From: Fidelibacterota bacterium UBA6630
Lineage (GTDB): Bacteria; Fidelibacterota; Marinisomatia; Marinisomatales; TCS55
Assembly (NCBI GenBank): GCA_002455835.1
Contig: DKLW01000032.1
Location: 1-56,292 of the forward strand
Reading direction: 5' to 3'
Length of the DNA stretch: 56,292 bases
In this document: positions 1 to 56,292 of the stretch, one piece after another
Numbering within the stretch: position 1 is the stretch's first letter
Layout: the number at the start of each line of letters is the position of its first letter
Program-made: the position numbers and the translations under genes
The notes under the pieces: model-generated
Database searches by the model: none
What the model saw: only the letters and a program-made list of their open reading frames with translations
Told to the model about the DNA's origin: nothing

Positions 1-320
1 CGATGAATCGTTGGCACTTCTTTGCTGGTGGACCAATTGGGAGGAACCGGAAGCCTGTCAGACCAAGTTTTTCCACCATCTTCACTCCGTTTATAAACAA
101 TCTCTTCTTTACCGTGGCCTTTGGGATAAACAGTCAAAATGGTTTGACCATCTTCCAATAATACTGTAGTGGGATGACCCAAGTAAACACCCTCTTTCTG
201 ATCTACGATAGTTTGAAGATCGGTGCGATTGTCTAAATCAATGGTTGGGATAGAAAAAGGAATTATCTCTGAACTGGATAAAATAGATATTTGAGTTAGT
301 ATTATAATAAATTTTCTCAT
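1..320 (-). CDS. BNR/Asp-box sialidase-like glycoside hydrolase, N-terminal part only (the gene continues past the window start)
   Basis: Partial, so absent from the ORF track. ATG at 320 on the minus strand. Translation MRKFIIILTQISILSSSEIIPF...YLGHPTTVLLEDGQTILTVYPKGHGKEEIVYKRSEDGGKTWSDRLP has a signal-like N-terminus and one Asp-box (SEDGGKTW). Its start overlaps the upstream stop as ATGA (317-320). Confidence 0.6.
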   Translation of the reverse strand, partial: MRKFIIILTQISILSSSEIIPFSIPTIDLDNRTDLQTIVDQKEGVYLGHPTTVLLEDGQTILTVYPKGHGKEEIVYKRSEDGGKTWSDRLPVPPNWSTSKEVPTIH

Positions 321-1360
321 CTTAAAATAAATCCGTCCTTTAAGGGGTCACTTGGATTGATCCAAAATGTATTTTTACTAGTTATAAATGCATCTCCTTT
401 TACTTCCGGTATAACTGCTTCGTATAATCCCATGGTGGTGGTTGCCATCACCTTCACAGAAAAGGTTGAACCAATTATACTTTCGATTGTAATGGATTCA
501 TTTATACCAATCTCACCACGGGCATGATGGATAGCCGCTCTAGCGCTCACACCAGTCCCTGTTGGACTTCGATCCATTTCCCCTTCTGCAAAAATGCAAA
601 CATTCCTACTGTGATGTTTAGGGCTTTGGGGCGGAGATATGAAAATAGTTCCATATAAAAAATTCATTTCCTGCTCAAATGGATGATTCATTTCAACTGA
701 ATCCATGATGGCTCGTTTAATTTTCATTCCTGTTTTAATGAGTTGATTTTGATCTTTTTCAGTGCAGCTCAATCCAACTTGATCCACATCCACAAACGCA
801 TAAAATGCACCGCCAAAAGCAAGGTCATATTGGATGGTTCCAAGCCCGGAAACATCCACGGTTGCATTTAATTGTTGAACAAAAGATTGCACGTTGGTAA
901 ATCCAACGCCAGTGATTTCACCATTTTCAACTTCCGCATAGGATTCAATATAGCCGGAAGGTACATCCATTCCTATTTTTGTGATGGGTTCTATTTTTGG
1001 AATGAGTCCTGTTTCCACGAACACTTTTGTTAAAGCGATCACCGCATGGCCGCAACCGGTGGAATAACCTTCATTGTGGATAAAAATGACTCCAAAATGG
1101 GCCTCGGGTGTATCCGGTTCAACAATGATGGCGCCATACATATCGGCGTGACCTCGCGGCTCCCACATAATTGCTTTTCGAATTTCGTCGTGGTTTACAT
1201 TTGCATCCGCACGCTTTTCTAAAAGTGTTTTCCCTTTGAGTTTGGGGTAACCACAAATCACAATCCGTAAGGGTTCACCACTGGCGTGGGCATCTATAGT
1301 TTGAATCTCCCGCCAATTTGCAGGTGGAGACCAATCGGATAATTTTGAGATGTCAATCAT
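317..1360 (-). CDS. Proline racemase-family enzyme, trans-3-hydroxy-L-proline dehydratase type (Cys/Thr catalytic pair)
   Basis: Family motifs are present: NEGYSTGCGHAVIAL (first catalytic Cys) and MDRSPTGTGVSARAA (Thr where racemases/epimerases have the second Cys). The track start at 1375 is TTG. I prefer ATG at 1360 (MIDISKL...), 4 nt after the upstream stop. Confidence 0.8.
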   Translation of the reverse strand: MIDISKLSDWSPPANWREIQTIDAHASGEPLRIVICGYPKLKGKTLLEKRADANVNHDEIRKAIMWEPRGHADMYGAIIVEPDTPEAHFGVIFIHNEGYSTGCGHAVIALTKVFVETGLIPKIEPITKIGMDVPSGYIESYAEVENGEITGVGFTNVQSFVQQLNATVDVSGLGTIQYDLAFGGAFYAFVDVDQVGLSCTEKDQNQLIKTGMKIKRAIMDSVEMNHPFEQEMNFLYGTIFISPPQSPKHHSRNVCIFAEGEMDRSPTGTGVSARAAIHHARGEIGINESITIESIIGSTFSVKVMATTTMGLYEAVIPEVKGDAFITSKNTFWINPSDPLKDGFILR

Positions 1361-1364
1361 ATCC

Positions 1365-2948
1365 CTATTTCGCAATTATTGATAATATGAAATATATCCC
1401 AAATGTCACTCCAATTATCGCCATGGATGCATTCTTGGCTGATCCCCAAGGAGTCATATCCACAGGTGCAGGATCCCGTTGATCGCTGATGGCAATTTCT
1501 TCAGCAGTTTTGGGCTTTAATTTTCCAATCAATAGCATAACTAGAATAGAAGCGACAAAACTAATAAAATAGCCATGCAGCCAGTGCAGGTCCCCATCCC
1601 CATTGGCAAAGAATTGGGGTACATCTTTAATATTAACGAATGTGAAAAATGCGTAAGCCACCATTCCCACAATCATACCCAATTTGGCTGCAATCGCCGG
1701 TACACGTTTGGTGGTAATCCCTAACAAAAATATTCCAATGATGGGCACACTGTAGAGTCCATTCACTTTTTGAAGGTATTCAAATATAGACTGCATTTGA
1801 TCCAAGAGCGGGGCAATAAAAATCGACGCAATGGCCAATGCGATACCAAACTTTTTACCTGTGTAAACGATTTGATCTCCGCTGGCTTCTTTATTGATAT
1901 ATCCCTTGTAAAACTGGAGTGAAAATAGTGTAGATGCACTATTTAGCGCTGAATTGAAAGAACTTAAAATGGAACCCATCAGTACCGCTGCGAATAACCC
2001 CAAAGACCAATCTGGGAGGACATGACGAACGATAGCGCCGTAAACCTGATCTTGTTTGTCAATGGTCAAATCCGTCATATGGAGGGCAATGATTCCCGGA
2101 AGGCAAAGCATTATAGGGCCGACCAGTTTCATGCCGGATGCAAAAAGAACCCCCTTTTGTCCTTCCGCTAAACTTTTAGCTGCTATTGCCCGCTGGACGA
2201 TCACTTGGTTTGTAGACCAGTAAAAAACCTGAATAAACATCATGCCTGTAAAAAGGGTCGGCCAAGGAACGGAGACCGCATTGCCATCAATATTCGTATT
2301 CGTTAATGGCGTGAGATATTGGGGATTGTTTTCTTTCAGGGCAGCCAACCCTGCAAAGAATGAACCATCACCTAATGCGATCAACGCTAAGAGTGGGATT
2401 GCTAAACCACCAACCAATAAACCAATTCCATTGATGGTATCACTAACAGCTACCGATTTTAATCCCCCAAAAATGGCGTATGAGCTGCCCAAAATGCCGA
2501 TGGTGGCCACCACAAGCCATAATGGTATATTCAAATCAAACATACCGATTAATGCTAAAGATCCAGTATAAAGGACCACAGGCAAAAGGACTGTAACATA
2601 TCCAAAAAGAAATAAACCCGAAACCATTGAACGCGTAGTTTTGTCAAATCTTTTCTCAAGAAATGCTGGTGTGGTTGTAAACCCACTGGCGAGATATCGT
2701 GGTAAAAACACTAATGCTGTTGCAATCATAGCAAATGCGGCTAAGGCTTCCCATGCAATTCCCACCAATGCTTTATCTCCAAATACAGCTCCATTTAATC
2801 CCACCAATTGTTCTGTGGATAGATTGGTGAGCAATAGTGATCCTGCCACTACGGGCCATGCCAATGCGCGGCCGCCGGTGAAATATTCTTCGGTAGCATT
2901 ATCGGACTTTTTCATTTTATGGACGATTTGATAGGTAAAAAATCCCAC
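1365..2948 (-). CDS. Sodium:solute symporter family (SGLT-like) permease
   Basis: Multi-TM protein with an SSS/SGLT signature EEYFTGGRALAWPVVAGSLLLTNLSTEQLVGLNG. The first canonical start is GTG at 2948, but a TM1-like segment is encoded in frame upstream (see findings). Confidence 0.85.
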   Translation of the reverse strand: MGFFTYQIVHKMKKSDNATEEYFTGGRALAWPVVAGSLLLTNLSTEQLVGLNGAVFGDKALVGIAWEALAAFAMIATALVFLPRYLASGFTTTPAFLEKRFDKTTRSMVSGLFLFGYVTVLLPVVLYTGSLALIGMFDLNIPLWLVVATIGILGSSYAIFGGLKSVAVSDTINGIGLLVGGLAIPLLALIALGDGSFFAGLAALKENNPQYLTPLTNTNIDGNAVSVPWPTLFTGMMFIQVFYWSTNQVIVQRAIAAKSLAEGQKGVLFASGMKLVGPIMLCLPGIIALHMTDLTIDKQDQVYGAIVRHVLPDWSLGLFAAVLMGSILSSFNSALNSASTLFSLQFYKGYINKEASGDQIVYTGKKFGIALAIASIFIAPLLDQMQSIFEYLQKVNGLYSVPIIGIFLLGITTKRVPAIAAKLGMIVGMVAYAFFTFVNIKDVPQFFANGDGDLHWLHGYFISFVASILVMLLIGKLKPKTAEEIAISDQRDPAPVDMTPWGSAKNASMAIIGVTFGIYFILSIIAK

Positions 2949-3043
2949 GGCACCTGTAGCTAGAATGAATGAAATGATTGAAATGGTATTTATTATTTTA
3001 TCCTTAAGAGTTAGACCAAGAATAAGATATTTTTGGACTAGGT

Positions 3044-7482
<4,439 letters not shown>

Positions 7483-7490
7483 TTCAAGAT

Positions 7491-8489
7491 TCAATTTATG
7501 GTCACCACAATTTTAGATGATAAATATTCTTGGTCTTCTTTTTCTAATTTTCGTAATAACGCCCATGCTGGTGATTGTGATATGGATAAATATTTATTTT
7601 CGGGATATAGTTTCATCCGCCATGCGGCCATGGTTACGGATATACACAGACGAATACTCATTAAGTATATTGCTGATCTTAATTCGAAATCATTTAAAGG
7701 AAAATTTTCATGATATCCTTTCAATACCTTTCCCATAGAGTGGATAGGGTCGGCTGACCCTAAACCAACATAGGCCATACAGATGGCCGGTTCTGCTACT
7801 TGATATGAATATACCATATCTCCAAAGTCGATTATCCCCGTTGTATTGCCATCAGCATTCACCAGTACGTTATGGTCATTCCCATCATTATGAATGACCA
7901 TTTTTCTAAGATGCATTTCAATAGGAATGACTTGAGATTCATAAATATCTAAAAAGTGAGAAACTGTTTCTTGATCTGATTGATTTTCCAAATATTGGAG
8001 TCTGGATCGAATCAATTCGACCGATTGTGCATCCCAGTGAAATTTACGATCTGCTGCCTGATGGGAGAATCCTCCCAATGCACGATCAAGTCTGGCTAAA
8101 AATCGTCCGAGCTTTTCGAATGTATCATCATCTAAATATTGATCTTTTAAAAACTGGCCTTCCAAATATTCGAGTAATCGGACAAAATATTTTTGACCAT
8201 CTTTTTTAATGGTTTGGATCTCCCCAACCTGCACAGGGACGCCTATATCCGGATCATTGGATTTAATGTGTAATGTCGCCTCATTTTGCATTTCAAGTAT
8301 TTGCCAATCTTCAGCTGGATTCGAAACTTTCAGCACATATTTTTGACTATTATTAGCGGAGATAAAAAAATTTTGATCCCGGTCGCTGACCAAAGATTTT
8401 GCATTCCCAACGATATTAAATTGGGATAAAAGAATTTTTTCAACTTCTACATTAGAAAATGATGGAGGCGGCGTTTGAAATACAGACAT
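7491..8489 (-). CDS. Aminoglycoside-phosphotransferase-fold kinase, hydroxylysine kinase (HYKK/AGPHD1)-like
   Basis: APH/ChoK catalytic loop [13 protein letters not shown] and GIIDFGDM. C-terminal LYPENKYL resembles human HYKK YPENKDYL. Sits directly upstream of the AGXT2L-type lyase. Confidence 0.7.
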
Positions 8490-8519
8490 GATGGTTTAAA
8501 ATTGGTTTAAGCACCGATA

Positions 8520-9347
8520 TTATGCTTTATAGATCAACAATTTGTACGATTTAAACTTAATAAAATTTTCACCCGTCAGTTTACCAGAGAACCAAACATG
8601 ATTAATACGGTTCAGTTTTTTTTGGAAATTCCATTTTATCAATTTTGTTAATTTTGGATATTTATAATTCAAATATCCCCCGGTCATTTCAGAAATGGGT
8701 TCGGCCACATCCGTTAACAGTTGATTAAGAAAGTCATATGTAGGTGCCGTTTGTTCGGTAATGTCCAATTCACAAGTCAGCTTTAAATTTGATTCTTCAA
8801 TGATTTTTTCAAAATAGTCCCAACGGTGTCCACCCCGCATTGGACTTTTCCCCGGGACATTTTTATGAAATACATCGCAGATTAACAGGTGTCCATTAGG
8901 GGATAATAACTTTTGAATCTTGGGAATAGATTTTTCCATGGGGATATATTGGAAACTTTCACTGAAAAGAATCAGGTCGTATGTTACGTTAGTTTCTACT
9001 GCTTCAAACTTGCAAATATGGATGGTTGAATTTTCATCCAATTTTTCCTTCACTCTTTCTGCCAAAAATTCACTGGGAATGACACAATCGACATGGTAAC
9101 CTAAACTGATCAATTTCTTCGCCAAGTTGCCCGAACCGCTTCCCACATCCAATATATTTTCAACACCTTCAGGAATGTGGTTAATAATGAGTTGAGAATG
9201 CCTTTGTTGTGCTTCAGCGAAATTTTGGGCGGTGGCGGTTTTTTCAAGAGGCCAATATCCATAGTGAAGATCTTCAGTTTTCATGAAGAACTTCCCGATT
9301 AGCAGGCCCACATCCAAACCGACTACTTTTGAATCATATTTACTCAT
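8520..9347 (-). CDS. Class I SAM-dependent methyltransferase
   Basis: Motif I ILDVGSGSGNLAKKL, an upstream DLHYGYW box, and post-I/II spacing typical of the Methyltransf_11/25 type. Confidence 0.75.
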   Translation of the reverse strand: MSKYDSKVVGLDVGLLIGKFFMKTEDLHYGYWPLEKTATAQNFAEAQQRHSQLIINHIPEGVENILDVGSGSGNLAKKLISLGYHVDCVIPSEFLAERVKEKLDENSTIHICKFEAVETNVTYDLILFSESFQYIPMEKSIPKIQKLLSPNGHLLICDVFHKNVPGKSPMRGGHRWDYFEKIIEESNLKLTCELDITEQTAPTYDFLNQLLTDVAEPISEMTGGYLNYKYPKLTKLIKWNFQKKLNRINHVWFSGKLTGENFIKFKSYKLLIYKA

Positions 9348-9528
9348 TTGATCTATACCGAATCTTCATTAAGAAAAATGAAGCGAGAAATTTCAAAATT
9401 GCAGTAATGGATTTTCCATCCCTGACAATTTATTGTATTTACTTTGAAAATTATTTGGTTGATGTCCCAATCTCTATTGATAATATCTTAATAAAATTAA
9501 TTCACCAAGGGGAAGGGACAAAAAAGAA

Positions 9529-9699
9529 TCAATCCAAAAATCGTGGTATAGTTAAATAAAGAACGGTGCCTGCAACCAGAGCAGTTACCCCTTTCAGTGC
9601 ACCAATATCTGTGGGAAATAAACCAGATTCCTGTAGCCATGAAATGATGGCAAACATAATCCCAAACGAGGAAAGGTAAAGCCAAATAATTTTACGCAT
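9529..9699 (-). CDS. Small (56 aa) predicted two-helix membrane protein, not in the ORF track
   Basis: Hand translation: MRKIIWLYLSSFGIMFAIISWLQESGLFPTDIGALKGVTALVAGTVLYLTIPRFLD, then TGA at 9529-9531. ATG at 9699 overlaps the pepP stop by 8 nt. Composition is far more protein-like than the listed 62-aa ORF 9497-9685 in another frame. Confidence 0.45.
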   Translation of the reverse strand: MRKIIWLYLSSFGIMFAIISWLQESGLFPTDIGALKGVTALVAGTVLYLTIPRFLD

Positions 9700-11068
9700 T
9701 ATTCCCTCCCATTACGGCTTCAATTTCTTCAATAGTTCGTGGTATATGAGGACCGAGAATACGATAGCCATCTTCAGTTATTAAAACATTATCCTCAATT
9801 CGGACGCCACCAAAATCGCGGTAAGAATCCAATGCATCATAATTGATAAATTCCATATGCTTTCCCTCATCTTTCCATTGGTCGATTAAATGAGGAATAA
9901 AATAAATGCCCGGTTCAACCGTGATTACAAAACCCGTTTTAAGATTTTTTGCCAGTCGTAAATAAGCCAAGCCAAATTGGTCGCTTCGATCATCCGCATC
10001 ATCATAACCAACCAAATCTTCCCCCAATCCTTCCATATCATGTACGTCTAGCCCTAGCATATGCCCTAATCCATGAGGGAAAAACAATGCATGAGCGCCT
10101 GCTTCTACTGCAGCCGAAGATTCACCCTTCATCAGTCCCAATCGCTTTAACCCCTTTACGGCGATGGTCGCTGCTTTTAAATGAGCGTTTTTATATGATT
10201 TTTCCGGAGCGCAAAAAGTAAATGCAGCCTCCTGCATATCATAAACGATATTGTAGATCTCTTTTTGTCTATCGGTGAATTGCCCTGATACTGGAAACGT
10301 CCGTGTGATATCACTGGCGTAGTGAAGTGGTGATTCAGCACCGGAATCATTTAATGCCAATTGGCCTTCAGCCATGATATTATTATATTCGTTCATATGA
10401 AGGATCTCTCCTCTTACTGAGAATATAACAGGATAAGCTAATCTTCTACCTTCAGTTAAGGCATGTCCTTCAATTTTGCCGACAATTGCTTGCTCGCTCA
10501 TGCCCGGATGTGTTGACTGCATGGCTATTTTATGACATTCAGCCGTGATTTGAAGAGCAGATTCAATTTCTGCAACTTCTTCTTCCGTTTTTATGGATCG
10601 CTGCTGAATAACCGATTGAATCAATGATTTTGAAGCACCATTTGATTGTCCATTTAATAATCGATCTACAAAAAGGTGTTGGTCACCTCGATAGCAAGGT
10701 AAATGATGAACTTGTTTTTTCTGAGTTTTTAAAAATGATTGGAGCTCCTCCAATGGCAAAAATTGATCGATACCTGCTGATTGCGCCATATCAGATATTT
10801 TGGTCCGTTCACCTTCCCAAACAATTTCATTCACTGTTAAATCATCACCAAACAAAATAGATTTTCCAGTTTTAACATCCATTACCAGATTCAAGTGAGG
10901 ATGATCCAATCCGCAGTAATATAAGAAATTGCTATCCTGGCGAAATCGAAGCCAGTTAGATGGATAATTCATGGGCACAGGATTATTCCCCGGTAATAAG
11001 ATTAATCCTTCATTGAGTTGTTCACAAAGGATTTTTCTTCGATTTTCATATGTATTTGCTGAAAACAT
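9692..11068 (-). CDS. pepP: Xaa-Pro aminopeptidase (M24B, aminopeptidase P family)
   Basis: AMP_N-type N-terminus (FRQDSNFLYYCGL) and M24B metal-ligand motifs HGLGHMLGLDVHD, VITVEPGIY, GGVRIEDNVLIT. Confidence 0.85.
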   Translation of the reverse strand: MFSANTYENRRKILCEQLNEGLILLPGNNPVPMNYPSNWLRFRQDSNFLYYCGLDHPHLNLVMDVKTGKSILFGDDLTVNEIVWEGERTKISDMAQSAGIDQFLPLEELQSFLKTQKKQVHHLPCYRGDQHLFVDRLLNGQSNGASKSLIQSVIQQRSIKTEEEVAEIESALQITAECHKIAMQSTHPGMSEQAIVGKIEGHALTEGRRLAYPVIFSVRGEILHMNEYNNIMAEGQLALNDSGAESPLHYASDITRTFPVSGQFTDRQKEIYNIVYDMQEAAFTFCAPEKSYKNAHLKAATIAVKGLKRLGLMKGESSAAVEAGAHALFFPHGLGHMLGLDVHDMEGLGEDLVGYDDADDRSDQFGLAYLRLAKNLKTGFVITVEPGIYFIPHLIDQWKDEGKHMEFINYDALDSYRDFGGVRIEDNVLITEDGYRILGPHIPRTIEEIEAVMGGNNA

Positions 11069-11150
11069 GTTTGCGAATTTAAAACGTCATTTTTCCTTAT
11101 TTGAATGATTTTTTACCCAGTTCAGTTTTTGTAGATATTTTGGTGACAAC

Positions 11151-11184
11151 TATATAAACATAATGTGTATATTATGTTTATATA
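11151..11184. promoter_or_regulatory. Perfect 14-bp inverted repeat with 6-nt spacer (candidate operator)
   Basis: TATATAAACATAAT-gtgtat-ATTATGTTTATATA. Lies 83-116 bp upstream of the pepP start, inside a roughly 430-bp AT-rich divergent intergenic region. Confidence 0.4.
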
Positions 11185-11440
11185 TTACATATTAATAAAT
11201 AATCAAGAGAGTATATTTATATGGAATTTATAATAAATATTGGTATAGAACTCTCTTTTTCTACTTGCTTTCACCATTATTATCACACATTGATAATAAT
11301 ACACATAATATGAATTGTTTTCAAAATGATATCCTGACAAACTTATGAATACGTTATTCGAAAGATAATGGTTACCGTAAGGCAATACCTGATATTTTGG
11401 AACTTTTATCTCATTCTCTATGTACAATCTACAAAACCAT

Positions 11441-11475
11441 GGAGGGAGTGCCAAAAGGCATTCCCTCTTTTTTTT
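11441..11475 (+). terminator. Strong intrinsic-terminator-like hairpin plus T8 inside the 5' leader of the 11500 gene
   Basis: GGAGGGAGTGCC-aaaa-GGCATTCCCTC (11 bp, one G-U) followed by TTTTTTTT. It ends 25 nt before the ATG at 11500. Nothing is coding on the plus strand upstream. Confidence 0.6.
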
Positions 11476-11499
11476 AACCCCAATACAAAGGAGCACGCC

Positions 11500-11904
11500 A
11501 TGCACCTAAATAAAACAGATGGATTAACTATTGGATTAATCACCATTGCCGGAATCGCAATTCTTGCGAATGGACTTCTTCGAAAGCCACCCGTAGAATT
11601 AACAGACCCATTTCAATATTCCGATGAGGTTGAATTAACTCTTGATATGCCGACAGATATAATGGCATTAGAAAAAGAAATTACATCTTCAGAAAAAACA
11701 GTAGAAATCAAAGTAAAATCACCTACGCTTCTCTCATTTTCAGAAGCATTCGCAGAAGCGCGACGTATGAGAGGTCCCGGTGCTATTTTTGAGTGGAATG
11801 GAAAATCCTACACTACCAGTTTAGCTGAAGAATTGGTAAATCCGAATGAGTCACTAGATTCAACACAAATATATCTTGTGATGAAACAAACACCCAATAA
11901 GTAA
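11500..11904 (+). CDS. Hypothetical N-terminally anchored protein (134 aa)
   Basis: ATG at 11500 is preceded by AAAGGAG (11487-11493) with a 6-nt spacer. One TM helix (GLTIGLITIAGIAILANGLL), then a soluble domain with the motif FSEAFAEARRMRGPGAIFEWNGKSYTT. The track's upstream extension (11368) runs through the terminator hairpin and is rejected. Confidence 0.6.
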   Translation: MHLNKTDGLTIGLITIAGIAILANGLLRKPPVELTDPFQYSDEVELTLDMPTDIMALEKEITSSEKTVEIKVKSPTLLSFSEAFAEARRMRGPGAIFEWNGKSYTTSLAEELVNPNESLDSTQIYLVMKQTPNK

Positions 11905-11915
11905 TCGGGAGCCAT

Positions 11916-11941
11916 GTAGAGGGGCAGTAATGTCCCTCTAC
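11916..11941. terminator. Hairpin between convergent genes, with no U-tract
   Basis: GTAGAGGG-gcagtaatgt-CCCTCTAC, 12 nt after the stop of the 11500-11904 gene. Confidence 0.3.
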
Positions 11942-12042
11942 AACCAACCTCCCTGAATCATATGATAAAACACATATATTACCACCATTCCAAAAATCAC
12001 AAATATAATCATCACAATTGTTTTGCCTGATATTTTCCTCAT
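11938..12042 (-). CDS. Possible 34-aa single-TM micro-protein
   Basis: ATG at 12042, 2 nt after the PAP2 stop. Hand translation: MRKISGKTIVMIIFVIFGMVVIYVFYHMIQGGWL. The stop lies in the hairpin stem. Could be spurious. Confidence 0.25.
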   Translation of the reverse strand: MRKISGKTIVMIIFVIFGMVVIYVFYHMIQGGWL

Positions 12043-12044
12043 AA

Positions 12045-12773
12045 TTAAAAATGCCAGACCAATTGAATCCGCGATTGATTGGCTAAGTGGTGTATGCTAA
12101 TTTTTCCACTCACATTATTTTGGTAGACTTGGGCAAACCCTTTTCCGATGGCCATACCCAAAGCTGCGCCAAATATGACATCGCTCACATAATGCTTATT
12201 ATCATGGATTCGACTTAATCCTGTAATGCACGCCAACGCATAAGCCGGCACACCCTTATTACTTCCATATATTTCCTGGGCGATAGTGGCAGTTAAAAAA
12301 CTATTTGATGTATGTCCGGATGGGAATGATCGTGTATTGGATTGGTCAGGCCGTTCCCTTCTCACTGCAAATTTCAATCCATACGTAATGATACCATTGG
12401 CAATAAAAGCATTCATTGCATATTCCAATTGGTTACTTTTCTCATCATTATTTAGAAAGGATCCCCACAATAGCAACTGACCTGTAATTCCCCAATAATC
12501 ACCAACCTTTGCCAATCCATTGGGCATCAGCCCATTGGATTGAACATTCGATTGGAAAGTTTGATCATATTGTGACGCAAGTCCACTACCAATTAATCCG
12601 CCGAGCAAAATCATCTGTAAATTAGGATTAGAAATCGTTTGAGACCATCCATCTGTAACAGAAGAAAATGAAATGGGCTGTCCATTAATTGACCCAATGA
12701 ATAAAAAATAGATCAATAGATGACTTCGGAATTTTAACCAATTATTCATAAAAGAAATTAAACGATCCAACAT
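12045..12773 (-). CDS. PAP2-family phosphatase (acid phosphatase / lipid or undecaprenyl-diphosphate phosphatase type)
   Basis: All three PAP2 motifs are present: KFAVRRERP, PSGHTS, SRIHDNKHYVSDV. Signal/anchor at the N-terminus. Confidence 0.85.
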   Translation of the reverse strand: MLDRLISFMNNWLKFRSHLLIYFLFIGSINGQPISFSSVTDGWSQTISNPNLQMILLGGLIGSGLASQYDQTFQSNVQSNGLMPNGLAKVGDYWGITGQLLLWGSFLNNDEKSNQLEYAMNAFIANGIITYGLKFAVRRERPDQSNTRSFPSGHTSNSFLTATIAQEIYGSNKGVPAYALACITGLSRIHDNKHYVSDVIFGAALGMAIGKGFAQVYQNNVSGKISIHHLANQSRIQLVWHF

Positions 12774-12792
12774 CTACTTTCACTTATGACTT

Positions 12793-12826
12793 ATATCGAA
12801 TTTTGAATAAGTTATTGATTCGATAT
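12793..12826. promoter_or_regulatory. 9-bp inverted repeat with 16-nt spacer in a divergent promoter region
   Basis: ATATCGAAT-n16-ATTCGATAT, between the PAP2 start (12773) and the lysA-like start (12841). Confidence 0.3.
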
Positions 12827-12840
12827 TTAAGGAAATTACT

Positions 12841-14091
12841 GTGAACATCCATCCCTTGCGAGAATTATTAAATGATGAACCGCTGATGGCCGAATTATCT
12901 GCCACCTATGGTACGCCATTATATATCTATGTGAAGGATCAAATTGGCCAAAATGTTAATCGTCTGAAGCATGCGCTAAAACCCAATTTTAACCAATCCC
13001 ATATTTGCTATGCGGTAAAAGCAAATAGCAATCCCCATCTTTTAAAATTAATGAAATCCTATCATCCCGAAATTGGAGGGGACTGCTCAAGCCCGGGCGA
13101 AATCTATGCGGCCGAATTGGCAGGGATTGATCCAAAGAAATGTTTATACACAGGAAATTATGAATCGGAGCCCGATTTAAGACTGGCTCTTAAAAAAGGA
13201 TGTTATATCAATCTTGATGATGCATCATCCTTGGATAGGTTGTTATCAATTGGCACACCGGAACGCATTTCGTTTCGACTCAATCCCGGATTTGGGAAAG
13301 GTACTTTTTCACAAATTACCACTGCAGGCGAAAATGCAAAGTTTGGTATCCCAGCAGAGAAAATTGTAAATGCTTATATAAATGCACAAAAAGCAGGTAT
13401 TCATAATTTTGGGTTACAATGTATGGCCGGCTCTGGAAATTTAGACGGGGACTATTTTATTGAATTGCTCACGGCCATCATTCATAATACCAAAAAGATT
13501 GAATCAAAATTGGGAATCCATTTTGAATTTGTCAGCATGGGTGGCGGTTGGGGCATTCCATACAAAGATGAAGAAACACCCCTTGATTTTGACTCCCTTT
13601 TCAAAAATTTGTCTGATGTTTTATATAGTCATTATGAGAATAAAGATGAAGCCCCTGCACTCTGGATTGAACCGGGCAAAAGCATCATTGGCAATACAGG
13701 CTTTATATTGACCACAGTTACGGGTTTGAAAAATAGTTATAAAAATTATGTGGGTCTTGATGCTGGCATGGAGACCCTCATGCGTCCTGCATTATATGGG
13801 GCATACCACCGCATGTATAAAATTGGAGAATCGGGTAAAAGCAATGGTGCGTATGATTTTACCGGGCCGATTTGCGAAAACACGGATAGAATCGCATTTG
13901 ACCGAGCTTTCCCAACCTTAGAAGAAGGTGATCTAATTGCCATTATGGATGCAGGCGCCTATGGATATGCTATGTCGCATAATTTCAATACCAGGCCACG
14001 GGCTGCCGAAGTACTGCTAGATGGACGAAACCATCAACTCATCCGACGGCGAGAAACCATAGAGGAAATCTTTACGGGATGTGATGTTTAG
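12841..14091 (+). CDS. lysA: Diaminopimelate decarboxylase-like, PLP fold-III decarboxylase
   Basis: YAVKANSNP (PLP Lys), GGGWGIPY, EPGKSIIGNTG, GPICENTD, DAGAYGYAMSHNFNTRPRAAEVLL. GTG start preceded by AAGGAA. Substrate inferred from motif pattern only. Confidence 0.7.
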   Translation: MNIHPLRELLNDEPLMAELSATYGTPLYIYVKDQIGQNVNRLKHALKPNFNQSHICYAVKANSNPHLLKLMKSYHPEIGGDCSSPGEIYAAELAGIDPKKCLYTGNYESEPDLRLALKKGCYINLDDASSLDRLLSIGTPERISFRLNPGFGKGTFSQITTAGENAKFGIPAEKIVNAYINAQKAGIHNFGLQCMAGSGNLDGDYFIELLTAIIHNTKKIESKLGIHFEFVSMGGGWGIPYKDEETPLDFDSLFKNLSDVLYSHYENKDEAPALWIEPGKSIIGNTGFILTTVTGLKNSYKNYVGLDAGMETLMRPALYGAYHRMYKIGESGKSNGAYDFTGPICENTDRIAFDRAFPTLEEGDLIAIMDAGAYGYAMSHNFNTRPRAAEVLLDGRNHQLIRRRETIEEIFTGCDV

Positions 14092-16525
14092 GCGGATTTT
14101 CATCTTAATCATTTTGGTTTCAATGATGTTTGGACAAGATGCTCAAAGGAAAGGCATTCATCAAATTGAGTTAGAACACCATAAAATCTATTATTTAGAG
14201 TCGACCCACAAACCGGGTTCCACCCCTCCTATCCCTCTGAAAAAACGAGTCGATGGACCATCAAAAATTGTATTTGGCTACCACCCTTATTGGTCCGGAT
14301 CAAAATGGCAAAACTATAATTATGACTTATTGACAACTATTGCATACTTCTCAGCAGAAGCCAATGCAAATGGTGACCTCACTGACCTCCATGGATGGCC
14401 TAAAACAGATCTCATAAATAAAGCACATGAGAATGGTGTGGAAGTTGTATTGGTTGTGACACTTTTCAACAAATCTGATTTAGAAACGCTTTTGAGCAAC
14501 AGCGATAATCGAAATCGGCTCATTAATAATTTGGTAACCCAAGTTGAGAATGGAAATGCAGATGGTGTAAACATTGATTTTGAAGCATTCCCCCCTTCAC
14601 AAAAATCCAATCTGGTCACTTTTGTTAAAGATTTGCGGAAAGCACTGCGGGACAAGATATCTCATGCAAAAGTTACCTTGGCTACACCGGCTGTGGATTG
14701 GAACAGCGCATGGGATTTTAATGCATTGGCCAAAGAAAGTGACGGCCTTTTCATCATGGGTTACGATTATCATTGGAAAGGCAGTTCAACCACTGGCCCT
14801 GTTTCTCCCCTTAAAGATGGATCTTACAATATCACCAAGACAGTGAACACGTATCTATCAGCAACAGGAAATAATGCAGAAAAAATCATCCTTGGCCTTC
14901 CTTATTATGGATATGAATGGACGGCTAATTCCGGTAATAAGGGCGCAAATACTACAGCTTCAGGAATAGCAGTTATATATGCCAATGCAGAAAATAATGC
15001 GAAATCTTATGGTAGAATATGGGATGATGCATCTGAAACGCCATGGTATAAATACGAAAATAATGGATGGTATCAAACTTGGTATGATGATAGTTTATCG
15101 TTGGCAAAAAAATATGACTTAGCTCTATCCAAAGATTTGGGTGGCGTGGGTATGTGGGCATTGGGATATGATGAAGGATCTCAAAAATTGTGGCAATCAT
15201 TAAAGGATAAGATGTCCGCGAAAACCGCACCTTCGACTCCTGTCAATCTCAATATCACTAATTTAGGGAATGGTGTGGTTACGATTGATTTTACTGGTTC
15301 ACCCGTCGCTACCGGTTATTCAGTCATCCGAGTTTATCCTCTTTCATCTAAAGAAGATGATTTAGGCTCTTTCACCAGCACCCCGATTCTGCTTTCAGGC
15401 CTTACTTTAGATTCAACATATTATTTTACAATCAAAGCATCAAATGATATTGGATCAAGTGGTGCAACTGAAGTATTGGGCGTAACGCCCTCATCCAACA
15501 TGCCGAAGATATTAATCATAAATGGATTTGACCGAGTCAGTGGTACAACAAATACCTATGATTTCATAAAGCAACATGGTGATGCCATTCACAAAAATGG
15601 ATATACATTTGATTCAGCGTCTAATGAAGCCATCATAAATGGGAGAGTAAAATTAACCGACTATGCAATCATAGATTGGATTTTAGGTGAAGAGGGGTCA
15701 TCAACTTCATCCTTCGATGAAACAGAACAATCCTTGTTAAAAGAATTTATGAAAAAAGGTGGCCGATTGTTTGTCTCCGGTTCTGAAATTGGATATGATC
15801 TTGTTGAACAAGGCAGTGTGAGCGATAACCTATTTTTTGAAAAATTCCTTAAAGCAGAGTATATATCAGATGCAGCAGCCGGAAAACAGGGCACCTATTC
15901 TGTGACTGGCGTATCCGGATCTATTTTCGAAAATATGACCATTACATTCGATGATGGAACACATGGAACCTACGATGTTGATTGGCCGGATGGCATTAAA
16001 CCGACAAGTGATGCTTCGATCCTTTTGCATTATGAAAACGCAGAATACGATCAAAAAGGTGGTGCGGGGATTGCCTATACCGGTGGGTTGGATGGCAGTC
16101 TTTTTACCGGTGGGTTGGTGTATTTATCCATTGGATTTGAAACAATCTATCCTGATAATAGTCGAAAAACCATCATGGGTAATATACTGAGTTATCTCGA
16201 TGGCACTACTGCTTCTGTAAGAGATGAAGAGAATATTATACCCAAAAGCCTAAATATCATCTCCCTTTACCCCAACCCTTCGAACCAATCTATTACCATT
16301 GAATTTCGGGTAGAACAATTTTCACCCATAGCATACCTTTCCATCACTGACCTTATGGGAAGAGAAGTATATAAAATGTCTGTTCAGCCCCTTGCGGCCA
16401 AGACACAAAAATTTTCGTGGCATGGTCGGTTGTATAATGGGCAGGATGCACCAACAGGTATTTATCTCGCCAAATTATCACAAGGAAGCCAACTCATCAC
16501 CAAAAAATTTACATTACTCAAATAA
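14084..16525 (+). CDS. Secreted GH18 glycoside hydrolase with FN3, a domain of unknown function and a T9SS C-terminal sorting domain
   Basis: Signal peptide. GH18 catalytic box ADGVNIDFE. FN3-like segment (PSTPVNLNITNLGNGVVTIDF...YYFTIKASN). About 230 aa unassigned (ILIINGFDRVSG...). Por/T9SS tail (LYPNPSNQSITIEF...GIYLAKL...KKFTLLK). ATG at 14084 (14081 is GTG) overlaps the lysA end. Confidence 0.8.
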   Translation: MFRRIFILIILVSMMFGQDAQRKGIHQIELEHHKIYYLESTHKPGSTPPIPLKKRVDGPSKIVFGYHPYWSGSKWQNYNYDLLTTIAYFSAEANANGDLTDLHGWPKTDLINKAHENGVEVVLVVTLFNKSDLETLLSNSDNRNRLINNLVTQVENGNADGVNIDFEAFPPSQKSNLVTFVKDLRKALRDKISHAKVTLATPAVDWNSAWDFNALAKESDGLFIMGYDYHWKGSSTTGPVSPLKDGSYNITKTVNTYLSATGNNAEKIILGLPYYGYEWTANSGNKGANTTASGIAVIYANAENNAKSYGRIWDDASETPWYKYENNGWYQTWYDDSLSLAKKYDLALSKDLGGVGMWALGYDEGSQKLWQSLKDKMSAKTAPSTPVNLNITNLGNGVVTIDFTGSPVATGYSVIRVYPLSSKEDDLGSFTSTPILLSGLTLDSTYYFTIKASNDIGSSGATEVLGVTPSSNMPKILIINGFDRVSGTTNTYDFIKQHGDAIHKNGYTFDSASNEAIINGRVKLTDYAIIDWILGEEGSSTSSFDETEQSLLKEFMKKGGRLFVSGSEIGYDLVEQGSVSDNLFFEKFLKAEYISDAAAGKQGTYSVTGVSGSIFENMTITFDDGTHGTYDVDWPDGIKPTSDASILLHYENAEYDQKGGAGIAYTGGLDGSLFTGGLVYLSIGFETIYPDNSRKTIMGNILSYLDGTTASVRDEENIIPKSLNIISLYPNPSNQSITIEFRVEQFSPIAYLSITDLMGREVYKMSVQPLAAKTQKFSWHGRLYNGQDAPTGIYLAKLSQGSQLITKKFTLLK

Positions 16526-17763
16526 TGAATCGATATTTCTTCTCCTTTATCATCCTCATAGCAGGATGTACAACTCCACCCCCTTCTATTTCTCCTTCTG
16601 AATTGAATACGATTCCATCTCCACCAAAAGGGAAAGTGGGCTTGGATGTTTTATTGGAAGAGCGTCAAGATTTAATCATCGGGAAAACTATCGGATTGGT
16701 TACCAATCATACGGGAGTAGATCAAAATGGGACGCCCAATTATGAAAGGATTCTTGAAATGAACGATGTGGATCTCAAAATTATATTTTCCCCGGAACAT
16801 GGGTTGTTTGGAGAATCAGCAGCGGGAGAAAAAGTATATTATAATGGCCAAATAAAGACCCTGCCAACCGTGGTAAGCCTGTATGGAAAAAATCGGAAGC
16901 CAACGCCAGAACAAATGAGGGGACTGGATGTGATTTTGTATGACATCCAAGATGTGGGTGCCCGATTTTATACATACATATCAACCATGGGTTTGGTGAT
17001 GGAGGCCGCAGCCGAATCGGGTGTGGAAGTTATTATTCTTGACCGTCCCAATCCGATCACAGGGACAAAAGTTGAAGGACCAATTTTGAATTTAACACAT
17101 CAATCTTTTGTGGGGAAATATCCCATCCCAATTCGTTATGGATTGACGGCAGGTGAATTGGCTCAAATGATAATTGGAGAAAAATGGATTAACAATATCC
17201 CGAGAATTGATGTTGTCCTTGTAGATGGTTGGAACAGAACACAATGGCAGGACGAAACCCATCTCCCATGGGTGAAACCCTCTCCCAACATTCCCGATAT
17301 TGAGACAGCCATCATTTATCCCGGCATGTGTTTATTAGAAGCTACAAATGTGAATGAAGGACGGGGAACCCAAAAACCATTCAAACGATTCGGTGCACCT
17401 TGGATTCTCAAAGAAATTTTGGCTGAAAGTCTAAACAATAATCATTTGCCCGGTGTTAGCTTTACGGCCGTTTCATTTATCCCTACAGATTTGGAGGGAA
17501 TGGCCAATAATCCAAAATATGAAAATCAAGTTTGCCATGGCATTGAGATTCAAATCACAGATCGGAATACTTATAATAGTGTCGCCACGGGGATTACTGT
17601 TATTGAGACTTTACAAAAATTATATCCAAATAAATTTGAGATTAAGACATCAGGAATGAATCGATTGTGGGGAATAAATGATCATGATTTTTCGAATTAC
17701 AATGAGGGTAAAGAATCACAATATTTCAAAAATAAGGCAGAAGGATATTATCTATATGAATAA
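16525..17763 (+). CDS. namZ: DUF1343 / NamZ-type exo-beta-N-acetylmuramidase (GH171), lipoprotein
   Basis: DUF1343 hallmarks GLVTNHTGVD, IFSPEHGLFGE, LYDIQDVGARFYTYISTM, ILDRPNP. Lipobox LIAGC. Start overlaps the GH18 stop (TAATG). Confidence 0.75.
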   Translation: MNRYFFSFIILIAGCTTPPPSISPSELNTIPSPPKGKVGLDVLLEERQDLIIGKTIGLVTNHTGVDQNGTPNYERILEMNDVDLKIIFSPEHGLFGESAAGEKVYYNGQIKTLPTVVSLYGKNRKPTPEQMRGLDVILYDIQDVGARFYTYISTMGLVMEAAAESGVEVIILDRPNPITGTKVEGPILNLTHQSFVGKYPIPIRYGLTAGELAQMIIGEKWINNIPRIDVVLVDGWNRTQWQDETHLPWVKPSPNIPDIETAIIYPGMCLLEATNVNEGRGTQKPFKRFGAPWILKEILAESLNNNHLPGVSFTAVSFIPTDLEGMANNPKYENQVCHGIEIQITDRNTYNSVATGITVIETLQKLYPNKFEIKTSGMNRLWGINDHDFSNYNEGKESQYFKNKAEGYYLYE

Positions 17764-19165
17764 TCTAAAGATTTTGATTTCAAAATTGGGATGCATATTT
17801 ATTCTATCCATTCATAGTTGTACACAATCTCCAATTATTTTTCATGGTAAAGGTGATAGAACCACAGAAAAACAAATCTATAATATTATTAATAAATCTG
17901 GCCTCTCGACCAATATAGGCGTTAAAGCTGTATCACTAAAATCTGGAAAGGTATTGGTGGACTTAAACAGCCATTCCCTTTTCAATCCTGCCAGCAATAA
18001 TAAAATATTTACAGCCATTGCTTCTCTTGCCCTTTTGGACTCGGGATATACATTTCATACAGAAGTTCGTCATGAGAATAATATACTATATTTGATCGGT
18101 GGTGGCGACCCGGATCTAACTTTATCATCATTGGATTCATTAGCAACAATCGTTGCAAAAGCAAATCTAACAGTGGATCAATTAATATTGGATGATACGC
18201 GTCATGATTCATTGACCTATGGTGAAGGATGGATGTGGGATGAAGGCGCCTGGTGGTATTCAGCTCCAATCAGTGCTTTATCTGTCAATGATAATTGTGT
18301 GAACTTTGTAATTCATCCCGGAATCGTAGGTGAACCGGCACGGGTTTACACCCATCCCCAATCTTCATATTATTCTATTCAAAACAAATCGATTACAGTA
18401 ACTGATTCCACAGGTTTTGAAAAATTAAAAATCGATCGAGATTGGCAAAACCGTACAAATCAATTCACCATTACTGGGAATATAATGGATACAACCTCAA
18501 CCGATACTATATTTAGAAATATAGAAGAACCAACACAATTTGTAGGCCATTTATTTAGAGAAATGATTTCAAAAAAGGGGATAGAAATTCAAACAATGCA
18601 TAAAAATAAAACGCCTGAATCAGCACAGCTTATCGCTACCCATACATCACGAACTCTACCAAATACAGTTAAGAATTTAATGGTTGAGAGCGATAATCTA
18701 ACCGCGGAATTATTAACCAAAACAATCGGTTTTGAATTCGAAGGTCTGCAAGGCACCTGGACAAATGGGCTACTACACATACGCGACTTTTTATATGACA
18801 GTGTTGGAATGGATACCGCCGAATTTTCAATAAGAGATGGGTCTGGTGTTTCACGATATAATTATTCTAGTCCAAATCATTTCATCCAACTATTGACCTG
18901 GGCATATAATCATCCTGAAATAAGGGATCAATTTTTGTTTACCCTTCCTCAGGGTGGTCTAAATGGGACACTTAAAGATCGAAATTTTCCAGATACTGTA
19001 CTTGCGAAAACGGGATCATTATCAGGGGCTTCCAATATATCCGGTTATATAATTAATAAAAATGATGTAATCGTATTCTCAATTTTAATGAATGGTTTTA
19101 AAGGATCTGCAAGTCCATATCGTTCTCTACAGGATAAGATTATCATTCAACTGAGTGATACATGA
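17756..19165 (+). CDS. dacB: D-alanyl-D-alanine carboxypeptidase/endopeptidase, PBP4 (S13) family, lipoprotein
   Basis: SxxK (ASNNKIFTA), DGSGVSRYN, KTG (AKTGSL). Lipobox SIHSC. ATG at 17756 gives an 8-nt overlap with namZ; the track's 17678 start would overlap by 86 nt. Confidence 0.8.
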   Translation: MNNLKILISKLGCIFILSIHSCTQSPIIFHGKGDRTTEKQIYNIINKSGLSTNIGVKAVSLKSGKVLVDLNSHSLFNPASNNKIFTAIASLALLDSGYTFHTEVRHENNILYLIGGGDPDLTLSSLDSLATIVAKANLTVDQLILDDTRHDSLTYGEGWMWDEGAWWYSAPISALSVNDNCVNFVIHPGIVGEPARVYTHPQSSYYSIQNKSITVTDSTGFEKLKIDRDWQNRTNQFTITGNIMDTTSTDTIFRNIEEPTQFVGHLFREMISKKGIEIQTMHKNKTPESAQLIATHTSRTLPNTVKNLMVESDNLTAELLTKTIGFEFEGLQGTWTNGLLHIRDFLYDSVGMDTAEFSIRDGSGVSRYNYSSPNHFIQLLTWAYNHPEIRDQFLFTLPQGGLNGTLKDRNFPDTVLAKTGSLSGASNISGYIINKNDVIVFSILMNGFKGSASPYRSLQDKIIIQLSDT

Positions 19166-20079
19166 AAATAACTTCCTTCATTGGGCTCACATTATTCTTA
19201 TTGATTTCAGGATGTACCCAATCAGCATTACAAGATCCCTATGTGGTTGTATTGGGAATTGCGCAGGATGCCGGTGTACCCCAAGCAGGATGTATGAAAG
19301 AGTGTTGTATTGGTCGCTGGAATAATCCGAGCAATCAATTGATGGTTACATCACTTGGGATTGTCGATCCGCACTCCAAAGAAACATGGATGGTTGAAGC
19401 CACACCCGATTTCACTAATCAATTGAAAATACTCACTGATAATAACCAAGATAAATTAAAGGGTATTTTTCTCACACATGCCCATATTGGCCATTATACG
19501 GGACTAATTCATTTGGGAAGAGAGGCCATGGGCACGCAAAAAGTAAATGTATATGCAATGCCCAAGATGGCTAAGTTTTTAAGGTCAAATGGACCATGGA
19601 GTCAATTAGTAGACTTAGAGAATATTCAGATTAATAAATTAAAAAATGAAAAAACCCTAGAACTCAATAACCGAATTTCAATAACACCATTTATAGTTCC
19701 TCATCGTGATGAGTTTTCTGAAACAGTTGGATATAAGATTGAAGGGCCATCCAAGTCTCTCATATTTATCCCTGATATTGATAAATGGGAGAAGTGGGAG
19801 GAGGATATTAAAAAAGTGGCTTCAGAAAATGAATACACTTTGATTGATGGGTCATTTTTTGAAAATGGTGAAATTCCCGATCGTGATATGTCAGAAATTC
19901 CCCACCCGTTTATTGTTGAATCCATAGAAGTCCTTAGAGATGTGAAAGATAAATCTGGTATTCACTTTATTCATTTTAATCACACAAATCCAGTTTTAAA
20001 TCAAGACTCTAGCCCAAGAAAAGATGTTTTAAATGCTGGTTTTAATATTGCAGGCTCCGGTCAAAAAATGAGTATATAA
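19162..20079 (+). CDS. MBL-fold metallo-hydrolase, PqqB-like, lipoprotein
   Basis: LTHAHIGHYTG metal motif, later HRDE and FNHTNP. Lipobox LISGC. ATGA overlap with dacB. Confidence 0.65.
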   Translation: MKITSFIGLTLFLLISGCTQSALQDPYVVVLGIAQDAGVPQAGCMKECCIGRWNNPSNQLMVTSLGIVDPHSKETWMVEATPDFTNQLKILTDNNQDKLKGIFLTHAHIGHYTGLIHLGREAMGTQKVNVYAMPKMAKFLRSNGPWSQLVDLENIQINKLKNEKTLELNNRISITPFIVPHRDEFSETVGYKIEGPSKSLIFIPDIDKWEKWEEDIKKVASENEYTLIDGSFFENGEIPDRDMSEIPHPFIVESIEVLRDVKDKSGIHFIHFNHTNPVLNQDSSPRKDVLNAGFNIAGSGQKMSI

Positions 20080-20118
20080 AATAGTCTAAAATATTTAATC
20101 TGGCCTTCCATGGATTTT

Positions 20119-21519
20119 TCAACGGTGGTCATATGAGCTTATAATCCTTTCAATAAGGGTTGTAATTAACCCAAAAACGACGATTGATATACCGATAAAC
20201 CATGTCCATGCTAGACCAATTTGTTTTAAATAAAAGACAATCAATAAACTGGAAATTAAACCAATGATTAAGGCGGCTGAGGGAATTTCCCTTTGGACTT
20301 TACTTAGGAGAAATAATCCCAATAATCCACCATAAGTGAATGATGCAATCTGTAGTCCAATAATTACAATTGCACTATCACTTTCATCGAATAATAGAGC
20401 GATACCTATTAATACGATTCCCCAAATAAAACTGACGAATTGAGATTTTTTTATCGTCTGTTCACCACCGATCCAATCCGTTACAGTAGATGATGCCAGT
20501 GAGTTGATCGAAGAACTTAAGGTGGACATAGCTGCGGAAAGAACGCCGGCAAATAAAATACCTCTTAGTCCAACAGGAAGATAATCCACAATGAAAGAAG
20601 TGAATTCACGATCTCTTTCCATCTCAACGCCACCCATTAATAGAAACATTAATGATCCAGCTAAGAGAAATATACTGAACTGAATAAAAACAAAAATACC
20701 ACTCCCAACCATGGCCTTTCTTGCTGCTGTTAAATTCTTTGTGCTTAATACCCGCTGAACCATCATATAATCAACGCCGTGGGAAGAAAAGGATAATAAA
20801 GCACCACCAACGATGGCGCTTATGAAATAATATGGGTCTTTGATAAAATTTCCTTCAAAATTGAATATGGCTAGTTTGCCCTGTTCAGCTAAGATGGGTA
20901 TTGTTTCAAACAAAGATTGATCAAGATGGTTTAAAACGATAATTATGGATGCAACACCTCCAAAAAGATAGAGGATGAATTGGATACTGTCCACCCACAC
21001 CACCGTACGGATTCCACCTGATAATGTATAAACCAAGGTGACAGCGCCGATGATCAGAACCGCAAATGTTAATGACCATCCGGTGATGACCTGAACCACC
21101 ACTGCAGTGGCTAAAAATCGTACACCATCAGCCAAAATGCGTGTGATAAGAAATACACCGGATGCTACCTTTTGAATTTCCGGACCAAATTTGTGGCCAA
21201 TAACTTCATAAATGGATGTAACACCCGATTTAAAATATTGGGGCAATAAAACTACGCTCACTAAAACGCGGCCGATGATATATCCTATGGCGAGCTGAAG
21301 AAAAAACCAATCATCCCTATAGGCCAACCCCGGGACACTGATAAAAGTCAATACTGAAGTCTCAGTGGCCACGATGGAGAGCATTGCTACAGGCCAAGGT
21401 AAGTTTCTGTTGCCTAGAAAATAATCAGTCGAGGATTGATTATATCGACTCTGCCATAATCCGTAAACAGAAAATCCTCCCAAGAATAGGATTATAATGG
21501 TGAGATCGATCCAATGCAT
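20119..21519 (-). CDS. Sodium:solute symporter family permease
   Basis: About 13 TM segments. SSS N-terminal pattern DYFLGNRNLPWPVAMLSIVATETS. 4 nt downstream of the DUF1460 gene. Confidence 0.8.
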   Translation of the reverse strand: MHWIDLTIIILFLGGFSVYGLWQSRYNQSSTDYFLGNRNLPWPVAMLSIVATETSVLTFISVPGLAYRDDWFFLQLAIGYIIGRVLVSVVLLPQYFKSGVTSIYEVIGHKFGPEIQKVASGVFLITRILADGVRFLATAVVVQVITGWSLTFAVLIIGAVTLVYTLSGGIRTVVWVDSIQFILYLFGGVASIIIVLNHLDQSLFETIPILAEQGKLAIFNFEGNFIKDPYYFISAIVGGALLSFSSHGVDYMMVQRVLSTKNLTAARKAMVGSGIFVFIQFSIFLLAGSLMFLLMGGVEMERDREFTSFIVDYLPVGLRGILFAGVLSAAMSTLSSSINSLASSTVTDWIGGEQTIKKSQFVSFIWGIVLIGIALLFDESDSAIVIIGLQIASFTYGGLLGLFLLSKVQREIPSAALIIGLISSLLIVFYLKQIGLAWTWFIGISIVVFGLITTLIERIISSYDHR

Positions 21520-21523
21520 GGGG

Positions 21524-22381
21524 TTAACCCTTTAATGGGTGAAATTCAAAAAATAGAACGCCATCAAATAAAGGACCATCATTTCTGAAATAGTAATCCA
21601 TAAAGTTCATTTTTACGGTTTTTCCATATTCTGATGAAGCATGAATTATATTTTTCTGATCGATGACCATCCCTTCATGAGCGACCACCAACCCCATTTT
21701 GAAATAGGATTTCTTTACAAATGCGACGCCAACTATATCTGGCAATTTTTTTAATAGATCTAAATTGATTAATCCATTGGGTATATATGAAATTATTGTG
21801 GGTTTATTCCAATTGAGATCCAAAAATGCATCACCATTTTCTTTTTCATTTAAGGTAATTGAAACAGACTTTAGTTCCTGCTCTGGAATAATTGAGGGGG
21901 TAATATTCACAGTTGATGGATTTTCCTGAATTCGATTTGTCGTATAATGCCAACGGCTTTTATAAGTGGGAATTGATACTCCCTTTTTATTCGGCTTATA
22001 ATGGATATCAATAAGTTTGGATTTTGCTTCATCCCAAGACTGACTTTGGACACTAGCCAAACTCGTAAGAATATGTACAGTACAATCAGAAACATCCATC
22101 CTAAATATAGGGTCTGTATCCACTCCCGCTTCTTCCCCTAAACAAAATAGCTCATATGGCTTGCCTACTTGCCACAACGAAAATGCTTTTAATCGATCAG
22201 AAAAATCTGGAAATCGTTTATGAAATTGAGGCAGGATTTCGGACATTTGATTTTCAGTTAATGTCCAAGGTTTTGGCAACGTGTTTATCCATTCATTTGG
22301 ATTTGAACAACATAATAAAAGGAAAAAGGAAAAAGGAAAAAGGAAAAAATATCGATTTCGGTGAAAAATATTATTTTTCAT
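21524..22381 (-). CDS. DUF1460/AmiA-like putative cell-wall amidase, lipoprotein
   Basis: N-terminal signal with LLLCCS. Recalled resemblance to DUF1460 (N-acetylmuramoyl-L-alanine amidase-like) with a candidate Cys (DVSDCTVH) and His (VVAHEGMVI). The family call needs an HMM check. Confidence 0.4.
   Translation of the reverse strand: MKNNIFHRNRYFFLFPFSFFLLLCCSNPNEWINTLPKPWTLTENQMSEILPQFHKRFPDFSDRLKAFSLWQVGKPYELFCLGEEAGVDTDPIFRMDVSDCTVHILTSLASVQSQSWDEAKSKLIDIHYKPNKKGVSIPTYKSRWHYTTNRIQENPSTVNITPSIIPEQELKSVSITLNEKENGDAFLDLNWNKPTIISYIPNGLINLDLLKKLPDIVGVAFVKKSYFKMGLVVAHEGMVIDQKNIIHASSEYGKTVKMNFMDYYFRNDGPLFDGVLFFEFHPLKG
22321..22348. repeat. Heptanucleotide tandem repeat (GGAAAAA)x4, which reads (TTTTTCC)x4 on the coding strand
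   Basis: Read directly from the sequence. It lies inside the signal-peptide codons (FFLFPFSFFLL) of the DUF1460 gene, and the unit length is not a multiple of 3. Confidence 0.9.
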
Positions 22382-22391
22382 TCTTCCTTAA

Positions 22392-25304
22392 TTACTCCCA
22401 GGATTTACGCCACTGGAGATTCGGATTTTTATCCATCAACCCCACCGATTCATAAACAGCAGAATGTATCCGCTGGCGCCAATCAAAATAATTTGGACTT
22501 TTGTATGATCGGTTGGGATGGACAGCATTGGTCAATAAAATGACAAATATCTGATTTTTTGAATCAATCCATAAAGACGTCCCCGTGTAACCTGTGTGGC
22601 CAAAACTTTCATCAGGCAAGAATACACCTCCAGATGCTTTTCCACTGGGCGTATCCCAACCCAATGCTCTTGAACTCCCTTCAATTACATTTGCTCTTTG
22701 TGTGAATTGGTCAACCGTATTGGATTTAAAAATTCGCTTCCATCCATAAATACCGCCATTAAGCATCATTTGACTAAAAATGGCTAAATCACTTGCTGTG
22801 GAGAATAGTCCTGCATGACCGGCGACTCCACCAAGGCTGTGTGCATTTTCATCGTGAACATATCCATGGATTAACTCTCCATAGAGCTCACTGTATTCGG
22901 TCGGTACGAGTCTTTTTATTCTATTTTTTGGCGGATTGAAATAGGTTGAACTCATTCCCAATGGCTCAAAAATTAATGAATCTACCAAACTATCTAATGG
23001 CACACCTGAAACGGCTTCAACCACTTTTCCCAATGTAATTAACCCCACATCTGAGTAGATGGTTTTATCCACCAGTGGAAGGGTCGGTTCTGTATTCATA
23101 ACCGAATCCAATCGTGCTTCAGGGCTCCCATTCATTAGATAATATTTTTTGAATGGGGGCAATCCGGAAGTATGGGTCATTAAGTGGCGGATGGTCGTAT
23201 TGGATTTTTGTTTAAAATGATTTGATTGCTTCCCTTTGAATGTAGTCAAATAGTCCACTACTTTGCCATCCAAGGAAAGCTCTTTTTTATCCACCATTTT
23301 CATAACGACAGAGGTGGTGGCAATTACTTTGGTGATAGAAGCAAGATCATAAATATCGCCACGCGTTACATGCTCCGATTTTTTGTACGTGTGATAACCG
23401 AATGATTCATGAAAAAATATTTGGCCGTCCTTTGCTGCGAGCAAGACGCCACCGGGCCAAGCAGAATCTGAAACAGCTTGATTTAACAGTATTTCAATGG
23501 AATCAGTGTTAGCTAAAATTTCTTGGGGACGAATTCGTTTTAGGGTTTTGCCCGGTTTCCAATTTGATTTACCACTTGGCCATGGCTTTGCTTGAATCTG
23601 AATGCCTGTTCCATTTGATGCAATCCCAGGGATGGTCACAGGTAAAATCCCTTTCATATCTGCCTTGCCTTTGAGGGCATTTGCAGCGGCATTTTGCAGT
23701 ACACCACTCCCCTTATATGCACAAATATATACGGGAGCATCCGGAAAATCTTGAATGAGATAGGGGCTCCCAAAACTAGTTACAATAACTCGTTCACATT
23801 TTTCAATGAGCTGATTGACAAATTCCGCTTCAACTTTTGGTAAAAATATTTCATCCTTATGTTCAGTCGGCGTGGCAAAAGCATTGAGAAATACCAACCC
23901 ATCCGATGGAATTTGATCCAAAATATGATCTGCAATGGCAACACTATCCGATTTGTCGATTTGAAAGGAAACAACCTTTCGTCCATTTGTTTTGAGCTGT
24001 TTGGTAAAGCTGCTCTCGGTATGCTTATTAGGGCCATCATATAAGTCAATCACATAGAGTTTTTCATCCAGTGCTGGTTGAAGGGGTAATATGTTGGCTT
24101 CATTTTTCACGACAGTAATCGATTTTTCAGCCATCTCTTTTGCCATTTTAAAATTGGAAGATTTTCCCATTGCACGATGGGTGTATTCAGGTGTTATAAT
24201 TTTATTGAAATGAAGGCCAACTTTCTCCTTCATTTGAAGCACTTTTAATGCGGATGAATTGATTCGACTTTCTAAAATTGTACCATCCAAAACTGCTTTT
24301 TCGATAGTATCAATGGATCGCTTCAAATTCATATTTTGAATAATAATGTCCGACCCTGCTTCTACTGTGGCCAATAGTGCATAATCATCAGAATAATTTT
24401 CAACAATCCCACCCATTCGCATGGCATCTGTGATAATGACACCATCAAAATTCATTTTTTTTCTCAATATATCCTGCAGCCAAAATCTCGATAAAGATGC
24501 AGGGTCTTCTGCATGATCTTGATAATCCGGTGCATTTACATGGGCCACCATGACCGCATCCACACCTGCATCAATGGCGCGTTGAAATGGAGGCAGTTCA
24601 ATCGTCCACAACCGCGTAGAGTCGCTGGGAATCTGAGCCAATGCTGAATGGGAATCGGTTTCCGTATCACCATGACCAGGGAAATGTTTTGCTGTGGTTA
24701 GCATACCGTGATCTTGAAGTCCGCGGATATATTCTACGGAATAGCGATCCACAGAATCGGCCACCTCTCCAAATGATCTTGTATTGATGATGGGGTTTTT
24801 GGGATTATTATTGACATCCACCACAGGCGACAAATTAAAGTAGATGCCCACGGCCCGGCTTTCTTCTGCTGCGATTCGGCCTGCTTCATAGGCATATTGG
24901 GGATTCCCTGTAGCAGCAATGGCCATCATTGGCGGTAGAGTTACTGCGCCGGGATAGCGACGACCCAATCCGGATTCAATGTCTGCCTCAACCAGAATAG
25001 GGACTTTAGACTTTTCCTGCATTTCATTCAGCATGGTAAGGGCACTGCCTGCATCACCAAACCAAATGTGGAGGACACCTATGCCATCTGTGGCAAGATA
25101 CCTTTGAATTTCCTTCCATTGACTGCTTTCATAATTCATGAAACGCATATTAACGGACAGCACCATCATCTGGGCAATCTTTTCTCTCAACGTGAGTTGT
25201 TGTAGGGTTTGTTCTGCCCAAGTTTTTTCTGATTTAGATTGACTAGGACCTGCACATGCTGAAATAAGCAGTGCCAAACAAAGTATAAAATTCCTCATAA
25301 CCAT
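22392..25304 (-). CDS. Fusion of GH3 beta-N-acetylhexosaminidase (NagZ-like) with a class-C beta-lactamase-fold serine hydrolase (AmiE/AmpH-like), lipoprotein
   Basis: Lipobox LISAC. GH3 motif KHFPGHGDTETDSH in the N-terminal half. C-terminal half has SxxK (LASITKVIATT), YSDVG and HTGYTGTS boxes. Confidence 0.85.
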   Translation of the reverse strand: MVMRNFILCLALLISACAGPSQSKSEKTWAEQTLQQLTLREKIAQMMVLSVNMRFMNYESSQWKEIQRYLATDGIGVLHIWFGDAGSALTMLNEMQEKSKVPILVEADIESGLGRRYPGAVTLPPMMAIAATGNPQYAYEAGRIAAEESRAVGIYFNLSPVVDVNNNPKNPIINTRSFGEVADSVDRYSVEYIRGLQDHGMLTTAKHFPGHGDTETDSHSALAQIPSDSTRLWTIELPPFQRAIDAGVDAVMVAHVNAPDYQDHAEDPASLSRFWLQDILRKKMNFDGVIITDAMRMGGIVENYSDDYALLATVEAGSDIIIQNMNLKRSIDTIEKAVLDGTILESRINSSALKVLQMKEKVGLHFNKIITPEYTHRAMGKSSNFKMAKEMAEKSITVVKNEANILPLQPALDEKLYVIDLYDGPNKHTESSFTKQLKTNGRKVVSFQIDKSDSVAIADHILDQIPSDGLVFLNAFATPTEHKDEIFLPKVEAEFVNQLIEKCERVIVTSFGSPYLIQDFPDAPVYICAYKGSGVLQNAAANALKGKADMKGILPVTIPGIASNGTGIQIQAKPWPSGKSNWKPGKTLKRIRPQEILANTDSIEILLNQAVSDSAWPGGVLLAAKDGQIFFHESFGYHTYKKSEHVTRGDIYDLASITKVIATTSVVMKMVDKKELSLDGKVVDYLTTFKGKQSNHFKQKSNTTIRHLMTHTSGLPPFKKYYLMNGSPEARLDSVMNTEPTLPLVDKTIYSDVGLITLGKVVEAVSGVPLDSLVDSLIFEPLGMSSTYFNPPKNRIKRLVPTEYSELYGELIHGYVHDENAHSLGGVAGHAGLFSTASDLAIFSQMMLNGGIYGWKRIFKSNTVDQFTQRANVIEGSSRALGWDTPSGKASGGVFLPDESFGHTGYTGTSLWIDSKNQIFVILLTNAVHPNRSYKSPNYFDWRQRIHSAVYESVGLMDKNPNLQWRKSWE

Positions 25305-25361
25305 AACATAAAAATTAACTGAACTTCCCCCATAAATCTTTAACTTTTCTTTCTCAAAATC

Positions 25362-26414
25362 ATGCGATCTACAAGTAAAGAAATCAAATCAATGATCGGT
25401 CAAATGATCATGACCGGATTCCGCGGTACATCTGGAGAGGATGCAGCATCTTTTTTCCAATCTCTAGATGGACTTACAGTAGGCGGTGTCATCCTTTATG
25501 ATCAAAATGTAACAACAAACCCTCCCACCCTTCATAACATTCGATCTCCTGAACAGGTGCAATCTCTGAATGCTGCGCTTCAAACTTTCAGTGAGATTCC
25601 TCTATTTATCGTTGTAGATCAAGAAGGAGGGCAAGTGAATCGATTAAAAAAGGAATATGGTTTTAATGATTCACAAAGTTGGGAAAATATTGGTATTGAA
25701 GAAAGTGAATCCAATACTATTGATCATGCTAAGAAAATTGCATTCACGCTCAAAACCCACGGATTTAATATGAATTTTGCTCCTGTTCTGGACCTCCTTA
25801 TAAATTCTGAGAATGTAATTGTTCAAAAAGGGCGATGTTTTTCCCATGATCCTGAAATCATTGCCCGACATGCTGAATTATTCATCCATGCTCATTTAAA
25901 ACATAATATTATTCCCGTATGTAAACATTTCCCGGGGCAAGGCAGTGCCGCAAGCGACACCCATGATGGATTTGTGAATGTCTCAGATTCTTGGAAAGAA
26001 AGTGAACTTTTTCCCTATGAGTATTTGATTGATAATCATTCTATACCGGCCGTTATGACCTCTCACTTATTTCATCAAGCACTAGATTCTAAGTACCCGG
26101 CAACACTTTCTTCCAAAATATTGAAACAGATGCTTCGTAAACAAATGGGGTTTAATGGTGTCATTATTAGCGATGATCCTCAAATGGGAGCCATTACAGA
26201 TCATTATGAACTCAAAACCGTAATTAATTTAATGGTTAATGCTGGGGTTGATATTTTTTGTTTTGGGAATAACTTGGTTTATGATCCGGACATTGTAAAA
26301 AAGGTATACGCAATCATTGAAAAATTATTAAAAGAGGGGTTAATTACCGCCCAACAAATTGAGACCTCCTACAATCGTATTTTGAGATTAAAAGAATTGG
26401 TTGGTTTATCATGA
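25362..26414 (+). CDS. nagZ: GH3 beta-N-acetylhexosaminidase, cytoplasmic NagZ type
   Basis: No signal peptide. VDQEGGQVNRL, KHFPGQGSAASDTHDG, GVIISDD. Confidence 0.8.
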   Translation: MRSTSKEIKSMIGQMIMTGFRGTSGEDAASFFQSLDGLTVGGVILYDQNVTTNPPTLHNIRSPEQVQSLNAALQTFSEIPLFIVVDQEGGQVNRLKKEYGFNDSQSWENIGIEESESNTIDHAKKIAFTLKTHGFNMNFAPVLDLLINSENVIVQKGRCFSHDPEIIARHAELFIHAHLKHNIIPVCKHFPGQGSAASDTHDGFVNVSDSWKESELFPYEYLIDNHSIPAVMTSHLFHQALDSKYPATLSSKILKQMLRKQMGFNGVIISDDPQMGAITDHYELKTVINLMVNAGVDIFCFGNNLVYDPDIVKKVYAIIEKLLKEGLITAQQIETSYNRILRLKELVGLS

Positions 26415-27433
26415 AGATAATTGGGTTAGATGGGGGTGCCACTAAAGTTTCAGGCGGGATCGTAGAACAGGTGAATGAAAGTACGTTTAGGATCATTGAT
26501 CCTACTATCGATATACAATATTCAGATCATCCAAATTTCAACCTGGATTTTTCTTCACTACCCTTAGACCAACAAACGGGTTCAGAAATATCCAAAGCAG
26601 AATGCCGACAGGGAAAAGTAATTATAGACTGTGCTTCTAAAGTGATCAAATCCTTGACTGGCGACGGTCCATTTCATGTAGCAATAGCCATGCCTGGAAT
26701 TAAAACTGAAAATGGTCGTGGTATTGCTGCTATGGCCAATGGGCCCCGGATACCAGATTTCTCTGATCAACTCGAAGAGGCTATATCTCTTGGGCTCCCC
26801 ATTCAAAGGTTGGAGAGTGATGCGGACATGTGTGCCTGGGGTGAAGAATATGGGGAAGAAGGTGCATTTCGATCCGTTAACAATGCTTATTATCTTGGAG
26901 GTGGGACAGGTACAGCCGACGGACTCAAGCTTAATGGTACGTTGCTTCCTTTCGATGAAGCCTCAAATTGGATGGGTAAATCAATAAAATTGAAAATGAT
27001 CAATGGGAAATCATTGGAAACTTATACATCCATGTCGGGGATTCATGCCTTGCGGGAATTCATAACAGATGATGAAATCGGTGCGGTATTGGGTCAATTA
27101 ATATTTGAGCGAATATCAACCATTTATTCCGGTTGGGGTGGTTTGTTCATTATAGATCAAAATCTCAAGTCAGACCATCCATACCTTGGTACATTATTAG
27201 ATCGAATTGTTATTGGTCAGCGGTTATCTCAATTTTTACAATCGGATGAAGGTAAACCCACTTACAAGGCCGTAATGAAAACATTAACTAATCAATGTGC
27301 TGATGCTCATTCTGCAATTTCAGATCATTTCTTAGTTAATGGAGAGTTCGATTCAAGTCGAATTATTCTTTCAGATTTAAGGGCAGCGCCGATTATCGGT
27401 CTTGGGGCAAAAGTTTGGATGTCCCAATGCTGA
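26411..27433 (+). CDS. BadF/BadG/BcrA/BcrD-type ATPase, GlcNAc/MurNAc kinase-like
   Basis: N-terminal phosphate-1 motif IIGLDGGATKV, DADMCAWGE, LGGGTGTADG. ATGA overlap with nagZ. Confidence 0.65.
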   Translation: MKIIGLDGGATKVSGGIVEQVNESTFRIIDPTIDIQYSDHPNFNLDFSSLPLDQQTGSEISKAECRQGKVIIDCASKVIKSLTGDGPFHVAIAMPGIKTENGRGIAAMANGPRIPDFSDQLEEAISLGLPIQRLESDADMCAWGEEYGEEGAFRSVNNAYYLGGGTGTADGLKLNGTLLPFDEASNWMGKSIKLKMINGKSLETYTSMSGIHALREFITDDEIGAVLGQLIFERISTIYSGWGGLFIIDQNLKSDHPYLGTLLDRIVIGQRLSQFLQSDEGKPTYKAVMKTLTNQCADAHSAISDHFLVNGEFDSSRIILSDLRAAPIIGLGAKVWMSQC

Positions 27434-28683
27434 TCCCCGGTTCTATTCCCAATAAAGAACCACTAATTCGTGTGGGCCTCATTTTACCTGAGGACAAACT
27501 GAAATCAATTGCCGTCTCCTTTTCTGACAGCCAATTCTATGAGATTGAAACGGAAAACCGATTACATCCGTCCTGCAAAAATGCAGATCACACTACCATA
27601 AATTATGATAATGGGAAACTAGTTATTCCCGAATTAGGAATTATTGATACTTCCCTAAAAATCATTCCATCTATCCCGGATGGAAGCCCATCACTAATGC
27701 TTAATGGTATCCCTGTTGGCCGAGGCTTTCATTGGGAGAAACAAATTCGCGCATCCTATTGGGGCACTATGGAATTTTCAATTCAAGATGGAAAAATGAT
27801 GGCCGTTAATGAACTGCCTTTGGAAGCGTATCTGAAATGCGTGGCCACATCAGAAATGAGCGCCCTATGTCCTCCCGAATTTTTAAAAGCCCAAACCATT
27901 GTGGCCCGGTCATGGCTTTTGGCCAATATTGAGCAGAAACACCGTCACCTTGGATTTGACATTTGCAATGATGATTGCTGCCAGCGTTATCAAGGCATGA
28001 CCCACTGTACCGATGCGTCTATTCAAAGTGCCAATGCGACTTTTGGTGAAGTGATTATGTTTGACGATCGCATTTGCGATGCACGCTACTCCAAATCTTG
28101 TGGTGGCATTTCAGAAAATTTTGAACACGTATGGGATGGGGAACCCATCCCATATTTGGTATCAATTGTAGACGAAGATGAAAATGGTGTGCCTTTTTGC
28201 AGTCCTGAGATTGTACCGGAAACATCACTTAAAACCTATATCGGAGATGTAGATAAAAAAGGGAAATATTATCGCTGGACGTATCAAGCCACCCAAGATG
28301 AACTGATTCAATCATTACAATATAAGCATAATATCAATGCAGCCAAGATTCAGGATTTAACCCCCATCAAAATGGGGGTGTCCGGTCGAATTACTGACCT
28401 ATTGATTGAATATGAAGACAACCAAGGAAATAATCAGAAAATAAAAATCCATTCTGAATATGAGATCAGGAATATCATGTCTCCTTCATTTTTATTTAGC
28501 TCAGCATTTACAATTGAAAAAACGGATGATGGAGATTTTCTACTCCATGGAAATGGCTGGGGTCACGGTGTAGGCCTGTGTCAAATTGGTGCATTGGGCA
28601 TGGCATTATTCGGGAATACATCAGAAATGATATTGAATCATTATTATCCAAATTCAAGACTTAGACATCTGTATAATAAATGA
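27415..28683 (+). CDS. SpoIID/LytB domain protein without a signal peptide
   Basis: SpoIID-family boxes LEAYLKCVATSEM, AQTIVARSW, CNDDCCQRYQG, RYSKSCGG, GHGVGLCQIGA. An alternative ATG is at 27427. Confidence 0.75.
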   Translation: MDVPMLIPGSIPNKEPLIRVGLILPEDKLKSIAVSFSDSQFYEIETENRLHPSCKNADHTTINYDNGKLVIPELGIIDTSLKIIPSIPDGSPSLMLNGIPVGRGFHWEKQIRASYWGTMEFSIQDGKMMAVNELPLEAYLKCVATSEMSALCPPEFLKAQTIVARSWLLANIEQKHRHLGFDICNDDCCQRYQGMTHCTDASIQSANATFGEVIMFDDRICDARYSKSCGGISENFEHVWDGEPIPYLVSIVDEDENGVPFCSPEIVPETSLKTYIGDVDKKGKYYRWTYQATQDELIQSLQYKHNINAAKIQDLTPIKMGVSGRITDLLIEYEDNQGNNQKIKIHSEYEIRNIMSPSFLFSSAFTIEKTDDGDFLLHGNGWGHGVGLCQIGALGMALFGNTSEMILNHYYPNSRLRHLYNK

Positions 28684-29963
28684 GTGATCAATCAACTAAG
28701 AGACTTTGGCAATGGGTCCCATCCCTATATTATGCAGAGGGGCTCCCTTATGCATTCGTTATGATTGTTTCTACAATTATGTATAAAAATTTGGGTATAT
28801 CCAACACGGATATAGCACTCTATACGAGTTGGCTTTATTTACCTTGGGTCATCAAACCTCTGTGGAGTCCTTTGGTGGATATCCTTAAAACTAAACGATT
28901 CTGGATTATTATTATGCAGTTGGTCATTGGTGCTGGATTGGCAGGGATTGCCCTAACACTACCCACCGATAATGTATTTAAATTTACATTGGCATTTTTC
29001 TGGCTCATTGCATTTAGTTCTGCCACCCATGATATTGCTGCTGATGGTTTCTATATGATCGCACTTCCATCCCATGATCAGGCATGGTGGGTCGGGATTC
29101 GAAATTCATTTTATAGATTGGCAATAATCACCGGACAGGGATTTTTGGTGATGCTGGCAGGGGTTTTAAATGATTGGACGGGCAATATGGCCACTGCATG
29201 GTCCATGTTGTTTGGATGTCTATCAATAATATTTCTCTTATTAGGGCTATATCATAAAATTCAACTGCCATTTCCTAAATCTGATTCTTCCGATAAGAAT
29301 GCAAATGTAGGGTCCGTCATGAAAAATTTCTTTCATGTATTCATCTCATTTTTCCAAAAACCAAAAATCGTTCTTATCATTAGCTTTATTTTATTATACC
29401 GATTCGGAGAAGCGCAATTAGTCAAGATTGCACCGCTATTTATGTTGGATGATTTTGCTGCAGGTGGATTGGGATTAACTAATGTTCAATTGGGATTTAT
29501 TCAGGGAACGATGGGGATTATCATGTTAACTCTAGGTGGCATTCTAGGAGGACTTCTTGTAGCAAAACATGGTTTAAAATCTTGGATACTATGGATGGCA
29601 TTGGCCATGAAGCTACCTGATATTGTATATGTTATCATGGCCTATACCCAAATGGATAATATTTCATTCATTACCGCTTTTGTAGCTATTGAACAATTTG
29701 GATATGGTTTTGGATTTACTGCCTATATGCTTTTTATGATGATGATTTCTGATGGAGAGCACAAAACGGCTCACTATGCCTTATGCACTGGATTTATGGC
29801 ATTGGGTATGATGCTTCCCGGCATGTTTAGCGGTGCGTTGCAGGAAACCATTGGATATCAATCCTTTTTTATTTGGGTAATGGTGGCTACAATCCCGGGA
29901 CTCATTTTGATTAAATTTTTGGATATCGACCCCAACTATGGAATAAACAAGGATTCTGGATGA
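28680..29963 (+). CDS. ampG: AmpG-family MFS muropeptide permease
   Basis: 12-14 TM MFS protein. N-terminus WVPSLYYAEGLPYAFV and ATHDIAADGF are typical of AmpG-type permeases. ATGA overlap with the upstream gene. Confidence 0.75.
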   Translation: MSDQSTKRLWQWVPSLYYAEGLPYAFVMIVSTIMYKNLGISNTDIALYTSWLYLPWVIKPLWSPLVDILKTKRFWIIIMQLVIGAGLAGIALTLPTDNVFKFTLAFFWLIAFSSATHDIAADGFYMIALPSHDQAWWVGIRNSFYRLAIITGQGFLVMLAGVLNDWTGNMATAWSMLFGCLSIIFLLLGLYHKIQLPFPKSDSSDKNANVGSVMKNFFHVFISFFQKPKIVLIISFILLYRFGEAQLVKIAPLFMLDDFAAGGLGLTNVQLGFIQGTMGIIMLTLGGILGGLLVAKHGLKSWILWMALAMKLPDIVYVIMAYTQMDNISFITAFVAIEQFGYGFGFTAYMLFMMMISDGEHKTAHYALCTGFMALGMMLPGMFSGALQETIGYQSFFIWVMVATIPGLILIKFLDIDPNYGINKDSG

Positions 29964-31084
29964 CACAATCAAATGAACGTCTCATTGCTCTAGATACATT
30001 TCGTGGTGCCACCATGGCATTGATGGTCTTGGTAAACACACCTGGTACTTGGGCTCATGTGTACGGACCCCTTCGCCACGCGAAATGGCACGGATGCACA
30101 CTCACGGATCTGGTATTTCCATTTTTCCTTTTTATTGTGGGCATTTCCATGCGCTACTCATTTGAGAAATATGAATTCTGCAAATGGGGACCCCTCTTCA
30201 AAAAAGTGGTTTTTCGTACCATCACCATTTTTACCATTGGGTTATTTTTGAATGCATTTCCCTTCATCCGACAAGACTGGGACTGGTCTCAATTCAGAAT
30301 TATGGGCGTCCTCCAACGGATCGCATTGGCCTACATCCTGGCCAGTATGATTGTTGTCCGGGCAGACATTAAAGGTATCGTCCAAATTTCTATGGGATTA
30401 TTAATTGGCTATTGGCTACTACTTATGGGCCATGGCTGGATGACTGGCGTGGATCCCTATGGTTTGGAGACCAATCTTCAAGGCGTAATTGATTCCATTA
30501 TTTTAGGCAAGGATCATTTGTATAGAGGCATGGGAATTCCTTTTGATCCCGAAGGATTGTTAAGCACTATTACTTCTATAGCCACCATTCTTCTCGGGTT
30601 TCTAGTTGGTGCCATGATTAAAACAACAAAAGACCATCAAGATAACTGCCAGCGGATGGCTGTACTTGGGGCCCTGCTCATCATATCGGGATGGTTATGG
30701 GGTTTTGTCATGCCAATCAATAAACAGCTTTGGACCAGCTCTTATGTTTTATTCACGGGGGGTATCGGTACCCTTCTTTTGGCGGGCATGATTTGGCTCA
30801 TTGATGTGAAAAAGAAGAATGGTTGGACAAAGCCTTTTGTTATTTTCGGCGCCAACGCCATATTCCTCTATGCGGCTTCAGGTATCTGGACCAAGATTAT
30901 GCTGAGAATACAATTTGAATTCGATGGCAAAATCATTTCAGGATATGGTTATTTATATAAGACAATATTTCAACCCATGGCAGGAGATATAAACGGCTCT
31001 CTCTTATTTGCTTTATTTCATGTATTTATGTTTTGGCTTATCTTGGCTTGGATGTATAAAAAGAAAGTTTTTTTAAAAATTTAA
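29960..31084 (+). CDS. Heparan-alpha-glucosaminide N-acetyltransferase (HGSNAT)-like / DUF1624-DUF5009 integral membrane acyltransferase
   Basis: N-terminal RLIALDTFRGATMALMVLVN...HAKWHGCTLTDLVFPFFLFIVG pattern and about 10 TM segments. ATGA overlap with ampG. Confidence 0.6.
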   Translation: MTQSNERLIALDTFRGATMALMVLVNTPGTWAHVYGPLRHAKWHGCTLTDLVFPFFLFIVGISMRYSFEKYEFCKWGPLFKKVVFRTITIFTIGLFLNAFPFIRQDWDWSQFRIMGVLQRIALAYILASMIVVRADIKGIVQISMGLLIGYWLLLMGHGWMTGVDPYGLETNLQGVIDSIILGKDHLYRGMGIPFDPEGLLSTITSIATILLGFLVGAMIKTTKDHQDNCQRMAVLGALLIISGWLWGFVMPINKQLWTSSYVLFTGGIGTLLLAGMIWLIDVKKKNGWTKPFVIFGANAIFLYAASGIWTKIMLRIQFEFDGKIISGYGYLYKTIFQPMAGDINGSLLFALFHVFMFWLILAWMYKKKVFLKI

Positions 31085-32898
31085 TACATGCTATTTAGTA
31101 AGTGTTGGTAATTCACAGTCACCACCTTACGCTTCACCTTCAAAGTGGGCGTAACTTCATCCTTATCTTGATCTAATTCTTTTTCCAATATCCGAAATTT
31201 TTTTATGGCTTCATAGGATGCCAATTCTTTATTCTTTTCCCTGATCACATGATTCAGCAGATCGATCACTTCTTCTTTTTTAGTCAAATCCCCTAAATCC
31301 TGGTAGAGAATTTTCTGGTCCCGGGCAAACTTAGTGATCTCATCTTCATCTAGTGTGACTAGCATGGTGAGATAAGGCTTTTTATCCCCGTGGACAATGG
31401 CTTGGGAAATATATGGACTGGTTTTCATCAAATTTTCAATATTTTGGGGTGCCACATTTTTCCCCCCGGCAGTGATAATAATATCTTTTTTCCTATCGGT
31501 GATGAATAAATAGCCATCCTCATCTACATGGCCCACATCACCGGTATGTAGCCAAAAACCCCCTTCATCATCGGGCCTTAGTAACTCATTTGTGGCTTCC
31601 TGATTTTTGTAATAACCCTTAATATTTTGTTCCCCGCGGCAGCAGATCTCACCATCTTCCATGATCTTGATTTCAGTCCCTTTAATCGGTAACCCCACGG
31701 AACCAATTCTAGTTTTTCCCTCAGATTGAGTGGTAATGACTCCAGATGTTTCGGTCATGCCATAGGCTTCATATACTTCCAGCCCCACCCAATTGAAAAA
31801 GTGGATAATTTCTTTTGATATTGGCGCGGCACCTGTAAGCATACAACGAATGTTTCCACCGAATATATTTTTTATTTTATCTAAAACCAGTAAACGGGCA
31901 ATTCTTATTTTTAATCTTAGCCAAATGTTTGAATGAATACCGGCTATTTTATTATCACTGGCAGCTTTTCCGATATCGATTGCCCAGTGAAATATCTTTT
32001 TTTGGAACCACGTAGCGTCTCCAATCCCTGTCATGATTTTGGCATAAAATTTTTCCCACACCCTGGGAGTACCAAACACAACCGTCGGTCCTGTTTGACG
32101 GATATTCTGGGGCATATCTTCAATGCTTTCAGCAAAAGCAGCAGGATGACCTGTAAATAAGCGAATAAAGTGTCCCACCAGTCGTTCTGCAATGTGGGCC
32201 ATGGGCAGAAAACAAACATAAAAATCATCCCTAGTCACCCCGATTGCTTTGGGCAATTCTCTGGCGCATGAAATAATATTCCGGCTGGTGTACATCCCCG
32301 CTTTGGGGTTTCCTGTTGTCCCTGAGGTGTATGTAAAACTAATCAGATCATCCGGCTGACTGGATATAATTAATTGTTCAAATTGGTTTTCATGTGTTTT
32401 TCCATATTCACGCCCCAGTTCAATAAATGATTTTAATGAATAGACATTTGGAAGATCTGCCGGGTAGTAATGATCAAATACTATAATCTTTTTAATGTTG
32501 GGTAATTGGTCCCAATTAGCTAACATTTTATCTAATTGTTCCTGATCTTCTACAAAAGCGAATAAACTATCACTTTGGTTCGCGATATAAAAAACCTGTT
32601 CATTGGTATTAGAGTGATAGATGGGCACCGTGACACATCCAATAGATATAATCCCCATATCACACATAACCCATTCGGGTCGCGTTTGACTCAAGATGGA
32701 TATTTTTTCCCCTTTTTTAATTCCCGATGCAAGCAATCCATTTCCAATATTTCTTGTAATTGCGCCATACTCAGCCCAGGTTAAGGATTTCCATAAACCA
32801 TCCTGTTTTTCCCAAATCGATATATCATCAGAGAATTCAGTTACCTGACGCCAAAACAATTTGGGAATGGTATTATAAAAATTATAATCAATCTCCAT
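31081..32898 (-). CDS. Long-chain acyl-CoA synthetase (AMP-forming, ACSL/FadD-like)
   Basis: YTSGTTGNPKAG, AYGMTETSG, TGDVGHVDEDGYLFITDRKKD, TPTLKVKRK. ATG at 32898 shares one base with the livF stop; the track start at 32910 is GTG. Confidence 0.85.
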   Translation of the reverse strand: MEIDYNFYNTIPKLFWRQVTEFSDDISIWEKQDGLWKSLTWAEYGAITRNIGNGLLASGIKKGEKISILSQTRPEWVMCDMGIISIGCVTVPIYHSNTNEQVFYIANQSDSLFAFVEDQEQLDKMLANWDQLPNIKKIIVFDHYYPADLPNVYSLKSFIELGREYGKTHENQFEQLIISSQPDDLISFTYTSGTTGNPKAGMYTSRNIISCARELPKAIGVTRDDFYVCFLPMAHIAERLVGHFIRLFTGHPAAFAESIEDMPQNIRQTGPTVVFGTPRVWEKFYAKIMTGIGDATWFQKKIFHWAIDIGKAASDNKIAGIHSNIWLRLKIRIARLLVLDKIKNIFGGNIRCMLTGAAPISKEIIHFFNWVGLEVYEAYGMTETSGVITTQSEGKTRIGSVGLPIKGTEIKIMEDGEICCRGEQNIKGYYKNQEATNELLRPDDEGGFWLHTGDVGHVDEDGYLFITDRKKDIIITAGGKNVAPQNIENLMKTSPYISQAIVHGDKKPYLTMLVTLDEDEITKFARDQKILYQDLGDLTKKEEVIDLLNHVIREKNKELASYEAIKKFRILEKELDQDKDEVTPTLKVKRKVVTVNYQHLLNSMY

Positions 32899-33638
32899 CA
32901 GCCACTCCACACTTTCGCCCTGCGATTATATTTTCCTTCGCCCAAATATTGCTCCCGCACTTTTTCTTCTTCCAATAAATCTTTGTATGTACCACTTAAA
33001 AATATTTTTCCCGTTGTAAGGACATAACCGTAATCCGCTATTTTTAATGCCTGATTAACATTTTGCTCTACCATCAAAATAGTAACACCGCTTTCATGCA
33101 ATTCTTTAATAGTGGCGAAAATATCCTGGACCAGTAATGGAGAAAGCCCCAAAGACGGTTCATCTAATAATAACAGTTTAGGTTTCAGCATTAGGGCACG
33201 TGAAATGGCCAGCATTTGTTGTTCCCCACCACTCATATTCCCTGCCTGCTGGGTCTTTCTTTTTTTCAAGATTGGAAAATGTTGAAAGGCTTCTTCCATA
33301 CGTTCATGAATCAAATCATCATCTTTTAAGAGGAAGCCGCCCATTAGGAGATTTTCATATACGGTCAATTCTGAAAAAATTCGGCGCCATTCAGGAACAT
33401 GGCCGATACTCAATTTAACAATATCTTCTGAATCCATTTGGTCAATCCGCCGACCTTTGAAATGGATTGTGCCATATTCAGGCTTCACCAAACCAGTTAT
33501 GGATTTAAGGATAGTGGATTTTCCTGCCCCATTCGCACCCAGGATACATACCAATTGTCCTTCCAACACTTCTAAAGAGATACCGTGGAGTGCTTTAATT
33601 TTACCGTAAAACGTTTCTACACCGATCAGTTTAAGCAT
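32898..33638 (-). CDS. livF: LIV-type ABC transporter ATP-binding protein (LivF-like)
   Basis: Walker A GANGAGKST, signature MSGGEQQML, Walker B LLLDEPS. 8-nt overlap with livG. Confidence 0.85.
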   Translation of the reverse strand: MLKLIGVETFYGKIKALHGISLEVLEGQLVCILGANGAGKSTILKSITGLVKPEYGTIHFKGRRIDQMDSEDIVKLSIGHVPEWRRIFSELTVYENLLMGGFLLKDDDLIHERMEEAFQHFPILKKRKTQQAGNMSGGEQQMLAISRALMLKPKLLLLDEPSLGLSPLLVQDIFATIKELHESGVTILMVEQNVNQALKIADYGYVLTTGKIFLSGTYKDLLEEEKVREQYLGEGKYNRRAKVWSG

Positions 33639-34392
33639 CGAATCCTTCTCCTAGATAGGCTTTCAATACTTCCGGATGATTTTTTACTTCCTCTGGTTTT
33701 CCAATAGTAATAATCTCCCCTGATTCCAATACACCAATGCGATCGGATATACTCATGACCAAATTCATGTCATGTTCAACCACTAATACTGTAATTCTCA
33801 GTTTTTCGCGAATTTCCCTGATGATCCGGGCAATTTCAAAGGTTTCCTGCTCATTCATCCCCGCAGCCGGTTCATCCATTAGAATAAGTCTCGGTTGAGA
33901 GATCAGGGCCCGGGCAACCTCAACCAGTTTCTGGATGCCGTAGGGTTGACCGCTCATAAATTTGGATTCGTAATTTACGATTCCTAGAAAATCCATAACC
34001 TTTAATGCCATTGCTTCTTCTTTTTCTCGGTTCCCCGGCAAAAACCATCTTTTGAGTGTGAATTGGGTATCTATCCTGTTATGGGCACCCAGGAGTACAT
34101 TATCCAATACGGTCATGAAGGGTACGTTTTGTATATTTTGAAATGTTCGCGATATCCCTGCTTCAATTATATTGTGGGGTGCAGATTTAACTAAATCCGT
34201 ATCATTATATGAAATACTTCCCTCCTGAGGACGGTTAAAGCCATTGATACAGTTAAATAATGTGGATTTTCCAGAACCATTTGGGCCAATTAATGAAAAT
34301 ATTTCACCTTGATTCACATTTAAGGATACTTCACTCAAAGCAACCACACCAGAAAAACGCATGGTTACATTATTAATGACTAGTTCATTCAT
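33631..34392 (-). CDS. livG: LIV-type ABC transporter ATP-binding protein (LivG-like)
   Basis: GPNGSGKST, LILMDEPAAGM. I prefer ATG at 34392 (MNELVINNVTMRF), because the longer start at 34431 lies inside an intercistronic hairpin and adds a Trp/Cys/His-rich extension. Confidence 0.85.
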   Translation of the reverse strand: MNELVINNVTMRFSGVVALSEVSLNVNQGEIFSLIGPNGSGKSTLFNCINGFNRPQEGSISYNDTDLVKSAPHNIIEAGISRTFQNIQNVPFMTVLDNVLLGAHNRIDTQFTLKRWFLPGNREKEEAMALKVMDFLGIVNYESKFMSGQPYGIQKLVEVARALISQPRLILMDEPAAGMNEQETFEIARIIREIREKLRITVLVVEHDMNLVMSISDRIGVLESGEIITIGKPEEVKNHPEVLKAYLGEGFDA

Positions 34393-34402
34393 AATCAGAA
34401 AA

Positions 34403-34431
34403 ATGGGGCACCAATAATATGGATGCCCCAT
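34403..34431 (-). promoter_or_regulatory. Intercistronic stem-loop between the substrate-binding protein gene and livG
   Basis: ATGGGGCACCA-ataata-TGGATGCCCCAT (11 bp with one bulged A), located in the 57-nt gap after the SBP stop. Confidence 0.5.
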
Positions 34432-34449
34432 AATTATTTTACTTCAAGT

Positions 34450-35619
34450 TTATTTAATCCAGCCAGTGATGGGTAATTGAATACCATCTTTAATCTGAAT
34501 CAAGATCACCGCCTCTGCACCACCATGATCGTTTCTATTATACGTTAATGGCTGTATACCTGCACCATCCCAATTGTTGAATGTTTCCATTCCACGAATC
34601 AATTTTTTTCTTGTTGGCTTTTTCCCTGCACGTCTTAATCCTTCAACCAAAACAATGGCTGTTGAAAAACCATAGTAATGGTACATGCCCATCATCGCTT
34701 CTGGAACGTCAGCTTTTTCACACAATTCACGATATAATTTGGGTACATTATCATCTGAATTCCAAAGCGGAGCAAAGTTTGCAGATATAAATCCTTCACC
34801 GGCAGTACCGGCAGCCAAAGATACCCTATGATCCATGGTGGGGCTGATACCCATAAACTGAGGGGCATAACCCATCGCTTCGGCCGTTTTCATAATAATG
34901 ATGGGTTCTTTTACTATACCTGCTATTATTACATGTGTACATCCACCTTTCATCATGTTCATAACTTGACCAGCAAAATCGGTAGCACCCCGTTGGAAAC
35001 TTTCTTTTTGAACTGTTATTCCCATCTCTGCTTCTGACTCTTCAACACCTTTTAGTACATTTTCGCCATAATCGTCATCCTGATAAATGACGCCAATCAC
35101 AGCATTTTCATCTATTTCCTTAGCATAGTCAATTAAAATACTCGCTTGAATATCATACCCTGTATCAGTAGGAAAAATATATTCAGCAGCTGGACGACTC
35201 ATATCAGACATAGTACCCGATTGTGTTGCAGGTGCAATTAAGGGTATTTCTGACTCTGCTAATAGGGGACGAACTGCTTCAACTGGTGATGTGCCTATCA
35301 CATTATAGAGGCAAAACACTTGTTCTTTTTCGATTAATTTCTTTACAGCTACCACCGTTTTCTGTGGATTGTATTGGGCATCCTCAACAAGCATCCTAAT
35401 TTTGCGACCATGGACCCCGCCATTATCATTAATATAATCAAAATATAGGTTTGATCCGGCAGGGAGGATTTTGCCCAATTCTTTCATTGGGCCACTTAAA
35501 TCCTGCACATTTCCAATTAGAATTTCATTTTCAGTAACACCAGGAGATTCGGCTGCACCACCACACCCAATCAAACTGAACATAGTTATTGATATTATTA
35601 TTGTCATTAGTCGTTTCAT
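34450..35619 (-). CDS. ABC substrate-binding lipoprotein, LivJ/K (Peripla_BP_6) type
   Basis: Lipobox LIGCGG. Type-I periplasmic binding fold pattern (ILIGNVQDLSGPM..., GGVHGRKI). Confidence 0.8.
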   Translation of the reverse strand: MKRLMTIIISITMFSLIGCGGAAESPGVTENEILIGNVQDLSGPMKELGKILPAGSNLYFDYINDNGGVHGRKIRMLVEDAQYNPQKTVVAVKKLIEKEQVFCLYNVIGTSPVEAVRPLLAESEIPLIAPATQSGTMSDMSRPAAEYIFPTDTGYDIQASILIDYAKEIDENAVIGVIYQDDDYGENVLKGVEESEAEMGITVQKESFQRGATDFAGQVMNMMKGGCTHVIIAGIVKEPIIIMKTAEAMGYAPQFMGISPTMDHRVSLAAGTAGEGFISANFAPLWNSDDNVPKLYRELCEKADVPEAMMGMYHYYGFSTAIVLVEGLRRAGKKPTRKKLIRGMETFNNWDGAGIQPLTYNRNDHGGAEAVILIQIKDGIQLPITGWIK

Positions 35620-35634
35620 TCTAGATACTCCTTT

Positions 35635-36669
35635 TTAAGTGAATCTTTGCTTTGGATTAAATGGAAACAATTTCCAATAAATTCGTATCTTTAGCCACAT
35701 TCCATATAATCCTGTGGGCTGAAAAATAATAAATAGGAACATTACAAGACCAAAAATAAAAGATTCCATTTCCCCAGATTCGATGCTAAACATGGTATGG
35801 AGAAGTGTCTCTAGTTCAGGAACGAATAAATTGTCTAAAAGGACAATAAATATAGTCCCAAGAACAGCGCCATAAACCGTACCCGCCCCGCCCACCAAGA
35901 CCATAATGATAAAATAAATGGACAACATACTATCAAAATGATCGGTGGAAATAAAGTGATTGGTGTGTGCCATAAGAACACCGGATAATCCGGCCAAGGA
36001 TCCGGAAATAAAAAATGAAAACATTTTATATTTAGCCAAATTGATTCCAGATGCTTCCGCTGCTTGTTCTGAATCACGGATGGCCATTAAGGCACGGCCA
36101 ATTTTGGATTTTACAATCCGGCGTGCACCAATGATGACTAGGACTGCCAATGTCCAAACCAAAAAATAATTGGCCCAATCTCCTTTGATGGTAAAACCAA
36201 AAATATTAGGCGGTGAAACTACCAAGCCTGCTGACCCTTGAGTCCATTCACGTAAGGCAATGATCAAACGGCGAATGATAAAACCAAACCCCATGGTGGT
36301 GAGCCCCAAGTACATTCCAGAGACACGAAGCGCAGGGAACCCAATAATGAATCCGAAACATCCTGCAATCAAGGGCGACAGAATTAATGAGAACATGAAG
36401 GGTAGTCCAGCCTGATCGACCAAGATAGCGGATGTATAGGCACCAATGGCCATAAAAGCAGCATGCCCCAGTGAAATCAATCCGGCGTATCCGGAGACAA
36501 GATCCAACCCCACTGTTAAAATAATATATATTCCGATTGTATTTAGAATATATATGTAATACTTATAGCTAAATGTCATCCCTTTCAAGGCAAACGGTAT
36601 CAGCAGGACCAATCCGATGAGTAATGGAATCCATTTTAGGTTTTCATCATCATAACGGCCTTTTATCAT
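35635..36669 (-). CDS. livM: LIV-type ABC permease (LivM-like)
   Basis: Polytopic membrane protein with GYAGLISLGHAAFMAIGAY and a typical LivM C-terminal half. ATGA overlap with livH. Confidence 0.85.
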   Translation of the reverse strand: MIKGRYDDENLKWIPLLIGLVLLIPFALKGMTFSYKYYIYILNTIGIYIILTVGLDLVSGYAGLISLGHAAFMAIGAYTSAILVDQAGLPFMFSLILSPLIAGCFGFIIGFPALRVSGMYLGLTTMGFGFIIRRLIIALREWTQGSAGLVVSPPNIFGFTIKGDWANYFLVWTLAVLVIIGARRIVKSKIGRALMAIRDSEQAAEASGINLAKYKMFSFFISGSLAGLSGVLMAHTNHFISTDHFDSMLSIYFIIMVLVGGAGTVYGAVLGTIFIVLLDNLFVPELETLLHTMFSIESGEMESFIFGLVMFLFIIFQPTGLYGMWLKIRIYWKLFPFNPKQRFT

Positions 36670-37595
36670 ACCTTTTTAATCTCCTCTGTACCCAGAATGC
36701 CCGTAGGACGAATCATAAGGACGGCAATGAGCACAATCCACACAATGATATCATTTATTTCTTTCACCCATTGAAAATGGAAGGACAATGTCCCCATACT
36801 CACCGTTTCAATCACCCCTAGTATGATGCCACCAACAATAGCACCGGGAATAGATCCAAATCCGCCCAATACTGCAGCGGGAAATGCTTTTAAACCGAGA
36901 AAACCCATATTTGTATCGATGAGGGATGCTCTCGGAGATAAAAGTACACCACTGATAGCTGCAACTATGGCGGCAAGAATCCAAACCAAAGCATATACCC
37001 GTTTCACAGGTACACCCATGAGTTGGGCTGCGATAGGGTCTTCTGACGTGGCCTGCATGGCAATTCCCCACCGGGTTTTGTTGAAAAAATAATAGAATGC
37101 GGACACGAGGACAATTGCACCAATGATTATAGTCAAATCCAATACAGAAATGATGACGCCACCCAGATTATAATAAGCACCACCAAATAATGATTGGGGC
37201 ACTAGACTTTCAGTACCTGCGATCATGGACACTACAGCTCTGAGCATAATGGCCATGCTGATCGTGGCCATGATAATGGAAAAGACTGGCTCATCCCGCA
37301 ATGGACGATTAATCACTAAATCCAGGAACCAGCCAAATACAATTGCGAATAGAATCGACGCCACTAGACCCATTAAAAACATCCAGCCTGTGGGTACATG
37401 CAGGTCACCCATAATTCCCTGAATGACGAAGAAATTCACATAAGCACCGACCATCATGAGTTCCCCCTGTGCAAAATTCACCACTTCGGTAGCTTTGAAG
37501 ATCAGGATAAAGCCTAGGGCAATGAGCGCATAGATGGAGCCTAAGGCGATGCCGCTGAAAATTTCCTGAGCAAGATCAGTTATGAGTGAATTCAT
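36666..37595 (-). CDS. livH: LIV-type ABC permease (LivH-like)
   Basis: Polytopic membrane protein with NFAQGELMMVGAY and GGFGSIPGAIVGG motifs. Confidence 0.85.
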   Translation of the reverse strand: MNSLITDLAQEIFSGIALGSIYALIALGFILIFKATEVVNFAQGELMMVGAYVNFFVIQGIMGDLHVPTGWMFLMGLVASILFAIVFGWFLDLVINRPLRDEPVFSIIMATISMAIMLRAVVSMIAGTESLVPQSLFGGAYYNLGGVIISVLDLTIIIGAIVLVSAFYYFFNKTRWGIAMQATSEDPIAAQLMGVPVKRVYALVWILAAIVAAISGVLLSPRASLIDTNMGFLGLKAFPAAVLGGFGSIPGAIVGGIILGVIETVSMGTLSFHFQWVKEINDIIVWIVLIAVLMIRPTGILGTEEIKKV

Positions 37596-37762
37596 ATAAA
37601 CTTTAATGTACGATTAGATTTGGATTTTTCCACGGAAGACTTGGCGTCAATCCTACAATAAATAAGAGCTCCATAATAATTAAAAAAGTCCCTCAGAAAA
37701 ATCAAAGGAGCTTTTAAGAGAGGATGAAAATCTAACTAAAGATTATCGGCATCATGTTTTAA

Positions 37763-39961
37763 TCAAATTGCATCAAATAAATAACTGTATTTAATGACGA
37801 ATGACTTTGTACTAGATGCAATAGGAATTCCATCATAATCTTGAGTTTGATTGTAAACAATATATAGTCCTGTTGCTGCTGACTGCTGCCAGATAAAGCG
37901 CCAGTTCATGGACCATTGGTCAGATTGATTGTTATACTGCAATAAGGATTGGAGGTATATTTGTGGCGATAAGGCATAGGTTAACCGAGAACGAATCAAG
38001 TGTGTTATGAAACTGTTGTCAGGAAGAGTCACATCATTATATTTGGAAATCAGCTCCGAGGTAAATCGATTTCCAAATCTTAACCTGATTGTTGTATCTG
38101 TATTTACTCGATTACCATTGAAGAACCCACCAACCTTATTTACCATAACTACGCTCAATGGTTTGGTCAAATTTGTATTAGTTCGAATATGTAATTCTCG
38201 ATTATTATATGTTTCTTTGGGTACAATAACACCTTTTACAATCTCAAATGGATCTGTGACCCCTTCCTTTGTGAAGTTGATTCCTGTATCAATCCTAAAT
38301 CCATTTCTGAATTCCCAATGGCTATCAATATGAAGAAATCCTGTTTGATGGAATCCATTTAATTTCCAATACCCCCAATATGTTATATGTGGCCGAATTT
38401 CCAACAGTCCAAACAAATCTTTGGGTCGGGTACGGTTCAAAATCCGAAACAATATTTTTCGGTACCCCTGACGTTTAACAAAACCCATCTGCGGATTGAA
38501 ATTTTCTCCAACTTCAGAATATCTAATTTGATTGGTAAAAGATTGAGTATTACGATTCGCTTCAAGAACATACGCATAATTACCTCCTGTATCCTCAGCT
38601 CCAGGCAATGGTTCTGTTCTGGCTGCAAATCCGATCAATTGAATAGTTTTGCCAATTCCTAATGCACCGTCAACTGAATAAGATGTACTGGTAACTCCGT
38701 CGGGGCCAAGACCTTGTCTATTTGTAACCATAGTTCCATAATGAGTTCTGTTAGGTAGCTCTTTTCTTAAACGAAAAACACCATAATTATCCCCATCAGA
38801 TACATTTTTTACCTTTTGGGTACGCATATTCAATAAGCCAACCTTCATACCGGCTATATCACCGGTTAAACGGCCACCACCCAGAATTGGGACTTGATTT
38901 CCATTCACAATGCCAATCCTACGGCTGAAAAACATTTCAATATCAGGACCATAATAGGTGTTTTCTCCTGCAGAAAAAAGTCCTGCATTTTCTAAAAAAA
39001 ATGCACGTTTCTCAGGGAAGAATAAACTAAACCGATCCAAATTAATTTGCTGTTCATCTGCTTCAACCTGTGCAAAGTCTGTATTATATGTGAGATCCAG
39101 TGTAAGGCTGGAGGTAATACCTACCTTAGCATCTAATCCAAAATCTTGAGCGGATGTGCTGTATGATTCGTCACCTTTTACATTATTGCGGTTTGCTAAT
39201 CCATATGGCATCAGTTTTACATTTCGGTTCGAGGGTACATTAATGCCAGTAATGGTACCTGCCAATGCAAGCCGATTTAAACTAAATTGACGCGGGATTG
39301 GAGACCAATAGGCATGCTCATTTTTCCTTGCTATCGTTCGTTGAAAATTTGCCCCCCAAGATTGATCTTTTTCTCCAGAAAAACGCAAAGTTTTGAATGG
39401 AATAGCGAATTCGGCACTCCAACCATAATCACCGATCTCTGTTTTTACTTCCCATGCCGCATCCCAGTTAATATTGAAATTAGCACCCGTACCAACAGAC
39501 TGTCGCGTACTGCTAATGGACATCCCTTCACCACCGCCGCTTACTTGAGCATCGTATTCAATTCCACCCGCATTGGTCCCAAACACAAATCCATTTTGTT
39601 GATCCTGAAATGTATCCAAAATGAACATAAAACTATCGGTATTGTTCAAAGGTGAATCCCGCCTTGTGTCAGAGATAACAATAGCATTAGGATTTGTGTC
39701 AAAACATACAACAGATACAAAAAACATATTATCAGAATACATAACTCGGACAGATGTTTGCTCTGTGATTGCTTGCCCTTCATCGGGAGTTTTTTGTGTA
39801 AATGAAACAATAGGTTTTATGGAAGACCAAGCTTCATCATTTAGAACATTTCCATCAATAATCGGTAGTTTTGTGGAATGATCAACTGAGTATATAATTT
39901 CTGCTATTAAAATATTAAATGCGGTTATAAATAAGATGATTGAATTAAAAAATAATTTCAC
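37763..39961 (-). CDS. CBM9-like/DUF5916-type secreted (probable outer-membrane beta-barrel) protein, paralogue B
   Basis: Signal peptide. N-terminal DGNVLNDEAW box, then long beta-rich sequence with DLTYNTDFAQVEADEQQINLDRFSLFFPEKRAFFLENAGLFS. C-terminus IKYSYLFDAI. GTG start. Confidence 0.6.
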   Translation of the reverse strand: MKLFFNSIILFITAFNILIAEIIYSVDHSTKLPIIDGNVLNDEAWSSIKPIVSFTQKTPDEGQAITEQTSVRVMYSDNMFFVSVVCFDTNPNAIVISDTRRDSPLNNTDSFMFILDTFQDQQNGFVFGTNAGGIEYDAQVSGGGEGMSISSTRQSVGTGANFNINWDAAWEVKTEIGDYGWSAEFAIPFKTLRFSGEKDQSWGANFQRTIARKNEHAYWSPIPRQFSLNRLALAGTITGINVPSNRNVKLMPYGLANRNNVKGDESYSTSAQDFGLDAKVGITSSLTLDLTYNTDFAQVEADEQQINLDRFSLFFPEKRAFFLENAGLFSAGENTYYGPDIEMFFSRRIGIVNGNQVPILGGGRLTGDIAGMKVGLLNMRTQKVKNVSDGDNYGVFRLRKELPNRTHYGTMVTNRQGLGPDGVTSTSYSVDGALGIGKTIQLIGFAARTEPLPGAEDTGGNYAYVLEANRNTQSFTNQIRYSEVGENFNPQMGFVKRQGYRKILFRILNRTRPKDLFGLLEIRPHITYWGYWKLNGFHQTGFLHIDSHWEFRNGFRIDTGINFTKEGVTDPFEIVKGVIVPKETYNNRELHIRTNTNLTKPLSVVMVNKVGGFFNGNRVNTDTTIRLRFGNRFTSELISKYNDVTLPDNSFITHLIRSRLTYALSPQIYLQSLLQYNNQSDQWSMNWRFIWQQSAATGLYIVYNQTQDYDGIPIASSTKSFVIKYSYLFDAI

Positions 39962-39992
39962 AGGTTTTCGAAGGTTTAAAGTTTTTTACTTT

Positions 39993-42179
39993 TTAGAGTG
40001 CATCAAATAAATAGCTGTATTTAACAATAAATGATTTTGTACTAGATGCAACTGGGATACCATCATAATCTTGAATATGGTTGTAAACTAAGTACAATCC
40101 AGTGGCTGCAGATTGCTGCCAAATGAACCTACCATTTACAGACCATTCATCTGATTTGCTGTTATATTGGAGCAAAGATTGAACATATATCTTGGGTGTG
40201 AAAGAATATGTAAATCTCGCGCGAATTAGATTAGTGGAAAACTTACCCCCTGGCAGATCAACATTATTATGGCTTAAACTAATCTCTGAGGTAACCTTGT
40301 CTTTATATCGAAAACTTATTGCTGGGGTAACATTTATTCTATTACCTCCAAAAAAGCCTCCGATTCTATTCATTGAGCTAAAACTTATTGCCTTTGATCT
40401 GTCTGTCATTATAAATATTTGTAGCTCTTGGTCATTATATGTACCACTGGGGACAAAAACAGAGTCTGCAATTTCAAATTTTTCAATAACTCCTTCCCTT
40501 ACAAGATTTGTTCCCGTATGAATTTCAAATCCAGACCTGAACTCCCAGTGATTATCGATATGCCATCGACCTGATTCCTGAAATCCATCTAATTTCCAAT
40601 AACCGTCAAAATTAATATGAGGTCGTATTTCTAATAAACCCAATTTATTATCCGGTCGAAATCGAGTAAATATCCTACCAGACCATTTACGGTAGCTTTC
40701 CCGTTTCAAATACCCCATCTCGGGTTTAAAGGTCGAACCAACCTCTGTAAATGAAATAGACGTTGATACTTGTTTCGTATCTCTTGCTAATTCTGTGTGG
40801 AAGGCATATGCATTATCTTTATCCATTTTTGGCGTATCCGTCAAGCCACCAAACATTATAATTTTACTTAATTTCCCAATTCCAATTTGCGCATCGAGTG
40901 CATAAGCTTGATTCATATAACCATTTTCCCCCATTCGGTCCAAACCTGTATACATTGCGCCTATGTGCGTACGATTAGGTAATTCTTTTTTAATACGAAG
41001 AACAGAATATTGATTTTCATCTGTCAAATCTTTTACGGCATCCGTCCGCATGGTTAGCATACCGATTTTCATACCAGACAGAGTACCTGTGAGTCTACCT
41101 CCACCAATAATTGGGACCGGTACGCCATCGGGCCCTACACCAATCCTTCTACTGAAAAACATCTCAATATCCGGTCCAAAAAATCCACCGCCAGTACCAA
41201 CAGAAAAAAGGCCTGCATTTTCTAAAAAGAAAGCTCGCTTTTCAGGAAAAAATAGGCTGAATCTATCCAGATTAATTTGTTGATCATCTGCCTCTACTTG
41301 GGCAAAATCAGTATTATAGGTTAAGTCAAACGTCATGGTGGAACTGACACTCATTTTTGCGTCTAATCCAAAGTTTCCATCTTGATCAGAATTAGATGTA
41401 TCGTTTATGACTTTATTATTCTGCCCCAACACATATGGCATTATTTTAATATTGCGGGTATTGGGCACATTTACATTAGTAAGTGTGCCAGCAGAGATCA
41501 ATCGATTCATGGTAAATTGGCGAGAAACTGGAGCCCAATGAGCCTCTTCTTTTTTCCTTGCTATGACCCGTTCAAAATTAATGCCCCAAGTTTGATCTTT
41601 ATCTTTTTTATATCGTAATGTTTTAAATGGAATAGCAAATTCTGCACTCCATCCAAAATCACCCTTTTTAGCTTCCACTTTCCACACAGCATCCCAGTTC
41701 ACGTTAAAACCTCCGCCAGTACCCATGCTAAATCGTCTCATCATACCACCCCCTTCACCGCCGCCGGTAATTTGAGCATCGTATTCAATACCTGCAGGAT
41801 TAGTGCCGAAAAGATATCCAGTCTGGTAATCTTTGAATGTATCAATAATGAAAGAAAAACTATCTGAATTGTTAAGAGGAGAATCTCGCCTAGTATCTGA
41901 AATAACCAGTGAATTCGGCTCTGAATCGTAGCATATAACTGACACGAGAAACATATCATCCGAATATGCAACTTTTACAACCGTACTCTCTGATATAATT
42001 TTTCCTTCATCCGGTGTTTTCTGTGTAAAAGAAGTCACACCTGGCACATTATCCCATGCATCATCATTTAAAACATCACCATCAATAATGGGCATTTTAG
42101 AAATTCGAGACGCTTCGGTGATTTGTTGCCCCATAACACCTGAAACTAGTATGAGCAAACTAGGTAAATATCTTTTCAT
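39993..42179 (-). CDS. CBM9-like/DUF5916-type secreted (probable outer-membrane beta-barrel) protein, paralogue A
   Basis: Collinear with paralogue B over its full length, with long identical runs (DLTYNTDFAQVEAD.QQINLDRFSLFFPEKRAFFLENAGLFS; FIWQQSAATGLY; KYSYLFDA). Confidence 0.6.
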   Translation of the reverse strand: MKRYLPSLLILVSGVMGQQITEASRISKMPIIDGDVLNDDAWDNVPGVTSFTQKTPDEGKIISESTVVKVAYSDDMFLVSVICYDSEPNSLVISDTRRDSPLNNSDSFSFIIDTFKDYQTGYLFGTNPAGIEYDAQITGGGEGGGMMRRFSMGTGGGFNVNWDAVWKVEAKKGDFGWSAEFAIPFKTLRYKKDKDQTWGINFERVIARKKEEAHWAPVSRQFTMNRLISAGTLTNVNVPNTRNIKIMPYVLGQNNKVINDTSNSDQDGNFGLDAKMSVSSTMTFDLTYNTDFAQVEADDQQINLDRFSLFFPEKRAFFLENAGLFSVGTGGGFFGPDIEMFFSRRIGVGPDGVPVPIIGGGRLTGTLSGMKIGMLTMRTDAVKDLTDENQYSVLRIKKELPNRTHIGAMYTGLDRMGENGYMNQAYALDAQIGIGKLSKIIMFGGLTDTPKMDKDNAYAFHTELARDTKQVSTSISFTEVGSTFKPEMGYLKRESYRKWSGRIFTRFRPDNKLGLLEIRPHINFDGYWKLDGFQESGRWHIDNHWEFRSGFEIHTGTNLVREGVIEKFEIADSVFVPSGTYNDQELQIFIMTDRSKAISFSSMNRIGGFFGGNRINVTPAISFRYKDKVTSEISLSHNNVDLPGGKFSTNLIRARFTYSFTPKIYVQSLLQYNSKSDEWSVNGRFIWQQSAATGLYLVYNHIQDYDGIPVASSTKSFIVKYSYLFDAL

Positions 42180-42198
42180 AACTAATGAAGGCTTATAA

Positions 42199-42477
42199 TT
42201 AAAGTATTGTATCTACAGCTTTTGCCATTTCAATACATTCCCTTGTAACACCGCCTTGGTCATGAGATGTAAACCTCACTTCCACTTTACACCAACCAAC
42301 AAAAAGATCTGGATGATGGTTTTTTGATTCAGCAATTGCTGCCAATTCATTTACGAAATTGATCCCCGCCATATATGAATCAAATTTTAAAGATTTATGG
42401 ATAGCATTGTGTTCGAAAGTCCATCCATCCATGGATGCCAATTGATTCTGTATTGCATCCTCAGAAAGCAACCCCAT
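42199..42477 (-). CDS. phhB: Pterin-4-alpha-carbinolamine dehydratase
   Basis: 92 aa with AESKNHHPDLFVGWCKVEVRFTSHD, typical of PCD/DCoH. Confidence 0.85.
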   Translation of the reverse strand: MGLLSEDAIQNQLASMDGWTFEHNAIHKSLKFDSYMAGINFVNELAAIAESKNHHPDLFVGWCKVEVRFTSHDQGGVTRECIEMAKAVDTIL

Positions 42478-42497
42478 TAAACCTCCTCTAAGGTTGA

Positions 42498-43856
42498 TTA
42501 ACTTGGCAACAATTTACGAAACGCCCACCTCAACCAAGCAACGGAAATGATTGTTGCAACGATAGCGGAAATGACCATGGCATACCACATCCATTCAACT
42601 GGCTTATCTAAAATATTCGTAAAGTAGAACGCTAGGGGCCCAGCCACACCAATAACCCGAATTACGGTAATGATGAGAGATGGCATGCCCAATCCGATGC
42701 CCTGTAGAATGCGGCCGATGGATAAACCAATCGCAATTAAAGGAAAAATAAGCGCAATATTTCGCAAATACCCTACTACTATGGATTGTATCGCCATTTC
42801 CTTTGTAAAAGCAGTGACAACCATAGGGGCCAAAACAAATAAAAGAACTGATCCTGTTGCGGTAATCATGACCACCCTTGAAATGCCGTACTTGGTGATA
42901 AATTTAATTTTTTCTGTTTCCTTTGCACCAAAAAACATGCCCACCATTGTAGTGAGTGCTGAGGCAATCCCCATGATGGGTAAAAAAACCACCATATCGA
43001 TTCGACCTCCAACTTGATAGGCCGCAACTGCATCTGTAGAAAAATTAACTAGCATTTTGTTAAAGACCAACTGACCTAAAGACATGACAATCATAGACAT
43101 GGATGCAGGAATGCCCACTTTAATGATATCCATGAGTATGAATTGAGAGGGTTTGAAATCGTTCATTTTGAATCTGACATAAGAATGTTCCTTCACAAAA
43201 AGCATAAAGACAAAAATAATAAATACAATAATTTGGCTGATGGTGGTTGCCCATGCGGCCCCGGCTACGCCGAATTCCAACGTGAATATGAAAATGGGAT
43301 CCAAAATGATATTGAGGACCGTCCCTAGCCCTGCCACAATCATGGGCATTTTCATATCCCCTTCCCCTGCTAAAATGGATCGGAAGAACATGGAAAAAAT
43401 TCCAAATGACATACCGTAACAACTCACTTTTAAGTAATCCCATGCCAGAGGGAGCACCGCGTCTGTACAGCCCATCATTATCAGTAATTGAGGCCCAAAT
43501 AATAAGCCGCCTGTGGTGAGAAATGCACTGATAATGAGGGCCATGGCCACAGAATGCTCTGCTGCATTATCTGCATTTACTTTATCGTCTGCACCTATGA
43601 ATCTTGCAATAGATGCCGTCACGCCACTACCCAAACCAAATGATAATCCCAAAACCAAAAAGAAAATGGGCATATTAAATGCTACTGCTGCAATAGCATC
43701 TCCGCCTAACTTACCAATGAAGATCATATCCACGATGGTATACAGTGTTTGGATACCCATGCCGGCGATGATGGGAATGGCCAATGTCCACATGGATTTA
43801 GCCGGGTTATCTAAAAAGGATTGGAGCCGCGAATGACGATTTTTACCCGAATTCAT
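42498..43856 (-). CDS. MATE-family efflux transporter
   Basis: 12 TM segments. N-terminal WTLAIPIIAGMGIQTLYTIVDMIFIGKLG pattern. ATG at 43856; the track start at 43862 is GTG. Confidence 0.85.
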   Translation of the reverse strand: MNSGKNRHSRLQSFLDNPAKSMWTLAIPIIAGMGIQTLYTIVDMIFIGKLGGDAIAAVAFNMPIFFLVLGLSFGLGSGVTASIARFIGADDKVNADNAAEHSVAMALIISAFLTTGGLLFGPQLLIMMGCTDAVLPLAWDYLKVSCYGMSFGIFSMFFRSILAGEGDMKMPMIVAGLGTVLNIILDPIFIFTLEFGVAGAAWATTISQIIVFIIFVFMLFVKEHSYVRFKMNDFKPSQFILMDIIKVGIPASMSMIVMSLGQLVFNKMLVNFSTDAVAAYQVGGRIDMVVFLPIMGIASALTTMVGMFFGAKETEKIKFITKYGISRVVMITATGSVLLFVLAPMVVTAFTKEMAIQSIVVGYLRNIALIFPLIAIGLSIGRILQGIGLGMPSLIITVIRVIGVAGPLAFYFTNILDKPVEWMWYAMVISAIVATIISVAWLRWAFRKLLPS

Positions 43857-43906
43857 AAGCACGGAATTTAGCTTTTATATGCTTGAGAAATAAATTTTAT
43901 ATCTAC

Positions 43907-44127
43907 TTATTTAGGAAAGGATATCTGCCCAAACCTTAATCCATCTAGATTGCCCCAATACCATATACATTATTGTCATTTATGACACTAGATAGTTGAA
44001 CGACCCCTTTGCGTAATCCTTTGTCCATAATGTCACTTAATGCACCATGTACTTGAATAGTGCTCTTTGATTCTCCTGTGCATGATATAAATAATATCAT
44101 ATGAAGAATGAATATGGCTATTTTCAT
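43907..44127 (-). pseudogene. Truncated, frameshifted remnant of a lipoprotein resembling the N-terminus of acetolactate-decarboxylase-family proteins
   Basis: The 60-aa ORF has a lipobox (LFISC) followed by VHGALSDIMDKGLRKGVVQLSSVINDNNVYGIGAI and a stop. The -1 frame continues LDGLRFGQISFPK and stops again. No room remains before the MATE start. The family resemblance is from memory. Confidence 0.35.
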
Positions 44128-44163
44128 TGGATTGTCATTGCTACGACCGTAGTTTTAATTTGC

Positions 44164-44382
44164 TCATCCAAATCCAGAGTCAACCGGAGTGGAACAGTTT
44201 GGTTTCGCGCATGCTGGTTCAAAGGTGGGACCGACCGAGACTGCTGGTGCAGATAATTGCTTTTTCGATTGGTTCGACTCACACTTAGGGCAGGAAATAT
44301 CTGAATCCTGAATTGCGCTGGACATGACCAATTCTTCAAAATGATGTCCACAATGTCCACAGACATAATCATACATGGGCAT
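44164..44382 (-). CDS. FmdB-family zinc-ribbon protein
   Basis: MPMYDYVCGHCGHHFEELV...CPKCES: the classic MPxYxYxCxxCG ... CPxC arrangement. Confidence 0.85.
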   Translation of the reverse strand: MPMYDYVCGHCGHHFEELVMSSAIQDSDISCPKCESNQSKKQLSAPAVSVGPTFEPACAKPNCSTPVDSGFG

Positions 44383-44564
44383 TAGGTATGATTCTTTTTT
44401 GGAGGCCAGAAAAGTATTAATCCCATTAGGGAACCGTAAACCATACTATTGATTGGATCTGAGGTGATAGAACAATTTCCTGAGTTACATCCAAAAAAAT
44501 AATAGTAACCATAACCCAGTATGCTCCCAACAAACACACCCCATGTGCTGTTCATCCATTTCAT
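44382..44564 (-). CDS. Small two-TM protein with a GC-x3-G-x-C motif (DUF6132-like)
   Basis: 60 aa. YYYFFGCNSGNCSITSDPINS lies between two hydrophobic helices. The stop shares one base with the FmdB start (TAATG). Confidence 0.55.
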   Translation of the reverse strand: MKWMNSTWGVFVGSILGYGYYYFFGCNSGNCSITSDPINSMVYGSLMGLILFWPPKKNHT

Positions 44565-44594
44565 TTTTACAATTTTTCCATGAATTTAATTCAA

Positions 44595-46385
44595 TTAGAA
44601 GGGCCAGAAAATGGGCATCAAGCCAATTGCCAAAATCCAAAATGTTACTGATAAAGGCAGGCCTACTTTTAAGAAGTCCGAAAATTTGTATCCACCGGGA
44701 CCGTACACCATAAGGTTCGTCTGGTACCCCACTGGCGTGCTAAAGGATGCGGAAGCGGCAAAACAAACAGCAAAAATAAAGGGACGTGAATCAATCCCCA
44801 TTTGGCTTGTTACCGCCATCACAATCGGTGTCATAATAATGGCCGTGGCCGTGTTGGAAGATATTTCCGTTAACACCATGGTGATGAGATAAACCAGCGC
44901 CAGCAATATATAGGGTTGTTGTGAAGGGGTAAATCCATTCACCACATTAGAGATAGATGCACCAATAAAGGCGGCTGTCCCAGTGGATTCAATGACAATA
45001 CCCAAAGGAATCAAGGCGGCAATGAGTACAATCACCTGCCAATGGACCGACTGATAGGCTTCATTGGGTGAAATGATTCGAAATATCATCAACAAGACTA
45101 CACTGATCAATGCTCCTTTTAGAATGGGTAAAATGCCGAGCGCCGCCAATAGGATCGTACCCATTACGCTTGCTATCGTAATCCACCAAAACCGTACTTT
45201 AACCAAATCTGCTTTGACTTCGCCCAATAAAATGAATTCACCGCTATTGGCCAATTCGTCCAATTGCTTACGCCGGCCATAGACCAATAAGGTATCATAG
45301 GTATGAAGTACGACATGGGCAATCTTCTTGCGCAAAATAGTCCCTTCTCGCCGAATAGCCAAAATGAATGCATCAAACCGATTCCGGAAATTGCTCTGCA
45401 TCAAGGATTGACCTACAATATCAGACTGATCTGTGACCATGCATTCCATGAGAATATTATCTTCCTGCTCAAGTTCTTTTTGGGTCAGTTTTTCATCAGT
45501 GAGCAGGGATACTTTTTCTACCTCTTTCATCCGAAGAAAGCTTTCTACCGTCCCTTTCACAAAGAGGATATCGTTTTCAGCAATTTTCTTCTCCCCAACA
45601 TTTTGGGATATCAAATGACCCTCACGCTGTATATCCAGAACCATTACATCGTAATTTTGGTTTACTTGCCGATGGCGACAGGTAGTGCCTACCAAGGGGG
45701 ATTCAGCTGAAACGCGCATTTCAGTCAAATATCCGGCCATATGGTAACTCTGGGTTAAACTGGATGTGACTGTCCTTGAGGGCAAAATTAAGGGTGCAAT
45801 CCACAATACATAGACCAATCCAACCGTTAAAGTCACCCACCCGTATCGAGCAAATTCGAACATCCCCAGAGGCGTTCCTCCATGTTCAACAAACATAGCA
45901 TTGATGATAAGATTTGTGGATGTACCTATCAAAGTCAGGGAGCCGCCCATTATGGCTGCATAGCTTAGTGGGATTAATAATTTTGACGGACTCAAGCGAT
46001 ATTGATGGGCCAAACGAATGGTCACGGGCATAAAGATGGCCACAATGGCTGTATTATTCATTAGGGCACTGGCGATTCCGATGGTAAATAAATATATCCC
46101 AAGCCCAAGTATCCTGGATCGGGTAACCAGTTTATTGATACGGACAATGAGATATTCCAGAATTTGCGTTTTTTGAAGTGCATTACTCAGTACAAAAAGG
46201 AGGCCGATTGTAATCACAGCGGGATTGGAAAAACCGGAAATAGCTTCAGCAGGGGTGAGAAAATTCCCCAAAAAGAGAATACTCAACACCAAGAGTGCAG
46301 TCACATCCAGAGAGAATTTCTCCGTCACAAACAGAATGAAGGCAAGGATAATTAATCCTAAAACGAATGCAATTTCAAATGTCAT
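44595..46385 (-). CDS. SLC13/DASS-superfamily permease with two central TrkA-C (RCK_C) domains
   Basis: 596 aa. Two membrane halves flank a roughly 180-aa soluble insert with duplicated TrkA-C-like segments (VSAESPLVGTT...DILFVKG; VTDQSDIVGQSL...DTLLVYG). Confidence 0.75.
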   Translation of the reverse strand: MTFEIAFVLGLIILAFILFVTEKFSLDVTALLVLSILFLGNFLTPAEAISGFSNPAVITIGLLFVLSNALQKTQILEYLIVRINKLVTRSRILGLGIYLFTIGIASALMNNTAIVAIFMPVTIRLAHQYRLSPSKLLIPLSYAAIMGGSLTLIGTSTNLIINAMFVEHGGTPLGMFEFARYGWVTLTVGLVYVLWIAPLILPSRTVTSSLTQSYHMAGYLTEMRVSAESPLVGTTCRHRQVNQNYDVMVLDIQREGHLISQNVGEKKIAENDILFVKGTVESFLRMKEVEKVSLLTDEKLTQKELEQEDNILMECMVTDQSDIVGQSLMQSNFRNRFDAFILAIRREGTILRKKIAHVVLHTYDTLLVYGRRKQLDELANSGEFILLGEVKADLVKVRFWWITIASVMGTILLAALGILPILKGALISVVLLMIFRIISPNEAYQSVHWQVIVLIAALIPLGIVIESTGTAAFIGASISNVVNGFTPSQQPYILLALVYLITMVLTEISSNTATAIIMTPIVMAVTSQMGIDSRPFIFAVCFAASASFSTPVGYQTNLMVYGPGGYKFSDFLKVGLPLSVTFWILAIGLMPIFWPF

Positions 46386-46398
46386 AGATTAGGGAGAT

Positions 46399-48084
46399 TT
46401 ATATCTGAACGTCGTCAATCTGTTCCGGATCCAGAAAACCTTCTGCATATTTCATATAGATCTTTTCTTTAACAAATATATCAAAGAGGTCCACATCAAT
46501 ATGGGCGTCATTTTTCATAAAACCGAGAATCCGCATGGCCTGGCTCAAGGTTTTCCCTTTTTTGTAAGGGCGATCCCGGGCGGTGAGGGCTTCAAAAATA
46601 TCTGCAATAGCCATAATCCGGGCCTGGACGGACATTTCATCTTTTGTCAATCCTTTGGGATAGCCCGTCCCATCCAGCTTCTCATGGTGGCCACCCGCAA
46701 ATTCTGGTACATTCTGCAAATGTTTCGGATAGGGCAGCTCTTCTAGCATATTGATGGTAACCACAATATGGTCATTGATTACCTTCCGCTCTTCTGGAGT
46801 GAGGGTGCCCCGAGGGATGGTCAAGTTATAGACTTCATCTTCCGATAGAAAATTTTCCATTTTTCCATTGGGCTTCCACTTGTATCGAGCAATGTCATTG
46901 ACGCGGGCCTTTTTATCACTAGACATAAATTCACCGCCTATGTTGGATTCTTTCACAAAATCCAAATCCTCTTTGAGTTGCCGAAGTTTCTTTCTATATG
47001 CCTTTTTCAAGTTAACAATTTTATCCAATTTTTCTTCAGGTGAGAGTGAAACATCCCGCTCAATCTTTAATTCTTTTTTCAGGCACTTAATTTCTTCATC
47101 CCGACGAAGGACACTAAAGCGCGTCTCCACTTCATTCACCCGATCATAAATAGTCTCCAGCTTTGTGGACTTATCCACCACAAATTCTGGGGTGGCCACT
47201 TTACCGCAATCGTGTAACCAGGCGGCAATCTTCAATTCGTACATTTCTTTGTCTGAGAATGAGATATCCGCAAAGGGTCCGTCTTTTGTGTCCTGTACCG
47301 CTTCGGCCAACATCATGGTAATCTCAGGCACCCGAGCGCAATGCCCTCCGGTGTAAGGTGATTTTGCATCAATGGCGGATGCAATGAGCTTAATGAATGA
47401 TTCGAATAAATTTTCTAAATCTTTAATGAGGTTTTTATTGGTAATGGCCACGGCAGCTTGGCTCGCCAAAGCTTCCACCATTTCCTGCACATCGGACGCA
47501 AAAGGAATAATCTTTTTGGATTTGGCATCCTGGGCATTCAATAATTGAAGGACGCCGATAATTTCATCTTCGTGGTTTTTGAGGGGTACCGTGAGAAAAG
47601 ATTGGGATCGGTAGCCTGTTTTTTCATCAAACATTTTTGTTCCGGTAAAATCAAACCCCTTAGCGGTATAGGCATCTTCAATATTTACTGTATCGCCCGT
47701 GAGACACACATAGGCAGCGATCATGGTTTTGTTAGCTTCCCCTTCATCTGTATAAAGTTTTACGGGATAAAATAGGATATCTTCACCAGAAGTACCCCCC
47801 ATGTGAAAATTAAGGGAGTCCGTCATCATGATTTCGAACCGCAACCGCTGGTCGTCGGTCATCATGTAGAGGGTACCGCCATCTGAATTGGCAATCCGCT
47901 TGGCCTCGATTAAAATCATCTCTAAGAGCTTGTTCATATCCTTTTCTTTGGATAAAGCCAAGCCGATATTGGACAAATTTCGTATCTGCTGTTCTAGATC
48001 CGTTATGTAGGATGTAACTGCTTTCGGCGCCTCCGCCAAGTACTTCGCCATTGTTGTGGCTGAATATGTTGTTTTTTTTGCCAT
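46399..48084 (-). CDS. GAF domain plus HD-GYP domain protein (putative c-di-GMP phosphodiesterase)
   Basis: N-terminal GAF-like region (LLEMILIEAKRIANSDGGTLYMM...IGVLQLLNA). HD motif WLHDCGKV. HHEKLDGTGYPKGL. Confidence 0.85.
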   Translation of the reverse strand: MAKKTTYSATTMAKYLAEAPKAVTSYITDLEQQIRNLSNIGLALSKEKDMNKLLEMILIEAKRIANSDGGTLYMMTDDQRLRFEIMMTDSLNFHMGGTSGEDILFYPVKLYTDEGEANKTMIAAYVCLTGDTVNIEDAYTAKGFDFTGTKMFDEKTGYRSQSFLTVPLKNHEDEIIGVLQLLNAQDAKSKKIIPFASDVQEMVEALASQAAVAITNKNLIKDLENLFESFIKLIASAIDAKSPYTGGHCARVPEITMMLAEAVQDTKDGPFADISFSDKEMYELKIAAWLHDCGKVATPEFVVDKSTKLETIYDRVNEVETRFSVLRRDEEIKCLKKELKIERDVSLSPEEKLDKIVNLKKAYRKKLRQLKEDLDFVKESNIGGEFMSSDKKARVNDIARYKWKPNGKMENFLSEDEVYNLTIPRGTLTPEERKVINDHIVVTINMLEELPYPKHLQNVPEFAGGHHEKLDGTGYPKGLTKDEMSVQARIMAIADIFEALTARDRPYKKGKTLSQAMRILGFMKNDAHIDVDLFDIFVKEKIYMKYAEGFLDPEQIDDVQI

Positions 48085-48164
48085 GGTTTTGATCGAATGG
48101 TTTCGAGGGAAAACTTACTGAAACCAATTATGCAGAACAACTATATAGATGCAGAAAATATGGA

Positions 48165-51100
48165 ATGTATTTTCTAATTTCACCGATGGCTAAAATCAAA
48201 AAAACGATCCAAAATTCCTTGGGAGGTAAACCCCAAGTTCAGGATTTATTTGATTCGGGTAAAGCGCTCATGGATTCAAATGAAAATGATGCCATCCATG
48301 CCTTTTTAGAATTGGGGCACCTCCCTGCAGTGAATCGAACTATAGCTGACGCAAATAAAGTGGATGAATGGTTTGCCGTCATTCATGAACTCATACTTCA
48401 ATCCAATTTTAATGTGGCTGCCTTAATGAAACAACGAGTGGAACGTTATAGAAACAAACCCCTATTTCAATCCATTGTGGAGAATGAAATTACTGCCCAT
48501 ACCTACGAAAATGTCTGGGAAACGGTTCAATCTATTGGTTCATATTTCTGCACTCAATTAAATGAAGATAAAACGGTGGGCATTTTTACATCGAATCATT
48601 TAAATGGTGTATTGATTGATTTGGCCTGCCTTACTTATGGCGTTCGTGTGGTGCCTATCCCACTCAATTTATCAGCTGATCATTTGGATTATGTTTTGGA
48701 TCACGCTGAAATCACTCATTTATTTATGGGTAGTAATCAGGCACGAGAATTGTTAACGGAAGCAAAACGAAGTACATCATCATTAAATGCCGTCCAAATT
48801 GATGAAGATAATCAATGGAATGACTTTCTTTCCACCTGCAGCCAATCCAAAATCATTCATCCAAAATCGAAAAATATTCAATCATTGGCCTCGGTGATGT
48901 ACACTTCGGGGACGACCGATAATCCCAAAGGTATTATCTTCACCCAAGAAAATATTATCACCAAACGATTTGCCCGTGCATTAGCTTTAACGGAGGTTGG
49001 CCCTGATGATAGTTTTCTTTGCTACCTCCCCCTCTATCATACATTCGGAAGATGGTTTGAAATGGCGGGATCTATTTTTTGTGGATCCACTTACACATTT
49101 ACAGAATCTACCTCATTTAAGATCCTACTTCGAGATTTCATAATTGCCAAACCATCCATATTTATTTCTATCCCAAAACGGTGGATTCAAATCCAGGAGC
49201 AAGTGGCTGCATCTATCCCGATAGAAAAATCGGAAGATGCTGAAATTGCAGCAGTAACCCAAACCATCACTGGTGGAAGATTAAAATGGGGACTCTCTGC
49301 CGCCGGCTATCTCGATCCGGATATTTTTAGATTTTTTCATCAAAATAATATCAACCTTTTGAGTGGATATGGCATGACAGAGGCCACAGGGGGCATCACC
49401 ATGACACCACCCAATGATTATGTAGCGGAATCTGTAGGCAAGACCCTCCCCGGGATTGAATTAAGATTGGGTAAAGATCATGAACTCCTCATGCGTGGCC
49501 CTTACGTTTCTTCTGGCTATTATAAAGATGAAATTGAAAATTCTCGCACCGATGATTGGTTTCATTCCGGAGATATTTTTAAAGAGAAACGGGGCCATTA
49601 CTTTATTGTGGACCGTAAAAAGGAAATATATAAAAATAGCCGCGGCCAAACTATTTCACCTCAAAAAATTGAAAATTTATTCCAAGATTTTGAAGCCATC
49701 CGATCGGTGTTTTTAGTGGGGGACGGAAAAGAGTTCAACACCATCCTACTCTACCCCGAACCGGAAAACGATGCATTGGACTTGGTGACAATGTCTACGG
49801 AAGAAACTCGCACTTATTTCAGTTCATTGGTTTTTTCTGTAAATACATTTTTACCCTCCTATGAACGGATTGTGAATTATGCCATCATTCCCCGAGATTT
49901 TGATCATGACCACGATGAACTGACTCCAAAAAACACCTATAAACGGAAAAAAATCCTCAAGCACTTTTCTGATGTGATTGATCCCATGTATGAAAAGAAT
50001 TATATCAGCCTCATTCATGGAGATTATGAGGTAAAAATCCCTAATTGGCTCTTGAGAGAGAAAAGTCTGACTCGTGGAGATATCCGCTGGGATGGAAAGC
50101 AGATTCGAGAATATGAATTGACTGTAGGGTTATCCTTAAAATGGACGAAGAAGTCTCTGCGCATTGGTCACTACCATTACCATACCAATGAGACGACTGT
50201 AAGTTTAGAGAAGCTCCTCCGTGATCCCACCATGTGGATTGGCAATCAAGCATTGGTAGATTTTATTGGTGACGTGGGATTTCGCATAGTGGCCTTCGAA
50301 CCCTATCGCGGTTTTACGGTCGATCATGCTTCCCTCCCTTTTCAATCCAATGCCCATTCAATTACGGATGCACCTCCATATCATGAAGGGGAACCAAACA
50401 CCACATCATTACATCAAGCAGCCCATAATTTATTTGAATCGGATGCCCAACATATTCGTGTCGCGTTGGATTATTTACATTCGGCCATAAATTCGCCCAC
50501 TCATCAACTCGTTATTCAAGACCAATTGCTTCGACTGGCGCATCACCCTGATCCGTCTATTTGGGTTCGAGCTTTAGAGATGCTCATGCCTCACATCAAT
50601 GGAGATATGTTTATTAATCTCTATCGCCACACCAAAGATTTGGATGCCATGTCTGCATTCGATCCATCTTTCATTGAGGCCCACCATCTAGAATCGATGA
50701 TTCGCCTATTGACAGATTTCCGACATTCGAAAAAAATGAAAAAGGCTGAAGTTCGGCTCGGAAAAGCACTCATCCATCTCATTACAGAACTGGGATTAAA
50801 GCATCCTACCCATTTGGTGCGAATCCGAGGTGAACTCACCCTGTGGATGCTCGTATCTAAAAATAATACCTTATCCCAATTAGCACGGGCCAACCGAGCC
50901 ATCCTTAATGATGGTTTCCGTACATGGATTAGCGAAAAGTTTGATCCAACTTTTGACTGGTCACACCTAATCCAATTTGATCATAATGTGAGCAAATCCC
51001 TTCAGGAAATCATTGAAAAAGCTATTCGAGAGTCAACTCTGATTCAAGAGTCGGTTTTTATTTTTTCAAAAGGAATGCGGATTCAATTAACAGATATTGC

Positions 51101-52655
51101 ATCGGAAGGGGTTTGGCTTACACTATTGGGCAGCGGACATGGAAAATACGTTGTCCGGACTTTGGTCCAACTCAAGAATAAGCAGGCCTATAATTTTGTT
51201 ATTAATGTAAATGACGATTTAAATGCATCCCGATTTAAGCGTGAAACCAATTGGCTTATATCCATTGGTGCCAGCGTGGCCAAAGATAAACTGGTGGAAG
51301 ATTTTGGATCGGTTTGGGAAGAATATGATGTTTTTACAGAAGAGTATATCCCTGGAGAAACAGTAAGTCAGTATTTGAATCGCAACCAGGATGAGATTGC
51401 CTCTGGCGCTTATCCAGATCGATGGCAGATGCGATGGCTACATTTCATATGGAATGCAGTGGCTGCATATATTGAATTTTGGAAGCGATCAGGCCAGACG
51501 CGGATGATCGAGGATGCATCTCCGCGAAATGTTATCATCCCTGAATTTGATTATTATACAGGTACACGATTAGTTTCAATTGCGGGCCGAAAAAAAGCAG
51601 ATTCCATCTCAGATGTGTTAACAGCCCTCTACCAACAATTTATACTTGAGACAGAAGCCCAACTACCGGGATTGAAAAAAATGGCAGAATGGGAAATCCT
51701 CTTTACAGTCGTCCTTGAAATTTTTGGTACCGATGAAGGTAGCCGATTATTGAAAACGATTAAATCATCTCAGAATGAAATGGGCCTGAAACAATCGCGA
51801 GTCCAGTCATTCCTAAATGATGTATCCGAATTCGGATTGTTGAGAAAACTGGTTGTTTTTGCCTCCCTCCGATATCAGCGATGGTTAGATTTGAACCCTG
51901 AAGCAACTCATAAAGCCAAGGGTATTATTATCCAGGATTTATATAAAGATTACAAACTCCAGCAGATGATTGTGCGTTATCCGGAAACACGAATTCGCTT
52001 TTTTCTCATGACCGCTTTTCGGGATGCCAACCAAGATTTGGTGATACGTTTGAAAGCACTCATGAATCAGATGCGATCCGAATCGATTTCAGAAGAACAA
52101 TTGGAAAAGCATCTCCATCATATCCATGATGAAGTGGAATTGACTGAGTCAGAAAAATATTTTCTGACACGCCTTGTATTTGAGCATGTGGATGCGGCAG
52201 ATTATGCAGAATTGATATCTAGGGATATTGGCGAAAAAGGTCGATTGGATTTGGTGGTATTGGTGGAAGATTCATCAGGGCAGACATTCAAAATTAGACC
52301 GCCATTTCATCCAAAAGAAGTAGCCCGTTTTCACCGGATCCTCTTAGATGCAAAATTAGATGTTCAATTTGAAACGCACCACGCATTCCTGCTATTGCTT
52401 GATAATAAAGATCATATAGCCGGCGGTGTATTCTGGAAGAAAACTGGTCCTGCCATTGCTCATTTAGAAAAAGTCGTCATTGCTCCTCATTATCAGAAGA
52501 GCAATTTAAGCATTCGTGTGGTAGAGGAGTTGTTTAAGCGACTGCGATTGAAGAAGTATAAATTCCTCACGGTAGGATTTTTCCAATCGGGATTGTTTTA
52601 TAAACTTGGCTTTGAGATTGATCAGAAGTTCGGTGGATTAGTTAAGAAATTATAG
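48165..52655 (+). CDS. 1496-aa multidomain protein: AMP-forming acyl-CoA synthetase-like domain, large uncharacterised region with a kinase-like signature, and a C-terminal GNAT acyltransferase
   Basis: N-terminal about 600 aa: YTSGTTDNPKG, GYGMTEATGG, WFHSGDIFKEKRGHYFIVDRKKE, ELTPKNTYKRKK. Middle region: LLGSGHGKYVV, FTEEYIPGETVSQYL, MIEDASPRNVIIP. C-terminus: HLEKVVIAPHYQKSNLSIRVVEELFKRLRLKKYKFLTVGF...LFYKLGFE (GNAT motif-A-like). One uninterrupted ORF; alternative ATG at 48186. Confidence 0.75.
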   Translation: MYFLISPMAKIKKTIQNSLGGKPQVQDLFDSGKALMDSNENDAIHAFLELGHLPAVNRTIADANKVDEWFAVIHELILQSNFNVAALMKQRVERYRNKPLFQSIVENEITAHTYENVWETVQSIGSYFCTQLNEDKTVGIFTSNHLNGVLIDLACLTYGVRVVPIPLNLSADHLDYVLDHAEITHLFMGSNQARELLTEAKRSTSSLNAVQIDEDNQWNDFLSTCSQSKIIHPKSKNIQSLASVMYTSGTTDNPKGIIFTQENIITKRFARALALTEVGPDDSFLCYLPLYHTFGRWFEMAGSIFCGSTYTFTESTSFKILLRDFIIAKPSIFISIPKRWIQIQEQVAASIPIEKSEDAEIAAVTQTITGGRLKWGLSAAGYLDPDIFRFFHQNNINLLSGYGMTEATGGITMTPPNDYVAESVGKTLPGIELRLGKDHELLMRGPYVSSGYYKDEIENSRTDDWFHSGDIFKEKRGHYFIVDRKKEIYKNSRGQTISPQKIENLFQDFEAIRSVFLVGDGKEFNTILLYPEPENDALDLVTMSTEETRTYFSSLVFSVNTFLPSYERIVNYAIIPRDFDHDHDELTPKNTYKRKKILKHFSDVIDPMYEKNYISLIHGDYEVKIPNWLLREKSLTRGDIRWDGKQIREYELTVGLSLKWTKKSLRIGHYHYHTNETTVSLEKLLRDPTMWIGNQALVDFIGDVGFRIVAFEPYRGFTVDHASLPFQSNAHSITDAPPYHEGEPNTTSLHQAAHNLFESDAQHIRVALDYLHSAINSPTHQLVIQDQLLRLAHHPDPSIWVRALEMLMPHINGDMFINLYRHTKDLDAMSAFDPSFIEAHHLESMIRLLTDFRHSKKMKKAEVRLGKALIHLITELGLKHPTHLVRIRGELTLWMLVSKNNTLSQLARANRAILNDGFRTWISEKFDPTFDWSHLIQFDHNVSKSLQEIIEKAIRESTLIQESVFIFSKGMRIQLTDIASEGVWLTLLGSGHGKYVVRTLVQLKNKQAYNFVINVNDDLNASRFKRETNWLISIGASVAKDKLVEDFGSVWEEYDVFTEEYIPGETVSQYLNRNQDEIASGAYPDRWQMRWLHFIWNAVAAYIEFWKRSGQTRMIEDASPRNVIIPEFDYYTGTRLVSIAGRKKADSISDVLTALYQQFILETEAQLPGLKKMAEWEILFTVVLEIFGTDEGSRLLKTIKSSQNEMGLKQSRVQSFLNDVSEFGLLRKLVVFASLRYQRWLDLNPEATHKAKGIIIQDLYKDYKLQQMIVRYPETRIRFFLMTAFRDANQDLVIRLKALMNQMRSESISEEQLEKHLHHIHDEVELTESEKYFLTRLVFEHVDAADYAELISRDIGEKGRLDLVVLVEDSSGQTFKIRPPFHPKEVARFHRILLDAKLDVQFETHHAFLLLLDNKDHIAGGVFWKKTGPAIAHLEKVVIAPHYQKSNLSIRVVEELFKRLRLKKYKFLTVGFFQSGLFYKLGFEIDQKFGGLVKKL

Positions 52656-52682
52656 AGTTGATTAACTAATTCAATCCATATT

Positions 52683-53204
52683 TTAATACAGCATCAAATA
52701 AATCAGCACACCGGTAACGGATACATATAGCCAAAGCGGTAATGTAATCTTTGCAATCTTTCGATGTTTAACCAATTGATCTGTCCACCCTCTGTAGAGG
52801 GTCAATAAAGCCAATGGTATGATGATGGCCGCTAGTACAATATGGGTGAATAAAATGAACAGATAGATTTCGGTGAATTCACCTGTGTATTGTTTTGGTC
52901 CTGCCTTGAACCAATGATAAATAATGTAGGAGACTAAAAAAGCACCAGACGTCCCAAAGGAGGCCAGCATTACATTCTTATGTCGCCGCCGTTGTCTTTG
53001 GCGAATCAGAATATAGCCATAGACCAAAAGAACTGTAGTAATGCTATTTAATGTGGCATTCACCATGGGGAGGGCAGACACATCCAATGCGCCTTCGATT
53101 CCTTCAGGGCGAGGTCCAAGAATGAGAAAGGCCACAGCGGCGGATATGACCACCGATACAATATAGATGATCTTCAGCCAGAAATTGTCTTGAGCGGACT
53201 TCAT
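52683..53204 (-). CDS. DUF420 membrane protein (cytochrome oxidase-associated)
   Basis: Four to five TM segments with conserved His-containing helices. ATGA overlap with the upstream SCO gene. The genomic context is typical of DUF420. Confidence 0.6.
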   Translation of the reverse strand: MKSAQDNFWLKIIYIVSVVISAAVAFLILGPRPEGIEGALDVSALPMVNATLNSITTVLLVYGYILIRQRQRRRHKNVMLASFGTSGAFLVSYIIYHWFKAGPKQYTGEFTEIYLFILFTHIVLAAIIIPLALLTLYRGWTDQLVKHRKIAKITLPLWLYVSVTGVLIYLMLY

Positions 53205-53782
53205 TTTTTGTTGATGAGGGTTTTCATGTCCTGTTTTAATTGAGTCATTTCTTCCGTTTTCATACCATTATAGTATCCGCGAATCTGACCCTGTTGATCC
53301 ACTAATGCAAACTTTTCACTGTGAAATATAATATCTTCATAATCACCAATTTTGAATCCGTCTTTAATAATATCCTGAACAGATTCTTCCGGTCCGGTCA
53401 AAAAGTGCCAGCGATCGGTGTTTGCATCATATCGAGACGCATACTCAGCCAAAACTTCCGGTGTATCATATTCAGGATATACAGATATAGATACGATGCG
53501 CACATCATCATTTTCTCTAAATGCCTTATGGACAATATTCATATTCCCTGTCATCACAGGACAGGCCATATTACATGTAGTGAAAATAAAATCAGCCACC
53601 CACACTTTACCCGTCATATTGGCTTTGGTTATGGTTTCACCATGACTATCGGTGAATGAAAAGTCCGGGACAGTACCAATCACAGGCAAGACAGGTATCT
53701 TATCCGATTCTTTAATGAAATAAGTGACAATCAAAAAGACTGCTACCACTCCATAAATGATAAATCGTGTTTTTTGGTTCAT
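53201..53782 (-). CDS. SCO1/SenC-family copper chaperone
   Basis: Thioredoxin-fold with FIFTTCNMACPVM (CxxxCP) and an N-terminal anchor. Confidence 0.85.
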   Translation of the reverse strand: MNQKTRFIIYGVVAVFLIVTYFIKESDKIPVLPVIGTVPDFSFTDSHGETITKANMTGKVWVADFIFTTCNMACPVMTGNMNIVHKAFRENDDVRIVSISVYPEYDTPEVLAEYASRYDANTDRWHFLTGPEESVQDIIKDGFKIGDYEDIIFHSEKFALVDQQGQIRGYYNGMKTEEMTQLKQDMKTLINKK

Positions 53783-54666
53783 GTTTTTAATCCTAAATCA
53801 ATCATAATGATAATGAGAAGCGCCGGTAAGTAAAATACAGATACCTTTAATAACAACAATGCACTTTTATGGGATCGATCTTTCGCCAATGGAATGGCCG
53901 ATATAAAGAACCCACATGAAATAATGGTAACACCGATGAGATAAATCATGCCCAAGGATCCTTCAACCACCGGTAATAGTGAAACAGGGATCATGAGAAG
54001 CAGGTGCCAAAATATCTGGCGCATGGTTCGGGTGCCATCCGGCTCAATCACGGGCAGCATTTTAAAATCGGCAGCAGCATAATCATCTTTGCACATCCAG
54101 GCAATGGCATAAAAATGGGGATGCTGCCAGAGATACATAATTCCAAACAGAATCCAAGCCATGGTGCCAATTTCACCTGTAGCTGCAGTCATACCACCAA
54201 TAATAGGCATGGCCCCTGGGATAGATCCGATGGATGTATTCAGCCAAGTGATTCGTTTGAGGGGTGTATAAATGGCGATATAAAGAAAAGCTGTAAGGAT
54301 AGATAGAAATCCCGTGAGCATATTCACTTGGGATACTAAAATCACACTCCCAATTACCACCATACTTACACCATAGATAATGACACTCAATGGCGAAATG
54401 CTTCCTACTGCAATAGGCCTATTTTTGGTCCTGGTCATCAATTGATCTGGCTTCCGTTCCAAATAATGGTTTAAGGCACCGGCACCGGCAGATGTCATGG
54501 CCGTACCCAGTAAGGTAAAACCGAGCAAAGACCATGAACCAATGCCATTATTTCCTAAATAATACCCCAAAAATGTGGACACTAAGACTAAGGATAGAAT
54601 ATTTAGCTTACTCAGTTCAACGAAAATACTGAATGTGGATTTTGCTTGTTGTTTCTCTAGCTTCAC
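53779..54666 (-). CDS. ctaB: Protoheme IX farnesyltransferase (heme O synthase)
   Basis: UbiA-family polytopic protein (NHYLERKPDQLMTRTKNRP). I prefer GTG at 54666, which forms a GTGA overlap with the ctaA stop. The ATG at 54723 would overlap ctaA by 61 nt. Confidence 0.85.
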   Translation of the reverse strand: MKLEKQQAKSTFSIFVELSKLNILSLVLVSTFLGYYLGNNGIGSWSLLGFTLLGTAMTSAGAGALNHYLERKPDQLMTRTKNRPIAVGSISPLSVIIYGVSMVVIGSVILVSQVNMLTGFLSILTAFLYIAIYTPLKRITWLNTSIGSIPGAMPIIGGMTAATGEIGTMAWILFGIMYLWQHPHFYAIAWMCKDDYAAADFKMLPVIEPDGTRTMRQIFWHLLLMIPVSLLPVVEGSLGMIYLIGVTIISCGFFISAIPLAKDRSHKSALLLLKVSVFYLPALLIIIMIDLGLKT

Positions 54667-55652
54667 TTCAACTTCCAACCATTCAATTTTAGTGAATTTA
54701 CCTTTAATAAAAAGAGAGTGCATAATCCCAAGAGTCCTGCACCGGTCACTACATGAAAACTGGCAATATAAGGAGCGCGAACGGATAGCACTGTTAAGGC
54801 GCCCAATGAAAATTGAATGACCAGAATGGTCATGATACTCATTAAGGTAAATTGTCCAAACTTATTTTCTTTTATTTCGGGTCCATACTTGACGTAAAAA
54901 TAACCGATAATACCTGTTACCACGACTGCACCCAATCGATGTAAAAAGTGAATAATAACTTGTCCCTTGGATACGGGATCTAAATCTAGATCAAATAATA
55001 TAGAATTAATATTTTCTACCATCCCGCTCGTGAATGTGGGGATCCATAAACCGCCCATGGTTGGGAAGTCCGGAATGGCCAACCCGGATGCAGTGTGGCG
55101 CATAAGAGCACCTAAAATGAGTTGAATATAGACAGCCAAACCCATGAGCATGGCCCCTTTACGTATGGGAAGGACCATCCCATTTTCAATACGGATTTGC
55201 CTTTCCTTAGACAGGCTATAGGCAATAATAATGGTCATAATAAAAAATGTTTGAGCCAAAATACCATGGATGATTGACACAGGTGGCGGTAAGAAAAACA
55301 AGACTGTTATCCCACCGAATAGGCCTTGAATAATCACCATAGCTAGTGCGCCATACCCCAGTTTTTTCAACCAATATGGATAGTTAGAGAACCCCAACCA
55401 AATAGCCTGAATCATAGTAAATAAACCAACAATGGTTGCGATCATTCGGTGGCCGTGTTCGTAAAAAATACCGCCCACCATATCCGATAAAGGAAAGGCA
55501 AACATTTGTTTCCCATAGGTTGTGGGCCAATCGGGAACGGACAACCCCACTTCGTGGCTTTTCACCAATGCACCTGCAAAAATAAGGAACAAGGTTGAAA
55601 AAACAGTCAGTTTAGACAGGCGCCTAAGCCAGGTATTGGATGGTGAATTCAT
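54663..55652 (-). CDS. ctaA: COX15/CtaA-family heme A synthase
   Basis: Eight TM segments with conserved His pairs (YEHGHRM, FLHRLGA). Adjacent to ctaB. Confidence 0.8.
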   Translation of the reverse strand: MNSPSNTWLRRLSKLTVFSTLFLIFAGALVKSHEVGLSVPDWPTTYGKQMFAFPLSDMVGGIFYEHGHRMIATIVGLFTMIQAIWLGFSNYPYWLKKLGYGALAMVIIQGLFGGITVLFFLPPPVSIIHGILAQTFFIMTIIIAYSLSKERQIRIENGMVLPIRKGAMLMGLAVYIQLILGALMRHTASGLAIPDFPTMGGLWIPTFTSGMVENINSILFDLDLDPVSKGQVIIHFLHRLGAVVVTGIIGYFYVKYGPEIKENKFGQFTLMSIMTILVIQFSLGALTVLSVRAPYIASFHVVTGAGLLGLCTLFLLKVNSLKLNGWKLK

Positions 55653-55728
55653 CTTTGATTATTCCCCTGATAAACAGATGTCAAATTTACAATTTACTGG
55701 TGATTTTTCCCTTCATTAATCCCAATAA

Positions 55729-55766
55729 AAAACCCCTATTTATTCTGACAAATGCATAGAGGTTTT
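55729..55766 (-). terminator. Candidate intrinsic terminator downstream of coxB
   Basis: On the minus strand: AAAACCTCTAT-loop16-ATAGGGGTTTT followed by TT. One G-U pair and a large loop. Confidence 0.35.
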
Positions 55767-55788
55767 CAAGAATTTTTTAGATTAGGAT

Positions 55789-56292
55789 TTACCAGTCCTC
55801 GTCGTCACCCCAATCGTCCTCATCATCTTCAACGATATATTGCTTTTGCTCTTCCAGCCAATTCGCATACCCTTCATAGTCATGAATGGTCAAAAACCCT
55901 TTCATGCGGTAATGACCCAATCCACACAATTGAGCACATGAAATTTCAAAACCTTTTCCCTCTCTTGCCGTCCCCACTGTCGTCTTTAAAAATTCCTCAG
56001 TGGTCATGGTCGCTTCAAACCAAACAGGAATTTCCATCCCGGGGATGGCATCCTGCTTCACACGCAATTCTGTAAGGCCAAAACTGTGAATCACATCTTT
56101 TGATGATAATGAAATATTGATAGGTTTATTCACAGGAATATGGAGCTGATTGATGGTAAAAATATCATCCTTAGCAAATTCATCACTGCGGTCTAAACCG
56201 ATGGGATTTTCAACCTCATCCACCAAATCAGCAGATGTTTTCCCAAATACACCATCATCACCGGGATAATGAATATTCCATGCAAACTGCTG
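55789..56292 (-). CDS. coxB: Cytochrome c oxidase subunit II, C-terminal cupredoxin part (5' end outside the window)
   Basis: CuA site HSFGL ... CAQLCGLGHYRM. The frame is open to the window edge (QQFAWNIHYPGDDGVFGK...); the track's 'M' at 56226 is an internal TTG. Confidence 0.85.
   Translation of the reverse strand, partial: QQFAWNIHYPGDDGVFGKTSADLVDEVENPIGLDRSDEFAKDDIFTINQLHIPVNKPINISLSSKDVIHSFGLTELRVKQDAIPGMEIPVWFEATMTTEEFLKTTVGTAREGKGFEISCAQLCGLGHYRMKGFLTIHDYEGYANWLEEQKQYIVEDDEDDWGDDEDW

What the first reader, a model, noticed from the sequence alone, without database searches (positions are those of the whole stretch)
1..11068. Co-directional locus that reads like salvage of hydroxylated, galactosylated amino acids (collagen-type Gal-Hyl and 3-Hyp)
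Nine minus-strand genes run with tiny gaps or overlaps (8 nt at 9692-9699, 8-nt gap or TTGA overlap at the kinase/lyase junction near 7491, 2 nt at 6196-6199, 4 nt at 1360-1365, ATGA at 317-320). They encode Xaa-Pro aminopeptidase, a micro-membrane ORF, a methyltransferase, an HYKK-like kinase, an AGXT2L-type phospho-lyase, a GH2 beta-galactosidase lipoprotein, an SGLT-like symporter, a Cys/Thr proline-racemase-family dehydratase and a BNR sialidase-like protein. From established knowledge, 5-hydroxylysine is O-galactosylated (Gal or Glc-Gal) in collagens, 3-hydroxyproline is a collagen residue, and Pro-rich peptides need Xaa-Pro peptidases. A beta-galactosidase placed between the Hyl-phosphate lyase and a 3-Hyp dehydratase is exactly what a Gal-Hyl / Hyp salvage route would need. 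To my knowledge no such combined bacterial locus has been characterised. Diatom and algal wall proteins, which also carry hydroxylysine and hydroxyproline, are an alternative marine substrate source.
Basis: partly seen in the sequence, partly recalled or inferred. Interest (0 to 1): 0.65.

Follow-up and report, generated by a model that had tools for sequence, protein, structure and literature searches.

The report
Marinimicrobia glycopeptide and hydroxy-amino-acid salvage operon
An uncultured ocean bacterium (Marinimicrobia/SAR406) keeps sugar-stripping enzymes, sugar importers, a proline-peptide peptidase, a 3-hydroxyproline dehydratase and a kinase/lyase pair of the hydroxylysine-degrading type in one conserved gene string, which makes it a good but untested candidate for the first bacterial route that eats the sugar-decorated, hydroxylated amino acids typical of collagen.

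Summary
Nine co-directional minus-strand ORFs sit at the stated coordinates, with the stated junctions and domain content.

For it:
- The proline-racemase homologue is a Cys/Thr-type trans-3-hydroxyproline dehydratase, scoring 462 bits to the characterised Thermococcus litoralis enzyme.
- The aminotransferase-like protein scores 507 bits to human ethanolamine-phosphate phospho-lyase. Its kinase neighbour matches the N-terminal domain of widespread kinase-lyase fusions.
- The order PepP-kinase-lyase-GH2-SGLT-T3HypD recurs in about a dozen species-level Marinimicrobia genomes, although the kinase is only 39-55% identical.
- One relative carries a Pyr2C-reductase-type gene beside the dehydratase.
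- A soil Acidobacteriota clade independently joins GH2, galactokinase, a kinase-lyase fusion and a GH63-like hydrolase.
- Metatranscriptome contigs cross six gene junctions.

Against it:
- The locus runs past the window into a true GH109 alpha-N-acetylgalactosaminidase, a second SGLT, a sugar-1-kinase and more peptidases, so it is broader than a Gal-Hyl route.
- The GH2 is a generic, exported LacZ-type enzyme.
- The methyltransferase, the 56-aa ORF and the BNR gene are not conserved.
- No substrate was or could be tested, and ethanolamine-type substrates remain possible.

Verdict: a candidate new combination of known enzyme kinds, of moderately high interest.

The parts
1..320 (-). 5' part (106 codons) of a 308-aa exported BNR_2 (sialidase-like) gene. 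The rest lies beyond the window edge.
   Evidence: Translation shows a signal-like N-terminus and one Asp-box (SEDGGKTW). The full gene in L001-L006 hits BNR_2 weakly. There is no Pfam or NCBIfam hit for the fragment or the whole protein. It is conserved only in L010.
317..1360 (-). [quoted passage not shown]
   Evidence: PF05544, E=1e-107. Best NCBIfam hit is TransHydProDhtase at 382 bits, below the cutoff of 540. It scores 462 bits to 6R76, the T. litoralis T3LHyp dehydratase, and 273 bits to the human enzyme 7QPO. The motifs GCGH and DRSPTGTG match the dehydratases, whereas the true racemase 7PB3 has SPCGTG. The Cys-Thr rule is stated in PMC4141209.
1365..2948 (-). SGLT-type Na+/solute symporter (SSF1).
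   Evidence: PF00474. NCBIfam PRK10484 scores 595 bits, above the cutoff of 401. The closest solved structure is the Vibrio Na+/galactose transporter vSGLT at 199 bits. It is 79-88% identical across Marinimicrobia species. In L018 it is absent together with GH2; L010 keeps GH2 but lacks it.
3044..6196 (-). LacZ-type GH2 beta-galactosidase with a lipoprotein signal ([20 protein letters not shown]), so it acts outside the cytoplasm.
   Evidence: It has all five LacZ domains. NCBIfam beta_gal_Bga2A scores 1073 bits, above the cutoff of 999. It is 38% identical to E. coli LacZ, with E461, E537, E416, H418, Y503, W568 and W999 conserved. All orthologues have a lipobox or signal-anchor N-terminus.
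6199..7494 (-). PLP-dependent phospho-lyase of the AGXT2L (ETNPPL/PHYKPL) type. It may start at the TTG at 7494 or the ATG at 7482.
   Evidence: PF00202. It scores 507 bits to human ethanolamine-phosphate phospho-lyase 6TOR and 328 bits to the bacterial phospholyase 5G4I. The best real transaminase scores at most 191 bits. It also matches the C-terminal domain of PRK06148 fusions at 644 bits.
7491..8489 (-). APH-fold small-molecule kinase, partner of the lyase (hydroxylysine-kinase-like by context).
   Evidence: PF01636. It matches the N-terminal domain of the PRK06148 kinase-lyase fusions at 269 bits. The H200-N-D202...N207 and D221-F-G-D motifs are invariant. It is adjacent to or fused with the lyase in 75 of the 80 genome loci (five show no lyase), and fused to it in all 80 metagenome loci. 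No close solved structure exists.
8520..9347 (-). Class-I SAM methyltransferase of unknown substrate. Accessory, not part of the conserved core.
   Evidence: Only generic Methyltransf_11/12/23/25 hits. Present only in L010 and L020 besides the window's own species.
9529..9699 (-). 56-aa hydrophobic ORF, doubtful as a gene.
   Evidence: No family hit. No homologue in any related locus. It is not a remnant of the amine oxidase that occupies this position in relatives. RNA contigs do cover it.
9692..11068 (-). M24B Xaa-Pro peptidase (aminopeptidase P or prolidase type), cytoplasmic. First gene of the string.
   Evidence: AMP_N plus Peptidase_M24. PepP scores 200 bits and PepQ 182 bits, both below their cutoffs. 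It sits upstream of the kinase in eight species-level relatives: L007, L008, L010, L011, L014, L018, L023, L046.
11069..11367 (-). Upstream intergenic region with the likely promoter of the string.
   Evidence: A sigma-70-like site lies at 11324-11296 (TTGAAA-17-TATTAT), but promoter-like sites are not enriched over shuffles. RNA contig coverage ends at about 11059 and is absent over 11077-11378.

Best explanation
The window holds the promoter-proximal 11 kb of a roughly 21-kb catabolic gene string. It is conserved in Marinimicrobia and apparently polycistronic. Its likely job is to salvage building blocks from glycosylated, proline-rich, hydroxylated peptides, with collagen-type or extracellular-matrix-type glycopeptides as the best fit.

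Proposed flow:
1. Outside the cytoplasm, a lipoprotein LacZ-type GH2 removes beta-galactose. A TAT-exported GH109, just past the window edge, removes alpha-GalNAc.
2. Two SGLT-like Na+ symporters import the sugars, and a GHMP sugar-1-kinase phosphorylates them.
3. In the cytoplasm, the M24B peptidase cuts Xaa-Pro bonds. A prolidase-like amidohydrolase and an M20 peptidase lie further downstream.
4. The Cys/Thr dehydratase converts trans-3-hydroxyproline to pyrroline-2-carboxylate, which an OCD-type reductase turns into proline.
5. The kinase phosphorylates the hydroxyl that the galactosidase unmasked on 5-hydroxylysine. The PLP phospho-lyase then eliminates phosphate and ammonia to give 2-aminoadipate semialdehyde.

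Shown here: the gene identities, catalytic residues, export signals, synteny conservation and transcription.

Inferred: every substrate, above all 5-hydroxylysine for the kinase/lyase and Gal-Hyl for the GH2, and the route by which the amino acids enter the cell.
For: - Domain and active-site assignments.
- T3HypD is 462 bits from a biochemically characterised T3LHyp dehydratase and has the diagnostic Cys/Thr pair (PMC4141209, PMC9309405). 3-Hyp is described there as a residue occurring chiefly in collagen.
- The lyase is far closer to characterised phospho-lyases (507 and 328 bits) than to any transaminase (at most 191 bits).
- Kinase and lyase are adjacent or fused across many phyla.
- Synteny: 13 of 18 Marinimicrobia-type loci have GH2 immediately after the lyase. 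Most complete ones continue SSF1-T3HypD-GH109-SSF2.
- L018 replaces GH2-SSF1 with an OCD/mu-crystallin gene next to T3HypD, which is the known two-enzyme 3-Hyp pathway.
- Independent association in Acidobacteriota: L079 and L087 have GH2, galactokinase (416 bits, above the cutoff of 385), a kinase-lyase fusion and a GH63-like hydrolase, co-directional and tightly packed. L088 has the same set without GH2.
- Compartment logic: GH2, GH109 and the amine oxidase carry export signals. The kinase, lyase, T3HypD and PepP do not.
- Metatranscriptome contigs of a 95-99% identical strain cover all genes and cross six junctions. Coverage stops at the PepP start.
- Established knowledge: in Gal-Hyl the galactose sits on the very 5-OH that hydroxylysine kinase phosphorylates. 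Hyl-O-Gal is the only well-known natural beta-galactoside of a vicinal terminal amino alcohol.
Against: - No substrate was tested.
- The kinase could not be compared with vertebrate HYKK. No model, structure or sequence was available, and its profile finds only distant APH and homoserine-kinase structures.
- The nearest characterised lyase acts on phosphoethanolamine, not phospho-hydroxylysine.
- More than 120 kinase-lyase loci in other phyla, and 4 of 18 Marinimicrobia-type loci, have no glycosidase, Hyp or peptidase neighbour.
- The GH2 is a generic LacZ-type enzyme that passes the cutoff of the NCBIfam beta_gal_Bga2A ("beta-galactosidase, LacZ type") model.
- A true GH109 alpha-GalNAc-ase (517 bits to 2IXA), a second SGLT and a sugar kinase are as conserved as the rest. 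Collagen glycans do not explain them.
- This genome's locus has no Pyr2C reductase, no 4-Hyp pathway, no aminoadipate-semialdehyde dehydrogenase and no evident amino-acid transporter.
- Both symporters look like sugar carriers.
- T3HypD is missing in L014, L020 and L046.
Confidence: 0.42

Rival explanations
1. This is a general O-glycan or glycoconjugate scavenging locus. GH2, GH109, the BNR protein, two SGLTs and a sugar-1-kinase take apart Gal-beta/GalNAc-alpha glycans such as mucin-type core 1 on Pro/Ser/Thr-rich peptides, or bacterial surface glycans. The peptidases trim the peptide. The kinase/lyase is a B12-independent route for a different amino alcohol (ethanolamine or aminopropanol from lipid head groups) that merely shares regulation. 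Gal-Hyl plays no role.
For: - GH109 scores 517 bits to the Elizabethkingia alpha-N-acetylgalactosaminidase and 253 bits to an Akkermansia GH109.
- The GH2 is generic LacZ-type.
- Both symporters are closest to a galactose carrier.
- The closest solved lyases are phosphoethanolamine phospho-lyases.
- A peptidoglycan-scavenging island lies next door, so the organism does harvest mixed detrital glycoconjugates.
- Most kinase-lyase genes elsewhere stand alone.
Against: - It does not explain why the kinase-lyase is wedged between PepP and GH2 in 13 divergent species.
- It does not explain why the kinase-lyase sits directly beside OCD-T3HypD in L018.
- It does not explain why an unrelated phylum rebuilt a GH2/GalK/kinase-lyase cluster.
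- Mucins contain no 3-Hyp.
Confidence: 0.3
2. The enzymology is the same as in the best explanation, but the substrate source is algal or diatom wall glycoproteins rather than animal collagen. These include hydroxyproline-rich glycoproteins and silaffin-type proteins with hydroxylysine derivatives and dihydroxyproline.
For: - The setting is marine and pelagic: Tara Oceans metagenomes and metatranscriptomes.
- Some relatives carry a TAT-exported flavin amine oxidase and a methyltransferase next to the kinase, which could deal with N-modified lysine derivatives.
- From established knowledge, diatom walls contain delta-hydroxylysine derivatives and 3,4-dihydroxyproline.
Against: - Algal HRGPs carry 4-Hyp, not 3-Hyp. 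The dehydratase is a close homologue of enzymes specific for trans-3-Hyp (PMC4141209).
- No arabinofuranosidase or other HRGP-typical glycosidase is present.
- Trimethylated hydroxylysine lacks the free amine that a PLP lyase needs.
Confidence: 0.1
3. There is no functional coupling. The string is inherited synteny of several independent small modules in streamlined genomes. The Acidobacteriota case is coincidence.
For: - Modules come and go independently. GH2-SSF1 is absent in L018, SSF1 in L010, T3HypD in L014, L020 and L046, and PepP in L020, L021 and L026.
- Promoter-like and terminator-like sites are not informative.
- RNA coverage is uneven, with no contig over 9265-9415.
Against: - Overlapping or nearly abutting reading frames.
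- Order is kept at 39-55% kinase identity.
- RNA contigs cross six junctions.
- A different gene order with the same functions occurs in another phylum.
Confidence: 0.1

Closest known systems
Vertebrate hydroxylysine degradation: hydroxylysine kinase (HYKK/AGPHD1) plus 5-phosphohydroxy-L-lysine phospho-lyase (PHYKPL/AGXT2L2). The paralogue is ETNPPL/AGXT2L1.
   Same: An APH-fold kinase is paired with a class-III-aminotransferase-fold PLP phospho-lyase. The lyase scores 507 bits to human ETNPPL. PMC5714238 lists the vertebrate enzymes as examples of identification assisted by comparative genomics. From my own recollection, that relied on bacterial kinase-lyase associations.
   Different: The bacterial substrate is unknown. 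Here the pair is split into two genes and embedded among glycosidases, symporters and a 3-Hyp dehydratase, which has no vertebrate counterpart. Similarity of the kinase to HYKK itself could not be measured.
Bacterial/archaeal trans-3-hydroxy-L-proline pathway, LhpH (T3LHyp dehydratase) plus LhpI (Pyr2C reductase), in Azospirillum brasilense and Thermococcus litoralis (PMC3958920, PMC4141209).
   Same: A Cys/Thr-type dehydratase closely related to TlLhpH. In relative L018 an OCD/mu-crystallin gene sits directly upstream.
   Different: In the window's genome no reductase is in the locus. The known clusters contain proline dehydrogenase and racemase genes, not glycosidases or a kinase/lyase.
Animal enzymes that deglycosylate Glc-Gal-Hyl: the GH65 protein-glucosylgalactosylhydroxylysine glucosidase PGGHG (PMC8537180) and kidney/lysosomal beta-galactosidase.
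   Same: The proposed chemistry is stepwise removal of sugar from hydroxylysine. The Acidobacteriota variant adds a clan GH-G (GH63-like) enzyme that could play the alpha-glucosidase role.
   Different: The glycosidase families differ (GH2 and GH63-like versus GH65 and GH35). No bacterial enzyme for this substrate was found in the literature searched.
Mucin O-glycan degradation sets of gut and skin bacteria that combine GH109, GH2 and GH33 (Akkermansia, Elizabethkingia, Bacteroides).
   Same: GH109 alpha-GalNAc-ase, an exported GH2 and a BNR protein, plus uptake and anomeric phosphorylation of the released sugar.
   Different: There is no SusC/SusD pair in the locus. Na+ symporters are used instead. 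The sugar genes are coupled to hydroxy-amino-acid enzymes. The BNR protein lacks a recognisable sialidase signature beyond one Asp-box.
Amino-alcohol kinase/phospho-lyase pairs of actinobacteria: aminopropanol kinase of the Mycobacterium microcompartment and the Arthrobacter phospholyase 5G4I.
   Same: The same two-step logic: phosphorylate the hydroxyl next to a terminal amine, then carry out PLP-dependent elimination.
   Different: The window's lyase is much closer to the animal enzymes than to 5G4I (507 versus 328 bits). The kinase profile does not retrieve an aminopropanol kinase structure.

Membership tests
[quoted passage not shown] | Proline-racemase fold over the full length | tested here: met
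   PF05544, residues 27-349 against profile positions 2-324 of 325, E=1e-107.
[quoted passage not shown] | Cys/Thr catalytic pair instead of Cys/Cys | tested here: met
   GCGH and DRSPTGTG align with MCGH and SPTG of 6R76 and 7QPO. The racemase 7PB3 has SPCG. The rule is stated in PMC4141209.
[quoted passage not shown] | Score above the curated equivalog cutoff | tested here: not met
   NF045511 scores 382 bits against a cutoff of 540. It is still the best of six family hits. The 462-bit match to characterised TlLhpH offsets this.
[quoted passage not shown] | Pyr2C reductase partner in the neighbourhood | tested here: inconclusive
   Absent from the window and from L001-L006. An OCD/mu-crystallin gene lies next to T3HypD in L018, but its 249 bits to the Pyr2C/Pip2C reductase model is below the cutoff of 322.
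AGXT2L-type PLP phospho-lyase (ETNPPL/PHYKPL) | Class-III aminotransferase fold, and closer to characterised phospho-lyases than to transaminases | tested here: met
   PF00202. 507 bits to 6TOR and 328 bits to 5G4I, against at most 191 bits for any other class-III enzyme.
AGXT2L-type PLP phospho-lyase (ETNPPL/PHYKPL) | Activity on 5-phosphohydroxy-L-lysine rather than phosphoethanolamine | not testable with these tools
   No PHYKPL structure or model is in the libraries. Needs an enzyme assay.
Hydroxylysine kinase (HYKK/AGPHD1) family | APH/protein-kinase-like fold with catalytic HxDxxxxN and DFG-type motifs | tested here: met
   PF01636. H200, N201, D202, N207 and D221-F-G-D224 are invariant in 15 homologues.
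Hydroxylysine kinase (HYKK/AGPHD1) family | Genomic pairing with an AGXT2L-type lyase | tested here: met
   Among the 80 genome loci, 29 are adjacent (split), 46 are fused and 5 have no lyase. All 80 metagenome loci are fused.
Hydroxylysine kinase (HYKK/AGPHD1) family | Sequence orthology to vertebrate HYKK and activity on 5-hydroxylysine | not testable with these tools
   There is no HYKK model in Pfam or NCBIfam and no solved structure. A vertebrate sequence could not be retrieved.
LacZ-type GH2 beta-galactosidase | Five-domain architecture and curated equivalog score | tested here: met
   Glyco_hydro_2_N, Glyco_hydro_2, Glyco_hydro_2_C, LacZ_4 and Bgal_small_N. NF052611 scores 1073 bits, above the cutoff of 999.
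LacZ-type GH2 beta-galactosidase | Catalytic acid/base, nucleophile and metal ligands | tested here: met
   E461, E537, E416, H418, Y503, H540, W568, F601, N604 and W999 are conserved. N102 is replaced by D and S796 by G.
   The only lead is Asp at the aglycone-site position N102 in all 12 kinase/lyase-linked GH2s. No background sample was available.
SGLT-type sodium/solute symporter | SSF fold and curated family score | tested here: met
   PF00474. PRK10484 scores 595 bits, above the cutoff of 401. Closest structure is vSGLT. The substrate was not determined.
M24B Xaa-Pro peptidase | AMP_N plus M24 pita-bread domains | tested here: met
   PF05195 and PF00557. The PepP and PepQ equivalogs are both below their cutoffs, so aminopeptidase P versus prolidase stays open.
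GH33 sialidase | Sialidase catalytic signature (RIP motif, several Asp-boxes) and a family-level score | tested here: inconclusive
   Only weak or faint BNR_2/BNR hits are on record for the full 308-aa protein. NCBIfam finds nothing. One Asp-box and no RIP motif appear in the first 106 residues.
GH109 alpha-N-acetylgalactosaminidase (gene just outside the window) | Full-length similarity to a characterised GH109, an NAD-binding Gfo/Idh/MocA domain and an export signal | tested here: met
   517 bits to 2IXA over residues 31-451. Pfam GFO_IDH_MocA plus Glyco_hydro_109_C. An RRKFIK TAT motif is present in all orthologues.

The most novel reading that the evidence does not exclude
Marinimicrobia (SAR406), an abundant uncultured deep-ocean phylum, encode the first bacterial pathway for glycosylated hydroxylysine. 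An exported LacZ-type galactosidase unmasks the 5-OH of Gal-Hyl. A hydroxylysine kinase/phospho-lyase pair then converts Hyl to aminoadipate semialdehyde. This is co-expressed with 3-hydroxyproline and Xaa-Pro peptide catabolism. That would assign a physiological substrate to the widespread bacterial HYKK/PHYKPL homologues. It would also point to collagen-type matter (gelatinous zooplankton, carcasses, faecal pellets) as a defining food of this phylum. Soil Acidobacteriota would have built an analogous Glc-Gal-Hyl route with a GH63-like alpha-glucosidase.
Probability: 0.33. Interest if true: 0.72.

Novelty: new variant of a known kind. Interest (0 to 1): 0.56.

Why it matters
Collagen is the most abundant animal protein. 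Its glycosylated hydroxylysine and 3-hydroxyproline residues resist ordinary proteolysis and catabolism. No bacterial route for Gal-Hyl or Glc-Gal-Hyl was found in the literature searched.

Bacterial homologues of the vertebrate hydroxylysine kinase/phospho-lyase pair are very widespread: 560 confirmed hits in species-level genomes. They have no assigned physiological substrate.

This locus offers a concrete hypothesis that can be tested with four recombinant proteins. If confirmed, it would give an ecological role to an abundant, uncultured ocean phylum. The GH2 of this locus alone forms clusters of hundreds of metagenomic sequences, and the locus is transcribed in situ.

If instead the kinase/lyase prefers ethanolamine, the locus is still a useful example of a Na+-symporter-based glycoconjugate salvage operon that does not use Sus-type uptake.

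Tried and rejected
- **Exact-protein look-up of the 352-aa TTG-start dehydratase** found nothing. The 347-aa ATG-start product is the one on record.
- **PDB search with the kinase**, alone and as a profile, found no close structure. Only APH(2'') and homoserine kinase appear, at E around 1e-4 to 1e-5. It gives no clue to the substrate.
- **Veiga-da-Cunha et al. 2012** could not be read: not held by DOI or PMC id. The statement that HYKK was identified through bacterial kinase-lyase associations rests on my own recollection plus the one-line mention in PMC5714238.
- **Recurrent neighbours of the fused kinase-lyase in other phyla:** none is informative. The only family present in 15 of the other-phyla loci examined, a protein of about 260 aa, sits at varying positions and was not annotated.
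- **Reverse test from the GH2.** The 120 best homologues are all Marinimicrobia at 57% identity or more. No background sample for the aglycone-site Asp was obtained, and no new cross-phylum contexts turned up.
- **The 56-aa ORF as a relic of the amine oxidase found at that position in relatives:** rejected, no tblastn similarity.
- **The L079 GH63-like protein as a YgjK-type alpha-1,2-glucosidase:** undecided. It scores 63 bits to the Thermus mannosylglycerate/glucosylglycerate hydrolase type and 32 bits to YgjK.
- **Rfam scan of the whole window:** no family.
- **Promoter and terminator scans:** not above shuffled expectation.
- **GHMP kinase as canonical GalK:** not supported. All equivalogs are below cutoff and the best PDB hits are mevalonate kinases. 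It does carry a galactokinase-type GEHxDY signature.

Full report

Yes. The ORF listing and translation show nine co-directional minus-strand ORFs between 1 and 11068:

| Coordinates | Gene |
|---|---|
| 1-320 | start of a BNR gene (partial) |
| 317-1360 | proline-racemase-family gene |
| 1365-2948 | SSF symporter |
| 3044-6196 | GH2 |
| 6199-7482/7494 | class-III aminotransferase-like gene |
| 7491-8489 | APH-type kinase |
| 8520-9347 | methyltransferase |
| 9529-9699 | 56-aa ORF |
| 9692-11068 | M24B peptidase |

Three larger gaps were not mentioned: 95 nt between SSF and GH2, 30 nt between kinase and methyltransferase, and 181 nt between the methyltransferase and the 56-aa ORF. Pfam and NCBIfam confirm every domain assignment.

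**2. Where it comes from, and how far the locus goes.**

The dehydratase protein is found, residue for residue, on contigs of 100-143 kb from a public MAG (GCA_002448755.1) and from Tara Oceans and other marine metagenomes. Homologues of the kinase and the GH2 that carry a source name are called Candidatus Marinimicrobia or Neomarinimicrobiota.

Those contigs show that the window edge cuts the locus. After the 308-aa BNR_2 protein, still on the same strand, come:
- a 451-aa Gfo/Idh/MocA + GH109_C protein
- a second SSF symporter, whose end overlaps a 349-aa GHMP kinase by 10 nt
- a nucleotidyl-transferase
- a GT2
- a signal-peptide-bearing amidohydrolase with weak similarity to amidohydrolase-type Xaa-Pro dipeptidases
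- an M20 peptidase

These are annotated. The 'GH109-like' protein is a real GH109. It scores 517 bits over its full length to the Elizabethkingia alpha-N-acetylgalactosaminidase 2IXA and has a TAT signal.

**3. The individual enzymes.**

*Dehydratase.* It scores 462 bits to 6R76 and 273 bits to 7QPO. [quoted passage not shown] The alignment shows GCGH and DRSPTGTG. These match the dehydratases' Cys and Thr, whereas the genuine racemase 7PB3 has SPCGTG. PMC4141209 states the rule: Cys-Cys means racemase or epimerase, and Cys-Thr means T3LHyp dehydratase. The same paper reports kinetics for the T. litoralis enzyme. The NCBIfam equivalog cutoff is missed (382 versus 540 bits), so I treat the function as very likely but not curated-grade.

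*Lyase.* It scores 507 bits to human ethanolamine-phosphate phospho-lyase (6TOR) and 328 bits to a bacterial phospholyase (5G4I). The best true transaminase, racemase or decarboxylase scores at most 191 bits.

*Kinase.* It has the APH fold and invariant HND...N and DFGD motifs. Kinase and lyase match the N- and C-terminal domains of the 1015-aa NCBIfam model PRK06148, a natural fusion. No solved structure is close to the kinase.

*GH2.* It is 38% identical to E. coli LacZ, with all catalytic and metal-binding residues conserved. It passes the curated cutoff of the NCBIfam beta_gal_Bga2A model, whose description reads 'beta-galactosidase, LacZ type'. Its N-terminus is a lipoprotein signal. Every orthologue has either a lipobox or a signal anchor.

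*Symporters.* Both are closest to the Vibrio Na+/galactose transporter.

**4. Is the combination conserved?**

I aligned 15 kinase homologues and scanned one genome per species of GTDB. That gave 560 confirmed hits, of which the best 80 were fetched with 10-kb flanks. BLASTP of the locus proteins against six-frame ORFs of these loci gives the following.

- **Marinimicrobia-type loci, where kinase and lyase are separate genes.** Eighteen have at least 0.8 kb of sequence after the lyase.
  - Thirteen have the GH2 directly after it: L007, L008, L009, L010, L011, L014, L020, L021, L022, L023, L024, L026, L046.
  - The complete ones mostly continue SSF1-T3HypD-GH109-SSF2, with GHMP kinase, NTP-transferase and GT2 where the flank reaches that far.
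  - PepP lies upstream in eight of them.
  - The kinase in these genomes is only 39-55% identical to the window's, so this is deep conservation.
- **L018.** It lacks GH2-SSF1 and instead has an OCD/mu-crystallin gene plus T3HypD directly after the lyase. This is the known LhpI/LhpH pair for 3-Hyp (PMC3958920, PMC4141209).
- **Other Marinimicrobia-type loci.** Four (L012, L017, L019, L037) have unrelated neighbours such as pilus or secretion genes.
- **Accessory genes.** The methyltransferase occurs only in L010 and L020. BNR occurs only in L010. The 56-aa ORF occurs nowhere else. A TAT-exported flavin amine oxidase occupies the PepP-kinase interval in L010, L011 and L014, and lies three genes upstream of the kinase in L020, which lacks PepP.
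- **Other phyla.** These include Pseudomonas, Desulfobacterota, Chloroflexota and Asgard archaea. The two domains are fused (46 loci) or adjacent (9 loci), with no conserved neighbours.

**5. An independent recurrence.**

The one exception outside Marinimicrobia is L079, a soil-type Acidobacteriota MAG. Its order is: TonB-dependent receptor, a divergent SSF, a LacZ-type GH2 (52% identical to the window's), a canonical galactokinase (416 bits, above the cutoff of 385), the kinase-lyase fusion, and a GH63-like (MGH1-like) hydrolase.

I spent the single metagenome scan on this fusion protein. Only its two closest relatives keep the context. L087 (81% identical) has GH2-GalK-fusion-GH63. L088 (70% identical) has SSF / GalK-fusion-GH63. 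The other 78 loci (59% identity or less) have none of it.

The gene order and fusion state differ from Marinimicrobia. Galactose metabolism has therefore been joined to this kinase-lyase at least twice.

The GH63-like protein is equally distant from glucosylglycerate/mannosylglycerate hydrolases and from the alpha-glucosidase YgjK. A role in removing the alpha-1,2-glucose of Glc-Gal-Hyl is attractive but open.

**6. Transcription.**

Marine metatranscriptomes hold up to 25% of the sampled words of window:3000-9500, the stretch used for the run search. Their contigs are 95-99% identical, so they come from a sister strain.

- They cover every gene at a word depth of about 2-9.
- They cross these junctions: BNR/T3HypD, T3HypD/SSF1, SSF1/GH2 (across the 95-nt gap), GH2/lyase, lyase/kinase and ORF56/PepP.
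- Coverage ends at about 11059, next to the PepP start, and is absent from 11077-11378.
- No contig covers 9265-9415.

This fits one or two polycistronic transcripts starting upstream of PepP. Contigs have no strand, and DNA carry-over cannot be excluded. However, a neighbouring gene is 3-5 times deeper, which argues for RNA.

**7. What it most likely does.**

Compartment signals give a coherent picture. Sugars are removed outside the cytoplasm by the GH2 lipoprotein and the TAT-exported GH109. They are taken up by SGLT-type symporters and phosphorylated by the GHMP kinase. The peptidase, dehydratase, kinase and lyase act in the cytoplasm.

The galactosidase frees the very 5-OH of hydroxylysine that the kinase then phosphorylates. 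Four things now back it:
- the conserved synteny
- the L018 reductase
- the Acidobacteriota recurrence with galactokinase
- in-situ transcription

3-Hyp and Hyl are both hallmark collagen residues, and Xaa-Pro peptidases are what collagen peptides require.

I therefore rank a collagen-type glycopeptide salvage function first, at 0.42. The locus is clearly wider than a Gal-Hyl route, because the GH109, second symporter and sugar kinase are as conserved as the rest.

Missing pieces:
- any amino-acid transporter
- a Pyr2C reductase in this genome's locus
- 4-Hyp catabolism
- aminoadipate-semialdehyde dehydrogenase

The main rival, at 0.30, is a general Gal/GalNAc glycoconjugate salvage operon in which the kinase/lyase handles ethanolamine or a similar amino alcohol. 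The closest characterised lyases are indeed phosphoethanolamine enzymes.

**8. A weak lead.**

At the LacZ aglycone-site residue N102, all eleven Marinimicrobia GH2s and the Acidobacteriota GH2 have Asp. In Marinimicrobia it sits within a Y-L-D-E-E motif, and the 794-804 loop is shortened. An acidic +1 subsite would suit the cationic aglycone of Gal-Hyl. I could not obtain a background sample of LacZ-type enzymes, so this is only a mutagenesis suggestion.

**9. Novelty.**

Every enzyme family here is known. The combination is not described in the literature I could search, which covered hydroxylysine kinase/phospho-lyase in bacteria, galactosyl-hydroxylysine, Marinimicrobia/SAR406 with hydroxyproline or collagen, and GH63/YgjK. 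I classify it as a new variant of a known kind: a candidate new pathway assembled from known parts. Interest is 0.56.

Noticed in passing
window 12841-31084: A peptidoglycan/muropeptide scavenging island lies directly beside the finding. It contains a GH18 with a T9SS sorting tail, a NamZ exo-beta-N-acetylmuramidase, an S13 D-Ala-D-Ala carboxypeptidase, a third SSF symporter, an AmiA-like MurNAc-L-Ala amidase, a 970-aa GH3(NagZ-like)/beta-lactamase-fold fusion, a second GH3, SpoIID, an MFS transporter and an Orn/DAP decarboxylase. Together with the finding, this makes about 40 kb devoted to harvesting detrital glycoconjugates.
   Followed up: partly
window 11441-11904 (+): A strong hairpin plus T-run lies at 11441-11478: a 12-bp stem followed by TTTTTTT. 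Right after it comes the most deeply covered stretch in the metatranscriptomes, 11473-11843, at depth 14-24 against 2-9 for the locus. It falls inside a 178-aa ORF with no Pfam or Rfam match. The real protein may start at the ATG near 11497 (MHLNKTDG...), behind a leader or attenuator.
   Followed up: partly
L010:7544-9106, and homologues in L011, L014, L020: A TAT-exported flavin amine oxidase (PF01593, about 520 aa) sits between PepP and the kinase in L010, L011 and L014, and three genes upstream of the kinase in L020. It is absent from the window's species. Its substrate is unknown, but it could act on the amine of a lysine-derived or polyamine-like compound in the periplasm.
   Followed up: partly
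L079:1292-14996; L087; L088: A soil Acidobacteriota clade carries this set: TonB receptor / SSF / GH2 / canonical galactokinase / kinase-lyase fusion / GH63-like hydrolase. The GH2, TBDR and fusion genes in L079 are broken into several ORFs, probably by long-read frameshift errors.
   Followed up: yes
L032:11529-13097 and other fused loci (L028-L086): The roughly 250-residue linker between the kinase and lyase domains of the fused proteins contains an M23/LytM-like motif (GGWPPHLHFQI). The split Marinimicrobia genes lack this middle domain entirely.
   Followed up: no
window 3044-6196, and GH2 orthologues: All kinase/lyase-linked GH2s have Asp at the LacZ N102 aglycone position. In Marinimicrobia the motif is YLDEE, and the 794-804 loop is shortened. 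This is a possible adaptation to a cationic aglycone, untested against a background sample.
   Followed up: partly
L001 (GCA_002448755.1 DKAC01000018.1) versus L002-L005: In the public MAG the lyase and the second symporter are called only as fragments: 132 aa with Aminotran_3, and 309 aa with SSF. They are intact in four metagenome contigs and in the window. This suggests gaps or errors in that assembly rather than pseudogenes.
   Followed up: no
window 37763-42179 and 48165-52655: Two tandem paralogous proteins of about 730 aa with DUF5916 domains, and a 1496-aa protein whose only recognised part is an N-terminal AMP-binding (acyl-CoA-synthetase-like) module.
   Followed up: no
L016, L036: In two Marinimicrobia-type genomes the kinase homologue (46% and 66% identical) has no lyase gene next to it. 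The pairing is therefore not absolute.
   Followed up: no

What the first reader, a model, noticed from the sequence alone, without database searches (positions are those of the whole stretch)
12045..31084. Large two-strand peptidoglycan/muropeptide scavenging supercluster covering secretion, periplasmic trimming, import and cytoplasmic processing
Within about 19 kb there are many cell-wall-related genes. They are a PAP2 phosphatase, a DAP-decarboxylase-like enzyme, a T9SS-secreted GH18, a NamZ (DUF1343) lipoprotein, a PBP4 lipoprotein, a PqqB-like MBL lipoprotein and an SSS permease. There are also a DUF1460 amidase-like lipoprotein, a NagZ/AmiE-like fusion lipoprotein, a cytoplasmic NagZ, a BadF-type sugar kinase, a SpoIID/LytB protein, AmpG and an HGSNAT-like acyltransferase. 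The plus-strand genes are chained by overlaps (14084-14091, TAATG at 16525, 8 nt at 17756, and ATGA at 19162, 26411, 28680 and 29960). The B. subtilis exo-lytic trio (NagZ, AmiE, NamZ) and the Gram-negative AmpG/NagZ route therefore occur side by side. The secreted T9SS enzyme suggests feeding on exogenous cell-wall debris rather than only self-recycling. No MurQ etherase, AnmK or NagA/NagB is in the window, so the downstream route is open. The SSS permease could play the non-PTS MurNAc uptake role attributed to MurT in Tannerella forsythia; that homology must be checked.
Basis: partly seen in the sequence, partly recalled or inferred. Interest (0 to 1): 0.6.

Follow-up and report, generated by a model that had tools for sequence, protein, structure and literature searches.

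The report
Marinimicrobia cell-wall scavenging gene island
An uncultured ocean bacterium (Marinimicrobia/SAR406) keeps about 14 genes for cutting up, importing and re-using bacterial cell wall in one conserved island; because its lineage seems unable to make the wall amino acid diaminopimelate, the island probably feeds on other bacteria's walls.

Summary
Window 12841-31084 carries three tightly packed gene blocks. Profile, PDB and fold searches confirm them as lysA, a T9SS GH18, NamZ, PBP4, a PqqB-like MBL, an SSS permease, AmiA/DUF1460, a NagZ::AmiE-like fusion, cytoplasmic NagZ, a sugar kinase, a signal-less SpoIID/LytB, AmpG and an HGSNAT/NagX-like acetyltransferase.

Corrections:
- The kinase is ROK-like, not BadF-type.
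- PAP2 is only a loose neighbour.
- lysA is a true DAP decarboxylase and the only copy found.

The host is a Marinimicrobia MAG. The whole layout, including lysA-GH18-namZ, recurs in relatives.

In this genome and four near-complete relatives:
- MurQ, MurA/MurB (own genome only) and a DNPR (meso-DAP-type) MurE were found.
- DapB, DapF, AnmK and NagA were not found.

So the island probably scavenges foreign wall, with LysA making lysine from salvaged DAP.

The kind is known from Tannerella forsythia, Bacillus subtilis and Fidelibacter multiformis. This scan had already noted related Bacteroidales clusters on other DNA. New here are the marine layout, the lysA/DAP link and a ROK-like kinase paired with cytoplasmic SpoIID across three named phyla. 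SSS-MurT orthology remains unproven.

The parts
12045..12773 (-). PAP2-family phosphatase. A loose neighbour, not a core member of the island.
   Evidence: Pfam PAP2, 62.8 bits. Kept divergent from lysA in 2 of 4 relatives.
12841..14091 (+). LysA, diaminopimelate decarboxylase. First gene of block A.
   Evidence: TIGR01048, 365 bits, above the cut-off. Only lysA match in the genome. The order lysA-GH18-namZ-PBP4 is kept in 5 of 5 relatives.
14084..16525 (+). Secreted GH18 glycosidase with a T9SS C-terminal sorting domain.
Evidence: Pfam GH18 and Por_Secre_tail; TIGR04183 above cut-off. Signal peptide present. Best solved relatives are 4wiw, a chitinase, and YaaH/SleL/YdhD. Orthologues of 58-78% identity lie next to namZ in 5 of 5 relatives.
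16525..17763 (+). NamZ (GH171) exo-beta-N-acetylmuramidase, a lipoprotein.
   Evidence: NamZ_N 263 bits and NamZ_C 136 bits. Lipobox LIAGC.
17756..19165 (+). PBP4/DacB-type DD-carboxypeptidase/endopeptidase, a lipoprotein.
   Evidence: Peptidase_S13 277 bits; TIGR00666 226 bits, above cut-off. Lipobox when read from the M27 start.
19162..20079 (+). PqqB-like metallo-beta-lactamase-fold lipoprotein. Role unknown.
   Evidence: Lactamase_B_2; PqqB model 110 bits, below cut-off. Best PDB match is PqqB, E=2e-12. The motif reads HAHIGH, with no Asp. Syntenic in 12 loci.
20119..21519 (-). Sodium:solute symporter, a candidate MurNAc (MurT-like) importer.
   Evidence: Pfam SSF. Best solved relatives carry carboxylates: SMVT, SMCT1 and SiaT. 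24% identity, E=9e-33, to the SSS in the murT position of L150.
21524..22381 (-). AmiA-like (DUF1460) MurNAc-L-Ala amidase-like lipoprotein.
   Evidence: PF07313, 72 bits. Lipobox.
22392..25304 (-). Lipoprotein that fuses a NagZ-type GH3 domain to an AmiE/PBP4B-like serine hydrolase domain.
   Evidence: GH3 273 bits plus Beta-lactamase 187 bits. Motifs KHFPGHGDTETDSH, SITK, YSD and HTG present. In Bacteroidales locus L152 the two parts are separate adjacent genes.
25305..25361 (.). 57-bp divergent intergenic region between blocks B and C, strongly conserved.
   Evidence: Near-identical in 16 relatives and recognisable in L079, although the flanking proteins are only 50-70% identical. It holds two TTAAC-containing boxes. 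Reading these as promoters or an operator is inference.
25362..26414 (+). Cytoplasmic NagZ (GH3 beta-N-acetylglucosaminidase).
   Evidence: GH3 194 bits; the NagZ model is the best NCBIfam match. No signal peptide; motif KHFPGQGSAASDTH.
26411..27433 (+). ROK-like ASKHA sugar kinase of an unnamed family.
   Evidence: No Pfam match above threshold; ROK E=0.004. Model pLDDT 93. Top fold matches are ROK gluco-, GlcNAc- and ManNAc-kinases. Invariant DxGxxK, SDAD and GGGTG motifs.
27427..28683 (+). Signal-less (cytoplasmic) SpoIID/LytB-domain protein.
   Evidence: TIGR02669, 178 bits. The Glu of the ..SEMS motif aligns with the EM motif of SpoIID. Model pLDDT 90, best fold matches SpoIID 5i1t and 4rwr. 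All homologues printed (about 60) lack a signal peptide; most, and all close relatives, start within about 10 nt of the kinase stop.
28680..29963 (+). AmpG-family MFS permease.
   Evidence: TIGR00901 is the best match at 187 bits, below the cut-off. Sits directly after SpoIID, as in the T. forsythia operon (PMC5388701).
29960..31084 (+). HGSNAT/NagX-like transmembrane acetyltransferase.
   Evidence: NF046061, 182 bits, below cut-off. Human HGSNAT E=8e-25, with an H-A-x-W-x-G stretch aligned. Syntenic in 32 loci.
31081..37595 (-). Adjacent FadD-like AMP-ligase plus a Liv-type ABC importer (LivF, LivG, LivK, LivM, LivH). Link to the island unresolved.
   Evidence: Pfam and NCBIfam matches. Kept next to the NagX-like gene in at least 11 loci, including distant ones.

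Best explanation
Window 12841-31084 is a three-operon island for acquiring and processing peptidoglycan fragments, in a marine Marinimicrobia (Fidelibacterota/SAR406) bacterium.

Shown (gene content and layout):
- Block A (+ strand): lysA, T9SS-secreted GH18, NamZ, PBP4, PqqB-like MBL.
- Block B (- strand): NagZ::AmiE-like fusion, AmiA/DUF1460, SSS permease.
- Block C (+ strand): NagZ, ROK-like kinase, signal-less SpoIID/LytB, AmpG, HGSNAT/NagX-like acetyltransferase.

Inferred mechanism:
1. The secreted GH18 and the lipoprotein enzymes dismantle wall fragments outside the cytoplasm. PBP4 opens cross-links. The two amidases strip stem peptides. NagZ and NamZ remove GlcNAc and MurNAc from the ends.
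2. The NagX-like enzyme may re-acetylate de-N-acetylated sugars.
3. The SSS permease (MurNAc or another carboxylate) and AmpG (disaccharides) import the products.
4. In the cytoplasm, NagZ splits the disaccharide and the ROK-like kinase phosphorylates GlcNAc and/or MurNAc. MurQ, encoded elsewhere, converts MurNAc-6P to GlcNAc-6P plus D-lactate.
5. The step catalysed by cytoplasmic SpoIID is unknown.
6. LysA turns salvaged meso-DAP into lysine.

The lineage has a DAP-type MurE but no detectable DapB or DapF. Net growth should therefore need foreign DAP. That makes the island a scavenging system rather than only a self-recycling one.
For: - Family assignments.
- Export signals are present only on the proposed extracytoplasmic enzymes.
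- Genes within each block overlap or nearly touch.
- The order NamZ-PBP4-MBL / SSS-AmiA-fusion / NagZ-kinase-SpoIID-AmpG-NagX recurs in Marinimicrobia loci down to about 41% kinase identity.
- lysA-GH18-namZ-PBP4 is kept in 5 of 5 relatives.
- The host is Marinimicrobia, by the source names of homologues and loci.
- MurQ is above cut-off in this genome and four relatives.
- The window's lysA is the only copy found.
- DapB and DapF gave no match in this genome or in four relatives of 96-99% completeness. DapB sequences from the same phylum also find nothing here. The same model does find DapB in 25 of 101 sampled genomes of the phylum, none of them in the own class.
- MurE is present with the DNPR motif in all five genomes.
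- Literature: T. forsythia grows on peptidoglycan through lytB-ampG-namZ1-murTKQ (PMC5388701, PMC7670621, bioRxiv 10.1101/2021.12.02.470905). The only cultured member of this phylum lives on exogenous muropeptides and cannot make DAP or lysine (PMC11652737).
Against: - No enzyme here has been assayed and there is no expression evidence.
- MurA and MurB are present, so the sugar part of the wall is made de novo. Ordinary self-recycling would use many of the same genes.
- Two DHDPS-family genes score below the DapA cut-off. The genome is only 80% complete. An unknown DAP route cannot be excluded.
- Reading DNPR as DAP specificity rests on knowledge of other MurE enzymes.
- No route from stem peptide to free DAP was identified. 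No LdcA was found in this genome and no Mpl in any of the five.
- No outer-membrane importer is assigned.
- NagA is missing, so the fate of GlcNAc-6P is open.
- GH18 could be a chitinase.
Confidence: 0.7

Rival explanations
1. Housekeeping self-recycling only. The island merely recovers the cell's own turnover products, as the AmpG/NagZ route does in E. coli.
For: AmpG, cytoplasmic NagZ, PBP4 and MurQ are classic recycling parts. MurA, MurB and MurE are present, so the cell builds its own wall.
Against: - A T9SS-secreted GH18 is conserved in the operon.
- The exo-lytic lipoprotein set (NamZ, NagZ::AmiE-like, AmiA) matches the scavenging sets of B. subtilis and T. forsythia.
- No DapB or DapF was found although MurE is DAP-type. 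Recycling alone cannot supply the net DAP needed for growth.
- AnmK and Mpl of the E. coli route were not found in any of the five genomes, and LdcA was not found in this genome.
Confidence: 0.15
2. Chitin or GlcNAc-oligomer utilisation. GH18 is a chitinase. NagZ, the ROK-like (NagK-like) kinase and the NagX-like enzyme form a GlcNAc pathway. The wall-specific genes are merely neighbours.
For: GH18 also matches chitinases. The NagX model comes from a Shewanella GlcNAc/chitin locus. ROK-type GlcNAc kinases are among the fold matches.
Against: - NamZ, AmiA, PBP4, SpoIID/LytB, AmpG and LysA are specific to peptidoglycan, and they are translationally coupled to the GH18, NagZ and kinase genes.
- The top solved GH18 relatives include YaaH/SleL/YdhD.
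- No NagA was found in five genomes.
Confidence: 0.08
3. The cytoplasmic SpoIID protein and its adjacent kinase form a two-step, AnmK-independent route. SpoIID opens or transfers the 1,6-anhydro ring of imported anhydro-MurNAc, and the kinase then makes MurNAc-6P for MurQ.
For: - The pair is adjacent in 65 of 80 loci from Marinimicrobia, Calditrichota, Bacteroidota and unnamed MAGs, mostly with a few bases between or overlapping stop and start.
- In Bacteroidales the same SpoIID family sits beside MurK and MurQ.
- In 81 Bacteroidales genomes its presence is complementary to AnmK: both 4, SpoIID only 16, AnmK only 56, neither 5.
- This genome and four relatives have the pair and MurQ but no AnmK.
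- T. forsythia uses GlcNAc-anhMurNAc without AnmK (PMC7670621).
Against: - In the Marinimicrobia sample, 59 of 73 genomes with this SpoIID also have AnmK, sometimes within 10 kb of it.
- The Bacteroidales pattern may reflect clade structure, because related genomes are not independent samples.
- SpoIID enzymes are known to form anhydro ends, not to open them.
Confidence: 0.15

Closest known systems
Tannerella forsythia muropeptide/MurNAc salvage operon Tanf_08345-08385 (xanthan-lyase-like, gtf, gtf, lytB, ampG, namZ1, murT, murK, murQ)
   Same: - SpoIID/LytB lies directly before AmpG.
- NamZ is present.
- An SSS-superfamily permease is present.
- A sugar kinase and MurQ are in the pathway.
- The system is used to feed on other bacteria's wall (PMC5388701, PMC7670621, PMC5790795).
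   Different: - Different phylum.
- Three blocks on two strands rather than one operon.
- A ROK-like kinase takes the place of BadF-type MurK.
- NagZ sits where other lineages carry a GT2 gene.
- murQ is unlinked.
- Added parts: lysA, T9SS GH18, PBP4, MBL, AmiA, the NagZ::AmiE-like fusion and the NagX-like gene.
- The host keeps MurA and MurB.
Bacillus subtilis exo-lytic trio NagZ (YbbD), AmiE (YbbE) and NamZ (YbbC), with murQRP
   Same: An exported GH3 NagZ, a beta-lactamase-fold amidase-like domain and NamZ are present together.
   Different: - NagZ and the AmiE-like domain are fused into one lipoprotein.
- There is no MurP PTS transporter and no MurR regulator.
- The host has a Gram-negative envelope, with AmpG and T9SS secretion.
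Fidelibacter multiformis IA91 (the cultured Marine Group A isolate), which depends on exogenous muropeptides
   Same: - Same phylum.
- Has muropeptide recycling genes.
- Unable to make DAP: reported for IA91 (PMC11652737) and inferred here from the missing DapB and DapF.
   Different: - IA91 lacks peptidoglycan synthesis altogether and is an anaerobe from a deep subsurface aquifer.
- This marine genome keeps MurA, MurB, MurC and MurE.
- I could not read the primary paper (Katayama 2024, Nat Microbiol; not held), so overlap with its phylum-wide gene survey is unknown.
Escherichia coli AmpG-NagZ-AmpD-LdcA-AnmK-MurQ-NagA-Mpl recycling pathway
   Same: An AmpG-family permease, cytoplasmic NagZ and MurQ are present. 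E. coli NagK, which phosphorylates the released GlcNAc, is also a ROK-family kinase.
   Different: - AnmK, NagA and Mpl were not found in any of the five genomes, and LdcA was not found in this genome.
- The amidases are periplasmic lipoproteins rather than a cytoplasmic AmpD.

Membership tests
T. forsythia-type ampG/namZ muropeptide salvage operon | SpoIID/LytB gene immediately upstream of ampG | tested here: met
   27427-28683 is followed by 28680-29963 with an ATGA overlap.
T. forsythia-type ampG/namZ muropeptide salvage operon | NamZ (GH171) in the locus | tested here: met
   NamZ_N and NamZ_C at 16525-17763.
T. forsythia-type ampG/namZ muropeptide salvage operon | MurT transporter (sodium symporter superfamily) | tested here: inconclusive
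   The window's SSS is 24% identical (E=9e-33) to an SSS in the murT position of L150. Among the 30 best Bacteroidales homologues whose loci were fetched, only three lie beside murQ or namZ. The T. forsythia MurT sequence itself was not available.
T. forsythia-type ampG/namZ muropeptide salvage operon | BadF-type MurK kinase and MurQ inside the operon | tested here: not met
   The kinase has no BadF match and no MurK match in the PDB. murQ lies on another contig.
T. forsythia-type ampG/namZ muropeptide salvage operon | Host is a MurNAc auxotroph (no MurA or MurB) | tested here: not met
   murA and murB are above cut-off in this genome.
B. subtilis NagZ-AmiE-NamZ exo-lytic system | Exported GH3 NagZ, beta-lactamase-fold AmiE and NamZ together | tested here: met
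   Fusion lipoprotein with GH3 and Beta-lactamase domains and intact motifs, plus a NamZ lipoprotein. Amidase activity cannot be tested with these tools.
B. subtilis NagZ-AmiE-NamZ exo-lytic system | MurP PTS transporter, MurQ and MurR in the same operon | tested here: not met
   None of these is among the genes annotated in the island.
E. coli-type cytoplasmic muropeptide recycling | AmpG permease | tested here: inconclusive
   AmpG models are the best matches, but the score of 187 bits is below the 350-bit cut-off. The genomic context agrees with AmpG.
E. coli-type cytoplasmic muropeptide recycling | AnmK, LdcA, Mpl and NagA | tested here: not met
   AnmK was found in none of five genomes. 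LdcA was not found in this genome. The Mpl model found only a MurC-like match. NagA was found in none of five genomes.
IA91-type muropeptide dependence (Fidelibacterota) | Loss of peptidoglycan precursor synthesis genes | tested here: not met
   MurA, MurB, a MurC-like ligase and MurE are present.
IA91-type muropeptide dependence (Fidelibacterota) | No DAP synthesis, with muropeptide recycling genes kept | tested here: met
   No DapB or DapF in five genomes. DapA-like matches are below cut-off only. The island itself supplies the recycling genes.
ROK sugar kinases (PF00480) | Profile match above threshold, and ROK fold with ATP and catalytic motifs | tested here: inconclusive
   Pfam ROK scores 17 bits against a 22.9-bit cut-off. 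The fold and the DxGxxK, SDAD and GGGTG motifs are ROK-like. The ROK zinc motif was not examined.
SpoIID/LytB lytic transglycosylases | SpoIID domain with the catalytic Glu, and extracytoplasmic location | tested here: not met
   The domain, the fold and a Glu aligned with the SpoIID EM motif are present. No signal peptide is present in any of about 60 homologues, so the location feature fails.

The most novel reading that the evidence does not exclude
Marinimicrobia of this marine order cannot make meso-diaminopimelate. They must harvest it from other bacteria's walls through this island, for their own DAP-type wall and, through the operon-leading LysA, for lysine. They would then depend on foreign wall for this one component, while still making the sugar backbone themselves. 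In the same island, the cytoplasmic SpoIID and ROK-like kinase pair would be an undescribed step in handling imported wall sugars. I give that second part, taken alone, about 0.15-0.2.
Probability: 0.4. Interest if true: 0.75.

Novelty: new variant of a known kind. Interest (0 to 1): 0.55.

Why it matters
Marinimicrobia/SAR406 are widespread ocean bacteria, and only one member of the phylum has been cultured. If this lineage needs other bacteria's cell wall for DAP and lysine, three things follow:
- Peptidoglycan debris becomes a required resource for it, not just a food.
- That requirement could explain why these bacteria resist cultivation.
- It suggests a concrete medium supplement: muropeptides or DAP.

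The island also gives a defined set of enzymes to assay. The conserved pair of cytoplasmic SpoIID and kinase is among them; its chemistry is unknown in Tannerella and Bacteroides as well.

Tried and rejected
- **BadF/MurK identity of the kinase: rejected.** It has no PF01869 match and no MurK match in the PDB, and its fold is ROK-type.
- **Complex prediction of kinase with SpoIID.** The job gave no verdict. It counts neither for nor against binding.
- **Sigma-70 promoter and terminator scans of 11900-31500.** Counts were no higher than in shuffled sequence.
- **Strict complementarity of cytoplasmic SpoIID and AnmK.** It holds in the Bacteroidales sample but fails in Marinimicrobia, where 59 of 73 genomes with this SpoIID also have AnmK.
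- **SSS as a clear MurT orthologue.** Among the 30 best Bacteroidales homologues whose loci were fetched, only three lie beside murQ or namZ. Only some second-rank copies lie within a few kb of murQ or SpoIID.
- **Mpl-based reuse of tripeptide.** Only a MurC-like match was found.
- **A shared operator between the lysA upstream region and the 57-bp divergent region.** None was seen by eye.
- **The primary paper, Katayama 2024 (Nat Microbiol).** It is not held.
- **PAP2 as a core member.** It is kept next to lysA in only 2 of 4 relatives.
- **Identity of Tanf_08355.** I first guessed that this T. forsythia 'gtf' gene is the ROK-like kinase. Earlier scan notes say that position holds a HIT-like DUF4922 gene in Bacteroidales. 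I could not check either reading.

Full report
**Observation.** Start-codon inspection reproduces every stated junction:
- lysA/GH18: 8-nt overlap.
- GH18/namZ: 1-nt overlap (TAATG).
- namZ/PBP4: 8-nt overlap, with the PBP4 start at 17756.
- PBP4/MBL, nagZ/kinase, SpoIID/ampG and ampG/nagX: ATGA overlaps.
- kinase/SpoIID: 7-nt overlap, with the SpoIID start at 27427.

The minus-strand genes are 4 and 10 nt apart. The layout is three blocks:
- Block A (+), 12841-20079.
- Block B (-), 20119-25304.
- Block C (+), 25362-31084.

Blocks B and C diverge from a 57-bp spacer.

**Family calls.** Pfam and NCBIfam confirm most of them:
- PAP2.
- LysA, 365 bits, above the equivalog cut-off.
- GH18 with a T9SS sorting domain.
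- NamZ_N and NamZ_C.
- Peptidase S13/PBP4, above cut-off.
- A PqqB-like MBL. Its best PDB match is PqqB.
- An SSF permease.
- AmiA-like/DUF1460.
- A 970-aa GH3 plus beta-lactamase-fold fusion. The motifs KHFPGHGDTETDSH, SITK, YSD and HTG are present.
- A 350-aa NagZ.
- SpoIID/LytB.
- An AmpG-family MFS permease. AmpG is the best match, but the score is below the cut-off.
- A NagX-like protein that also matches human HGSNAT at E=8e-25.

Signal peptides or lipoboxes occur on GH18, NamZ, PBP4, MBL, AmiA and the fusion. They are absent from NagZ, the kinase and SpoIID.

**The kinase is miscalled.** It has no BadF match and no match to the solved MurK structures, only a sub-threshold ROK match. A confident model (pLDDT 93) superposes best on ROK-type gluco-, GlcNAc- and ManNAc-kinases. 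The family keeps the DxGxxK, SDAD and GGGTG motifs.

**Host and conservation.**
- Homologues of the kinase carry Marinimicrobia, Fidelibacterota and Caldithrix names. The 80 loci fetched from species genomes are mostly Marinimicrobia, with Calditrichota and Bacteroidota as well. The genome is a 1.77-Mb, 80%-complete MAG.
- tblastn with the window's proteins shows the order NamZ-PBP4-MBL / SSS-AmiA-fusion / NagZ-kinase-SpoIID-AmpG-NagX in Marinimicrobia loci whose kinase is only 41-84% identical.
- GH18 orthologues (58-78% identity, full length) lie directly upstream of namZ, and lysA directly upstream of GH18, in all five relatives examined.
- PAP2 is kept in only 2 of 4 relatives.
- An AMP-ligase plus Liv-type ABC importer to the right is also syntenic in at least 11 loci. 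I cannot tie it to wall metabolism.
- The 57-bp spacer between blocks B and C is nearly invariant in relatives whose proteins have diverged to 50-70% identity. That points to shared regulatory signals.

**A conserved core beyond the phylum.**
- The kinase and the SpoIID gene are adjacent in 65 of 80 loci.
- None of about 60 SpoIID homologues has a signal peptide. Most begin ML.PG.IP..EP.IRVGIILPED, and most, including all close relatives, start within about 10 nt of the kinase stop.
- The Glu of ..SEMS aligns with the SpoIID EM motif. The model (pLDDT 90) matches the SpoIID structures 5i1t and 4rwr. An N-terminal beta-rich domain of about 120 residues has no structural match.
- In Bacteroidota, Calditrichota and deep Marinimicrobia, a 510-aa GT2 protein replaces NagZ upstream of the kinase. 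Downstream come AmpG (about 555 aa, or a 607-aa SSF) and then NamZ or NagX.
- One Bacteroidales locus (L061) adds murQ, an AmiE-like protein, a NagX-like gene and an AmgK-like kinase to the same cluster.
- Another (L150) reads SSS-SpoIID-MurK-MurQ. Its kinase matches the solved T. forsythia MurK and K1058 structures.
- This is the architecture published for T. forsythia: gtf, gtf, lytB, ampG, namZ1, murT, murK, murQ (PMC5388701; bioRxiv 10.1101/2021.12.02.470905).
- Earlier notes of this scan describe Bacteroidales versions with GT2, a HIT-like DUF4922 protein and a signal-less SpoIID.

**Rest of the genome.** Results for this genome (G000) and four relatives of 96-99% completeness:

| Gene | Result |
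|---|---|
| MurQ | Present in all five. Not in a wall cluster here. Flanked by an AgcS amino-acid carrier in four of the five and by a PgmG/archaeal-GlmM-like mutase in three |
| AnmK | Not found in any of the five |
| NagA | Not found in any of the five |
| LdcA | Not found in G000 (relatives not searched) |
| Mpl | Only a MurC-like match in each of the five |
| MurA, MurB | Present in G000 (relatives not searched) |
| LysA | The window's copy is the only match in G000 |
| DapA | Only two DHDPS-family matches, both below cut-off, in G000 |
| DapB, DapF | No match in any of the five |
| MurE | Present in all five, with the DNPR motif |

- DapB proteins taken from two other Marinimicrobia find nothing in this genome (best E=1.6).
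- The DapB model does detect the gene in 25 of 101 sampled genomes of the phylum, none of them in the own class.
- From established knowledge of E. coli MurE, the DNPR motif marks enzymes that add meso-DAP.
- The inference is a DAP-type wall without DAP synthesis. That cannot be sustained by recycling alone, and it gives a reason for lysA to head an operon of wall-degrading enzymes.
- It also fits the only cultured member of the phylum. That isolate lives on exogenous muropeptides and cannot make MurNAc, D-Ala, D-Glu, DAP or lysine. Its authors trace this reliance to the ancestor of the phylum (PMC11652737, citing Katayama 2024, which I could not read).

**GH18.** Its best solved relatives are 4wiw, a chitinase, and the spore-cortex enzymes YaaH/SleL and YdhD. 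Classical chitinases score somewhat lower. Together with the conserved coupling to lysA and namZ, this favours a peptidoglycan substrate. Chitin is not excluded.

**SSS permease.** It groups with SLC5-type carriers of carboxylate solutes: SMVT, SMCT1 and the sialic-acid carrier SiaT. It is 24% identical over its full length to the SSS in the murT position of L150. Nearly every sampled Bacteroidales genome has homologues of 26-32% identity. Of the 30 best whose loci were fetched, only three lie beside murQ or namZ. The MurT analogy is reasonable but not established.

**Does SpoIID plus kinase replace AnmK?**
- In 81 Bacteroidales genomes the counts are: both 4, SpoIID only 16, AnmK only 56, neither 5. 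The Fisher p-value is 2e-9, but it is inflated because the genomes are related.
- In 101 Marinimicrobia genomes the counts are 59, 14, 20 and 8, which shows no association. AnmK sometimes lies within 10 kb of SpoIID in these genomes.
- The own genus, family and two sister families have the pair without AnmK.

I therefore keep this idea only as a minority rival. The simplest role for the kinase is phosphorylation of the GlcNAc and/or MurNAc that NagZ releases. The complex-prediction job gave no verdict.

**Verdict.**
- The kind of system is known from T. forsythia, B. subtilis and F. multiformis, and related clusters were already noted in this scan on other DNA.
- What is new is the marine Marinimicrobia layout: lysA and a T9SS GH18 inside the operon, the NagZ::AmiE-like fusion, a ROK-like kinase paired with a cytoplasmic SpoIID, and the absence of AnmK and NagA.
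- Also new is the inferred dependence on foreign DAP in a lineage that still builds its own glycan.

Noticed in passing
window 25305-25361: The 57-bp spacer between the divergent blocks B and C is almost invariant (AAAAATTAAC.GAACTTCCCC.ATAA.TCTTTAACTTTT) across 16 relatives and recognisable in L079, although the flanking proteins are only 50-70% identical. The two TTAAC boxes resemble Bacteroidetes-type -7 promoter elements facing opposite ways.
   Followed up: partly
G000 contig C10 (L001:1-3639); L168-L171: murQ sits in a conserved group with an AgcS-type Na+/alanine carrier (four of five genomes) and a PgmG/archaeal-GlmM-like phosphohexomutase (three of five). No NagA was found in any of the five genomes. 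This hints that GlcNAc-6P may go straight to GlcNAc-1P and UDP-GlcNAc.
   Followed up: partly
L113, L117, L121, L130 (Bacteroidales); window 31081-32910: In four Bacteroidales genomes the best homologue of the window's SSS permease lies next to a homologue (32-35% identity) of the FadD-like AMP-ligase. In the window that ligase flanks the other end of the island. This is a possible functional link between the two genes.
   Followed up: no
window 37763-42179: Two tandem DUF5916 proteins of about 730 aa lie just beyond the Liv-type ABC genes. They might be outer-membrane uptake components. No outer-membrane importer for wall fragments has been assigned in the island.
   Followed up: no
L040:12542-14212, L061:12578-14245, L052:12412-14235: Outside the close relatives, the transporter after SpoIID is either a longer AmpG (about 555 aa) or, in deep Marinimicrobia lineages, a 607-aa SSF-family symporter in the same position.
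   Followed up: partly
phylum sample, family f3 (G109, G120, G128, G156, G164, G172): Six genomes of about 1 Mb and 96-99% completeness, in the same order as this MAG, have neither the cytoplasmic SpoIID nor AnmK nor DapB. This looks like an even more reduced lineage.
   Followed up: no
window 19162-20079: The PqqB-like MBL lipoprotein has HAHIGH in place of the usual HxHxDH metal motif, plus an N-terminal Cys cluster (GCMKECC). Its substrate in the wall-degrading operon is unknown.
   Followed up: partly
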